In this document: positions 1 through 64,000 of the stretch, piece after piece
How the letters are laid out: every line of letters begins with the position of its first letter
How positions within the stretch are numbered: position 1 is the first letter of the stretch
Assembly (NCBI RefSeq): GCF_006345805.1
Contig: NC_043009.1
Span: 33,108,001 to 33,172,000, forward strand
Length of the DNA stretch: 64,000 nucleotides
Reading direction: 5' to 3'
DNA from: Octopus sinensis
Lineage: Eukaryota
Position numbers and translations under genes: made by a program
Notes under the pieces: generated by a model
The model's input: the letters and a program-made list of their open reading frames with translations, nothing else
Databases searched by the model: none
Told to the model about the DNA's origin: nothing

Positions 1-2683
1 CAATGTACGAGTGTACAGTTGATCAGTAAACAGCTCAGTTCACTCCATGAATCAATTCGTGATCTGGCTGAACATTTCACAAACATAATTTCCAGATAGA
101 ATTAGCGTAACATGTAATGAGATACATCTGAGTCTTTGAATTTTTGCTGCAGTCCATTTGATGGGCTTCTGACACAATTTCTTTTTGTCCACTTCAGATT
201 CATTCGCAAATCTTGGGTTAACCCTAGGCTATGGTATATTACCCTGACCAAGATGTCACGCAATGGAATCGAACCCAGGAACTCGTGGTTGCGGAGCAAA
301 CTCGTTAAACATCAGGTTTACATTAGTCTCACATAACACTATATCTAATTAATAGACGGTATGGCCACGGCTGGAATGTTTTTGATCATTGGTCTGCTGT
401 GTGTTATAATCACAACCACAATGATGAGTATTGACCACACATCGAAGGTTAACAAATACAACATCTGACTCGGATAGATTTGCGTGACATTGATGTACAG
501 CTGACACACAAACAGACGTTATTGGCATTTTAAATATCCCACTAAAGCTGTATTTTATTGTTCATTATCTTGATAAACTAGAACGTGTGGATTTGGGTTA
601 AACTTGCTCGTCTCATTAGTATTCTGCTTGTGATTATAACCGGGGTTATTGAGACCGTATATTTATAAGATTTATTATAGCCCGTATAATTTTGTTCTTT
701 AAAGAGACTGAAAGATTTTGCTACTATTTAAAGTAGATTGATTGGATGTATAGCAACTTCCTCGCTACTTCTTGTATCTCTTCTATTTCATGTATGTAAA
801 AACGAAAATATCTCAACTTTCAGAATAGGATTTCTGTTATAGTATTTATAAATCTATAACACAGCAGAAGTATTCGCTTAATGCTCTTATGGATTTTTCT
901 CTCTCCTAATAACTGTATCGTCAATGTTCCTACTGTAGTTCGAGAAAATTCTAATGTTTTCTTCAATTTCAGTCTTCTTTGTTCTGATGCAATTTTCCAG
1001 ATGTCACAAATCTTTTCTTCTCCCTCGTTTTTGTTTCTCTTCGTCTAACTAAATACGTCAAAATTTGGTTAGACAATAAGAAAAATGTGACAGACCAAAG
1101 TTTCATCTAAATAAACAAATCTGAAATAAACAAAAGCAAATTCTTTTGTAATACATGTAGTTTCAGTTGGTGCGAATTTTTACTTGAACAGATTTGAATT
1201 TGACATTTAAACTTACGCTGAGAGAATTTACAGAAACACTCCTTGTTTTAGCAAAACATCTGAGCTGGATGCTCTTCGTGAAATACTGTTAGCCTTGAAG
1301 ACATTGTGGACCTGAATATTACACGGCAGCACCAACTTGTTTGAAAGACTGAAATGGAATTGATATCCTGTCGCTAATTAGAGTGTCATTTTGAGAAAAT
1401 AACAAGAAACAATTTTTTAGTTTTAGAAAGTAACTATGTTTAGTCTCATTAAAAGTTCGTTCTACTTAAACCAGAAATAAAACGGTAATGGTAAACAGCT
1501 GAAACATAACAAACAGAAAAGTATCATACAATAATTTTTTTTTTTTGTTTTAATAATACAATACAAGAAAAAAATCATACAACGAATATAAAATCATAGG
1601 AACGAGTTTTGAATCTTGACTGTAATTCAAATTTTTTCTTTGTCTGTTTTTGTTGCTTTTCTTTTCTATTCATCTGAAGAATATGTAGTGATGTTGACCT
1701 TTGCTGATCAACAAAGGCTGGTTTAGTATATGGTGTCGTTCTGCTACAGCTTCCACGCGTTGGAATCTGTAACAACTGTGAATAGGTAGGAATTTTAGGC
1801 GGTTGCAGGTCTGAAATGGGAACACTGAGCATTCAGTTTTATATGGAATTTCGGAAGCTGATGCATCAGTCAGGCTTGGCTTGAAGTGCTATGAAATTTC
1901 CTAGATAGATCAGTTAGATCACTCTTAAGTCAGTGATTTGTAAAATTATTCTAACGAGCCATTGCTTTTTTTTTTTCCTTTTTTCTCCATTTTGTCTTGT
2001 TCCTCTCCACAATTCACAAACAGTTCTCAAAAACAGAGACTGCTGAACTTATGCTATCAAAAGCATCTCATTTCCGAACATATCATTAGTGTCCAACTGA
2101 GATTTACAACCGCCGGATATTAAAAACAAGTTGTAACAGGCTGAGAGAGAAAGGTTTGAACTTGTTACGGTAGGCGATCCCAGAAACGTGCAAAAATTCT
2201 TCTTCTCGGTTTTATCCGACGTGTTTTCAAGCAAAGAGAGACAAATCTCACACAATCTCAAGCTAAAGAAACTCAATTTAATCAAGAACATAAAGCCTGA
2301 ACTAGACTAAAAGATTTTGTCTATTTTGCTCACTGCATCATAACTATGAATGGTCCAGAAATAACCATGGTCACTGTGATCACTTCGTTGAATTAGCATC
2401 GCAGAAGAAGCGGCTTTGTTTTCTTTCTTACATCGAATATATTTTCTGATATGTGTATCACAACTGATGCTGAACGTAGTCATGTAAATATACACTAGCT
2501 GAGAGTGTAATGTTGCAGTTTGCTTTTGTGTATAGGTGGAAAGCATGGGTAGCATACACATATTACAATATTATCTATCTTGTCTACACACACTCATCTC
2601 TTAAACACGCATACACACACACACGCACATATACATATGGATAAATGTATACAGTCACACACATGCGCCTACACGTATATATA

Positions 2684-2720
<37 letters not shown>

Positions 2721-2735
2721 ATGTATGTTTGTATG

Positions 2736-2771
<36 letters not shown>

Positions 2772-4069
2772 GTGTGTGTATGTATGTATAATGACCTTGG
2801 AAAACGAAGCAATAACGGTATCGTCTTCGAATGTATGCCACCTTTGTATCATTCAATAAAGCAAAAATGAAGAGCAAACATGGAAGTAAAAGGAGCTGTG
2901 TGAGTAGTGGGGTATGGAGTTCTTTTATTTAAGCAATGAAGTATCTGTATACGTGAAAGTAAAAGAGTAAAGAGAAATAACTCAGAGCCGCATAGATTTG
3001 AAGAACAAATACAAAGAGAAGTATAATATATAACATGCACGATAAATTCAGAGTTTATTGAAATCATGTAAATTGGTAGGAATGAGAAGACATAATCTCG
3101 AGAATAAAAAATTTCTCTATAATTGAAATATTAAAAGAAGGACAGTCTGAAGAAAAGAAGATAACTGTAGATACATGCTTCTGCCTCAATAAGTGTCATC
3201 ATCATAGCTGTTCTACCTTGTGTCCTACAAAGAAGACGTAGCTTTCATATTTTTTTCTCTTATAGTAATTAAGTGCGGTTGAATTATAGATACAGTTTTA
3301 TTGGAGCAAATTAGGAGTTCAATTATTCTAATCGTGGCAAAACTGTCGTTGAAATGTAATGCAAATGTAGATTTTATTGAAATGATGATGGTCAACCAAA
3401 GATATGTTATCGTTTGAATTTATGAAGGAGGATGTTAATTTTGTGGAATCGATTTAATTGAGATATAAAGTCAATTTAAAATTAAAAGTTTAAAGATTTA
3501 AATTCGAGGTTTTATACTAGTTTTATTATTTTAGCACAAACTTGCTAAAATATAGATTAAAGATTTAAAAGATTTCAAAAGTTTTAATTTTTAAAAATTT
3601 CAAAAGTTTTAATTTGAAAAATTTCATAAGTTTTAACACCATTTTTTGTATATATAAAGACAGATTGTGCCAGATGACTCGTTTATTAAGTTAATGTATT
3701 TATTTGTTGCAAAAAGTTAAAAGGTGGTTAGACGATGCTAAAATAAAACAAAATAACTAAAAATAAAAGTAAATAAATACAAAATGAAATTAGAAAATAT
3801 AGGATATAGGTAAAATATTTTATCGTATATAAAATATATAAATATGGAGAGGTCACATCTTTCGGAAATGTGGCAGGTTTATAGTGCTTAAAAGTTTTAT
3901 ATGTTTTATGATGATATGTAGAAACACTACGATCATGATTGTTTATTTATAAATAAACGATCGGCAAGTCTCTTTATACACCGTCATAAAATATACAAAA
4001 CTCTGGTTATACATTTTGATATATAAATAAATACGTCAGTTTTAATCTCGATATACTACTATATTTATG

Positions 4070-4825
<756 letters not shown>

Positions 4826-5743
4826 GGATGGGCTGTATTCAAAAATAACTTCTAGACATAATTATATGCTATTATATTATTAAAATCTATTGAGTAAATG
4901 TTTGCGTATATTTGAGATTATGCACAAGAAATGTCGAGGTTCAGAGAGAAAAAGACAGAGGCAGAGAGAGACAGAGAAATAGAGAGATACATAAAGAAAA
5001 TTAGAGGTGAGGATAACAGAAACAGAGGAATAGTGACAGAGATAAAAAGATCGCAGACAGAGTGAGAGAGAGAGAGATATATATAAAGAGAGAGAGAGAT
5101 TGAGATTGAAGAGTGTCAAGTAAATACAATTTATATACATTTGTCTGTGCTTCAGAGAATATCTTCTATAAATTGTTATCTAACTTTAACTTATAATCAG
5201 ACATTTACTTAACAAACAGGTTATTTTTAGACAGATGGCGCTGTAAACTATTTTACGCATGTTTTCTTCACAATCTTGTTAACCATTCCCAAGATATTGG
5301 ATTTTCTGCGAGAGATCATTTACACTTTGTTTCATGAATTGGTACCAAATTTTGCCATTTACTTGTGAAGAGGTTTCATTTTAGTTACTTGTTTTACATT
5401 TTGCGGAGATTTCTTTCTATTTTTTGTCTTTGGTCATTCATAGCAAAGCTTCAGGCTGCAACATGCCTGAAATGATTCACTTTCTTTCAGAAATAACAAG
5501 GCAAGAGTCCTTCTTTCTAGTAAAGTGCATTGTTGCTACCCATCCAGGCGACAAATTTAAATTCACCATCACGAAATTACTTCGTAAATTTTGAATTGAT
5601 TCTAAACTATTTTAGAAACTGGTATCCTTCGTTGATTTGTCGACCAAAATCATTCCTTCATTTTATGCCTTTACTACTATTATTATATATATATATATAT
5701 ATATAATATATATATATATATTATATATACTATATATATACTT

Positions 5744-5792
<49 letters not shown>

Positions 5793-6526
5793 ATACACAC
5801 ACGCACACACACAACACCACACACACATGATACATATGTAGATATATAAATAGATAGGCAGACGGATATATTTCCCACCTCGGCTGCAATTGTATATAAC
5901 TTTATAACTTCTAACACGTTTCTGTGAATCTTCAATCATTATAGGTTCAAATTCTAACGACGTCAGCTAATTACTTTTTTTTTTTTTTTTTCTTTAAGTC
6001 TAATGAAATAAACAGTTTTCACCCATGAAATAAATCTTCAAATCTTCTACTGCATTTTTTCTGATTTGCTTCTTCTGTTTCATTTTTCTTTTTTTTTTTT
6101 TTTTGGCAGGAGAGGAAAAGGCTTCCTTGCCATATAATATGTCATTCTATACATGATCAAAGCACAGTCTCTGGTTAATACTTTTTCATGGTGATTGATT
6201 TGTAACCTAAGACCAGATTTTTCGTTAATAAAAATTGATACAGTAATTGGATGTCGCACTATCACAGGGGTTCCATTCTTTGCCCATTTCTCTCTATTCG
6301 TTCTTTAATTGCTTTGTTAGGATGTATGGATGGGGACCGTAAAATCTAATTCTATGATGATCCAGTTGCAAAGAAAAAAAACAAAACAAATTCTACAGTT
6401 GCAGATTCTAGATCGTGCGTTGCTTCGGGAAAGATATTTGAGCTCAAAAATCACTGGTATAATGAAGATATGTTTACATGGACATTGGTAGTACATCAAC
6501 GATGACGATAATGATTTCGGATCAAG

Positions 6527-6756
6527 ACGGCGAGCTGGCAGAAACGTTAGCACACCGGGTGAAATGCTTAGCAGTATTGCGTCTGTCGTTGCGTTCTGAG
6601 TTCAAATTCCGCCGAGGTCGACTTTGCCTTTCATCCTTTCGGGGTCGATAAATTAAGTACCAGTTACTCACTGGGGTCGATGTAATCGACTTAATCCATT
6701 TGTCTGTCCTTGTTTGTCCCCTCTATGTTTAGCCCCTTGTGGGCAATAAAGAAACA
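6527..6756 (+). mobile_element. Young tRNA-derived SINE (family A) with 14-bp target site duplication
   Basis: A-box-like TGGCAGAAACGTTAG, B-box-like GAGTTCAAATTCC, central GTCGACTTTGCCTTTCATCCTTTCGGGGTCG and an AATAAAGAAA tail. TSD GATTTCGGATCAAG at 6513-6526 and 6757-6770. Confidence 0.92.
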
Positions 6757-6770
6757 GATTTCGGATCAAG

Positions 6771-6945
6771 GCGCAAAGCCATCGATTTTATGTGGAGGAG
6801 GACTAATCGATAACATTGATGAACTGTGGTTAGTTTTTGTTGACTCTAGAAAGTTGAAAGATGCAGCTGACTGCGGTGGGATTTGAACTCAGAATGTATA
6901 AGGCCGGAACAAATGCTGCAGGGCATTTACCCCGAAGTTCCAATA
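6771..6945 (-). mobile_element. Older family-A-like SINE relic
   Basis: GGATTTGAACTCAGAA is a reverse B-box, with a degenerate central domain. Confidence 0.6.
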
Positions 6946-7489
6946 TTCTACAAATGTACAACACTTAACACAGACATAATTATAATAACCTTGGAATCAG
7001 TATACGTGGTTGGCACATCGGTTCCCCAAATGCGGCCGTCTTACATTAATTTGTTGGCACTATGTGCGAAGTGAAGTTAACTTGTCTCACACGTTATAAC
7101 TCCATGACTACTTTTTGAAGACCTCTGTTTGCTATTTGCTCTTTCTAATCAATTTACCAAAGTTTCCAATAGCTGGATTCCTATGACCTATATTTCGGAA
7201 TCTGCTACGATGAAACGTAATGATATATGTAGAAGTATTTCTTCATATGCCTCTGTGTATACTTGTCTGTCTGAATGTATGAGTGTAGTTGCAAGTAAGC
7301 GACATCTAGTTATGCATAAATCCGCATTACACCACAAACATTAAAAAAAATCACTTTATATATATATATATATATATATACACAAATACCGTATTGTGAT
7401 AGAAACAAAACGGCTTTCATATGTATAAACATTCACTGCCAAAGAGTAGTACATAGAAATTTCTCTTTCCCTCTCTCTTTCACTTTATT

Positions 7490-7520
<31 letters not shown>

Positions 7521-8503
7521 CACATACTATATATATATATATATTATATTAATATATATATATATATATATATACATGCATTAGGCGTATGTGTGTAAAT
7601 TATATATATACACGCACAAATGTGTAGACATACGTACACATGTACATATGGAGAGGCGAAAGAGAGGGGAAGTTAAGGTGTTGAGTGGGGAAGAGATTGA
7701 GATCATTACTGAAAGATATTCGCACGGCAAAGGTATAATATACATAAGTAATAACACAATCATTCACAGATATGTTATCAGACAAATAGATTATTAGACA
7801 AAAAGACAGACAAACAGAAATATAGATAAATGTGGAGGCAGGAGCCGCAAAGTACATACATACAAGATGAACCACATTCAGACAGGCAGCTAAATATTTA
7901 CAAATAGAAATATACCAATGGAAGATTATATGATCTCTCACGTATACTGACATGGGAAACACGCATACATAAAGACATAGGGAGAGTGAGAAGGAGAGAA
8001 ATAAAGAGACAGAGAGTAGTTGAGTGAGAAAAAATGTAGGGAAAACAGTAAAAACTTAGAATACTTCCGTAAACATCTTGTATTTTTCGATTTTTTGAAG
8101 ATTACCATTTTGCTGGTTTTATCCTGATTTCGTGTTGTTTGTATTTTTTTGTTGTTTTGTATTATTTTGTAGAGGAAAGAAGTGAAAAGTTACTGAAGCG
8201 GTTTTTGCTAAAGTTCGTGTATTAGTAAGCCTATTTTTTTACATCCGGGTCAGGATCACGTGTCCAGCTTATGATTTAAACCGATTACAACATGACTACA
8301 ACTGACTCAGCCTTTTTTCTTTCCCCGTCTGCTGCACTAGAGCAATCTTCGTCCTATATTCTAACAAATTACTAGATTTCTTCTTTACTATTCTCGCAGC
8401 TCGCTTCCTCTCTCTTTCACTTTCTCTTCATTGATAGATAAACGGACAGACTGACAGACAGACAGATAGATAGATAAATAGATAGATAGATAGATAGATA
8501 GAT

Positions 8504-8538
<35 letters not shown>

Positions 8539-8545
8539 GATAGAT

Positions 8546-8576
<31 letters not shown>

Positions 8577-8782
8577 ATATTATATATATATATATATAGA
8601 TAAGAAAGTTTGTTTGGTAAAGCACGTGGGTGAATATATAAGAAAATAGTAAAGTGTGAAAAAACGACAGAAGGCTTAAATTGTTAAAAAATATATATAT
8701 TTGTGTCAAAATGTCTGGAGAATATTGGAAAAAAATTTTTTTTTTTCCCTTTCCTTAAAATGACATAATTTTAAAATTTTTA

Positions 8783-8822
8783 AAGAAATTACCGGTTTCG
8801 CGTGTAGCTTTTCAAATTTCTT
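8783..8822 (-). ncRNA. Minimal type I hammerhead ribozyme motif, U3-A8 core variant, in the PLE pseudo-LTR
   Basis: Minus strand reads AAGAAAU UUGAAAA GC UACAC GC GAA ACCGGU A AUUUCUU: 7-bp stem I, 2-bp stem II, palindromic stem III, GUA cleavage triplet. Confidence 0.7.
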
Positions 8823-9036
8823 GTGACGTTATGTTTATATTGCATGGAATTATCGTTGTTTTTATTTCCAGGAGATTTCTAAATAAGGGGAGGTAGTGAG
8901 TGATTTTTTCCGGTGTAGGGGAGATAATCGCTTAAAAATTTTTTTGCCTTTTCCTTGTTAATTTCTCTGTGTCAGTATGTTCGGATGGTTGAGTCTGGGT
9001 GTGTACTTTTCAATGAAGAATGTTTCCTGTTCAGTC

Positions 9037-10238
9037 TCATTTGTGTTGATGATCCGAAGCACATTGGTAAAATGGGAAGATTAAAAATTGTGGCAGTAGT
9101 TGCTTTGCGCATTTCTCAATGTGCTCACTAAAAGGTATCATTCTATATTTGGGAATGCAATCTGTTTCGATGCAGTGTGCATCTGCGCCTGAGTGATAGT
9201 CCCGTGGAACCCACGTAGTCTTGGTGGCAGCCCGAGCATTTAATAACATAAATTATGTTTTCAGAGGCACAAGTAAAGTTAGATTTGATCTTAAATTTCT
9301 GTCCCTCTTTAAAGAAGAATTCTGATCCTTCCAATAGGTTAGGACATGTTGCACAGTTCGATCTACCACATTTTTTTACTTTTGCATCCGTAATTTTAGA
9401 AGACAATTTTGCCTTTGTGAGAATCTTTTTAGTGATTTAGGCTGTTTGTAGCTTTTAATGATTTGGTGTATGTTTAGAATTTCCTTTAATTTTGGGTTTT
9501 TATGAAGTATTGGTAAATTCTGGGTGATGATGGTGAAGGCTTCTTTGTTTCTGGGGTTGTATGTAGATATGTAAGGTAGTATTTTCGGGGAAGGTGTGTT
9601 TGTTGTGGTTGAACTTTTCTTAAAGTTTCTATGTGATTTCTGTTGTGTTGCACGTCTGATCCCATCCTCTATGAGTTGATCTGGGTAATGTCTGTCAATT
9701 AGGGTGTTTTTGAGTTCTTGCAGTCTAAAGTTCCTGGTATTTTGTTCTGACACTATTGTGCATATCCTTCTTGCAAGGTTGAAGGGGATGTTTGTTTTAG
9801 TGTGTCTTGGGTGGCATGAATTAAAAAGAAGGTATTGTTTGGCGTCTGTGGCTTTGTAAAAAATGTCTGTTAATGTCTGTTAATGTCTGTTAATTTTTTT
9901 AATTAGTATATCCAAGAACGGGAGCTCCTTTTGGTTGTATTCCATTGTGAACTGTATATTTGGGTTTATGCTGTTCAATAGGTTTTTAAATTTTAGGAGT
10001 TTATCTATGTTTTCATTCCAGAGAATGAAACAATCGTCTAGGAATCGTTTCCAATTCTCTTTTATGTATTGAGAGAGGGAGTTTCCAAAGATTGATAGAG
10101 ATTCCTGGTAAATGATTATTTCCATGTACCCCATTGTTAAGTTCGCAATGACTGGTGCTGCCCTTGTACCCATAGCAATTCCGGATTTTTGACGGTAAAA
10201 TGTATTGTCAAACATGAAGTGGTTATTGTGTAGGATGA
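9037..10238 (-). pseudogene. PLE reverse transcriptase C-terminal half plus GIY-YIG endonuclease, frameshifted
   Basis: RT motifs QKSGIAMGTRAAPVIANLTMG, WKRFLDDCF and IQFTMEYNQKELPFLDI. Cys-rich linker KCGRSNCATC, then NFTCASENIIYVIKCSGCHQDYVGST (GIY-YIG-like). Split over several frames, including a 10-bp triplication near 9862-9893. Confidence 0.92.
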
Positions 10239-10463
10239 ACGCGAAACCGGTAATTTCTTTAAAAATTTTAAAATTATGTCATTTTAAGGAAAGGGAAAAA
10301 AAATTTTTCCAATATTCTCCAGACATTTTGACACAAATATATATATTTTTTAACATTTAAGCCTTCTGTCTTTTTTCACACTTTACTATTTTCTTAATAT
10401 ATATTATATATATATATATATAATATTATATATAATATATGTATGTATGTATGTATGTATATG

Positions 10464-10495
<32 letters not shown>

Positions 10496-10548
10496 ATATA
10501 TATACATATACACACATATATATATACATATATATGAATGTACATATG

Positions 10549-10599
<51 letters not shown>

Positions 10600-11756
10600 A
10601 CATATGCAGCACAAGTGTATGTGGAGCGTATATGTATCCTTTTGTGTTTTATGAAAATCATGTTAAGAGAAAGACTAATAAAAATTGTATAAATCCATGT
10701 TTAAAGCAATAATATAATGTAATACAATGGTGGATAAGTTGGAATACTGTTGGAAATAAAACAAAACTGTAAATATCAAGTTAAATTCATTCATACGTTA
10801 AATAGCTCTACTCAAGACAGCAGCTCATATTTCTGTTTTGCAACAGTAAATTACGTGTTGTAATGCCTTTATCAGTGGATTCTAAAGAGGAAGACGTGCA
10901 ACTGGAAGATTTATGCTTATGTATAAACGAACGTTTATTTAAAGCGGGAATTAACTGATTCAGCCAAACTTTGCGACAATTTTCTTAGAGTCTTTTTGCT
11001 TTCAAAGCAAGGATCTTCACAGAAAGAATCCTAATAAACAAAGTTAGTATTGAAAAGCAATTTACAATTAAATGGCTAAAGAATCGGCCTCCGGGGCTGG
11101 ATGTTTTGTGCTCAAGTTACTTTTAGGTCCAGAAATGATTCTGTTTCAAAAGTTCGTTTTTCAACCACTTCATCTCTGATGCAGACCAACTCTGCTGTGC
11201 TTTAGACAGATATCTTCAGTTATATACCTGAGCCGACTAATATAAATGCTGTGTTAGTTTAACACTTAAAAAGAATAGAAAGCGTCTTTATGTTTTGGAC
11301 GCAAGCCCTTCATCAGAAAAATTCAAGAATGAAAGGATGTGGCGAAAAAATTAAAAGAATGAGAAAAGATTGTTCGAACATAAAAACTATTAAACGCCAG
11401 GCTGGAATACGATACAGTGAGTGGTGTGTACACGTATGAGAGGGTATCTTTGTATAGAAATTGGCATACGTGGGTGTATATATATGTAGGGTGGTATAAG
11501 GTGCGTGTAGTTTCTTGAAATGTATAGAGGTGTGCAAATATGGGTGTGTAGTGGCGTGGAATAATGTGGGACGTTGATGTATTGGTGAAGTTGTATTTAC
11601 GTGAGAGGAAGAGGACGTGACAGATGTGAGTGTGAAGTGAAAGGGAAGGGGAACGTGGTATGTGTGTGTGTGCGTGTGTATGTGCGTGTGTGTGCGCGTG
11701 TGTGTGTGAGTGTGCGCGTGTGTGTGTGTTTGCGTGTGTATGTATCTACGTTCTTT

Positions 11757-12155
11757 AATTTATTTACTTGTTTCAATCATCAAACTGCGGCCATGCTGGG
11801 ACACCACCCTGAAGAATTTTCGTCGAAAGTATCGACTCAAATTTTAAAGCGTGCTACTTTTGTGTTTGGCCGAACCGCTTAGTTACGGAGACGTAAACAC
11901 ACCACCACCTGTTGTCAAGCAATCATAGAGAACAAATACAGACACAAAGACACACATACATACAAACATACATACACACACATACACACTTAAGACGGGC
12001 TTCTTTCAGTTTCCGTCTACAAATCCACTTACTAGGCTTTGGTTTGCCTGGGGATATAGTAGAAAACATTTGCCCAAGGTGCTACGCAGTGGGACTGAAC
12101 ACAGAACCATGTGGCTGGGAGGCAAACTTCTTAGCACAAAGCCACGCTTGCACCT
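11757..12155 (-). mobile_element. tRNA-derived SINE family B (internal CA/TA microsatellite)
   Basis: Matches the 57839 copy from the TTTACTTGTTTCA tail to the GGGACTGAAC..ACCATGTGG head. Confidence 0.85.
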
Positions 12156-12255
12156 ATGTATTAAACATAGCCTCTTTCCTTTTTGCAAGTACCTTTTGTG
12201 AGTACCGGAATGGTATTTGATATTTCGATTATTTTTTACTTTGACATGTCATCAT

Positions 12256-12629
12256 CGTGGCACTCCGTCGGTTACGACGACACGTGTTCCAGTTGATCCG
12301 ATCAACGGAACAGATTGCTCGTGAAATTAACGTGCAAGTGGCTGAGCACTCCACAGACAACGTAGCTCTCGGGAAGATTCAGCGTGACACAGAGTGTGAC
12401 AAAGCTGACCCCTTTGAAATACAGGTACAACAGAAACAGGAAGAATGACTAAGAGAAAGTTGTGGTGAAAGAGTAGAGCAGGGTTCGCCACCCCACCTCC
12501 TGCCGGATCCTCGTGGAGCTTTAGGCGTTTTTGCTCAGTAAACACTCACAACGCCCGGTTTGGGAATCGAAACCGCGATCCTATGACCGCGAGTCTGCTG
12601 CCCTAACCACTGGGCCATCGTGCTTCCAC
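12256..12629 (-). mobile_element. tRNA-derived SINE family C (possibly octopus OR-type)
   Basis: Minus-strand head TGGCCCAGTGGTTAGGGCAGCAGACTCGCGGTCATAGGATCGCGGTTTCGATTCCC. Closely similar to 21043-21428. Confidence 0.88.
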
Positions 12630-12977
12630 TGACATGTTATATTCAAGAGTGTTTTGGGTATTCTGTTTCTTTTTCTGTTGTTTTAGGAAATTTTGAAACT
12701 TTGACATTTAATGTTTCGTCTTTTCTTAAGTTCAAGAACAAATGATATTTGATTTACTTGTCTTTATTTATTTTTATTTTATTTTTATTTTTATTCTATT
12801 ATTTTTTTTTCATTTTTTTTTTCTTGTATGTTCATTACTGTCTAAATTTATATTAAATTGGTTTGGTGAACAAATGAAATCACACTAATATTTATTATTG
12901 ACTGTTTATTCGTGGGAGGGTGCGGTTTGAGACACATATAGCTTTATTGTTAATGTTGATATAAATATATATATAAT

Positions 12978-13292
12978 GTCCTTGAAGAATTTTTAGTCGA
13001 ATGTATCGACCCCGATACTTATTTTCAAAAGGCTAGTACTTATTCTACAGGTCATTTTTGGCAAATCGCTAAGTTACAGGGACGTAAACACGCCATCACC
13101 GGTTGTCAAGAGTTGTGGTGGGGGAGGTAAGCACACCCACAAAAAACATACACACACATGCAAACTTATATTATTATATATGTTTTGTAATTTAAATTGT
13201 GTGCGAAGTGAAACAATTGTAGGCAATATTAATTAATTAATTAATTAATTTAAATCCATTGAATCTTTCCATTTCAAACTTATTAATAATAT

Positions 13293-13334
<42 letters not shown>

Positions 13335-13485
13335 ACAGGCTTCTTTCAGTTTCCGTCAACCATATCGACTCGCAAGGCCTTGGGCTGCCGGAGGCTATAG
13401 GAGAAGACACTCGCCTAATGTGCCACGCAGTGGGACTGAACCTGGAACTATATAATTGGGAAGCACTCTTCCTACCACACAGCCT
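12978..13485 (-). mobile_element. SINE family B with an internal AT-rich insert
   Basis: Family B 3' and head segments flank a ~130-bp AT-rich stretch that is also present at 14230-14362. Confidence 0.8.
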
Positions 13486-13547
13486 CGTATGTGTATGTTA
13501 TGTATATATTATATATATGTATGTGTGTGCGCGTGTGTGCGTGCGTG

Positions 13548-13842
13548 TAGCGTGTGGCCTAGTGGTTAAGGTGTTGCACTCACGATTGGTAGATCGTGGG
13601 CTGGATTCTCGGATCGATCGGTGCTGTGTGCAGTCAAGTAAAATACTTCATGTCATGTTGCCCTAATCCACTCAACCGTAAAAGGTGACCCTGTCTGTAA
13701 AGAAGTGGCCTTCCGATACGGAGGAATGGTGGCCTGTTTGTCTAACCATTGGAGTGGCATCTTTTGATAACCAAAACTATGCAAAGCGCATTGTGAATAG
13801 CGATGAATAACAACATCCGATCTTGCGGTTGCTCACGTGATC
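13548..13842 (+). mobile_element. Diverged tRNA-derived SINE
   Basis: TGGCCTAGTGGTTAAGG A-box, a degenerate B-box and a non-tRNA body. Confidence 0.6.
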
Positions 13843-15016
13843 ACATGATGTACGTAAGTATGTATATGTATAGAAACAATACGGGAAACAAACGAGAAAA
13901 AGAATCACAATGATTTACAGTTGTATGTATTTTATAAGCGATTCTTCTGCTCCACATTCCATGAACTTTTTTAATCAGAGAACATGTCCATATCATCGGA
14001 TGTTGAGAGTGAGACACACGCAAAACATTTGCTGATTTGAACGTATTCTGCTCCCAGGAAACTTTAGTCGAAAGTATCGACCCCGGTACTTATTTTCAAA
14101 AGACTTGTACATTTTCCATAGGTCCTTTTTGGTGAACCGCTAAGTTAGAGGGACGTAAACACGCCAGCACAGGTTATCAGGCGTTGTGTGTGGGGTGCAG
14201 ACAAGCACAGACACAAAAACATGCACACACATGCAAATTTATATTATTATATATGTTTTGTAATTTAAATTGGGAGCGAAATGAAACAATTGTGGGCAAT
14301 GTTAATTAATTAATTAATTAATTTAAATCCATTGAATCTCTACATTTTCAAGCCTATTATTATACACATATAGACTCGCACAATCGCACACACGTACAAA
14401 CACATACAAACATACACGCCCACATACAAACACACACATACACACACAAACAAACAAATGTTTAAAAGGAGAATTTTTCGCCGAGAAAACATCGCACAGG
14501 CAATGCCATTCATTTCCGAGTGTTCAGGAACCGGTCAAAAATAATATGCACGTTACCACACACACACACACACACGCATGTATATACACTCACACACATA
14601 CACACAGGTAACATATATATATATATGCATATGTGTGTCTGTGCGCGTGAAAGGTGTGTGTGTGTGTGTACGTACGCATGTATGTATAGAGTGCCAAGTT
14701 CAAACAAACGCTATGTCCGGCAATTTAGGATAAATAACTCAAGGATCATGCAGTGAGGTAATAATCATTCTCTCCATAATCTTTAGTGCAACAAAATATA
14801 TTTTGTCGGACTAACGTTTATGGATTAAATGTTTATATAAATAAATAAATAAACGTAAACAGACAGACAGACAGACGGACGACGGACGGACGGATGGATG
14901 GATTGATAGATAGATAGAGAGAGAGAGAGAAATTGAGAGAGAGATACATACATGCATGCATACATACATACATAAATACATAGAGACAGACAGATAGATA
15001 GATAGAAAGATAGATT

Positions 15017-15079
<63 letters not shown>

Positions 15080-15368
15080 GGATGGATGGATGGATGGATG
15101 GATGGATGGATAGTCCTGACATTCCTTATTGTGACATACTCTTACATGCTTCGCATGTTCCTCCTGCTAGTTTAGTATTCTGCGTGATATGTTTGTTTTG
15201 TGCGTTGAAGATGTATGCAACCGCGAAGGTTACTATGTCCATGCTATGATGCTGTTACGTTGCGTGGGAGGAAGACTTTGATTGGCAATTATCTGTGAAA
15301 TTTATATTACAATCTTAATTATAATTAACGTTCACTCCTTCTAAAATGTTTGTATAATAATGAATATG

Positions 15369-15418
<50 letters not shown>

Positions 15419-15741
15419 TATTATTATTATTATTACTATTATTAATACTATTGTTATTTCGTTTCTCGATGAACGTGTAGTCTTCCTGTATTCCATAGAA
15501 TTACATCATACTGTACGTTTTTACGTTGTTTTATAAGATTTAATAATTATGAATTTTAATTATATGGCAGTAGAGATATCGATTACGCATAATATCGGAT
15601 ACATGTATTCGGCAGTTTGTGCGCGTACGTATGTATGCATAGACATATGTATATAAATATATCTGCGTATGCTTATATGCATACATACATGTATACGCGC
15701 ATATGTACATAAATACATGTGTGTGTGTTTGCATGTGTGTG

Positions 15742-15776
<35 letters not shown>

Positions 15777-16269
15777 ATACACATACATATATACACAAAC
15801 ACATACGCACACACATACACACACAGAGAAATTAGTGTCACAAAATACTAGGGACATAAAAGTGTTTTCTTACATCGTTTCGTTTTACCACCACGACTAA
15901 CACCAAGTACCACCATGTTCTCGTTGATCTGACTGAACATAAATGAAGTACAAGAGAAAGAAGTACGGTTGATATAATGACTCAAAAGGACAGGTGCTTG
16001 TTACGGAATGCAAACAGAAGAATGCAGACGCATATATTGATATATATATAGATGTGTGTGTATTTATGAGGATTAAGATGGTTATGTTATGCGACATGGA
16101 GAATACGGATAAAGTATCTGAATATATGAATATACACAGATGTATGAATGTGGAGTAAAGAGGTTTCCTATGCACACGCAGAATTTCTTGTTTCATCACA
16201 TTGGACATACAGCTTCTACTGTAGCCTTAGTTTTACCAATATTCTGTGAACGTAATGAATACATAGGAA

Positions 16270-16780
16270 AGATAGATAGATAACTTTCTTTATTGGCCAC
16301 AAAGGGCTGGACACAGAGGGGACAATTACAAATGTAGAGCTTTTCTTTTCGAAGATGGAAAAGGAAAAAGAAGAAAACAAAAGGAAACAAATGTAAAATT
16401 TCGATCAAAATCGATCGGAAGAAAAAAAAGAGCATCAAAAGGGAACGTGTATCACAGAAAGAAAAAACATTTTTTTTTTCAAAGTAACAAACAAGATTAG
16501 GTTCATCCGTGGAAAGAAAAGCCTACAGAAAAGACCACGATAACCTCAGGCAGGGAGGAAATAAACGCATGAGAGCAAAGTGCTCTCTCTCTCTTTTACG
16601 ACTTACAGGATCATGCTCAAAGTGGTTTCGTCACTCGCACGCACCATCTTTGCTGCATTCACCCACCTTTTTTTGAAACTTTCACGAGACAAAAACCTAC
16701 CTCTCCATTCTCACCTTCCTTTTCAAGTGGTACTTGAAAAAGTTGATGAGCGATTGGCCAGAGAGGTAAGTGTTTGTCTC
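16270..16780 (-). mobile_element. 3' end of an L1/Tx1-like LINE, 5'-truncated
   Basis: Minus strand encodes LSGQSLINFFKYHLKRKVRMER, then after a frameshift LSRESFKKRWVNAAKMVR...L*. A T-rich 3' UTR, AATAAA and a short (TATC)n tail follow. Confidence 0.65.
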
Positions 16781-17517
16781 TAATCATTTCGCTCGTGTGT
16801 GAACAACACGCATATGTATATTTATACATATGCATATATGTTATAGCTTAACTATTCCACAAATAAAACGACTGAGGTCAATCTAATCGAATAAAAAGGA
16901 AATATTCAACAGGTATCTGAATGCGAATAAGTTCATCCTCATTTATTGAAAACAATCTATGAACGACACAACAGGACAGCTAGCTTCTTCATCCACATTC
17001 TTCTTTCGTTTTCACTATGTCTTGAATTTACACTCCACCTCACACGCACATACACACAAGCACACCCACACACATGCACATACTCATCGTCAAGCTAATA
17101 TTCCAAAAGCTATTTCAAACAATTTAACAAAATTCTTCAGAAAGTTCATAAAACTGAACTCATATTTCCAATCCAAGATTTCTTCCTTCGTCATTCTTAA
17201 CACTCAACACACAACTACACATCAGCACACAAAGGTAACCACACATCTAATATGAAAATTTGTAGGCATTCCCGGTAATTTTACCTTCCATAATGTTACC
17301 TAGCACAATTATGTTAATTTTCAAACATCAGCTTATACAGACATGTTACATTCTTGTCAACGCCCTCAATATGAACTGGGATTCTGTACATTCGAGTTAA
17401 CACCACCGTCTGAAAATGTATTGTTTCAATTAAAGATATTTTTTGTATCTCAAACGAAGAAATACATGAACATGAAACGCGAGTTGCTGCCTAGGCCCCA
17501 ACATATATATATATATA

Positions 17518-18247
17518 CAGTGTGATTGAAAAGTAACTCCCTATTTTAAAATACTTATAATTTATTTATTAACTATAATTTTTAGAAAAAAAGGAATATG
17601 TAAAGAAAGTGTATAGCATGGAATTTTATTTAAAATTTGATATAGGCATCAGCATTCACCACCAGCTTCTGAAGCCGCCTGGGAACCATATCAACTGATT
17701 TCACCAGGAACTCTTGTGGAATGAAAGACATATCTTCTCGTATTCACCCTTCAAGTTCTTCTAAAGTCATTGGTTTGGTAGAGAAGACTTCCTCCTTTAA
17801 CCAACCCCAAAGAAAACAGTCGCAGAGTGTTAAATCAGGACTTCTGGCCAGCCAGTCATGCGGACCTTGATGAATTGGAAGGACGACCACTTCGAGTATC
17901 AGCTACAAATCCTGTAGTCATGAATTTTGCATGGCAATTCTTCATTATCTTTGCATCAACTTGAGCATGTCTTCCTCTAATGGTCCTCCACCATCTTTGC
18001 ACTTGAAGAACTGATCTCCAAACTTCGTAACGTGCAGCTAGCTGGGCATGATCCTGCACAGTTAAGCATCCAGCCATGTTTGTAGGGCTTCTAAATTTCA
18101 AACAAAATAATCAATCAGAAAAAAACAACAGCATGGAATCAATTCCCATACATTAAAGAACATACACAACAAATTTGAGAAAAACATTATAGTTAATAAA
18201 TAAATTATAAGTATTTTAAAATAGGGAGTTACTTCCCAATCACCCTG
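17518..18247 (-). mobile_element. Internally deleted Tc1/mariner transposon (maT/DD37D-like)
   Basis: About 62-bp terminal inverted repeats (CAG(T/G)GTGATTG...ATTAACTATAAT) with TA flanks. The N-terminal HTH-like ORF 17856-18101 (..RSGRPS) is joined to WLARSPDLTLCDCFLWGWLKEEVF. Confidence 0.92.
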
Positions 18248-18452
18248 TATATTAAACACACATACGCACACGTGAGACGTTACATAACTATCTAGTTTAT
18301 CACTATGAGAGGCTTCTGCGCAACAATTGCTTCGTATGTGGAAATATTGTACATCATGAATATGAAACGTGAGTTGGTAGCCATGCGCCATTAAGATACT
18401 TTATATAAACCAGATACACAGAAGTATATATATGCATGCATACACACACACA

Positions 18453-18507
<55 letters not shown>

Positions 18508-18790
18508 CATGTATATATCGTGTATACATATGTATTTTGTCCAACTTTAATTATATTTATACTTCCTTACATTTTGCTTATGTTTGGACATATATGTATA
18601 TATATACGTATATATATATAATATATATTATATATATATATATATATCGTCATAAACCTTCTTTTGGCGATTCACCATAAATATATTGCACAAAAATATC
18701 ATGACTTACATATCAGAAATTAATTATTTAATCAGATATACTCACGACACTCTCAAAAGAGACAATGAGTAAGTCTCATCTAAACAATAT

Positions 18791-18838
<48 letters not shown>

Positions 18839-18987
18839 ACGCACACACACACATAGATACACACAGACTTATGTTCTCACCTGTATACATATATATATAT
18901 ATATACATGCATATGTATATATCTATATATATATATATGTATGTATATGTATATATATATATATATGTTATATATATATATATATGT

Positions 18988-19026
<39 letters not shown>

Positions 19027-19106
19027 TATATATATTATATATATATAGTATATATATATATATATATATATATGTGTATATATATATATATTATATATTA
19101 TATATC

Positions 19107-19188
<82 letters not shown>

Positions 19189-19245
19189 TTGAATATCTAA
19201 GGGGAAACTTTAGGAAGAAAAATAGAAATCTATGTTTAATCATAC

Positions 19246-19292
<47 letters not shown>

Positions 19293-19769
19293 CAGACATA
19301 CAGGCAGGCACAATATAAAAAAAAACTATTAGAGGGTGATAAGCAGAGAATAAGTCATATAGCCACGCACACATACATGCATAGGTGCTTACGAGTGTAT
19401 ATTAGACATTGTAGTGAATGTATAACGTGCCCCTACCCGCTCTCCTCCATGATGAACGGTCTTCTGTGAAGCAGCCATTTATCTGGGTATGTCTGTATGT
19501 AGAGTGTGTGCGTTTAAACGCACCGACACGTATATATACTACTGTAGATATATATGTGTGTGCTTGTGAGTGTTTGTTTGTGTGTATGTGTGTACGTGCG
19601 TATGCATGTTTGTGTATGCGTGTGTATGTGTGCGTGTGCGTGAGCGCGCGCACGTGTGTGTTTATTGTATTATTTCGCTAAGTCGGAAACGTGAGAGAGT
19701 GTTCTTCCTTATTGTTATTACGATTCACTGCCTTTTATTGGAATATCATCGAAAGTGACTGGATGTTGA

Positions 19770-20180
19770 AAGAGAGAAAGAGAGCGCGGGGAGAGAGAGG
19801 GAAAGAGAGAGAGAGAGAGAGGAGAAGAAGAAGAAGAAGAAGAAGAAGAAGAAGAAGAAGAAGAAGAAATAAGGAGGAGGGGGGGAGAGGAGGAGACAAG
19901 AAGAAGAAAAAGAAGGAGGAGGAGGAGGAGGAGGAGAAAGAAGAGAGAAGAAGAGAAGAAGAAGAAGGAGGAGGAGAGGAAAGACAGAAGGAGGAGGAGG
20001 GAGGAGGGGGAGGAGGAGAAGAAGAAGGAAGAAGAAGGAAGGAAAGAGAAGGAGAGGAAGAGGAGAAGAAGAAGAAGAAGAAGAAGAAGAAGAAGAAGGA
20101 GGAGGAGAAGAGGAAGGAGGAGGAAGAGAAGAAGAAGAAGAAGAGAAGAAGAAGAAGAAGAAGAAAGAAAGTTGAAGACG
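19770..20180. repeat. Polypurine (GAA/GAG)n tract
   Basis: About 400 bp almost free of pyrimidines on the + strand. A similar tract lies at 25640-25740. Confidence 0.95.
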
Positions 20181-20829
20181 AAGACCTGACAGAGTGCTGG
20201 AAGTGCTTTGAATCGCACACACAGATACACGGAACCGAATATTTTGTAATCTCATTGAATAGATTTACATGATTTTGCTTAAAAAACTCAGCGTTGCAGT
20301 TTCAATTCCGTTTATCTTCTTCAAGTCCATGAACAGACCTTCCATTCATGACCAATTCTTTCTCTTTTCAGGCTAGTATCTGTAGAACAAAAACATTGAT
20401 CATATTTTCTTACATTTTTAAGATGATTAGAAAGGTGTGAGGTGAGGGATAATTGGCTGTTATTTCTAGTTAGTCGAGCAAACAAATCGAGCTTTTTCCT
20501 TGGTTTGCCCTTGGTTAGCCCTCGGTCAATCCTAAATCAATAGACGTCTGGCCAAAGGCATTCCAACCAAGACTCTCTCTTCCTTTGTTTTCAGACATCT
20601 AGAACAGCATTAAGTAATTTGTCCTTCCTTCACTTTTTAAAACGCTGTTATTTCCAGCAGAGCCAAGGCCACTATTGTATGTATTCCCGCTGTAGCCATA
20701 TTCCTTCATTTTCATCACTATCGATCTTGGGAATGCCATGAACTCCACAACATCCACTCCATAACAACCACTCCATTAATACCCGTGAGCCTTTACTTTT
20801 CTATAAAGCCCATCACTGAGGCGGGGAGA

Positions 20830-21025
20830 CTTCAACGAAATTGCTCGATCAGCTTGACATAGCAGTCAAAATCTATCTCAAATCAGAGACTATCATGATG
20901 AAAATGAAACGATAGTGTTGCCATGGATATACTACATCTGAAAAGATGGAATGGTTGGGAATGGAAGGCCTTTTATCATAGGACTGCTGGCTGAGGTCTG
21001 ACATGGGGGTTGAACAACAACAGCT
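20830..21025 (+). repeat. Old dispersed repeat (family D) ending in (CAA)n
   Basis: Shared core resembling CGAC(C/T)TGCTAGAAATAGCAGCCAAATCT. Degenerate copies on + at about 33205, 33870, 38950, 46480 and 48680, and on - at about 20330-20660, 29880-30070 and 47860. Confidence 0.6.
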
Positions 21026-21042
21026 GCCGTCATATCATATAC

Positions 21043-21428
21043 ATGGAATCACTCCGTCGGTTACGACGACGAGGGTTCCGGTCGATCCGAATCAACAGAA
21101 CAGCCTGCTCGTGAAATTAACGTGTAAGTGGCTGAGCACTCCACAGACACGTGTACCCTTAACGTAGTTCTCGTGGATATTCAGCGTGACACAGAGAGTG
21201 ACAAGGCCAGCCCCTTGAAATACAGGTACAACAGAAACAGGAAGTAAGAGTGAGAGAATGTTGTGGTGAAAGAGTACAGCAGGGATCACCACCATCCCCT
21301 GCCGGAGCCTCGTGGAGCTTTAGGTGTTTTCGCTCAATAAACACTCACAACGCCCGGTCTGGGAATCGAAACCGCGATCCTATGACCTCGAGTCCGCTGC
21401 CCTAACCACTGGGCCATTGCGCCTCCAC
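21043..21428 (-). mobile_element. tRNA-derived SINE family C
   Basis: Full-length counterpart of the 12256 copy with A and B boxes. Confidence 0.88.
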
Positions 21429-22654
21429 TCATCATATACATATGTGGCTCGTAAAATGTATCGAAATAATACACACTCACCTGTACAATATGTAGAAATA
21501 GTGTAGATTCGTCTGTAAATTATATCGGACTGGTATACAGTCACCCATATAGTAAGTAGGAAGAGTGTGGATTCACTCGTACAGTAGAGACTCTCCCAAC
21601 AAACGTGTTTTGTCTTTTGTATTGCTTTCTTTTCAATTGTTTAGCGTTTCTTAATTTCGACCCAGCTGGAAAACCACCTTATCTGTAAATGTTTGATTAT
21701 ATAGATCACTTGAGTCTGTGACTTATTTTATCGTCTTCTATTTAACTACGCAGTTACCCTATTATATCAGGGGCGACGTGAAGGTAACAAACAACCGAAT
21801 TTTCAGATTCATTCTATTTTGAAGAATCTGTTGGTGATATCTTCCACAGATAATGTCTATTTTTGGTGTAAATATAATTTGCATGACTGTAATATGAAAA
21901 CATATTCATTTGGACTGAGAGCAAGCCACAAGAAATGTGCTATTCCTTTTATCCTATGGTCTATACCCAAATGTGCTATACCTTTTATCATATGGTCTAT
22001 AGATGATATGTTTTGGTGGGACGGTGGAATCATTAGGGCGTTGGTCAATGTGCTTTACAGTATCGGTCCCAGTCCATTACGTTCTGATTTTAAATCCTGC
22101 CAATATCAATTATTGTTTCATCTTTCCGGGGTCGATAAAATCAAGTACTGTTTCTGAGTGATTGTGGGGTGAAATGATTAGAGATATATTTTCCAATTTT
22201 TATGTTCTGAGTTTGCCAGCCCGTGTTGGTTGCTGCTTTACCATTGAATAGTATCAGTGACGTAAAGAGGGGAGACATACTGGTCAATTGGGAAATGAGT
22301 CCTTCAGGAAAATTTTGGCTGACTGGAAGTTTTTGAACCCTGACCAATGGAGGCTTTAAGCTTGGTTCTATCAAAGAATCTTTTTCGTCGAGCGTAATGA
22401 AGTGTTTTATGATGAGGGATCACGTGATTCGACTTAAGTGGGTTCGGGGGTATTACTTGCTCTATCATCAGTCCTCCACATTCATGAACAATAATCCGCA
22501 AGTATCGCCACTAATAAAGCCACTTTTAACACCTTTATCATGATCAACCTCAGAACGTGAACTAAGAAAGAGAGATTCAAATTCGTCTTCCGACATGCAA
22601 GAGTGGACAACATAATGTCCCTCAGGCCATACTCTACCGTCGTCAAAATGAATG

Positions 22655-22754
22655 NNNNNNNNNNNNNNNNNNNNNNNNNNNNNNNNNNNNNNNNNNNNNN
22701 NNNNNNNNNNNNNNNNNNNNNNNNNNNNNNNNNNNNNNNNNNNNNNNNNNNNNN
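22655..22754. other. Assembly gap (100 N)
   Basis: Run of N. Confidence 1.
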
Positions 22755-23583
22755 CGCTTGCGCCGGTTCGCGCACGCATACGCGCCGCTTGCACCTCGCT
22801 CTTGGACCCGACGAGACCTCCCGCCCGTCCTGGGACCGTCGCGTGTCGTTGGGTTTTCCCACGCCGTCTCGCGGGACCATCTTCCATCTTCCCCTCAGCT
22901 GGAGGTCCTTTTCCTTAACCCCCCCCCCTTTTTCGTTACACACACGCGCACACATATACACACATTGCCTATATATATAACATTACTCTACACACTTCAA
23001 TCTACTCGCCATTAATACCACCACGACACTGGACACACACACACACTACTACTCAACACACCTGGCACGCTACATCCCGCCCACCCCTTCCCCTCCCTCC
23101 CTTCCTCCTTCCTTCTTTTTCTTACTACTGACCTTGTCTGCTAGCTGACCACTAGTCTCGCCCTACCTCACACGCCTACACACAGACGCCACACTAACAC
23201 ACACATATATTTTTTTTTTTTTTCATTTCGCCTCACACACCACATACACACACGCACACGCACACACTCCAACATATACACACATCTGTTGCGTTACCAA
23301 CCTGTCTCCACTCTTTTGCCTTTAAAAACCCACTTTGCTCTTGTATCGTCAACGTCCGCCTTTCACCATGTTGCAACTCGTAAACACCAGTCGTCTTTTT
23401 TCTCTTTCCCTGTTGCCCGCTCTGGGATCTTTCTTCCTCTCTCTTCTTCTTTATGTTTCCGACGAAGAGCTCCGCTCGAAACGTCATACCTCCCTGCTTC
23501 CATTTCCTGAGCGCCTATTAATAATAATACTGTAATTGTTCCTGTTGTTGTTGTTTTTTTTGTTTCCCGTTTGGATTAAAATT
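22755..23583 (+). mobile_element. Probable PLE 3' end / pseudo-LTR next to the assembly gap
   Basis: Pyrimidine-rich UTR-like tract containing the HHR motif at 23455-23489 and ending in (TA)n. The 5' part abuts the gap and has no clear coding motif. Confidence 0.45.
23455..23489 (+). ncRNA. Degenerate minimal type I hammerhead motif (U4C) in a probable PLE 3' end
   Basis: GUUU CCGACGA A GAGC UCC GCUC GAA ACGU C AUAC: palindromic ACGU stem III, GUC triplet, one core change and one stem I mismatch. Confidence 0.6.
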
Positions 23584-23953
23584 ATATATATATATATATA
23601 TATAGCAATGGGTTCAGGAGAGTTTGAAAAACCTACGTGTAGCTTCTGTAGTTTCTGTGTGGGGCAAACCATTTCTGATATTTATTTCACCCATATACAC
23701 ATATACATACACATGCATACATACATACATACTCTTTGCTCTTTTACTTGTTTCAGTCATTTGACTGCGGCCATGCTGGAGCACCACCTTTTAGTCGAGC
23801 AAATCGACCCTGAGACTTATTCTTTGTAAGCCCAGTACTTATTCTATCGGTCTCTTTTTGCCGAACCGCTAAGCGACGGGGACGTAAACACACCAGCATC
23901 GGTTGTCAAGCGATGGTGGGGGGACAAACACAGACACACAAACATATACATAC

Positions 23954-24001
<48 letters not shown>

Positions 24002-24006
<5 letters not shown>

Positions 24007-24447
24007 TATTAGAGACAAAACCACTATTTTGCAAAACAAACAAGGAAAGACTTAATCAATACATAAAATTTTAATAAATAGTCAAAAAAACCGCCACTAC
24101 AATCGTTTCTTGTCTTGATCGACAATCTTCAGGTGGACTTCCAATAATTCAGTTACAAATTATGAATAATTATTACAGTATTATTACAGTATTATTATTA
24201 CAAATTATTACTTCATAATTTGTAACTGAATTATTGGAAGTCCACCTGAAGATTGTCGATCAAGACAAGAACGATTGTAGTGGCGGTTTTTTTTGACTAT
24301 TTATTAAAATTTTATGTATTGATAAGTCTTTCCTTGTTTGTTTTGCAAAATAGTGGTTTTGTCTCTTATAATATTATAATATTTTACTATAAAATTGGAT
24401 TTAATCCTAAATCTGATTTTTTCTGTAAATTTGGATTTATTCCCAAT

Positions 24448-24453
<6 letters not shown>
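24002..24453 (+). mobile_element. PLE-derived fold-back pseudo-LTR hairpin inserted in the internal (TA)n of a SINE
   Basis: About 165-bp near-perfect inverted arms (24002-24166 / 24212-24375), an AT-rich spacer and a one-sided tail to 24453. Each arm carries an HHR motif. Confidence 0.85.
24094..24136 (-). ncRNA. Minimal type I hammerhead ribozyme, canonical core
   Basis: Minus strand reads CCAC CUGAAGA UUGUC GAUCAA GACAA GAA ACGAUUGU A GUGG. The plus-strand twin at 24242-24283 has GAAC instead of GAAAC. Confidence 0.85.
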
Positions 24454-24488
<35 letters not shown>

Positions 24489-25048
24489 TACGACAGGCTT
24501 CTTTCAGTTTCTTTCTACCAAATCTACTCACAAGGCATTGGTCGGCCCGAGGCTATAGCAGAAGACAGTTGCCCAAGATGCCACGCAGTGGGACTGAACC
24601 CGGAACCATGTGGTTGGTAAGCAAGCTACTTACCACACAGCCACTCCTGCGCCTATACATACATACATATATATATAAGTGTGAATGTGTGTATATTCCA
24701 TAGGCTTACATGCATAAGCACATACTGCGCGCAAACCACACTCACATATCACTCTATATGTTTAGTCAAGTGTATGTGTGCGCGCGCGCACGTATGTATG
24801 TTTGTGTGTGTGCGTGCGTGAGTGCGTGTGCGCATGTGTGTGTGGTGTGAGTGCGTCTAGAAGTGATATAGAAGAGACCAGCTGTAGATAAATGATTAGT
24901 TAATACTGAAGGAAGACATAAAATATGAAAGCAGAAACAAAGTGAGATATATTTCATATAGCATGGTAGAGGAGGCGGGAGCTTAGAATGGGAGGTGAGA
25001 GAGCGAGATACGTATATACATATATATCTATATACGTATATGCATATT

Positions 25049-25080
<32 letters not shown>

Positions 25081-25116
25081 CATACATATTGAAACACGTC
25101 TGTGTGTATGTGTGTG

Positions 25117-25161
<45 letters not shown>

Positions 25162-26189
25162 AAACAGATTAGGTGGAAAGAAGACTAAGGAAGTTCCTTG
25201 TGAAAGCAGAATAGTGAGGGGGAGGGAAATAAATTGTGATTGAGACGGTGGATTGGAGAGAGAGGGAGAGAGAGAGAGAAATCGGAAGTTGTAAGGGTGT
25301 GAGCAAAGACGAAGGAGGGAACTGAGTGAAAGAGGAGGAGGAGAATAATGAGGAGGGGAAGAAAAAGGAAGAGGAGGAGCAGTGGGAGGAAATGGATGTA
25401 GAGTGATGAATGGTGTTAGGAAGAGAGGGGTTTGACAGAAATGAGAGAAAGAGATAGATGTTGACTGAGTTGTAAGACAGAGAGAGAGAGAGAAGAGATA
25501 GTTTAAAGTTAGTGACGGTGAGAGTAAGAGATGTACTTGGGAGAGATTCAGAGATAGAAGGAGGAGAGCGTGAGTAGGAGGACACGTTATAAGAAGTGGT
25601 GGGAGTAAAGATGGATATAGAGGGAGGAGGAACAGGGAGAGGGGGAGGAGAAGAAGAAGAAGAAGAAGAAGAAGAAGAAGAAGAAAAAGAAGTTGAAGAA
25701 GAAGAAGAAGAAGAAGAAGAAGAAGAAGAAGAAGAAGAAAAGAGTTGCGAGTGTTTGATCTATATATATTCAACTACAGAGAGGTAATGGATGAAGGGGA
25801 GGGATTAGAGTGCAAATATAATTAATAATTACTTTTCTGGGGAGGTGAACAAGTGAAAGGGGGAGAGAGAGAGAGAGAGAGAGAGAGAGGAGGAAGAGAG
25901 AGAGAGAGAGAGTAAGTGAGGGTGTGCGAGAGATAATTCGATGTCGTAAGTGATAAGTTCGAAAGAATGTGACTAGGTGGATTGGTGAATTTTGGGAGTG
26001 ATGGTCATGGAAAATTTTAAAATCTATAAAGCAAAAATACTATAAGGTTTGTGTGTGTGTATCTATACGTGTGTGTGTATGCATATGTATTTGTATGTAT
26101 GTATGTATGTATGTATGTATATATATATATTTGTATATGCATGTATGTATGTATATATAAATGTATTTATATATATAGAAATATATATG

Positions 26190-26381
26190 AATAAGTGTCA
26201 GTGAACAGGTCGCGGATTTTAGCGACGAAAATATTTTGACAAATTAAACTTATATGTTGAAGTGAATCGAACGGCTTTTGTGTGTTTCTTAAATGGCTTA
26301 TAAACACCTTCCACGCTGCAATTGTTTTCGTTTCAGCACAGGATCTCAGATCAAATTACTTGCTATGCGAGTACATCTCCG

Positions 26382-26384
<3 letters not shown>
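26190..26384 (+). mobile_element. Solo PLE pseudo-LTR-like insert between (TA)n tracts
   Basis: About 195 bp of complex sequence starting at the G3-C8 HHR motif and bounded by TA microsatellites. Confidence 0.6.
26196..26241 (+). ncRNA. Minimal type I hammerhead ribozyme motif, G3-C8 core variant
   Basis: UGUCA GUGAACA G GUCGC GGAUUUUA GCGAC GAA AAUAUU U UGACA: 5-bp stem I, 5-bp stem II, palindromic AAUAUU stem III. Confidence 0.72.
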
Positions 26385-26424
<40 letters not shown>

Positions 26425-26599
26425 ACGATGACATAGTTACATACATACAGATAGATATATCAATAGATAGTGAAGTGAATAGATGTGTATGTATATGCAT
26501 GTATATATGATATTTCATGCAGGTTGGTCCGACATTGTTATAGAATTCAGTTACATATATACATGCCTCTCTCTCTCCCTATATATATGTATATATCAT

Positions 26600-27030
26600 A
26601 ATAATTTCTTAAGTAACGAAAAGTTGAATTTGATATTAATCTTTATTTTGTACAATGGTCGTTTCGACCCATCCTGCTTACTGTTCCTTATGGGTGGGAT
26701 CCTGTTCAACATGTGTTGCATCCATTTTGCAGCCTGCTTCTCATCAGGTACATAAAGGTTTGGGTTTCATTAAAGATCCTGAGTTTTGGCTGGCATGTAT
26801 AGAGACGGGCAAATAACAACATGCCAGCCAAAACTCAGGATCTTTAATGAGACCCAAACCTTTATGTATGGATGTACTTGATGAGAACCAGGCTGCAAAC
26901 TGGACATAACACAACATGTTGAACTGGGTCCCACCCATAAGGGACAATAAGCAGGATAGGTTGAAATGACTATTGTACAAAATAAAGATTAATACCAAAT
27001 CCATCTTCTGGTAACTTAACAAAATATTAT
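26600..27030. mobile_element. Diverged fold-back hairpin (probable PLE pseudo-LTR) with a split hammerhead-like motif
   Basis: About 200-bp inverted arms (26600-26798 / 26819-27030). The left arm on the minus strand reads UGUAC CUGAUGA-[75 nt]-GAAACGACCAUU GUACA. Confidence 0.75.
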
Positions 27031-27208
27031 TATTACTATTATTATTATTATTATTATTATTATTATCATTATTATTATTTTATTATCTCAACTAATACCG
27101 CGGAAATCCTGAAGTAGATCCAACGGAAACAAATCCCGACTGCGGATAACACCAGGTAGCCCAAACTGTACCACTTCTCTACTCAACACTTCAACACACC
27201 AAAAATAT

Positions 27209-27243
<35 letters not shown>

Positions 27244-27277
27244 CTAATATATATATGTATGTATGTATGTATGTATA

Positions 27278-28290
27278 CTAGGTCTGATCAATAAGTATCC
27301 GGATTGGTGTTATAAAAACAAAACTACAGCACGTACCAATTTGGCAATTTATCTCCTTCAAAGTCGTCCGCTTCGGAAGTCACACACTTAATCCAGCGTT
27401 GTTTCCGTTGATGGCAGTATTCCTGGAATTCGTTTTCTGAGATATTCAGCAGCTGCCTTGTCGCATTCAATTTTATTTCCTCGACGTCCTGAACTCTTCT
27501 TTCTCTCAAGCAGGATTTGATTTTTGGAAAGAGGAAAAAGCTAGTTAGTGGCGAGATCTGGGGACTGCGGATGCTGTCGAGCCTGGGGAATGCTGTGCCT
27601 ATCCAAAAACTGCTGCTGAATGGGCAGGTGCGTTGTCATTGTGCAACTGCTACTCACCGGGCGCATGCAATTGCGGCCTTTTGCAACCAATAGCATCCTG
27701 CAATCGCCGCAATACGTCACGGTAGCACTCCTTGTTTGCAGGCTGACCAGGTAGAGCTTACTCATGATGAACAATCCTCTTGTAATCGACACGTTCAACA
27801 GTGGCTTCATATTGCTTCGACTCATTTGCGTTTTCTTCGGTCTCGGAGAGGTTGGGGTCTTCCACTGCGAAGAGTGAGCCTTTGTTCCGGGATCATACCC
27901 ACGATTCATCACCCGTTATGACCGTTTCGAAAACGTTTTCATCGTTTTCGACACAATCAAGAAGATCTTGTGCAACTGAAACCCGAGTGTTTATTTTGTC
28001 AGGTGAAAGCAGTTTTGGCACAAATTTGGCAGACACACCTCTTGACATCTTCAGTAATAATGGACTGAACTGAACCGTAACTAATCTGCACATCTTCTGA
28101 TAACTCACGGAGGGGATTCGACAATATTCCCTCATAGCTTCACGCACATCTACGGTGTTTTTCTCAGTTCTGCTGGTTGCGGGTCACCCAGAACTTTCGT
28201 CAATATCAACATTTTGTAGGCCATCTTGAAAATGTCTGAACTACTCGTACACTTGTGTGCGTCTCATACACTATTCTCAATAGACATGCA
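27278..28290 (-). mobile_element. mariner (DD34D) relic with one TIR retained
   Basis: TA-CTAGGTCTGATCAATAAGT terminus. Peptides AKFVPKLLS, VITGDESWV, GYDPGTKAHSSQW and HPQSPDLA lie across frameshifts. Confidence 0.9.
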
Positions 28291-28339
28291 TACGCACATA
28301 CATACATATATATACATATGCATATATATATATGTATAA

Positions 28340-28414
<75 letters not shown>

Positions 28415-28458
28415 AACAAAGTAGGCTAAACAAGTATCTCCACATGAAAACTTGTGTA

Positions 28459-28711
28459 TGCGAATAAATGAATGATGTAAGAAAGTCTTAACGGCTGTTT
28501 CGGATAATGTTGTAATTTATGGGCAAGCAGATATTTTGAGACACCTCTGATGTGAAGCTATATTATCATTAGAATACTCTGACAAAAAGCGAGTCTACAT
28601 ACCAACACTATTATGAGACTACATTACATTTTATACAAGGTTATGGCGTCAGTCATTTTTATACGAAACAGCTGTAAAGACAAACTTAATTACATCATTC
28701 ACTTATCTGCA
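28459..28711. mobile_element. Old fold-back PLE pseudo-LTR relic with the 3' half of a hammerhead
   Basis: Imperfect ~50-bp inverted repeat (28459-28508 / 28659-28711) containing CGAAACAGCTGTA (palindromic stem III plus GUA). Confidence 0.55.
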
Positions 28712-29011
28712 GACGTCACTTTTTAATATAAATAAACTTCTTAAGTCTACTATTGTTTATCTATTGTTTCTGTTTCCATAGCATTTGACGATAATCATGT
28801 TCATAGACTACTTTCAGCATCAGAGCTACCTGCCCTTGATGAACGAGATGAAGTGTAAGTCTCGGATTTATTCAAGCACAACTTAGTGACTATCTATCCC
28901 ATGCGTATTTAACATTCTTTAACACATCATTTAGGTGTGTGTGTGTAAGTATGTATGTATATATTTGTAAATATGTATGTATACATATGTGCGTACATAC
29001 GTATATACATG

Positions 29012-29049
<38 letters not shown>

Positions 29050-30077
29050 AATTACTTACATATAGACATGCATATATATTAACGTATATATGTATATATT
29101 ATATTATACATAAGCATAAATACACACACACACACATACATATATATATAATCACGTGCGCGTATAGACATACGCCTGTTTAATATATATAAATATATAT
29201 ATATATATATATTCACCTGTATATATAGATCTATGCACATGGAGATATTGCGGTGTGTATACGTATTCATGTGAGTTTGTGCGTATTTGTGAGTCTGTGT
29301 AAACCCGTTAATGACCACCCAAGAGAAGTAAACCTGGAGATAGCGGTAGTTTGACAGACAGGCTGTGTTTGCTGGTGTGAAGCGAATGGAGAAGGGCAGA
29401 TAGGAGGAGGACAGAAAGAGAAAGTAGTTGTGGTCGGAGGGTGAGTAGGAGGAGGAGGAGGAGGGTGATGATGATGAGGAGGAGGAGGAGGAGGAAATAT
29501 AGTTTTAGTAGTAGTAAGATGAGGAATAGAAAATGAAAGGGTGGGAGGTGTGTTATGGGAGAAAAGAGAACAGTTGTATGAATAGAAAAAATAGTGTAAT
29601 AATATAGAGAGAGAAAGAGAGAGGGTGAATGAGAGGAAGTTGATTGGGACCTGGTACACAGTGGTTGCTACAGAGGCGATTCGAACCGGTATCGCCTTGG
29701 TAATGTTGCGAACTGATTTGTAAATGTGTGAGATTGATAGAGAAGCAGAGCTGGAGAAATGGATGAATTGAGAGGAGAGGTGTGAGACAGAGTTTGTATC
29801 GGAGTAGGAGGGTCGTTGTTGATAGAACCATGTTGTACAGAAAGGTGGTTGGTCAAAGCGAAGTAAATTGAGGAAGAGGTTGTTGTTTAGACCAAAAGCA
29901 TTCCAACCGTGGCCATCTCGTTTGGTTTTAGATATAGAGTATCTGCGCCTACAATATTTGATACATGTTTTTTTTCTTTGTTTTTGTTTTAAGCCGAAAA
30001 CAGTGTAATTTGAGGGACAATTAGCTGCTATTTCACCTAAATCAAAGAGATTCTATAGAATCTCTTCAGTTGGTTTA

Positions 30078-30080
30078 GCA

Positions 30081-30129
<49 letters not shown>

Positions 30130-30814
30130 TTGCTGCTGCTGCTGTTGTTGCTGCTGCTGCTGTTGCTGCTGCTGTTGCTGCTGCTGTTGTCGTTAATGTT
30201 TTCATTGTTGTTATTGATGTTGCTGCTGCTGCTTCCGTTGCTGCTGCTTCTGTTGCTGCTGCTGCTGTTGCTGGTGCTGCTGATGGTGTCATTGGTGTTC
30301 ATGTGGCTGCTGTTGTGATCGTTGTTGTTGCGGATAGTGGTGGCGGCGGCGGTGGAGACGATGCTGCTGGCGGAGGCGCTGGTGTGTGTGTGTGTGTGTG
30401 TGTGTGACGATTCCGTTGCTGCTGTTTCTGCTGATGACGCTGGCGGCGCTAATGATGGTACGTCGCTGTTGCTTGGTTTCCTCTTGCTTCAGTTTAGTGT
30501 TGCTGTCAGACATTGTTGTTCTTGTTGTTGTTGTTGTTGCTGCTGCTGCTGGTGCTGCTACTGCAGTTCGTGCGGGGACTGGTGGTGGTGGGGAGGGATC
30601 CTGCCGCCGTTGTCGCTGTGAAGGTGTTTTCGTATGGTGGGAATGATGTGGCGGAGGTGGGTTGCATAGGTGATGATGATGATGATGATGATGACGATGA
30701 TGACGATGATGATGATGACGACGACGACGATGGAGATAATGGTGATGATGATGATGATGTTGACGACGACGACGATGATGATGATGATGATGACGAAGAC
30801 GATGGTGATAATGG

Positions 30815-30861
<47 letters not shown>

Positions 30862-30960
30862 GCGACGACGACGATGATGATGGTGATGATGATGACGACG
30901 AGGAGGAGGACTATGATTATGAAAATGATGATAATGACGACGGAGATGTTGACAACGGTG
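30078..30960. repeat. (CTG/TTG)n and (GAT/GAC)n trinucleotide repeat block
   Basis: Direct inspection. Confidence 0.95.
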
Positions 30961-31855
30961 GTTATGTAGACGTTATTCCCTCTGTGTGTTGGGTGTTACT
31001 AAAGAGTTCCTGCCCGAAGCCTTCACCACAGTCCTCCTCACCCAACACACACACACACACATGTACACATACGTGTGTGCCTATGAATATACATCCACAC
31101 ATGCATATTTATAGGTATGTATGTATGTATGTATGTATGTATGTATGCATGCATGTATGTATGTATGTATGTATGTGTATATGCATGCATGTATGTATCT
31201 TTATGCTTATGCATGGATGTATGTATGCATGTATGCATGTATGTATGTATGTATGTATGTATGTATGTATGTATGTATGTACGTACATATGTATGTATGT
31301 ATGTATGTATGTATGTGTGTGTGTATGTATGTATGTGTATGAATGTGTGTATGGATGCGTGTGTGTACATGTGTGGGACACCGTTTAAAGAATTTTCTGT
31401 CGACCGAATCGATCTCAGTACCCTTTTCTTGAAGTACCTACTCTATCGGTTTTGTTGCCCAACTGTTAAAGTACGAGGATGTAAATACAACTACACCGGT
31501 TTTCTAGCATGGTGCGAGACAACCAGAAGGAACACACAGGCGTGCATACCACATATATGTGTGTGTGTGTGTGTGTGCGTTTCTGTGTCTGCGTGTGTTT
31601 GTGTGTGTGGGTGTACATTTATCAATCTATATATCTATATAGCTGTCTGTGCGTATGTCTTTCTACCTATTTAGCTAGATATTTCTCAGTTTGCGCATGT
31701 GTGGGTGTGTGCGTGCGCGCACGTGTGTGTATGTGTGTGCACAGAGAGAGAGAGAGAGAGAGACAGAGAGACACACACACACGCATACGCTCACCATACA
31801 CAGAAACACACAGCCTCAAATGTACCTATCGCTTCTCTCTCCCCCTTTCTATCTC

Positions 31856-31920
<65 letters not shown>

Positions 31921-32109
31921 CTCTCGTTCTCTCTTTTCCTATTTGACTATTTACAAGTTTATCAGACTGCCGATATGTATGTGTACGCGTGTCCCTGTGT
32001 GTGCGTACTGCATGCACATCTGTGTATTTCTATATACTATGTCTATAAATGTATGTGTGTGTGTATATATTATATATATATATACGTATGTACATACATA
32101 TGTACATAA

Positions 32110-32167
<58 letters not shown>

Positions 32168-34199
32168 TATATATATATATATATACGCAAATATATATAT
32201 ATACATATATAAATTACATATAAATATATATGCGCATATATATATACATATATGTACATATGTGTGTGTGCGCGTATATGTACATATACTTTACGCATGC
32301 GCATATAATACGCACACAAACTCACACACAAGCGCTCGTGCAGTAACTTTTTCTAAGACTGTCGCACGGAATGGAGCCTTGCAGCGTATCGTTTCCCAGG
32401 GTTTCAGTTTGACATTTATATTGATGGGCAAACATATCTGCGGAATACTCAACCTTTTATTTGTTAAGAGTAGAAAGTTCATTGGATCGAATAAAATCTT
32501 GTTCCTCATCGAAATATTAGACTTTCCACCTCTTTCCCTTACTTCATTCAATTTTATCCTTATTGTTTTGTATTCCCATATTGTGTCCCTTCCCTTTCAG
32601 TGTAAATATAATTATTTAAACAATATCTCTTAACGCTGTGTTGTACATAAACTAATAGTGTATCATTATGGAAAAAAACCTTCAAATATTTAGTTATGAA
32701 AATAGGTTTTTCTACCATGGTTCTCGCCGAATTTATGGCCGCTTCATATAGCAGCTGATCTATAGTGATGATTGCAGAAATAGGCCCTATGTATTTTCTC
32801 TGAGGAGCGGTCAACAAAAAGTGAAATTGTCCGTTAGGAGACTTCATTGCTCTATTTCTTTTTCGCACATCAATATCATACAAATTCATTTCTGTTTACA
32901 TTATTATTTAACCTTCAGTGAGGCTCAATAATATCTAAATTTATTCTATTTCTTACAATATCTTGGCTCAAATTCTTCAGTCTTCTCGCTACTAATTTAT
33001 TATTGGGTTAAATAGAGAAGTCGTTCGGTCAGTTTTTGCTGGAAGGAATTATTATTGACAATGAAATATTCATGAGTCCACGGGGTGGGTAGCCTTTATA
33101 CAGCTGCTCTGCTTTGTTAAAAATATTAGCTAAGTCTAAACACTACCACCACCACAAACAACTACTACAACTACTATTACTACGGCTACAACTGAAACCA
33201 ACGAGAGAACCTCTATGAGGTCGCACGACCTGCTAGACACAGCAGCAACCAATCCTACCTAAAATCACCCCAACCGTCTTTGAAAACAAGGACATGTTTG
33301 ATATTGTGTTCCTCAGGATCCCAGGATTATAAGACAGAAGCTGAATCCTATAAGACATTGTGTCCAGTGTTCTTGTATCGAATCGATATTGATTTCCGTT
33401 GATTGATTAGCATAGTGATTGATTGATATTCTGCTAGTAAGGAAGATAACCCATTCAGCAATACTTATTTGACAGCCCCTGCTGCAGTCAGTGGTTAATT
33501 TCACTGCGTCAACATTTAAAAGTGAATCGGAGAAATGAAATAATTTAGTACGGCGCTCCTCTGTTTCTACTTTGTATTCTGAAATATATAAGAACATGCA
33601 CATCATAGAGCAACAGTAGAGGCTACAGCTGTAGTATCATCAACAACGATATCACTATCTTCGTCATCAACAGCACGACGAATATCACCACCATCATCAA
33701 TATCATCATCATCATCATCATCAACAACAACAACTATATCAACAGCATTATCATCGGTTGTGGTCGTCATCCTCATCATCATCATCAACTTCCTCAATAT
33801 CAATGTTATTCCCTTCACCACCACCACCACCATCATCATCACCATTAATGTACTAACGATGACCTTCATGTCACTCGACTTGCAAGAAATAACAACCAAA
33901 TCTCTCTTTAATCACACAGTGTTGCCTTTAAGATGACACATTAGGTCATCTATCCAATAATATGGGATAGTCACGAATGGAAGCTCATTGATTATAGATG
34001 TCACTTGGATCAAATAAAAAAAAACAATGATGAGCATAATGTAGTGTCAGCAACAACTACATACTACTGCTGCTGCTGCTACTGCTGCTGCTACCACTGG
34101 TGCTGCTAAGTTATCGTCAAAACTGCGATTTGCCAAGATTCTGTTGAAGAATCTAAGAACCAGAATATTTGTCCAAAACTTACGTAATTAAAATCTTCC

Positions 34200-34345
34200 A
34201 ATACATTATTAATAATGAATATTTTCCAACTTAACACAATCTTGACTATTCCAATTAAAAGTTCTGATGATAAACGAGAAGATTTGATCCTGAGATGAAA
34301 TTTCATTAGAATTGGAATTACCAAAATGTAGAATTTAATTCATTT
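34200..34345 (+). pseudogene. Possible hAT transposase dimerisation-domain relic
   Basis: TILTIPIKSSDDKR and GITKM*NL weakly resemble LTIPxSSAxxER and IKTKxRNRL. Confidence 0.3.
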
Positions 34346-34682
34346 CTTTCACACCTCCAACGACTAAGCTCTCCTCATTTCGTTTCTAATTAACAGATTT
34401 TTTTTGAGAATATATAAAATTATATCTATTTAGTATTGATTATTGATTAAAATATTTGGAAACATTTTACTTGGCAGGTAGCGGAAACGGATCGCCCCCA
34501 AAGAAACCAGAACTTAACTTCCAAAAACAGCCAACGCCAAGTGGAAGTCTCTAGAGAAATGACTGTCTTGCTGGAACCTTCCAACAATAGTTGTAATAAC
34601 TGTGATGGTGGAATGTATTTTAATACTTAGACAGGTGTTATTTAGCAACAATAGACAAACAAACAGAGAGACAGACAGATAT

Positions 34683-34761
<79 letters not shown>

Positions 34762-34921
34762 TTCTGGACATGGAACTGTAGCACTTATATCTTGTAAAAG
34801 TCATTTTAACCATTAAATATTCACAAAGAAGCAATTACATTTATTTCTAATATATTTCTTGAGATGTCAGATGTTTCGTTGATTGCCACCACGTGATCAC
34901 TGGCATAGTAGCTGTGTGTAT

Positions 34922-34953
<32 letters not shown>

Positions 34954-35499
34954 TCAATAACGAATTAAAAGCAGCGTTAATATTGTAAAACATTATCGTC
35001 TCCACATACTCAAAATATGTGTTTTTTTCTTTTGTTCGCCGGTTAGCTGCGGTATAGCGCTTGAGGGATAACTGGGTGTTATAAAGCTGAGTGTTAAATC
35101 GCATGAAAGACATAGACAGACGGAACAACGTGCCTCGAACGAATTCAGGAATGATGGATACCAATATATTTCGTCAAGTTTTGTGGCTTAACGACATCAC
35201 GTGCCTGAATCGAACCGGGAACGAATCGAATCGCCAGTCTATGACAATGCATAAATATTTAACCTCACTTCAACTTGGAAGTTCTGTTAGAACAAATTTT
35301 ACTGCAATAGATACGATGAGAGAAACCTTCATATTGCCTTTCGGTACCCAAATGCACGCTTGTTTAATACTGCTTGTGTCGCTAATATATGTGCGTGTGT
35401 GTGTATGTGTGTGTGTCTGGTTGTGTATGTATGTATGTATATTAGAATATGTTTGCCAACTAAATATAGCGCTCAGAGTTTTAATATAGCCTATATATA

Positions 35500-36750
35500 T
35501 TAGATTGTTTCGAAAATAATGGCCGCTCTAAGTGTTGAGTTTTGAAACGCAATTTTGTCTTAGTATTTTAATTATATTTTAGGTGGATTTCGACATACTT
35601 AATAATTGATGTATGCTCTTCAATAATTTTTTAATTATTTCAGGTAGAAAACATTCTTGAAGCATAGGCGCCCTTAATTATGAAAATGACAAAAAAAATG
35701 ACCTTCGCTTCCTTTTCTTGCGTGAGTTCAAGCTTGGGCACAATACCTCCCAAACTGCTGCCAATATCAACAGAGTATGAGGAGAGGGATTCACTAGTGA
35801 TCGCACAGTACGAAGGTGGCTTCAGAAATTCCGTAGTGATGATGAGAGCCTTGAAGATGAAGAAGTTAGAGAACAGACATGCAGTCTTGAAAATGAACAG
35901 TTGAAAGCAATTGTTGGACAAAACCTACGCCAAAGTGTCAGAGAAATGTCTCATGCACTTGGTGTCGGTATTGCAGAAGAGTGGTAAGGTGAATAAGCTT
36001 GATAAATGGGTACCGCATGAGCTCAATGAAAATCAAAATGTTCGGCATATGCTCGATATTCTTACTGGGAAACACCAATGCTCCTTTTCTTGACCGAATA
36101 GTCACTTGTGATGAAAAGTGGATCCTTTATGATAACCATAAATTATCAGGTCAATGGCTTGATTGTGATGAGTGTCCCAAACATTTCCCAAAGCGAAAGT
36201 TGCTTCAGCAAAAGATTATGGTGACTGTCTGGTGGTCTGCAATTGGTATTGTCCATTACAGGTTTCTTGAAGCCAATCAGAGCATTACAGCAGAGGTTTA
36301 CTACAATCAATTCGCTGGAATGCATAATCACTTGCAAAAAATAAGACCTGCTTTGGTGAATCGGCGTGGCCCAATTTTTCTCAACGATAATGCAAGCCAC
36401 ATGTTGCATGAATGACGCTACAGAAACTCAGACTAGGGATACGAGACTTTATCTCATCCTCAATATTCTCCTGATCTTTCACCTACTGACTACCATTTTT
36501 TTAAAGCATTTAAACACGTTTTAAGTGATAAAACGTTCTGGTCCAAACCAAGGTGGAATCAGCTTTCAAAAATTTCTTAGCATCAAAACCAATAAGTTTT
36601 TATCAACGAGGAATAAATAATCTCGTTGATTGATGGCAGAGATGCAAAGATATTCACGGCTCATACTTTGACTAATCAAAATATTTCTATTGCCAATTTT
36701 ACCAGAATAAAATTATGTTTCTGAAATCGCCTATTATTTTCGGAAAGGTG
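35500..36750 (+). mobile_element. Near full-length defective mariner (DD34D, cecropia/Hsmar1-like)
   Basis: About 1.25 kb with peptides FKLGHNTSQTAANIN, WVPHELNENQ, IVTCDEKWILYDN, FLNDNA and YSPDLSPTDYHFF. Imperfect TIR remnants CGAAAATAAT / ATTATTTTCG. Confidence 0.92.
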
Positions 36751-36754
36751 TTTT

Positions 36755-37625
36755 ATACTTTTACATGTTTCCACCATTTGACTGCACCCATGCTGGGGCA
36801 CCGCTTTGAATAAATTGACTCCAGGACTTTTTAAAGCCTAGAACTTATTCTATCAGTTTCTTTTGCCGAACCGCTTGTCAAGCGGTGGTGGGGAACACAC
36901 ACAGACACACACATATATATTCATTTATTCTTTTACTTGCTTTAGTCATTTGACTGTGGCCATGCTGGAGCACCGCTTGAATGGGTTTTAGTCGAATGAA
37001 TCGATTCCCATGACTTATCTTCTTAGACCTAGTACTTATTCTATCGGTCTCTTGCTCGTAAAATTAAGGGCAAGTGGCTGATATTCCACAGGAACAAATA
37101 CCTTTAATCTCAGGGAGATTCAGCCCGCTACAGAATGTGACAAGGCTGGCCCTTTTAAATAACAGGTACTATTCATTTTTTGCCAGTTGAGTGGACTGGA
37201 GCAACGCGAAATAAATTGCCTTGCTCAAGAGGCACAACGCACCGCCGGGAATCGAACTCATGTCTTTACGATCGTGGGCCGCTAAGCCACTCACCTTCAC
37301 ATCCTTAATGAGTGTCTGCTATTAATCTTTCTACCAACACTCCCTTTTTAATCGTGCTACGTGATTTGAATTATGCTAACTGTGTATCAATCAGCGGATT
37401 CTGAGAGAGAGGGGCGGGCTCTTACGTTATGGGACATCGCCATGAAGAATTTTTAAGCGAGTATATATAACGGGCTTCTTTTAGTTTCCGTCTGCCAAAT
37501 CCACTCACAAGGTTTGGTTCAACCCGAGGCTACAGTAGAAGACACCTGCCCAAGGTTCTATACAGTGAAACTGAACCCAGAACCATGTGATCAGGAAGCA
37601 AACTTCTTACCACACAGCCACGCTG
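36755..37625 (-). mobile_element. Cluster of SINE fragments (family B pieces and a family C-like copy at 37052-37300)
   Basis: Matches to family B tail and head segments and to the family C GTGACAAGGCTGGCCC segment. Confidence 0.75.
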
Positions 37626-38150
37626 GTGATTGTAACCATCACAGGATTACTTAATTGTGATGGTTAAAATTGACTAAAAACTTCAGAAACCTGCATAGAC
37701 AATCAGAAATTTAATTAGTACCCATAGAATATGATTGCAATGCAAGGATAGCCTCGTTGTGTACAAACAGGTACCACGTATAAGGTATACTTTGCGTTAT
37801 AAAGGGAAGTTTCCTTTGTGGAATTTTTTCGGGAGTTAGATATGACCTGGCAGTAATTATTCCGACTGCTTGATCTATGAGTTCAAACCACGAGGTGTAC
37901 ACAGCCTTTCATATACTTCTGGGGCTGATCAAATAACGTACCAATCAAGTCTTGTACGTGATCCTTCGTTCCCTTCTCTCTTTCTCTTTCTCCCTCCTCT
38001 CTCTTTCTCTATCTCTCTATCTATCTATCTGTCTGTTTGTCTATTTATCTATCTATCCGTCTCTCTGCCTGCCTGTCTATCTGTCTGTTTGTATATCTAT
38101 CTATATATCTCTGTCTATCAATCTGTTTGTCTATTTATCTAGCCGTCTAT

Positions 38151-38200
<50 letters not shown>

Positions 38201-38209
38201 ACCTGCCTA

Positions 38210-38245
<36 letters not shown>

Positions 38246-39289
38246 CTTGTCTGTTCGTCTGCTTTCTGCGAATCGCCTATGCTGCATTTTAAGAGGTTCG
38301 TTGATTTGGGGCAACCATTCACTGGATTTCCTCTCTCTAAGAAACAAAGACGAGTCGAGCGAGGAACAACTAATCTCTTCTCATTTAGAATGACACAAAA
38401 ATTAACCACAGAAAACAAACACTGTGGACTTAGACAGACAGCTATGTACAGTTCGGCTTGGAACGGCTTAAAATACAATAATTAAATAAAAACCTGCCTG
38501 ACATGACATTTGAAATTACCCCCAAAACACTCTGGAATGAACTATGAATGTATTAATCCTATGATGGAATTTATCAATAAACTTCATTGATCTTAAGTGA
38601 AAGCCATTTATCGATGATCTTGATCGGTTTTTCACCTGTGTATTCATTAATAATTTATTTACAGTGAATACCTGCTTTTGGGTAAATCAAAAGTTCGTTG
38701 ACGAATTCGGGAAATCAAGCAAACCCCACCACCAAAGACATCAACGAGGATGCCTCTATGTGGACGCTAACAATGTTAGAAATAGCAGCGAAAGTACTGT
38801 AAGATTACGCTCTGCATTCAGAAAAGGGATACGCTGGACCACCTGGCCGAAGGCTTCCTTATACATACAAGAGGGGAAGGTCATGACCGGGATGCGTTTG
38901 ATCATTGAGTTTTTCAATCAAGGTTTGTCAGGGGCAAAACACCGGCAACGATGCGGGTGTCTATATGTGGTCGCATTAACTTGCTAGAAAGAGCAGCCAA
39001 ATCTTCGGGTGAGTGCATTACAATCACACACAAACTACTTAAACACATTTAAAAAAAAATACGATAGTCACATGACGCAACGAGATTCGCGAGGCACTGT
39101 GTCCGAGCAGGAGGCGTTGTTGTCACGGTTGGAATATATTTGATCATTATTCGGCCTGATCAGGGCTGACCTAGCATTAACAACAACACCAGCAGCATCT
39201 ACAACACACTAGAAGTACGAAGTGTGAATATAGGAAAGAGTTTGATTGAATAACAAAAGGGAACTCGTTAATGTAGCTTGGCTCCTTCT

Positions 39290-39883
39290 TCTTCATCTTT
39301 TCTCGACCTCCTTCTCCTCCTTTTCCTGTTTTCTCTTCTCTTTCTTGTTTTCCTTCGTTTCCTCTCCTCCTCAGCCTCCTCAGCCTCATCATCCTCATCC
39401 TACTCATCCTTCTTTTTTCCTCCTCCTTCTTCTTCGTCTTCTTCTTCTTCTTCTTCTTCTTCTTCTTCTTCTTCTTCGTCTTCTTCTTTCTTCTTCTTCT
39501 TTCTTCTTCTTCTCCTTCTTCTTCTTCTTTCTTCTTCTCCTTCTTCTTCTTCTTTGTTCTTCTTCTTCTCTTTTCTTCTTCTTCTTTCTTCTTCTTTCTT
39601 CTTCTTCTCCTTCTTCTTCTCCTTCTTCTTCTTCTTCTTCTTCTCCTTCTTCTCCTTCTTCTTCTTCTCCTCCTCCTCCTCCTTCTTCTTCTTCTTCTTC
39701 TTCTTCTTCTTCTTCTTCTTCTTCTTCTTCTTCTTCTTCTTCTTCTTCATCTTCTTCTTCTTCTTCAGTAGGTCACAATTATTGAAATTCTATGTCAGTT
39801 CACCACCACAAAGAGAAGAAGACCAGAAGAAGAAGAAGAAGAAGAAGAAGAGAGAAGAAGAAGAAGAGGGAAGAAGAAGAAGA

Positions 39884-39914
<31 letters not shown>

Positions 39915-39960
39915 AAGAAGAAGAAGAGAGAAGAAGAAGAAGAAGAAGAAAAAGAAAGGA
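39290..39960. repeat. (TTC)n tract followed by (GAA)n tract
   Basis: Direct inspection. Confidence 0.95.
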
Positions 39961-40845
39961 AATAGAAAAAAGTCCCTGCCAAAGCGAAATCAATTAACAA
40001 TCGCTCGCCACACACACACACACACGTACGCACATGCACGCACATACACATTTTCTATCCTCCCTATCTCTCTCTCTCTCTCTCTTTCTCGCTCTCTCCA
40101 TCTTTCTCTATACTTTCTTTTTTTCTTCATTACTCTTTCTTTTTCTCTTTCCTTCTCTCCCCACTCTTTCTCTATTCGCTTCTCTCTCTCTCTTTCTCTT
40201 TCATTCTTCCTCTCTCTCTCTCTTTCTCGCTCTCTCCATCTTTCTCTATACTTCTTTTTTTCTTCATTACTCTCTTCTTTTTCTCTTTCCTTCTCTCCCC
40301 ACTCTTTCTCTATTCGCTTCTCTCTCTCTCTTTCTCTTTCATTCTTCCCTCTCTCTCTCTCTTTCTCTCTAAATGCAGGCGATAAGCGATTCTTAAAGGA
40401 AAACTCGTCTACAATAATATTCCGATTTACTTCTCCACTAACAGTGTGTGTATCACACCTTTATACACAAACACACGTTCACATACACGTATGTACGTAC
40501 ACACACACACACAGACACATATCTATTTGTGTGTGTGTCCGCGTGTGTGTATATTGCTAGTGAGTGCACACGTACACAGATATGCGCCGCAGTAATAAAC
40601 GGGTCAGCGAAAATTCGAAAATGCAAATGAGCACGCGCCAGCGACATGTGGCGTGGGTGCATGTGTACGCTTGTGTGTGTGTCTGTGTGTCCGTGCATGT
40701 GTGTGTCTGTGTGTCTGTGTGTCTGTGTGTCTGTGCGTGTGCGTGTGTGTGAATGATATAGGCATTCTTGTATTTCGCTGCACATTTTTACTGTACGAGA
40801 AAGCCCGTGTGTGGGAATGTGAGTATATTATATATATATATATAT

Positions 40846-41052
40846 ATTTATTATATAGAAGGAGCTTCCCACAGACTAGAACTGTTTCATTCAAGAGAAA
40901 TCTTCAGGAAGCTCATGCTTCCTGAAGATTTCTCTTGAATGAAACAGTTCTAGTCCTGTAGAAGCTCCTTCTATATAATAAATTAATTTTACTCTACTAT
41001 GTATTGAGTACCTTATTTACTGTGGTTAACCCCGAATCAACCCGGGACCTAC
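40846..41052 (+). mobile_element. PLE-derived fold-back pseudo-LTR hairpin in (TA)n
   Basis: About 67-bp arms (40846-40912 / 40917-40983) around a 4-nt loop TCAT, a one-sided tail to about 41052, and TA repeats on both sides. Confidence 0.85.
40917..40965 (+). ncRNA. Type I hammerhead ribozyme, canonical core with 4-bp stem III
   Basis: GCUUC CUGAAGA UUUCUCUUGAAU GAA ACAG UUCUAGUC CUGU A GAAGC. Stem II is weak (U.U then 3 bp). Confidence 0.75.
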
Positions 41053-41262
41053 ATATATATATATATATATATATATATGAATGGACGCTCACGCACGCAC
41101 ACGCACATACACACACGAGTTGAATATGGACAGACGAAGAATGTGTGTGTGTGTGTGTGTGTGTGCCTGTGCGCATTTCTAACTTAAGTTCTATCTATTT
41201 CTATTTATCTGAATATACAATATATATATATATAGATGGATGGAAGGATAGGTGGGTGAATG

Positions 41263-41340
<78 letters not shown>

Positions 41341-41484
41341 ATATCAGATATACAGAAAAAGAAAGAGAGTATCATAGATAGTTTTACCTTCTGCTAAATT
41401 CGGTGTCGTCTAGATTCCGTGTTCAAATCCAAGTCGATGGCATCACTTCCCGAGACTAAATAATTTTATACAAGTACCAGTAAT

Positions 41485-41705
41485 ATATTGGTTTCAGATA
41501 TTGGCACAAGGCCAGCAATTTCGGGGGAGGAGGTAAGTCGATTACACTAACCCCAGTGTTCAACTGGTACACATTTTATCGATTCCGAAAGGATGGAAGT
41601 TAAAGATGGATTTGACACAATTTGAACCCAGAACGTGAAGACGACGGAGATGCCGTTAAGCATTCTGCCTGGTGTGCTTAGCTATTCTGCCAGCTTTGCC
41701 GCCTT
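41485..41705 (-). mobile_element. Family-A-like SINE
   Basis: Reverse-complement match to the head and central domain of the 6527 copy. Further fragments lie at about 22050-22170 (+), 53433-53555 (+) and 56440-56560 (-). Confidence 0.75.
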
Positions 41706-43049
41706 GAAGTACCAGTAATATACTGGGTGGTAATAAGGCAGTGATAGCCTCCTCAGGTAGTGGTGGCGACGGGAAGGCGGCGCGGTGGTGATGGCTGTGG
41801 TGAGAGGTTTTGAGGCGTCGGCGTCGGCGGTGGTGGCGGTGGTGGTGGTGGTGGTGGTGCATTTCGCGGTAGGGGTTGTGTGGGATGGAGGTGGTGGGGT
41901 GGCAGTGGTGGGTGTGAGGTGGTAGTGGTGGGGGATGTTGCGGTGAGGTAGGTGACAGTGGAGGGTTATTGAGTGTGATGCTAAGGAATACTCGGATGTG
42001 AAGAAGCTGGTGTCGCGTTTAGTATTTCTCATACTCAGGGATATCCTCCTGAAGAATATAAAGAAACACTCGTTAAGTTTATACTGCTACCGCCACTTAA
42101 AGTAAGTGGTTGGACTGCAGGGTGGTTTACGTTACATAAATTTACAGCTAGGCAGACTCAGCCGTTTGTGAAATTAAGTGTTCTCGCTCCTGACAGAACG
42201 TACTCTCCGTTACACCACTTGAACTGTTTTACCTCTCCGATAATAGTCAGACGCTGCGCCCTCTAGGCTATTTGTTCTTTCATGGCGTGTGGTGACAAAA
42301 ACGACAGGGCCCTCTTCTTTGATGCTGTCGATGGTGCTGGTGTGGTGTGTCCCCTGGTCAGTTTGATCCACTGGCCCTATGATTCACAGATCACTGCTGC
42401 TGGTAGTGTTGGTGATGGTGATGGTGGAAGTGCTGGTGGCGGCGGCGGTGGTGGTGGTGGTGGTGGTGTCTAAACTTAGGTCAGTTTGACCCGCCAATCT
42501 CATTCTACACAAGTTTTTGTCGTTGTAATCTCCGCGTGTTGTAAGCCAAGAGGAAAGACTTCACGTTGAAATCCGTCTCCCTAGTTATTCACCTTCCGGG
42601 GCCATCCAGTCATATGCCTCCCCAACCCTGCCCCACGGTGGGTGTAAAGCAGCAAAGGTGGAGCACCGAACTACATTGCTGTATTTACCTGTCTCAACTC
42701 GCAGTTGAAAGATTCCCTGCTTTCTCGGGTCGGTATCATAAATACCAGTAATATACTAAGGCCTTCCCTTCAAATTATACCACACAAGGAATGCACTCTG
42801 TGTGTGTGTGTGTATTCGTGTGTATGTGCATGAGTGAGCATGCGTGTGTGTGTGTGTGTGTGCGCGCGCGCGCGTGTGTGTGTGTGTTGTGTGTGTGATT
42901 ATTTCTCCTACCTGTCTCCCTCTATCTTGTTTTTTTTCTATGCAGGTGTCTGACGATGCATAGCCATCAGTTATTCGGTTATAGTTATCTACATATCTAT
43001 TGATCTGTTCGTCTATCTAACTGTATTTCTCTCTCTCTCCCTCACACTG

Positions 43050-43090
<41 letters not shown>

Positions 43091-43248
43091 CGTGTGTGCG
43101 AGTGTGTATGTGCCTGTGCATGAATAATATAAATCGATATAAAGAAATTATAGATAGATGCATACATACATATATACATACATGTGTGTGTATGCGCGGC
43201 GTTGATTATATTATTATATATATATGCTATATAAGTGAATAAAGATAG

Positions 43249-43279
<31 letters not shown>

Positions 43280-43351
43280 CATACATACATACATACATGT
43301 GTGTGTGTATACGTGCGCAAAAGATAGATGGATGGATAACGATAGACAGAC

Positions 43352-43386
<35 letters not shown>

Positions 43387-43407
43387 CGGTTGGATAGACA
43401 GATAGAC

Positions 43408-43470
<63 letters not shown>

Positions 43471-44482
43471 TAGATAGATAGATAGATAGATAGGAAAAGA
43501 GTAATAGAGATAAAAGGAGGTGGGGAAATGGGTGGAGAGTAGAATTGATATTAAACACACGCATTATATATATATATATATATATATACATCACCTAAAT
43601 CTGTGTGTGTGTGTGTGTGTGTAAGTGTGTGTGTGTAAGTGTGAATCCACGTGTGTTGGTAATAATTTGTCACCAACACCGCCTCCATCAGTGATCACTA
43701 ACGTCAGTCTAGTGATTATCAACATCCCACCGTCGCCACAACCACCACCACCCCGACACACCTCTATCAGCGCTACCAACGCCGACATACAACTACCACG
43801 ATGGCCATCACACCACCAGCGCTACCATCGCCAACAACCATCTCCGAAATCAATCACCACCCACTTTATTTAACATTAACGCCTTCACCACCACCGCCAC
43901 CCCCTCCTCCACTACTAAATCAATCACTACCCAGTTCATCGAATACTAACAACTCCACCACCGTCATCATTTTCCTATATATATCTACATCTCCTTCTCT
44001 CTCCTCTTCCTGCCACCAACTCCTACCTCTTTTCCACATGCACCCCCCCCCCTTCTTACATCCACTAGCCCTCTCTTTCTCCTATTCTGCTCACTTCCTC
44101 CTCCTTCCCTTCTTCTCTACCTCACCCTCCTGCTTCCCAACCTCTTTCTGTCTTCTTCCTCCTCCTCTTCCTATTCCTTCCTTCAATCTTTCTCTCTCTC
44201 TCTTTCTCCTCCACCACCAACATCCGTCATATTACCACCACCAGCCACCTCTCCCCATCACCACTACAAACCACTCCCTCATTACGTCAACTACCAGCAT
44301 ACCCACCCTCTATATCTATACCCCTCTATCTCTCCCACTTCCCCCACTTTATATATTCGTATATACACACCACATACCACTGCAAACATACGTGTGTCTG
44401 TGTGTATGTGTTAAGAGTTTTGTATAAATCTCTCTCTGTACATGCATTGCACAGAAGTGTTTATAATAATTGTGTGTGTATG

Positions 44483-44527
<45 letters not shown>

Positions 44528-44660
44528 GTATATATACATACATACATACATACGCACATATATTCATTATATATATATAGGTTTGTGTGTGTGTATTTCA
44601 GTGCATGCAAGCGCGCACATCGGTTTGCTTGTGTGCGGACATTTCCGCGAATGTGCATGC

Positions 44661-44723
<63 letters not shown>

Positions 44724-44731
44724 CGCACCTG

Positions 44732-44802
<71 letters not shown>

Positions 44803-44823
44803 TTATATATATATACACACCTG

Positions 44824-44869
<46 letters not shown>

Positions 44870-45196
44870 CGCACCTTTATCCTTCTGCACTCGCCACCTG
44901 TCTCCCTCTCTCCCTCTACACCTCTACACCTCCGCCTCTTACCCTTATGTACTCCTTCTCTAACTCAATACATACCTATTTTCCAAATGCTCTTTTTTCC
45001 TATTTTCTCCTCCCCCTCTCTCTCCTTCTTTCTCTTTATATCTCTCGCTCTTACATCCTTCACTCCATCTATTTCTCTTAATATTTCAACTCTTCAATTC
45101 CTCCTTCTCTCTTCCTCCTTCTCTCTCTCTCTCTCTCTCTCTTGCTCTCATTTACTCTCTATCTCCCCCTCTCTCTATCTCCCCCTCTCCCTGTTT

Positions 45197-45239
<43 letters not shown>

Positions 45240-45586
45240 CCCTCTTCAGCTTCTATTAATCTTCCCTCCTCCGCCTCCTCTTTTTCCTCCCACTACGGCA
45301 TCGCTCTCTTCTTTTTCTCCTCTTCATCTCGACGTTGTACTTTCTCTTCCCCTACTTTGAAACTCATTCGAATCGAACCGACTCACACTATCACAAACGC
45401 GCGCGCATCAACATACCAGCACATTTGCGTATAACAATATATATATATATATATGAATGTATGCTTGAGTTATATATATACATACACACACACACATATA
45501 TACATCCCTGTCAGTAGATATGTGTGTATGTGCAAATGTATTCATATATACGTTTATATGCATACACCCACACACCCACACACATA

Positions 45587-45621
<35 letters not shown>

Positions 45622-45957
45622 CCACACTCACACACTGCTATACATACACGCACACTTGTGTTTGTATATGTGCCTGTGTGTGTATAAGAGTGCGTGTCTA
45701 AAACCTGTAAACTCATGCATCATACAATGAATGTGTGCAGCAAGAAAAACCAAATCGGTTGTTTGTTGATGTTTCTCCCCTTCCGTACACTCCACACCCC
45801 ATCTTCCACACCCCTCGTTTGTCTGTCTGTATGTCTCCCCCCACCCCACCCTCCATCCGCTTCAGTTTTTCTATGGCTATTTTGTTCTACGCTGTTGATT
45901 CTTCTTCTCTCACTGGGTCCCACAATAGCTTTGACCATTTTCTGTCATATGATGTAT

Positions 45958-45973
45958 CCAGTAGAGGGCAGCA
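45958..45973 (+). promoter_or_regulatory. Candidate CTCF binding site
   Basis: CCAGTAGAGGGCAGCA fits the CCASYAGRKGGCRS consensus exactly and lies in non-repetitive sequence. Confidence 0.5.
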
Positions 45974-47149
45974 CATACTTTAGAAGAGAGGACGAGGAAG
46001 GAGAGACAGACGGTGAGAAAGAAAGAGAGAAAGCAGAGTCTTTTTGCTTTGTTTTTTGTTTTTTGTGCAAAGTAATTAAATTAGTCTCGTGAAGAATGTC
46101 TAGAAATTAACTTCCTGGAGGTGGAGCTAATTATCCAGCCTTGATGGTCAACTCTCTCACCGCCCTCCACTTTGTCTACTTTCGCAGTTTAATGCTGACC
46201 ATTCCACTATTAGCCATCGTCCAGGTTCTACGTTATTTCATAATCTCGTGGCTTCCCGTTCGTGTGATCTACACTACGTTGAGTGTATTAATCCGGCACC
46301 CAAAAGAGAATTGTAATCTCACACCGAATTGCTCCTCTTGCTAAGAATCACAACCAAATCTACTGCGAACCACATTTTACCGTTTTGGATAATCATCATC
46401 GCTGCCGCTGCCGCCGTCGTCGTTATCACTATTACCACCACTATCATCATCATCATTATTGAATCAAGTCTACGAGGAAGCATCGTATATCATCGATCGA
46501 CCCTGCTTGAAATAACAGCCAAAGCTGATTCAACCCCCCGCTATCGTCTTAAAAGCTTTCTCACTGGCTTAGTGTAGTCTAAAGTGTACTAGGCCTGAAA
46601 ATAAAATACCAGATGGTCACAAGAACTTTTGAACAGTTAATGGTGGTGTTAGCGCCACCCATAGAGAGAGAGAGATTTTAGGCTTGAATCGATTAAGAAT
46701 GATACAAGGATACCGAAATTGTCAGAAGTCTCTATGTCCACCAACCAAGAGACCTGGGCTTAAATTTGTTTCATTATTATATCATTGTAAATCATTCAGT
46801 TAGCTTTGGCTTAAATGTGGCTATGTCTTCGCTGAAATTTTCAAGCATGAAATTCGTTAGATGTATCCAGGCCTAGAAATAAATTACACAGGAGAAAATA
46901 TACGCTAAAGCCCTCACCGATATTGAGAGCAAGCTTCAGGTTATATAAACATCCCTCACTGCAGCCACTGCCAATTCACCGCCACTCAATCACCACCACC
47001 ACCACCAGGGAAAGTTATCGCCGATTAGTTACTAATCGATATATTACTGATACTTTTTATAAATATGACTTTTTTCACTCTAAATTGAAGCCAATCATTT
47101 TAAAAGAGCAATTCCGAACGAGACACGATGCAGTGGAAACACAGTAAAA

Positions 47150-47365
47150 CTGCAGAATAACGTCAATGGACCCAAACTTTCTGCAGACATAAGGGCAAGT
47201 ATTTCGAATATTTTTGGCAGGGTAGCAAGTCACTGGATTATGCTTGCTTGATATTTCTGCCGGAACCGGAAAATCAAACCTTGTCAGGTTCTCTCAAAGT
47301 CGGTCGACCTAAATACACGGTTATTATAGTTGCTTCTTCAGGCATCGCCGTCATACTCTCTGCTA
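47150..47365 (+). pseudogene. Helitron PIF1-like helicase relic
   Basis: LLDISAGTGKSNLV (cf. FLDAPGGTGKTFL) is followed after a frameshift by VIIVASSGIAVILS (cf. AVASSGIAATLL) at the expected spacing. Confidence 0.7.
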
Positions 47366-49759
47366 TTTTTCACAGGTTTCTTTGATGTCTCTTAATGCGA
47401 AATTGGTTGGTGCTATCGTTAACGTCTGCATTGAATCAATGTCGAATACACCGATATAAAGACAATATATGTGTATTTATCTAACGCTTTCCTTCCAGGA
47501 TATTTCTGTATGTATATGCATTTGTCTCTCTCTGTGTATGCATGTATGGTATGGATGGATGGATGGATGGATAGCTATGCATGTATGTGTGGTGCGATTG
47601 TGTTTATACATGTAAGAATTTGCGTGCATGTGGATCGATTATCTGTGGGTGTGTGTATGAATCAATGTATGTATGTGTATATGAATGTGTGTTTGTGTGT
47701 ATAAGTGTGTGTGTACATATTCTCTGTGCCTATGTAGGGATAGAGAAATTAATGACCAGTTAAGCTTAAACTTCCACTGAACTATTTATGACTGTTGTTT
47801 CTTCCATCATCCTTAACATTTCACTGGGAAACGACGCTAGCCTCTTAAAATTTAACTCTCCCCATCCAACCATGGCCATCCCTTTTATGGTTTTAGACAA
47901 AATATATCCCAGGTCATATCACAGCAAAGGCTGTTATATTCTGAGACGGTAAGGTGTGATTTCAAGTACAAGTTGGGTGATCGTCAAGGGATTCCCTCGC
48001 TGTCTCGCGAATAAATATAATTTGCCCTTAGATGCAATGAAACTCTTGCAGCGGAATTGAATTCACGTACTGTGAGTTAGTAATTCAATACTGTATCCAG
48101 TCGTCCGGTTGCCACAAATCACCAAACTCTAAGATACACATTAAAAGTGAACTCTAATCTTGTGTGTAGAGAATGTCACTTGCAGACAAGGTTGGGTGGT
48201 TATTGGGTGCTGAACCCGAAATTTACAGATATTTCCAGTTTTATCAGATAAATGTAAGGGAGGAAGGGGACAGATGATATGAACAGGGCGGGGAGATGAT
48301 TGATTCTTGCAGCAATACAGCAACAGATCAATGGATTAATGAAATGATCGATAGAAACACAGGAACAGTTTTTTTTTTAAATTATTGATATACATTTGGA
48401 AATTGTATGGAAGCACGAAAACGATAAGATTTTCTCTTAAAATGAAAACTAGTTTAATTCTTCAAAAAATTGGAATTGATTTAGAAGTGGGTACATTTTA
48501 ATCCGACAATTGACCTTCATAATCCTACAAAATGTGGGATTATGATATTTGTACTTCTATGAAAACTCGTGAAATACAAGAAAGGAAGAATTCAAACTGT
48601 CAATCGAAACTGGCCCTGTGGGTCACGGAGATTATGATATCCTACTCGGTTTCTGCACAAAATACAACGAAAAAATCCTTAGGCTGTTGGTTAACCTACT
48701 AGAAATAACAGGTAGCCAACCAAATCTCCTTCTAATCACATCTTGCTCTCCTAAAAAAAAAAAGATCAGGAGAGATAATTCTTTATCCTTCAGTCAAGAA
48801 AAGATACACTGTTCGTGGCCATTTTCAAAGATTTTAGAGCATCCAAGACACGAAAAGAGAGGGGGCAAAAGATACCCACCTCTGGTATCTGGCGTGGCAT
48901 TGTTTTTTTGTTCGTGTATATATTTCTGTATGTAGGTTGCTTTTTTGCTGATATACAAAAAATTTCATGGTGTGTTGTTGTTTTGGGTTCACCCTATCCT
49001 CGTTGATTCTGTAAATTCGGGTTATGGCCACCAGGTCGTAACAAATCCGAGTGTTTACAACATATTGGGCTCTGCCGAAGACGCAAAAAGGGCTATCTTG
49101 TGATTATGTGATATTGTATACCACATTAAATGATGTAGTTCTAGATGAACTATGTCAAAAAATGAATACGATAACACCAAGTCCATGATATCGGTGATGA
49201 ATTAGGTTAGCTAACAACATCAATGTTTTAAAGACATTGGTAAGCAAGAAAGAGTAAGTATATTTAGCAATGGTGACCCGGTTTCAAGGCATTTATAGTG
49301 CTATGTAACTTTCTGTATATGACCGGTACCCTTCTGTCGTCATCTACAACCGTCAACCAAGTCTTGGAGTCCAGGTATTTTATTCAATAATTCTCCTCCA
49401 TCACCTTTAGCTCTTTCATTCTTACATTTTTAACCCTGTTGTTGTTCCATGTTGATATTCATTCAGCTTTTTCTAGGTCTTCACCTTGACATTTTACCAA
49501 AGTATTTTCCATAAATTTTGCCGACAGTATACTTCGATCAAAGTATACTTCGATAGTCAAAGTACCATTTTCTGGTCCTAGAATTCTAATTTGGTCCAAC
49601 ACAAACAGCTTGGTCTTTTTTTATTTTGTCCAACTAATTATTAGTGTTCTTATACAATATGAATAATACATTTGTGTCCTCGTGTGTGTGAGCATATATG
49701 TATGTAGTGTGTCGTTATATAGGTATGTATAAGTGTATATATATATATATATATACAGG

Positions 49760-49814
<55 letters not shown>

Positions 49815-49815
49815 A

Positions 49816-49878
<63 letters not shown>

Positions 49879-49949
49879 CACTCTGTGTCGGACGCCGGAA
49901 TGATATTTGATCACTTTATGAAGCGTTTGGGTGTCAGTTTGATGCCTGG

Positions 49950-50140
49950 AATAGGATAGCTTACCTCAGGGGTAGGTAGAAGATCTTTAACCTTGGTTGG
50001 TAATCTACCTAGGAGATGGAAATTTCCAAAATAAACCTGAAGCCTTGGAAGTTCCTGGTTTTGTCAATTTTCACACCGGCGAAAGTATTCTTGGACCAAT
50101 AAGTAGGGGTAGTGCAGTGTAAGCTACACCCACTAAAAAT
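49950..50140 (+). mobile_element. Possible RTE-clade LINE 5' UTR remnant
   Basis: ACCTTGGTTGGTAATCTACCTAGGAGATGGAAA..TAAACC resembles RTE/RTEX 5' UTR segments from memory. No ORF. Confidence 0.35.
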
Positions 50141-50393
50141 TATTCATTTACTCGGGTACTTCTTGTACACCAAATCTTAGTAAATATTTATATAGATAGA
50201 TAGATAAATACATACATACATATATACATACATACGTGTGCGTATATATATATGTATAGGTGTTAGTATGTCTTTATATATACTTCAGTGTATATATTTA
50301 TACGTATATGTTTATGTATGCACATATCTATATTCGTAATTGTGGGTGACAGTGAGAACGTTCTTATAAAGCAATGCGTAAATGTAGGGGCGG

Positions 50394-50845
50394 ATAACAT
50401 AGGAAAGCCACAAACACAACTTTAATCCCCTGAGGAGAATCATTAATCTTGTGAACAGGGAATTAAGTAAAATTAGTAAATTTATTTTAAGCTCCATTAA
50501 TTTAAAAGCCATGCAAACTACTGGTTTACCTTTATAGAACAATAGCATTTCACTGATCAAGTGGTTTAATAGCCGAGTGGATAAACATAATTGTAAATTC
50601 ACTGAATATGATATAGTGAAGTTTTATCCTTCTGTTAGAAAACTCTGCTTTTAAAGCTTTAATGTTCGCTAGTTCATTCACTGACATTTAATGATATCAG
50701 TATTAAAGTTATAATGAATGCTCAAAAGTTATGCCGTTTTCATTACGAATTATTTCCGTTTAAGCACACTGGTGACTGAGTTTTCTGGTATGGCAAAGTG
50801 TAGCTACGATGGAGCAGAATTTTGTGAGACAGTAGGAATTCATCA
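50394..50845 (+). pseudogene. Degraded PLE reverse transcriptase, Naiad/Chlamys-like
   Basis: Manual translation through stops and frameshifts gives IT*ESHKHNF, RIINLVNRELSKISKFILSSIN, LIKWF, EYDIVKFYPSV, KALMFA and SYDGAEFCETVG. These match ITLKDHKENF, FDIxxFYPSI and MGSxDGAExCELVG. Confidence 0.8.
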
Positions 50846-51237
50846 GAAATTAGACTAACATTACAACAGATTTTTTTAAATTCGAATTAAGTGTGCATAG
50901 ATTCAGGGAAGGGAAATATTTTAACAAGAAGGGTAAATGAAAAACAAACTTCAAAATACATATTCAGAGTTTGTTGTAAAAAGCGAGTGAGTGTCGAGCG
51001 TCATTTGTTTAAGGATAAATGGAAAGTGACAAGACTATTGCATCACAGTCCAATTCATCAGGTATATCAGTGACTTTGTTGAATAGTATGTATATAAGTA
51101 CACATATATATACATATAAATATGTTCATATACATATATATATGCATATATATATATACATATACATATATATATAAATATATATATGTATACATATAGA
51201 TATAAATATATATATGTGTGTATATATATATATATAT

Positions 51238-51440
51238 ATAGGGCAATCAGTTAGTTGTCATAACAATACTCAGAGTTTCAGATTTTCAGATACCGAAGCT
51301 CCGGTATCTGAAACTCTGAGTATTGTTATAACAACTAACTGATTGTCCTATATTATATATTTACAGATATTTTCCTCTATTTACATAATATCGAGGTCTC
51401 ATTCATCTTTTGTTGTCATATTATTATTATCATTAATATA
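51238..51440 (+). mobile_element. PLE-derived fold-back hairpin truncated inside a probable hammerhead
   Basis: Arms 51238-51295 / 51302-51352 with an 8-bp duplication in the left arm. The right arm has GAAACTCTGAGTA (HHR 3' half). One-sided tail and (TA)n flanks. Confidence 0.75.
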
Positions 51441-51715
51441 TGTATATATATATATATACAACAATTATAGGAAGCTTACCAAACCATTCATTCTATCATT
51501 TTCAACATTAATTACATACGTTGAGTATCTTTCATCAAACTTTGGTACTCAACTTGCTCGGACACCTTTAATTATAAATGAAATAATGGTTTATTGAAGT
51601 TTGAATAACTGTGACAAATATAGAAAATAGCTCTATATTCATTTTATTGAATGCACCTCACTTTGATATATGAAGCTTGCTTGGCCACTTCATGTGTGTG
51701 TGTGTGTGTGTGTGT

Positions 51716-51786
<71 letters not shown>

Positions 51787-52604
51787 TGTATATGTAAGTG
51801 TGTGCATGTGAGTGTGCGTTCTGTCTGGAACCGAAGATTATCCAAGTTTTTATCACTTTGATTCCTTTTTTTACTCGCACTAAGCCAGAAAACTGTAAAG
51901 GAAGACAATGTCTCAGCTATTTCCAACGTAGTTTGTGTCTGTTTCAAGAATTTAACGCAACATCCACATTCCTTTATTCTGAAACAACTGCAAGCCGCAA
52001 TACAAATTATCTCTCATCAACTGACGGTCATTAGCGAGTTCTCCAAAACTGATTAACTAATCACTCTTTGACATGTCTTATTCCCAGTGGCCTTTGCTGT
52101 TCGGTGTTGTTTACCTTATAACTATTTTATCGAGGATTAGCCGGTTTAGATGTTGTAGTTGTGATATGGTTGTAATTAAATAAATACTCTATTACTGATG
52201 AAATGGATTTCTATTAATTAATTAATGACTGATATGTTGCTGTAATTTTAGATTCTCTCCCAGCAACAAAATCAATAACATTCGGCATGTCAGGGAATAT
52301 ATTTTACAAATATCAATCCGTTCCCGAGACGTTTTTACTATCCCTTATAGCGTCTCCCCACTTCTCGCCGTTCTGTGTCATGTGATCAGACCTAAATGGA
52401 AACAAATATTGGATCAGGTTATCTGAGACGCCATATTAAATTTGATCGTCTTAGTTATAATTTACTAATGAACAGACAGTCATGTTTGTTTTGCTATTTT
52501 TCTTCATTCTTCATTCGATTCGATAACAAATACAAATATTTAAACAAAGGTTCCACGGGAATATTTGATGCAAGGCCTTCCAGCTGTTTCGATGCAAGGA
52601 TCTT

Positions 52605-52653
<49 letters not shown>

Positions 52654-52948
52654 TGTGTGTGTGTGTCCGTATGTGTACGCGTAGCAAATATCCTACGGAT
52701 TCACTGGTTTATATATATATATATATATATATATAAATATAACAGAAAAAGGTAACATTACTTAAGGTTTCGTAGACATAGGACACATTCACCTTGCCAA
52801 ATTTGGAGACATGTTTCTTCCGTTTGTACACTCACTCGTGTATGTATGTATGTATGTATGTATGTATGTATGTATGTATGTATGTATGTATGTATGTATG
52901 TATGAATGTATGTATGTATGAATGTATGCATGTATGTATGTATGTATG

Positions 52949-52980
<32 letters not shown>

Positions 52981-53019
52981 GTTAACGCATACATACATAT
53001 ATATATATATACATATACA

Positions 53020-53160
53020 TACGACGGTCTTCTTACAGCTTGCGTCTCCCAAATCCACTCACATGTTTTTGATCGACCTAAGGCTATAGTAAAAGACACT
53101 TTCCCAAGGTGCCATGCAGCGGGACTGATCCCAAACCCATGTAGTTGGGAAGCAAGCTTC
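53020..53160 (-). mobile_element. Family B SINE head fragment
   Basis: CCAAATCCACTCAC...CCCAAGGTGCCATGCAGCGGGACTGA. Other family B scraps lie at about 130-310, 4138-4180, 14055-14230 and 31380-31530. Confidence 0.75.
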
Positions 53161-53919
53161 TATATAAGCATATATGTGTATATGTGTCTGTGTGTCCTGT
53201 ATGTATGCCTGCACGTATGTGTGTTTGTACATGTATGTGAATGCTTAAGTCTAATTTACAATTTATAAATTTGAAAGATATGTGTATTAAACGTGAATGT
53301 AGGAATAAGATTGGTTTTGTGTTGCTGTTTGTGTTTAGACACAAAACAAGCCTGATTCGCGAGATCAGGGTTGATGCAAAGGCAATCCATTATTGACCGC
53401 TCACTACTTTGTTTCCAATTAGTCCTCATTAGGACTTTGCTTTCATCCTTTCGGAGTCGATAAAATAAGTACCAGTTCAGCTCTGGAGTCGATGGAATCG
53501 ACTTAACCCCTCGCCCCCGAAACTGCTAATTCTGTGCCGATATTTGAGACCAATATTTTAAATCAGGTTTTAAAACACGAACTGCACACTTACTGATTGT
53601 ACAACTGAAAATTAAGAATACAGTAAAATGTATTGTAAAATTGGTTTTGATTCGGGCCTCGAGCATTCACTGACGGTTCATTAAACCAGTCATGGAAAAT
53701 TTTGTTTCTGAGCTTATAGAGGGAAAAAGATGGAACGGTTCATTATTAGAAAAGGGTGCTGAGTTCGAAAGAGCATTTTTTTAGCGCTGGTTGAATAAAA
53801 CTGTCATGTGGGACACGAAGTCCCAGTTCAAAAAAAAAGTTTATAATAAATGTGTGAATGTGTATGAGTGTGTGTGTGTGTGTGTTTTTGTGTGATTTTG
53901 TATTAACGTCGTATCTAAA

Positions 53920-54240
53920 ACAGAACAGAGCAACTCTTGAACATGACTAACAAGAAATTTTCAAAACTAAGAACAGACAAGCAACCTAAAGGAATACAAG
54001 AAACGAAACACTAAACATCAATGAAAATATACACACTGGATAAATTGGGAAATAGAAAAGGTCGTAAAATAAACCTTTGGTTCCATCATAGTGGGGGCAC
54101 TTTACACCATTTCCACAGCAGCCTATTGGAAAGATCTCTTACTTTGAAGAACCTTTGTATTTCATCTCGATCTCTCTTCAGAATAAAAAGCTGCTAAAGG
54201 CAAAGTAGATACGTCATAGCAAAAACAATTATTTGATTTT
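53920..54240 (+). pseudogene. Possible very degraded Naiad-type GIY-YIG C-terminus
   Basis: Scattered peptides INWEIEK, FEEPLYFI, QNKK and IRHSKN occur in the order expected for IxWxI..LxEKLxI..LNKR..CRH. Confidence 0.35.
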
Positions 54241-54675
54241 ACGATGAAAAGAATGTAAGACGTGTGTATGTCTTCATTTAGACATTTCTATAGACGTGGA
54301 GTGGGGTGGAGTGGAAACAAGTGCTACAGAGAAACAAAGAAACACAGGCACAAACATACATATATATATGTGTGTGTGTATGTATACACAGATATGTGTG
54401 TATACACACATATGTGTGCATACATGTATACATATACGCACATGCATACGTATATACATGCATATATATATATATATATGCATGTATATACGTATGCATG
54501 TGTGTATATGTATATGCATATATATACAAATAAACAGAGAGATACGCACGGTTTGATGTAAACTATATACACACGTAGACACACATACAAACAGAATTTT
54601 CAAACGAAATTTTTAAAAGACACTTCTATTATATATATATATAAATATATGTATGTATGTTTGTATACATATATT

Positions 54676-54735
<60 letters not shown>

Positions 54736-54826
54736 GTATAAGTATATATATATGTATATACATATATATATTATACATACATACATATATATATACCTCA
54801 TTCAGAATACATCAGTGTCTTTGTTT

Positions 54827-54902
<76 letters not shown>

Positions 54903-55129
54903 GAGGAGGAGGAGTTGTCAATGTCGAGCTGTTACATAGAGAGATGAGCATTGTTTCTTGTGTCCAACCCTGCTTGGAGGAGAAAAGAGCTTTACGTTTT
55001 GAAACAATTTTTGAACTCCAGACAAATTTCATACATATTGTATAGCCATGGTGTCCAATAAGATGGCGATAAGAAGAATATATAGAATCTTTCATCTTAA
55101 AAAAATAAATTAAAAATTGGTAATAAAAT

Positions 55130-55951
55130 CCTTATTCTTTTCACAATTTTATTGAAATAAATGATACATATTCTTTATTACATGGGACAATGATAGTAAA
55201 TCTTCATATGTCAACGTAAGTACCGGTGGCATCAACCAGTTTCCTGAAACGGCAATTGATCGAATGAACAACCTTCTGAACGATGTCATCTGGAATATCA
55301 TTGAGAACCTCCTGAATCCGTGACGCCAAGTCCTCAAGTGTGCGAAGTTTTTTCTTGTACACCTCCTCTTTTGTGTAGCCCCACAGGTAAAAATCACCTG
55401 GAGTGAGATCTGGACTTCTTGGAAGCTAACATTAGCTCTCCATATTCCATTCTGCGGCCACAGTCTTCAGCTTTTAGCTCCTGCACGTAATGGGGTTTCC
55501 ACGGACGAAAATTCTCTTCTTTATCCAACACCATATGTTTTGTGTGTCTTGTTAGTCCACTTTCACGAGCTGCTTGACGTGTTGATTTTTTCGGGCTGCG
55601 ATTAAATACTTCCTGCACTGTTACCACGTTCTCCGCTGATCGGGATGGGGTTGGGCTGCCAATTCTTCTTCCATCGTTCACAGAGCCCGCTGTCATCAGC
55701 TTTGCATGACAACTTTTTATTGTCTCCGGACGTAGTTTTGCATGTTTATACCTTTCCATGCACGCCACCATCTCTGAACCAAAAAAATGGAATTCCACAC
55801 GTCATAGCGTTCTGCCATCTTAGCTCGACAATAAGAATATAAGAAATCCGCATTTGTGTTGCCTGTTTAAAAAATGTTTTCGTCATGACTTCAGTGATAC
55901 TGAAAATTCTATCAGCAATTTCTGATGCCTTGTTACTTTCCACTCACCCTG
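55130..55951 (-). mobile_element. Internally deleted Tc1/mariner (maT/DD37D-like), related to the 17.5-kb copy
   Basis: ORF 55394-55798 (IKSCHAKLMTAGSV, SPKKSTRQAARE, KPHYVQEL) is followed by PRSPDLTPGDFYLWGYTKEEVY. The right terminus is CACCCTG-TA; the left terminus is not identifiable. Confidence 0.88.
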
Positions 55952-56703
55952 TACGAAAAAATATGATTGTTGTACGATGTTTCTCAAAAGCCGACATTTG
56001 CTCAATGCCACAGAGAAATAACGCAAAACAATATTTTAACAACGCTTTGTTAGCGTGATGAGCGAAAAAGACTCAGTGGACGTACAGAGGCTAAATGAAG
56101 GAAACATGAGAACATTATGTCACTAGAGACTGTGCATTCTAAAATGGGCATCGAGAGATGCAGTCTAGCTTGATAAAAAAGAGGTACTTTCTATGTGCCA
56201 GCAAAGGAGGAATTACAAGAACTGTAGGTGATGTTTGGAACGGACGATTTATTTTCCAGCGACTGAAGTAGGTCGCATGAAAATATTGCCTGGTCTTTAA
56301 GACTAAGAATTAATTATTGATTTGTGCCGCACACACATGGGCAATAAATGAGGAGGCGAAAAAGTCACTGTGAAAGACATGTGTCGTAGCGTTGGCCTTC
56401 GGTTCGTCCACACCTTTGCAGTACATTACGGAAAGGTGGTGAAGCACGGCGAGGTTAATTTGGCATCCATCGACCCCGTGAGGAGGTGGGGATGATGAAA
56501 TGAGGTTCCAGTCAAATACTGAGTCCATATGATCGACTGACCTTTTCCCGTCGAGATTGTTGACCTTCAATCAAAATTAGCAGCATTCCTTATCATATAT
56601 CACCTCTAAGCATTCAACACCGGATTCCTGTTGTATTAACACATTCACAAGGAGATATAGATCTAACTGTATATAGAAAGATAGATAGATAGATAGATAA
56701 ATT

Positions 56704-56777
<74 letters not shown>

Positions 56778-56785
56778 GAAAGAGA

Positions 56786-56820
<35 letters not shown>

Positions 56821-56904
56821 GTGTTTGGGGAGAGTCATTCTGTTTTAATGCCTTATTAATTAACACACTCACTGGTTCGATTTCCATTCATTTGTCTATT
56901 TTTT

Positions 56905-56941
56905 CTAAAATTTTCATTGCTTCTTGCAATCTCTTCAATAG
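56905..56941 (-). ncRNA. Hammerhead-like motif, U3.G8 core, in an insert between (TA)n tracts
   Basis: Minus strand reads CUA UUGAAGA G AUUGC AAGAA GCAAU GAA AAUU U UAG. Stem I is only 3 bp because the insert ends just upstream. Confidence 0.5.
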
Positions 56942-57136
56942 TCGTCGAATATATATATATATATATATATAATATATATATATATATATTATATATATAT
57001 ATATATAATTAAATGTGTGTGTGCGCGCGCGTTCGTGTGTGTGTGGGAACGATCATATGTCCAAGAAGTGTTTGCTTCAATCTCTTCAGAATCAGATTCA
57101 ATTTGATTTTTCCTCTGAACTCTTTTATCCAATCGT

Positions 57137-57184
<48 letters not shown>

Positions 57185-57838
57185 CCTCTCTTTTTAATAT
57201 CTTTCGTTCTCTCTTACCACTTCTCTTCGTCTCTCTCTTCCCCCCTTTCTCCTTATTCCCCTCCCCCCTCTCTGATTTCTCCACATTGCAAAGTTGTGTC
57301 CACTTGTGGTTAGTAACAGGAAATAAAGAGATTCTGTACAAAGTGATTAAACTTGCAACCGTTTAAATATAATTGAGAAATAAATATTAAATATATTGAT
57401 CTTAGATCGATACATCACCTTTTGTGATTGTGTAGCACGTCAGCCTCTTGATAGGACACATAATTCGTTTTTGGCGAGAAGGCAAAGTCGTATAATTTTT
57501 ACTGAACAACAGGATTGTAATTATATTCGAATTAATGATAGATTAAGAAGATTAAGATCTCTTTTAATTCTTGATCTCTTTCATAGGAACCGCCAATTAA
57601 ACATACCACACCTACACCACCCTTTCTTCCGTCAGATAACTAATTTACGCTCTTATTCTATTTTACCGAATAATGGTAAAGTCTTCAGAAATAAAACATT
57701 CGGACATTTATAAAATAAAATGTGTCGCCTTGAAAACGTGTCGTAAACATAAGAAAAGGCCTCGGTTCGAAGGCCATTGGTGTTACTATTTGATGTTTCG
57801 AAGAGGAAGAAACAACTGATAAGTTTTTCTGCACCTTA

Positions 57839-59040
57839 TACTCTTTACTCTTTTACTTGTTTCAGTCATTTGACTGCGGCCATGCTGGAGCACCGCCTTT
57901 AATCGAGCAACTCGACCCCGGGACTTATTCTTTTGTAAGCCCAGTACTTATTTTATCGGTCTCTTTTGCCGAACCGCTAAGTGAGGGGACGTAAACACAC
58001 CAGCATCGGTTGTCAAGCAATGCTAGGGGGACAAACACAGACACACAAACACACACTTAAAATATTTCTAATTACAGCTAGGGGGACAAACACACACACG
58101 CATATATATATATATACATATATACGACGGGCTTCTTTCAGTTTCCGTCTACTAAATCCACTCACAAGGCATTGGTCGGCCCGGGGCTATAGCAGAAGAC
58201 ACGCAGTGGGACTGAACCCGGAACCATGTGGTTGGTAAACAAGCTACTTACCACACAGCCACTCCTGCGCCTATAGATAACGTTTCATTTATTTATTTTT
58301 ACTTGTTTCAGTCATTTCACTGCGGCCATGCTGGAGCACCGACTTTAGTCGAACAAATCGACCCCAGGACTTGTTCTTTGTGAGCCTAGTACTTATTCTA
58401 GTTGTTTCTTTTGCCGAACCGCTAAGTTACGGGGGCATAAACACAACAGTGTCGTTTGTCAAACGATTGGGGGGGGCAGACAAACAGACAAACAAATACA
58501 TACATATATATACATACACACATACATATATATATATATATACGACGGGCTTCTTTCAGTTTCCATCTACCAAATCCACTCACAAAGCTTTGATCGGCCC
58601 GAGACTACAGTAGAAGACACTTATCGAAGGTGCCACGCAGTGGGACTGAACCTGGAACCGTGTTGTTGGAAAGCAAGCTTCTTACCACAAAGCCACTCCT
58701 GCGCTTATTTATGTATTTATTTTTTACTTGTGCTTGTTTTAATCATTGGACTGCAGCCATTCTGGGGCACTGCCTTGAAGAATCCTTAGTAGAATGAATC
58801 GACTCCCATACTTTCTTTTTATAAGTCTGACACTTATTCTATCGGTCTCTTACAGAACGCAGACGTACGTTACGCGGATGTAAACATATCAGCACCGGTT
58901 GTCAAGCAGAGTTGAGGGACAATCACAAGCATACAAACCGGTACACGCGCACACACACATATGTACGACAGGCTTCTTTCAGTTTCCGTCTATCAAAGTT
59001 TTTGTCGGCCCTAAACTATAGTACAAGACACTTACCCAAG
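57839..59040 (-). mobile_element. Three consecutive family B SINEs (57839-58272, 58293-58705, 58720-59040)
   Basis: Three co-oriented repeats of the TTTTACTTG...CATT...CTGC(G/A)GCCAT tail unit. The first two end in the GCCACTCCTGCGC head; the third is more diverged and lacks the head. Confidence 0.9.
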
Positions 59041-59598
59041 AAATCACACAATCACGCCTTTGTCCTTTTCTTTTTCAAAGTTTTAAACGAAAACGGATGC
59101 CAACATAGTCTCAAAGAAGGTCTCTCAGTCATCGAATCTTAACAACTCAATCTAATTGAAAACTTTTCGATCGACCACTTTAAATGATTTCCGAACCAGA
59201 ATTATTTAAAAAAGTGACTATCAAAGCAGTTTGCTTTAAGTTAGACAAGCAGACATTGATGCAGCGCCAAGAGGTTCGCTTCACAATAAACCTGTTTTCT
59301 AGTTTGTCCCCCGCTACACGGCATCATGGGTTGTTTTAGCCTACGATTCACCCTTAACATGTAAGTAGAATTTGATGCATGGAGTGAGTGCATAAACATG
59401 TAGCATAAATATACATTTATGTCACACACGCACACACACACATACATAGATGGATGGAGAGAGAGAAAGAAAGATTGAGAGAGAGAGAGAGAAAGAAAGA
59501 GTGAGAGAGAGATTCCTTGAATCGAATGATATGATGCATGAATAAAATAGCATTGCTATGTCATCACATTGCAATCCTTACGGCAAAGATTGCAATGA

Positions 59599-59667
<69 letters not shown>

Positions 59668-60479
59668 CAGCAGCAGGGAGAAGAAGATGAAGAAGAAAAA
59701 ACGACTTGTTGTTGTTATGATTCTAACTTTTCAAACCAGTTGACCCCTGACAAATAAAATATGGAAAATAAAACTCTCCACCAAACTTCTTGTATTCGCA
59801 ATGACTGTTGTGTATTTTAAAGTTTCATTGCAACAGTTGTTATCGAATCGTTATCTTCAAGCTGGTAGCTTGAACGAACGTTTAAATAAAATCCCCAGTT
59901 TGATATCTCAATCATTAAACATTGCCTCAGGTTTTACTGAACTTCTGTAGAAAGTCATCTTGTATCGTAGCTTCTCTCATGTGTTTCACTATATTTTATC
60001 AATTTTCGAAGAAGACGAAGAAAAGCCGCCTGCTAACACATACACACGAATAAAAATATAAACTAGGATACTGTGTAATAGCGTTTTCAATTTCACTTAC
60101 AATATTAACTATAGGTATTAATAGTGAATAAAGCTTAGGGCTTTGGATCAAAATTACAGCGTTCCCTCTCTAGCGATCACTCCTGTGATATCATATATCT
60201 CATTAGTTAATGTTTTGTGACTAAGCTTTAGAAGAGAACATCTATTTACTGCCTCGGGTCATATCGTTATGGCGAACACCGGCGGAGACGGTTATGTAGA
60301 ATATATAAGATTCATAATTACAGGTTAGAAATTGTGTTTATGATAGAGTTAGAAAGCTTTCTTGGTAATAATATATGGAGATGTTGATAAAAGTCTGAAA
60401 TTTTACGTTTGTCTTACGATTTGTTTCGGTGGATTTTCTCCAGAAATACGTATGGGTGTGTGTATGTGCGGTTGCATAA

Positions 60480-60960
60480 GTGAGGTCTTTTGAGAGCACT
60501 ACTGTTAACATGTAACCCTGTACTATCAGTTGCATGGTTAGGTCGTCGGCGATTAAATTGTCAAATTCACCAGTCTTGCAGGGGGGGAGGAGATTTTGGA
60601 CACCTTGCAGATGAATAACAAGGTCTGTCAAGGGAGGCAATCGCTACCCAATATCGTGTCCATATGCATATTAGATATGCATCTGCACGTTTCATTACCT
60701 GTTTATATCTTATTCAAACGAAACCTGGAAGAAATAAGTAATCTTCATTTCCATGGCTTTGACGTTGGTGGCAGCAGGCCAACTGGTATAGGTGGCAATA
60801 AACCATAATGCTGAGCTAGAAGCCATGCTGCAGGGCAACCATCTGCAATGAGGATTGTTTGCCTGGACACCCACCACCAGAGATTATACTGCGAGATGTG
60901 GAGAGCCTTCACTAACTTTGGCAATATTCTACATTTTTACAGAAGCTCAGGCATGCTGCC
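60480..60960 (+). mobile_element. Possible degraded RTE LINE 5' region / AP endonuclease start
   Basis: EEISNLHF..SRPTGIGG weakly resembles an RTE endonuclease N-terminus. Heavily mutated. Confidence 0.3.
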
Positions 60961-62464
60961 ATTATCTTTCCACTGGTTATATTGTGTGAGAATGAGAGAG
61001 AGAGAGAGTCTGATATAAAAGCAGGCCTTTCTTAATCTAAAAAGGACTCATAGTTGACAAACCACGCGCTAAGATTGTTATTGGAGTATTTACTCACCCG
61101 TGACAATAAAATACCACTACTTCGTGTACGGACGAAACAGTGTAGACAAAGGTAGCTGCAGTATCCTCTCCCACCAGGGGACAGTGTCTTTTGTTGAAGT
61201 GCTGCCTACTCAACCATGGTCTTCATTGATTACTGATTGGCTGAAACTTCTTATAACCACAAACAGAGGAAATCATACATGTGCAACATTGTGATACCGC
61301 TTTTCCGTTACTTCAGGCGCCCGGAAGGTGTAGTAGAGGGAGGACCAGTTGTGATCCTCTGTCCTCCTGCATGAATGCGTCCCCTGTTGAGGTGTTGAAT
61401 GACTGAAATCGTTGTTAATTCACACCAATCGAGCTTTGAAGCACAAAAAGAGCCCCTTGCGTCATGTAACCCAAAGTGAACTGTTTAGAAAAATGGTGAA
61501 ATAGCTGTGGCCTGTATGACTTTGAAGGGGACATGTTTGAAGCCAATTCGCCATTGTAGTCGGCGGCAGCAGCGGTGGTGCCATTATTAATGTTGGTATC
61601 GTTGTTATCATAACCATCATTGTCCTCATCTTCGTCCCCGACATCGTCTTCAATATTACGAACAAATTTCCTCTCGTCAGCTGTAGCACCACCAATATTA
61701 ACATTATCCTCTTCATCATCCTCACCGTCGACGTCGTCGTCGTTGTCGTCTTCAACAACAACAACGGCAGCAATAATTCACCATCTCCGCCGCCAATACC
61801 ATTATGTTTACCATTGTAGTTTTAAGACATTTCAAATTTAATGTTTTTTTAAAAGATATTTTAAACCTATCAAAGCGAGAAACTAGATTGAAATAAATCT
61901 CTTTCAAAATATATTTTTCCACTTTCTGATTAATTACTTTAAATTTGTCTGATATCATTAGGAACACCTAACACAAATGGACACAGTTTGTATCGACACC
62001 GGAGAAAGACGAGACGAATCTTATCTTCGTTGTTCAACTGATGTCTTTCAAATAGTAAAACTTTATTCGCTTCGGCGACAAATGTGTTTACAAATTTATG
62101 AATGAGGAATTATTTTAATAACCATATATCATCACTGACCTTTATGGGAAATAAGATTTTTCGAGCCGGAGGTTTCTACTATATTTGGCCATAAAATGTT
62201 TGCCTGTCAGGCAAAGATGTCTGCGAATATTCTCGCTGAATCTGATTATTACTGAGAGTAACACAATTGAGACGGAGAAAGAAAAAATAAAACGTGTATA
62301 AAATTGTGTTAGTTTATCCATACAGGCCTGAACAAAAGCAACAACAACAACTACAACAAGAATTACCATTCCAACTACAATATTACCTCAAATATTAGCA
62401 TCATTTCTAGACAATAACAACACTATAAATAATGATGGTAGTAGTAGTAGTAGTAGTAGTAGTA

Positions 62465-62518
<54 letters not shown>

Positions 62519-62984
62519 TAGTAGTAGTATAATCAATAATAATAATAACCAAAATCGATAATAAAAATGCAAATATAAATATTAATGTTGGTTGCTTGTG
62601 TCTCAATAGAAGGATGGAAGAGTGTCGTTGTTCTAGAATTGCCAAATAAAGTTCTCTCGAATTACAGTCTACCATTTTGGTTTTTGTTCACATCATACTC
62701 GACCTGCGCTAACTAGGGACTCATATCAAGATGCTGTGGACGAGTGGGCGTACAGAGTAACTAACGACGAACTAAGGCACTCCTAGATCGAATCCTGTCA
62801 CCAGAACTGCCCATATCTCCTTGAGCAACACGTTTAACTATCAACAGCTCGGGCTGTCTAGCTGCAAAGTGTCATATTTTTCACTTTATTGTCCAAAACA
62901 AAGGCAATTCTCAACAACAAAATATATCCACCATTGTGTGTGTGCGTGTGTATGTGTGTGTGTGTGCGTGTGTGCGTGTGTGTA

Positions 62985-63023
<39 letters not shown>

Positions 63024-63234
63024 AAACTGGATAACTGGTTCTTATCATAGTAAAATAGAATTTCTGTTTGGTACCCCAGGAAGGTAGGAAAACGGTAGCA
63101 GAATGTTGAAGCTGTTCAATGATGTAGAACTGTCAACCGTGGTGGTCATAGTGGAATCAACATACATTAAAGGTGATGAGGATAAATATAAAGATGAGAG
63201 GAGAGCGTGAGGGGAGGCTGGGTACGATGACTTA

Positions 63235-63565
63235 TGAAGATGGTGACGATGACGACCACGATGACGACCACGATGACGACCATGGTGGTGGTGGTGGTGA
63301 TGGTGGTGGTGGTGGTGGTGGTGGCGGCGGTGGCGGTGGTGGTGGTGGCGGCGGCCGGGGGTGATGGCGGCGGCGGCGGTGGTTGTGATAGCGGCGGCGG
63401 CGGTGGTGGTGGTGGTGGTAGCGGTGATGGTGATGGTGATGATGGTTGTGCGTGTGTGGTAATATTTGTTGGTAATGTTGGTGGTAGTCTTAGTAATGGT
63501 AGTTGTAGTAGTAGTAGTAGTAGTAGTTATTGTGGTTGTGGTGCTGGTGCTGGTGGTAACGATGG
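63235..63565. repeat. (GGT/GGC/TAG)n low-complexity block
   Basis: Direct inspection. Confidence 0.9.
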
Positions 63566-64000
63566 TGTCTTTTTGTTTTTTTGTCTTGAGTTTTTTTTTT
63601 TTTTTTTTGTTACTTTGTTCTTTTTCTGTTGTATTTTCTTTCAATAAAGTAACATCAATTTTAGAATTGCCGAAAAGGAAAATCACCCCTAACCAATTTC
63701 ACTGATATTTCTTCCTAAATTGAATTCTGCTGTTATTTTGATGACAAAACACATTAGAAAATGGTCGAGTAAACATAGAAGTTGGAAAGTAAATGAAGGA
63801 TTTTCAGGTTCCAGGCATTCTGTGTCTTTAATATTGCTTCTAGCTACATTACTGTGCAAAACAATAGAGATAGATATTGTTATGGATTAAGTTTTAACAT
63901 GAAAGAAGCCAATAATTTCACACCAAAAAAAAAAAAAAAATAAGAAACGGTTTCCAAAGAATCAACAAAATACGACAGCAAAATAAGAAACTTATAAACT

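Follow-up and report, generated by a model that had tools for sequence, protein, structure and literature searches.

Pairing between core positions 3 and 8 is said, following Martick and Scott in 2006, to be a feature of the active hammerhead ribozyme (HHR) fold. Small HHRs of variant form that accompany Penelope-like retrotransposons (PLEs), with a diminished palindromic stem III, reportedly cleave as dimers (Lunse, Weinberg and Breaker 2017, a work cited in PMC6765202). The 3-8 pair itself and its natural covariation from C3-G8 to U3-A8 are described in the passages available of Perreault et al. 2011 (PMC3088659), and those passages do not name G3-C8 among natural core variants. U3-A8 in PLE HHRs, together with one U.G example, was published in 2014 (PMC4209133 and supplement), and the U3-A8 descriptor used there gave about 1,300 matches in Schistosoma; among the 56 motifs that we counted in Fig. 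S3 of that paper, 53 are C-G, 2 are U-A, and 1 is U.G (Saccoglossus kowalevskii 1). PLE HHRs cut slowly in vitro (PMC4209133), and HHRs have been proposed as parasites of PLEs (PMC8557442). In the portions available of two further papers, an engineered C3G/G8C change gives partial cleavage rescue in the PAc HHR of an Anolis PLE, a ribozyme that requires protein (PMC11167929), and G3-C8 performs better with G17 than with C17 (PMC3884650).

Hammerhead motifs in the window

About ten HHR or HHR-like motifs had been claimed for the window, by which we mean the whole 64-kb stretch of DNA that was analysed, and ten type I motifs are indeed present, grouped into six multi-copy repeat families that are named here by the first coordinate of a window copy. 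Four of the ten each form the inverted partner of a named motif, which leaves six families and not ten independent motifs, and several of the ten are decayed copies. All six heptamers of the preliminary description lie inside type I HHR folds, and U4-G5-A6, A9, G12-A13-A14, A15.1-U16.1 and three helices are present in the 8783, 24094, 26196, 40917, and 56905 families. The 3-8 pair is Watson-Crick in the 8783 (U-A), 26196 (G-C), and 24094, 40917, and 26649 (C-G) families, while the literal consensus C3-U-G-A-N-G8-A is not matched by 8783, 26196, or 56905. The number of paired-core matches in the window (4, versus a shuffled mean of 1.3 and maximum of 6 in 60 shuffles) is by itself weak evidence, and the motifs are taken as real because each belongs to a genome-wide repeat family with a conserved fold.

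Window copies are solo or in inverted pairs, and no head-to-tail tandem HHR arrays of the non-LTR retrozyme type were found in the window among the matches listed (150 of 169). The PLE traits found are 5' truncation, an inverted partner, a variable 3' tail, and microsatellite targets, and the proposal of minimal HHRs of the pLTR type is supported. Assignment of the motifs to PLE families stands for three of the six (8783, 26196, and 56905), to which PLE coding sequence is tied; for the other three (24094, 26649, and 40917) no linked ORF was found in the 89 loci searched, and they are likely PLEs too.

A family with a fixed G3-C8 core

26196..26241, forward strand: minimal type I HHR with the G3-C8 core GUGAACA (G3 at 26201, C8 at 26206, U17 at 26236), an extra G past A9, a 5-bp stem II, and the stem III palindrome AAUAUU
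26196..26383, forward strand: 3' pLTR from a Nematis-type PLE family, present as a solo copy and flanked by microsatellites

The GUGAACA core is found in 81 of 90 distinct copies of this family, with a stem I of 5 bp in the window copy and 7 bp in longer copies. At loci chosen by endonuclease (EN) DNA, a choice unbiased for the core, GUGAACA lies ~1 kb downstream in the sense orientation in 19 of 20 cases, the 19 including the seed locus and the one miss stopping at a contig end. Reverse transcriptase (RT) and GIY-YIG domains share one open frame of 1042 codons at locus L284, and the family is a young Nematis-type PLE with an open frame of ~1000 amino acids (the labels Nematis and Neptune come from comparing linker and EN motifs by eye, not from a tree with reference elements). 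G3-C8 is kept across loop II subfamilies and across a U.G/U-A change in stem I. Furthermore, no variant is listed at 26201 or 26206 in four of four runs made with four organism labels, whereas the flanks are variable. Since the G-C core is known from this one family, it represents one event only. If able to cut, the motif with this fixed G3-C8 core would add a new variant to the natural ribozymes.

Two candidates near G-C copies, an RT at L033/L241 and a Neptune-type frame at L201, were assigned to other elements. A C in stem I at L135 that looked compensatory was dismissed as copy-specific.

Families with U3-A8 and U3.G8 cores

8783..8822, reverse strand: minimal type I HHR with the U3-A8 core UUGAAAA (N3 at 8815, A17 at 8790), a 7-bp stem I, a 2-bp stem II, and the stem III palindrome ACCGGU
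8961..10239, reverse strand: Neptune-type PLE ORF, 5'-truncated and frameshifted, with RT motifs, thumb, CX4CxxC linker, and GIY-YIG
10239..10402, forward strand: the 8783 element's partner in inverted orientation, 5'-truncated and beginning within the HHR
10239..10258, forward strand: 3' half only of the HHR, in that partner
56905..56941, reverse strand: minimal HHR-like motif UUGAAGA with a U3.G8 wobble, an extra G, U17, stem III AAUU, and a 3-bp stem I

The 8783 HHR sits in the 3' pLTR of the PLE ORF at 8961..10239, downstream of the RT/GIY-YIG frame. UUGAAAA is the core of 37 of 39 distinct copies, and an uninterrupted RT plus GIY-YIG frame of 706 amino acids is present at locus L251 (RVT_1, E 2e-7).

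The 56905 motif, where the 3-8 pair is a wobble and not Watson-Crick, comes from an old PLE family that forms the sister of the G-C one; its decayed RT/EN pieces are 43-49% identical to the 26196 protein. Copies anchored on the window suggested that U.G was fixed, a result overturned by endonuclease-anchored copies: U-A and U.G subfamilies coexist, with 23 U.G and 16 U-A among 43 intact cores. U.G had been put forward as a possible further covarying core, a claim that fails here, as it is a subfamily state one substitution from U-A in the same family. On a pLTR tree the G8 copies do not form one clade (9 changes versus a shuffled mean of 14), and thus the tree gives no direction from U-A to U.G. 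Likeness among G8 copies is 0.83, versus 0.77 among A8 copies, the G8 set having been chosen by likeness to the window.

Families with a C3-G8 core

24094..24136, reverse strand: C3-G8 minimal HHR, CUGAAGA, with a near-palindromic stem III
24242..24283, forward strand: inverted partner of 24094, its GAAA short of one A
26649..26753, reverse strand: copy, now decayed, from an old family of C3-G8 HHRs, CUGAUGA at 26747-26741, with a ~75-nt stem II insert
26873..26979, forward strand: inverted partner of 26649, UUGAUGA
40917..40965, forward strand: C3-G8 HHR, CUGAAGA, whose stem III is 4 bp in the monomer, and with U.U at 10.1/11.1
40864..40912, reverse strand: inverted partner of 40917, with a mismatched stem III

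Of the heptamers in the preliminary description, CUGAAGA and CUGAUGA are both canonical C3-G8. The 24094 HHR lies within a ~165-bp pLTR-like repeat that stops at (TA)n, and CUGAAGA is found in 43 of 45 copies. The C-G core is likewise common to 58 of 62 copies of the 40917 family. In the 26649 family, the window copy has a broken stem II, and 18 intact cores comprise 14 C-G, 2 U.G, and 2 others; the family being C-G, U3 at 26873 reflects decay of that single copy. Searches of 89 loci, near upstream only, found no coding remnant linked to these three families. Nor does any coding remnant lie between two direct 24094 copies at L256. Four motifs from C-G families are absent from the Naiad supplement of PMC8557442; motifs with a long stem II might conceivably be Naiad 'half cores'.

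Covariation of positions 3 and 8 and sensitivity of searches

Across families, positions 3 and 8 are Watson-Crick in 17 of 19, versus a permutation mean of 10.5 (p about 1e-4, an optimistic value because the families are mutually related). Clade relatives elsewhere include 5 C-G and 4 U-A lineages, the 3-8 state is labile, changing 7 times on the protein tree, and mismatched states are fixed in no credible family. Decayed cores also occur in clade relatives, with C at position 9 in L331 and AAAA replacing GAAA in L339. The earlier claim that PLE families have fixed compensatory cores stands for U3-A8 (37/39) and G3-C8 (81/90), and falls for U.G.

In a random genome sample of 1 Mb, 7 of 16 paired-core matches are non-CUGAnGA, bearing out the prediction that CUGAnGA-based searches miss a large share; with the loose descriptor, U-A and G-C are not above shuffles. 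Rfam hammerhead families gave no matches at the gathering threshold in the window, and none at E <= 10 for either 26196 or the canonical 24094; the top 150 of 422 window matches include no hammerhead and are mostly miRNA matches driven by microsatellites. A genome search with RF00163 returned 7 matches above the cut-off, 0 of them within the window. What Rfam misses here extends beyond variant cores, canonical 24094 being missed as well.

Function or relic

Given the observed fixation within families, linkage to RT/GIY-YIG frames, and covariation across families, we think it probable, with considerable room for doubt, that the motifs are pLTR hammerheads of six (Penelope-like) families, in which the 3-8 pair was swapped among C-G, U-A, and G-C in different lineages. 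Such swapping is likely due to weak selection that maintains self-cleavage, slow and aided by dimer formation or by protein. Two HHRs of a tandem transcript may pair via their palindromic stems III, or folding may be helped by the protein of the element, and cleavage after position 17 would trim the element RNA. G-C and U-A cores would presumably be slower than C-G, and the U.G subfamily may have arisen by relaxation in one step, its spread still being possible if insertion does not strictly depend on cleavage.

It is also conceivable, if a good deal less likely, that the variant motifs are hammerhead relics, G3-C8 being without cleavage at a useful rate, with the fold kept by protein binding, by a reverse-transcription or splicing signal, or by inheritance via one master copy. 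In ViennaRNA minimum-energy folds, N3 is paired with N17 in both fixed variants (U3-A17 and G3.U17). The predicted double-hammerhead dimer of G-C 26196 is less stable than two monomers (-23.6 versus -25.6), the window U.G copy barely makes one (-1.4 versus -8.0), that of 8783 is within 1.4 kcal/mol of the predicted minimum, and only for canonical 24094 is it the minimum. These predicted off-pathway pairs and weak dimers would favour relics and speak against retained self-cleavage, as does the amplification of a non-Watson-Crick state in 23 of 43 intact cores. Relics are further favoured by the decayed relatives L331 and L339 and by parts of two papers: HHR mutants show unimpaired insertion in vitro and RNA-seq ends at the cut site were not found for PAc (PMC11167929), while Naiads thrive without canonical HHRs (PMC8557442). 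However, reaching G-C from U-A or C-G takes two changes and ends Watson-Crick, no credible family has fixed a mismatch, and the engineered C3G/G8C is partly active in the available part of PMC11167929.

Fixation of G3-C8 by an overlapping constraint, such as a splice signal or a reading frame that crosses the pLTR, with its Watson-Crick pairing a coincidence, is improbable. The Anolis PLE ORF does begin within its HHR (PMC11167929, accessible part), stem I is preceded ~16 nt upstream by a stretch resembling a branch point and acceptor, and a frame of ~70 codons with one stop spans the motif in L201; yet this frame is interrupted by stops in the copies inspected, no full-length copy has an ORF start within the pLTR, and pairing across 19 families is not what a coding constraint would predict. 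Least credible of all is an origin of the motifs by chance or by decay of CUGAnGA in single copies, the latter an outcome that the preliminary description had allowed for. The window count falls inside the shuffle range, the loose descriptor finds no excess of U-A and G-C, and decay does account for 26873 and in part for 26649, but variant cores common to nearly all copies of 8783 and 26196 refute it for those families, and placement 3' of the endonuclease is that of known PLEs.

A young, coding-intact PLE family with a naturally fixed and catalytically active G3-C8 hammerhead, the first natural one described, is a tentative proposal that we hold as somewhat doubtful. If it is true, G3-C8 and the repeated C-G/U-A swaps in the clade would mean selection on cleavage itself in PLE biology, as the 3-8 pair belongs to the active fold and its compensatory exchange between lineages points to catalysis as a selected trait, and ~40% of tens of thousands of genomic PLE hammerheads would escape CUGAnGA searches. 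Ribozyme descriptors should leave positions 3 and 8 free, and a ready natural series for comparing cleavage is at hand in the G-C family and its sister with U-A and U.G.

Comparison with known systems

The general point and U-A were already published in 2014 (PMC4209133), which limits the surprise. Whether the variant cores are new, left undecided in the preliminary description, can be answered by part: U3-A8 and U.G are published, and the novelty claim lies with G-C, as no natural G3-C8 family was found in the literature searched, a search with figures and the largest survey (Lunse 2017) outside it. Nor are cephalopod PLE hammerheads reported in that literature.

Like the PLE HHRs of PMC4209133, those described here have a pLTR location, an extra nucleotide between 9 and 10.1, a palindromic stem III, opposite-strand pairs 100-700 bp apart, U3-A8 families, and frequent U17. 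Unlike here, Fig. S3 of that paper is without G3-C8 (0/56) and without cephalopods; the published consensus has H as the extra nucleotide, versus G for the Nematis-type clade described here, and several families of the present set have stem II inserts of 40-75 nt. The diminished palindromic stem III and PLE context also recall the Lunse 2017 variants. In the parts available of PMC8557442, Neptune and Nematis EN+ PLEs share the C-terminal GIY-YIG, CX2-5CxxC linker, (TA)n targets, 5' truncation, inverted partner, and tail; the 26196 EN fits the short-spacer Nematis pattern of the supplement, whereas the 8783 EN spacer is longer. Motifs 3 and 4 are separated by 130 residues in the RT of 26196, versus 61 in that of 8783, and such insertions are tied there to clades with an N-terminal EN, unlike 26196 with its C-terminal EN. 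Finally, the G3-C8 pairs in the available parts of PMC11167929 and PMC3884650 are laboratory mutants, whereas 26196 is a natural family in which G3-C8 is fixed and accompanied by U17.

Hammerhead motifs in the window

Ten motifs of the hammerhead ribozyme (HHR) are present in the window, as the preliminary description held, but they are not independent: they fall into six families, and four are inverted partners. The motifs are real minimal hammerheads of the type carried by Penelope-like retrotransposons (PLEs), in a 2.72-Gb, microsatellite-rich genome. The first four features below were found with a type I hammerhead descriptor.

8783-8822, minus strand, HHR with a U3-A8 core pair
24094-24136, minus strand, HHR with C3-G8
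26196-26241, plus strand, HHR with G3-C8
56905-56941, minus strand, HHR with U3.G8
35993-36415, Mariner-type transposase remnant (Transposase_1, E 4.5e-23)

The motifs at 40917 and 26873 were recovered once the descriptor was relaxed, and the remaining partners were located by repeat comparison; relaxed matches at 1774 and 49999, long and unnatural-looking, were taken as chance. Motif number alone is not significant, with 4 paired matches in the window versus a mean of 1.3 and a maximum of 6 in 60 shuffles. Inverted pairs of the 40917 family (40846-41050) resemble those of the 26196 family, with the centre often a few to 40 bases from the start of stem I and often one arm with a tail and the other without. 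Elsewhere in the window, frames 27541-28183 and 55394-55801 are transposase-like by eye, with no Pfam match, and an unclassified repeat at 22755-23342, which covers part of a 100-base N gap region, is 91% identical to L243:1-595, a locus outside the window.

Fixation of the core within families

The motifs seed six repeat families (1167, 312, 617, 414, 629 and 2629 first-look candidates for the six seeds, 40 scored per seed). The proposal that variant cores are fixed by family is borne out for two of them: UUGAAAA is found in 37 of 39 distinct copies of the 8783 family, the other two being truncated within the motif, and GUGAACA in 81 of 90 copies of the 26196 family. The 83 intact cores of the latter comprise 81 G-C, 1 U-C and 1 A-G (the A-G from a weak, 73% match); loop II varies among subfamilies and stem I alternates between U.G and U-A, yet the core is constant. 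In contigs of four runs with four organism labels, no variant is listed at G3 (26201) or C8 (26206), at the 5' end where cover is thinnest; the same contigs hold 16 variable places at or beyond 26226. CUGAAGA is kept in 43/45 copies of the 24094 family and a C-G core in 58/62 of the 40917 family, while the old 26649 family retains 18 intact cores in 29 (14 C-G, 2 U.G, 2 other).

The 56905 family has 43 intact cores in 53 copies: 23 U.G, 16 U-A, 2 C-A, 1 A-G and 1 C-G. Because U-A and U.G coexist among its copies anchored by the GIY-YIG endonuclease (EN) (20 mapped: 9 U-A, 5 U.G, 1 C-G, 1 C-A, 4 broken), U.G is a subfamily state and not the compensatory pair earlier proposed.

Covariation at positions 3 and 8

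One hundred 10-kb stretches at round coordinates (1.0 Mb) were searched with a strict descriptor leaving positions 3 and 8 free, with 20 shuffles as control. Sixteen of 21 matches are paired: C-G 9 versus a shuffled mean of 0.0, U-A 4 versus 0.2, G-C 2 versus 0.1 (both of the 26196 family), U.G 1 versus 0.05, and no A-U; unpaired combinations number 5 versus a summed 1.35. The strict form was a later tightening: a looser descriptor, run earlier on 80 of the same stretches, gave C-G above shuffles (9 versus 0.4) but neither U-A (4 versus 3.3) nor G-C (2 versus 1.2). About 40% of the paired motifs in the sample depart from CUGAnGA, and searches based on that heptamer do, as suggested, miss many. 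As an order of magnitude only, 16 paired motifs per Mb scale to ~4 x 10^4 in the genome, ~40% of them non-CUGAnGA.

All strict matches together cluster into 29 groups, with copy counts not de-duplicated; leaving out 10 singletons (4 Watson-Crick, 1 U.G, 5 unpaired) along with a group lacking a majority, and adding the 26649 family, gives 19 families. Seventeen have a Watson-Crick 3-8 pair (13 C-G, 3 U-A, 1 G-C), against a permutation mean of 10.5 (p about 1e-4, relatedness ignored); the two exceptions are the U.G family and an A-A group, the latter probably no hammerhead. Several C3-G8 families (loci L165, L191, L198, L190, L028 and L243, and window 26649-26753) carry 40-75 nt stem II inserts, with stem I intact and stem III palindromic. 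Descriptors limiting stem II length would rate such HHRs as half cores.

Association with Penelope-like elements

The 8783 HHR sits 3' of reverse transcriptase (RT) and GIY-YIG remnants at 8961-10239, and one family copy, L251, has an uninterrupted 706-aa frame with RVT_1, its linker being of the long-spacer Neptune type. The 26196 HHR lies ~1 kb 3' of a separate RT/GIY-YIG frame. Among 20 loci of this family chosen by endonuclease DNA, blind to the HHR core, 19, one being the seed locus, carry GUGAACA in sense orientation; the sole miss runs into a contig end. Family member L284 has an open frame of 1042 codons in which no Pfam RT domain was matched; some relatives of its protein bear RVT_1 or GIY-YIG domains. 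Among named relatives of one element's protein, the closest bears the label Octopus vulgaris (58% identity), which makes a cephalopod source likely. Public assemblies contain at least 150 relatives of the 26196 family's RT. Decayed coding pieces of the 56905 family are 43-49% identical to the L284 protein, and the family's pseudo-LTR lies within 1.5 kb in 23 of 30 EN-anchored loci. No linked ORF was found in 89 loci of the three C-G families (24094, 26649, 40917), which are likely PLEs, judging by their tails, (TA)n ends and inverted partners.

Across 41 metagenome loci belonging to the clade of the 26196 element, the descriptor picks up 4 motifs immediately 3' of the EN, plus 2 matches likely due to chance, and 5 more were read by eye in 20 3' flanks. 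Their cores represent 5 C-G and 4 U-A lineages, some with additional core changes; none of the motifs 3' of the EN, by descriptor or by eye, is G-C. In a 16-row protein tree the G-C and U-A/U.G families are sisters (99/99); the 3-8 state changes 7 times, clustering no more than in shuffles. Among these relatives, L332:4969-5020 has a C-G core, a flipped U15.1-A16.1 and UAGCUA as its palindromic stem III, L331:2493-2545 has C at position 9, L339:5645-5680 has AAAA replacing GAAA (both 3' of a related endonuclease), and the L359 3' flank has 7-bp stem I arms enclosing a core that is heavily altered.

Folding and possible activity

Position in the element, family fixation and covariation are what is observed for the variant HHRs. 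By extension from PMC4209133 and PMC6765202, stem III would let two HHRs dimerise, and tandem transcripts would be processed by cutting after position 17. In ViennaRNA minimum-energy folds, which leave out tertiary contacts and protein, N3 pairs with N17 in both 8783 and 26196, resembling the inactive C3-G17 form discussed in PMC3884650. The double hammerhead is the minimum for 24094 (-21.4); it reaches -14.1 versus -15.5 for 8783, -23.6 versus -25.6 for two monomers of 26196, and -1.4 versus -8.0 for 56905. These predicted pairs and dimer energies speak against strong activity. The N3-N17 pairing would also suit the main alternative, that the variant HHRs are non-cutting relics, which we hold to be possible but rather unlikely. 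It is reasonably probable that they keep slow, assisted cleavage under weak selection; in PMC11167929, an Anolis PLE HHR cleaves only with protein, and C3G/G8C gave partial rescue.

Comparison with known elements

U-A and U.G cores are already known. In PMC4209133, Schistosoma PLE HHRs with U3-A8 are described (~1,300 matches), as are opposite-strand pairs and an additional nucleotide following A9; by our count its Fig. S3 (56 motifs) holds 53 C-G, 2 U-A, 1 U.G and 0 G-C. Natural U3-A8 is also reported in PMC3088659, and the accessible parts of bioRxiv 10.64898/2026.07.22.740005, PMC6155905 and PMC11014351 hold nothing further on the 3-8 pair. For G3-C8, the literature searched has an engineered variant only, Lunse 2017 and Hammann 2012 lying outside it, so its absence from print is tentative; from sequence, a young family with a fixed G-C core, as a candidate ribozyme, seems to represent a natural variant not yet described.

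In the G-C family (L201:9039-9075 (-), L243, L047), a branch-point/acceptor-like stretch precedes stem I by ~16 nt; many short copies start near it, which recalls the Drosophila Penelope intron end at helix I. The L284 EN fits the Nematis pattern printed in the PMC8557442 supplement. The G3-C8 family RT (L284:1552-4677 (-), L278:3-1964 (+)) separates motifs 3 and 4 by 130 residues, versus 61 in the 8783 family, and its endonuclease is C-terminal despite this long insertion. Such insertions are tied to N-terminal-EN clades in PMC8557442, whereas here the insertion goes with a C-terminal EN.

Follow-up and report, generated by a model that had tools for sequence, protein, structure and literature searches.

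A short Penelope-like element copy in the Octopus sinensis genome carries a hammerhead motif with a G3-C8 core and a predicted slow, conditional cleavage

The window, the whole stretch of DNA that was analysed, comprises 64,000 nucleotides of Octopus sinensis (assembly GCF_006345805.1, contig NC_043009.1, positions 33,108,001 to 33,172,000 of the forward strand). At 26196-26384 on the plus strand it holds an insert of about 190 bases that reads as the leader/pseudo-LTR end of a Penelope-like element (PLE), clipped on its 5' side. An AT-rich microsatellite (26050-26188) precedes it and an (AT)n tract (26384-26418) follows at the 3' junction as the target (strand not applicable to either), in keeping with an earlier note on the letters of this stretch, which had placed it between (TA)n tracts. 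That note let the insert begin a few bases before stem I of a hammerhead motif; homology to the family in fact sets in with 26196, where the 5-bp stem itself begins. Longer copies have seven pairs in stem I and a usual 5' end 18 nt further upstream, so the window copy is clipped inside stem I. Flanks vary from copy to copy. On the plus strand, an open frame at 26293-26385 gives the first 31 codons of the element ORF from a presumed start ATG at 26293. A 'tail' occupies 26326-26384 (+), between the two preferred 3' ends of copies (~26326 and ~26384), which are probably start sites of reverse transcription. Just downstream of the insert, at about 26640-26990, lies a long imperfect inverted repeat with arms of about 170 bp, which may represent a MITE or the inverted end of another retroelement. 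Another head-to-head pair in inverted orientation, from a different repeat family, sits between TA tracts at 24001-24375; on its minus strand, at 24132, it has a type I hammerhead with a canonical C3-G8 core, A17 and no extra nucleotide, and related pieces were found in several other genomic loci examined.

The motif at 26196-26241 is a minimal type I hammerhead on the plus strand, with the stems, core, extra G and AAUAUU palindrome that the earlier note had described. Stem I retains five of the family's seven pairs: its 5' strand (26196-26200) forms five Watson-Crick pairs with 26237-26241 of the 3' strand (26237-26243). The core strand GUGAACA (26201-26207) supplies G3 U4 G5 A6 A7 C8 A9, in which G3-C8 replaces C3-G8. 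An extra nucleotide, G at 26208, stands between A9 and G10.1 and is followed by stem II (five pairs, 26209-26213 with 26222-26226) and its 8-nt loop II (26214-26221), where subfamilies diverge. GAAA at 26227-26230 provides G12 A13 A14, numbered after the hammerhead consensus; the palindromic helix III AAUAUU, from A15.1 to U16.1, spans 26230-26235, and U17 (26236) completes a UUU triplet with a predicted cut after 26236.

Every position that defines a minimal type I PLE hammerhead was found here (U4 G5 A6 N7 N8 A9, G12 A13 A14, A15.1-U16.1 and H17), together with a Watson-Crick 3-8 pair, the extra nucleotide at 9/10.1, G10.1-C11.1 and the palindromic helix III. Since U3-A8 members have been published, it is the 3-8 pair, not the letters C3/G8, that serves as the criterion for PLE hammerheads. 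A strict descriptor of 5+5 Watson-Crick pairs and a core with any paired 3/8 matched the window only at 26201, and had 0 matches in 60 block-shuffled windows. Stems I and II are part of the minimum-energy fold. The folding energy of the whole 195-nt piece was no better than that of shuffles (z -0.22), and an Rfam search gave no hammerhead match at E<=10, only simple-repeat miRNA noise. When two copies were cofolded by a method that ignores tertiary contacts and protein, the minimum-energy dimer was strand-swapped with AAUAUU unpaired, and no helix III dimer was formed. By every sequence test the motif is a PLE pseudo-LTR hammerhead, of which cleavage is a prediction.

The family of this insert, referred to here as family A, is large. 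In the 2.72-Gb genome, an 18-mer spanning stem I, the core and stem II had 5,840 exact matches (control 0) and a 28-mer at the ORF start had 7,720. The best family copies agreed with 26196-26384 at 93-99%, and the 30 best full matches were 94-100% identical. The swapped core proved to be family-wide, with stems and spacing conserved among copies rather than lost. In the class with the young loop II, 1,576 of 1,648 matches had both G3 and C8; C8 was present in 1,597 matches, 21 of them without G3, and absent from 51, where position 8 was G (30), T (15) or A (6). The 30 of 51 changes to G compare with a 14% background share of C>G (binomial p about 1e-13). C3-G8 was absent among these 51 matches and among 69 older-loop matches with G8. 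The extra nucleotide at 26208 varied among A, T and C in 187 older-loop matches. Loop II positions 26216-26220 distinguish the subfamilies, whereas variation in core and stems does not exceed background or CpG levels, in a comparison whose core columns were partly fixed by the selection of loci.

G8 was found on several backgrounds and was confined to one arm in 13 of the 14 pair rows with a G8 arm, which leaves a single lineage of G3.G8 copies unsupported. A putative small old sub-lineage has G8 in 6 of 22 copies, and the old full-length copies observed have G3.G8 in their 5' pseudo-LTR (L228, and L094/L225/L226, which are probably one or two independent loci). The C8>G excess may mean either that G3.G8 source elements coexisted with the others or that position 8 is a copying hot spot. 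U3.G8 was considered as the ancestor of family A and set aside, as only two family-A copies have it (L272, L287) and decay of G3.G8 could give that number. In contigs from four public runs with four organism codes, C8 was dominant and no variant reached 5% at G3 or C8. A drop in contig depth across the cut site was rejected as evidence of cleavage, because loop II differences clip contigs there.

Judged by sequence continuity and reading frame, the insert is the leader plus the first 31 codons of an autonomous PLE, the part that forms the pseudo-LTR. In the tandem copies L228, L225, L094 and L086, the end sequence represented by the window insert continues straight into the ORF, the cut site lies 56 nt upstream of the next ORF's ATG, and the ATG at 26293 with its 31 codons is in frame with the RT-EN ORF in L228 and L086. 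Copies are 95-99% identical to the end of elements with an intact ORF. The hammerhead also recurs about 0.9-1.05 kb downstream of the stop codon of an ORF that combines RT and GIY-YIG; at L033 it follows, by about 1 kb, the end of an ORF with a Cys linker and GIY-YIG domain, and a 1-kb inverted copy is present as well. At the same locus (about 4240-4270, minus strand), sequence resembling a branch point, a pyrimidine tract and an AG acceptor stands right upstream of the copies' common 5' end. Among the 30 best loci for the endonuclease region, 25 carry the DNA element within a 1.5-kb flank, which supports the linkage to PLE ORFs proposed as a check in the earlier note and bears out its view of the insert as a solo pseudo-LTR-type copy. 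We rejected a MITE reading, suggested by a short inverted match between the insert's two ends, because the piece runs on into the ORF.

The open frame at L081 is 1,042 aa long. The C-terminal 213 aa of the element's ORF matched GIY-YIG in Pfam (E 3.2e-5), and Pfam gave no match on the whole ORF; from motifs read by eye, it probably also contains an RT. The ORF has a CX3CX2C linker between RT and EN plus a CCHH motif. Features of EN+ PLEs are present: a pseudo-LTR from tandem arrangement, an inverted 5' copy and a tail at one end. A CX2-5CxxC linker and microsatellite targets, features of the Neptune clade of which the linker is common to Nematis, were both observed, and from such motifs we presume a Neptune-type PLE. 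A 576-aa open frame at L041 (41-1771, plus strand) gave no match in a Pfam search and presumably represents the RT thumb plus GIY-YIG of another PLE clade.

Sister families were found by protein search and placed in a FastTree tree of 31 of the 55 rows, spanning the families and restricted to copies of this genome. Two of them, B and C, form clades with a support of 100. Family C (2,505 matches) has U3-A8, AAUU and UUU, with U3-A8 in 93 of the first 100 matches listed. Family B (3,446 matches) has C3-G8 with U or C at position 17, and at position 9 the first 100 matches listed had C in about 82 and A in 16. The C thus mostly replaces the normally invariant A9 in a PLE family with intact ORFs, whose loci include L202, L204 and L206. 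A fourth family, D (L271-L300), is old and decayed, shares stems I and II with family A and had no ORF within 1.5 kb; it is mostly U3.G8, with T3 in 31, C3 in 8 and A3 in 4 of 43 matches that include a few B-like and A copies. At L088 (about 2142, minus strand), an unrelated inverted pair also encloses a canonical C3-G8 hammerhead with a GUC site.

Across nine aligned rows from these families, 93.5% of cells pair, compared with 81.8% in shuffles, and 6 of 12 pairs change on both sides. Pair 3-8 is paired in all nine rows and takes four forms (C-G, G-C, U-A and U.G), while U4 G5 A6, G12 A13 A14 and A15.1-U16.1 are invariant and position 17 is only U or C. The rows are few and related, and two of the nine (D296, Blike275) were selected with a pattern in which part of the stems is fixed, so the covariation is counted as support and not as a probability. 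With that weight, the alignment supports a hammerhead fold under selection across families, in which pair 3-8 covaries.

The ends of the copies bear on how they were made. At the 3' side, the two preferred sites account for the ends of 230 among 255 distinct copies, 104 at about 26326 and 126 at about 26384; TA runs follow 119 of these 230 ends, versus 3 of the 25 ends elsewhere. Copies stand alone or head-to-head, with a few same-strand pairs within 1 kb among the matches listed, and 62 of 76 head-to-head pair rows combine one short and one long arm. The 5' ends were read from the first 100 anchor matches on contig C1, which represent 98 distinct arms. Because the anchor is downstream of the cut, copies of cut templates would have been counted. 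It was observed that 88 of the 98 arms extend 5' of 26237, which points to uncut templates for these copies. Starts fell at the equivalents of 26174-26196, about 40-60 nt upstream of the cut site, in 67 arms and at 26220-26227, in the 3' strand of stem II, in 10. There was no pile-up at the cut site, with 4 arms starting within 26233-26241 and one of them at 26237.

Among arms starting at 26178, 11 of 15 are preceded by G where long copies have C or T, and the bases further upstream are not common to the copies. Genome-wide, the base before the common start was G in 716 matches and A, C or T in 1,014. In the first 100 listed of the non-G matches there were 77 templated C, 15 A and 8 T; with some three-quarters of the 1,014 thus being templated C, G makes up about 75% of the non-templated bases. 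Copying of the cap as G into cDNA is known for other retroelements. From this pattern, a capped RNA likely starts at the A equivalent to 26178, 18 nt before the 5-bp stem I, with its cap copied as G. Splicing could instead set the common 5' end of the copies, with an intron end or a promoter possible at this point; in D. virilis Penelope, an internal promoter and an intron both occupy the corresponding place (PMC2377424, PMC4209133). Taken with the 3' ends, the copies are likely cDNAs of an uncut, capped leader that was primed at two internal sites. Five of 57 pair rows in which both loops are visible, from four loci, join a young-loop arm to an older-loop arm, and head-to-head pairs with arms from different loop II subfamilies were seen at L193, L198, L026 and L034. 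Such mixed pairs suggest two RNA templates per insertion, successive insertions being the alternative.

Much of this architecture has precedents. Cervera and de la Pena (2014, PMC4209133) already described the extra nucleotide 9/10.1, G10.1-C11.1, a palindromic helix III and U3-A8 for PLE hammerheads. Their metazoan pseudo-LTR motifs share with ours the pseudo-LTR position and the frequent U17, as well as mostly solo copies plus opposite-strand pairs, and the D. virilis palindrome is likewise 6 nt. The earlier note had called the UUU triplet atypical, but U17 occurs in 24 of 56 published PLE-type examples and an oyster PLE has UUU (PMC4209133, Fig. S3). It is the G3-C8 core that differs: as presented in the accessible parts of PMC4209133, those 56 examples comprise 53 C3-G8, 2 U3-A8 and 1 U3.G8, with none G3-C8, and the descriptors required CUGANGA or the U3-A8 form. 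Natural U3-A8 hammerheads (Perreault et al. 2011, PMC3088659; S. mansoni Cercyon) likewise show a natural compensatory 3-8 change, which has its counterpart in the U3-A8 sister family of the present genome. Unlike these, G3-C8 requires two transversions via an unpaired state. U3-A8 is the only natural core variant reported in the accessible text of PMC3088659, and no natural G3-C8 appeared in the available portions of PMC6765202, PMC6155905, PMC7229834, PMC10085705 and bioRxiv 10.64898/2026.07.22.740005. Our literature search, of incomplete coverage and with a prior report possible, returned only engineered G3-C8; as far as searched, the G3-C8 family and its sister series are new.

The engineered form comes from Poseidon PAc of Anolis (Frangieh et al. 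2024, PMC11167929), whose C3G/G8C mutant has the core found naturally here. According to the sections of that study available, C3G/G8C partly restores the PLE hammerhead, and cleavage is protein-assisted and is not needed for insertion; partial activity of engineered G3-C8 is also given in PMC8495972 and PMC3884650. PAc shares with our element a hammerhead adjoining the ORF start, AT-rich targets, at which PAc cuts and extends both strands, and a pair of internal RT starts bounding the tail, which were shown in vitro and explain it (PMC11167929). The two-site 3' ends of our copies match both this two-start priming and the PLE tail (PMC8557442). PAc belongs to a different clade, without the Cys linker; its tail is 30-40 nt versus about 58 nt here, and its ATG lies inside the hammerhead rather than 56 nt after the cut site. 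Neptune-clade PLEs as described by Craig et al. (2021, PMC8557442) share the C-terminal GIY-YIG, the CX3CX2C linker, the CCHH motif, the (TA)n bias, the inverted 5' copy and the tail at one end only; on this description, the linker and the CCHH motif are compatible with either Neptune or Nematis. Animal non-LTR retrozymes (PMC7229834; bioRxiv 10.64898/2026.07.22.740005) are also short, high-copy and PLE-related with a type I hammerhead, but they are tandem non-coding units, whereas here a coding-element fragment occurs solo or inverted.

We favour, with a probability of about 0.62, the reading of the insert as a short leader copy from an autonomous PLE, whose G3-C8 hammerhead is predicted to be slow and conditional and to leave the RNA mostly uncut. 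Slow, conditional cleavage on its own is a prediction that we consider somewhat better than even. Because almost every sampled copy reaches across the predicted cut site, a slow cutter is likely. A capped transcript would start 18 nt ahead of the 5-bp stem I, and the element's protein would nick (TA)n DNA and prime reverse transcription from the two sites within the RNA. Copying would then run back across the uncut hammerhead to the cap, producing thousands of solo or head-to-head inserts of 150-205 bp, while priming in the downstream pseudo-LTR would give long copies. For a cut after U17, either a second RNA that pairs through AAUAUU or the element's protein would be required, and the ORF would thereby lose the capped leader in front of it. 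The invariant catalytic positions, the restored 3-8 pair, the retention of H17 and the partial activity of engineered G3-C8 point toward a motif that is predicted to cut.

The fold could instead be a catalytically dead relic kept as structure, for example as a site that binds the element's protein or pairs with a second RNA, with the 3-8 pair kept for shape. We consider this unlikely, though of some weight. Copies derive from uncut RNA, G3.G8, which is predicted to be dead, is in excess and also sits in old full-length copies, C9 dominates sister family B and U3.G8 dominates the old family D. The C8>G excess, the G3.G8 copies and C9 suggest that catalysis can be lost without stopping spread. 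In the available text on another PLE, cleavage was dispensable in vitro and no reads ended at the site (PMC11167929). Set against this are the invariance of the catalytic positions over nine rows, a position 17 that is only U or C, and the restoration of pair 3-8 as Watson-Crick in three separate families; this tertiary pair of the hammerhead matters mainly for the active state.

An efficient ribozyme forming the 5' end of the mRNA is a markedly less probable explanation. HDV-like ribozymes set the 5' end of R2 RNA in this way, and genomic copies would here come from a small uncut fraction. The cut site 56 nt before the ATG would suit this arrangement, as would a near-full-length young copy (L086) that begins about 12 nt after the cut site, and copies of the cut leader would be short and might integrate poorly. 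However, starts within 26233-26241 are scarce among arms that would have revealed them, rescue by G3-C8 is only partial in vitro (PMC11167929, PMC8495972), and minimal PLE hammerheads cut slowly (PMC4209133), as far as the accessible parts of these papers go. A non-autonomous retrozyme would be a small non-coding repeat spreading via circular RNA. This reading, related to the non-autonomous retrozyme-like element that the earlier note had put forward as one option, would account for thousands of short solo copies and for the few same-strand pairs within 1 kb, but is largely refuted by the copies themselves and very improbable: no head-to-tail tandem units with the hammerhead were found at the window locus or at the other loci examined, and the insert, like its solo or head-to-head relatives, is a piece of an autonomous element that holds the first ORF codons.

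Returning to the slow, conditional hammerhead, a joint reading of the families may be offered tentatively, at clearly less than even odds. The clade would have repeatedly tuned its hammerhead down, to G3-C8, U3-A8 and C9 in three sister families, since copying that starts from priming sites downstream of the ribozyme is possible only on uncut RNA. G3-C8 might have been reached via transposition-competent U3.G8 and G3.G8 states that are still in the genome, and inverted pairs might each derive from two separate capped RNAs, primed on the two strands of a single break and from differing start sites.

What PLE hammerheads do and how inverted pseudo-LTRs originate are described as open questions in the available parts of PMC8557442 and PMC11167929. 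G3-C8, so far a laboratory rescue mutant, is the working state in this family of thousands of copies, and descriptors that demand CUGANGA overlook such families. The natural U3-A8, C3-G8, C9 and U3.G8 relatives alongside it form a ready series for gauging the amount of catalysis that a PLE requires. The rule of one short plus one long arm agrees with the priming at two sites observed in vitro in another clade and bears on how inverted pseudo-LTRs form. Finally, the copy ends provide genome-scale evidence of uncut, probably capped templates, and they bear on why PLEs keep a ribozyme.
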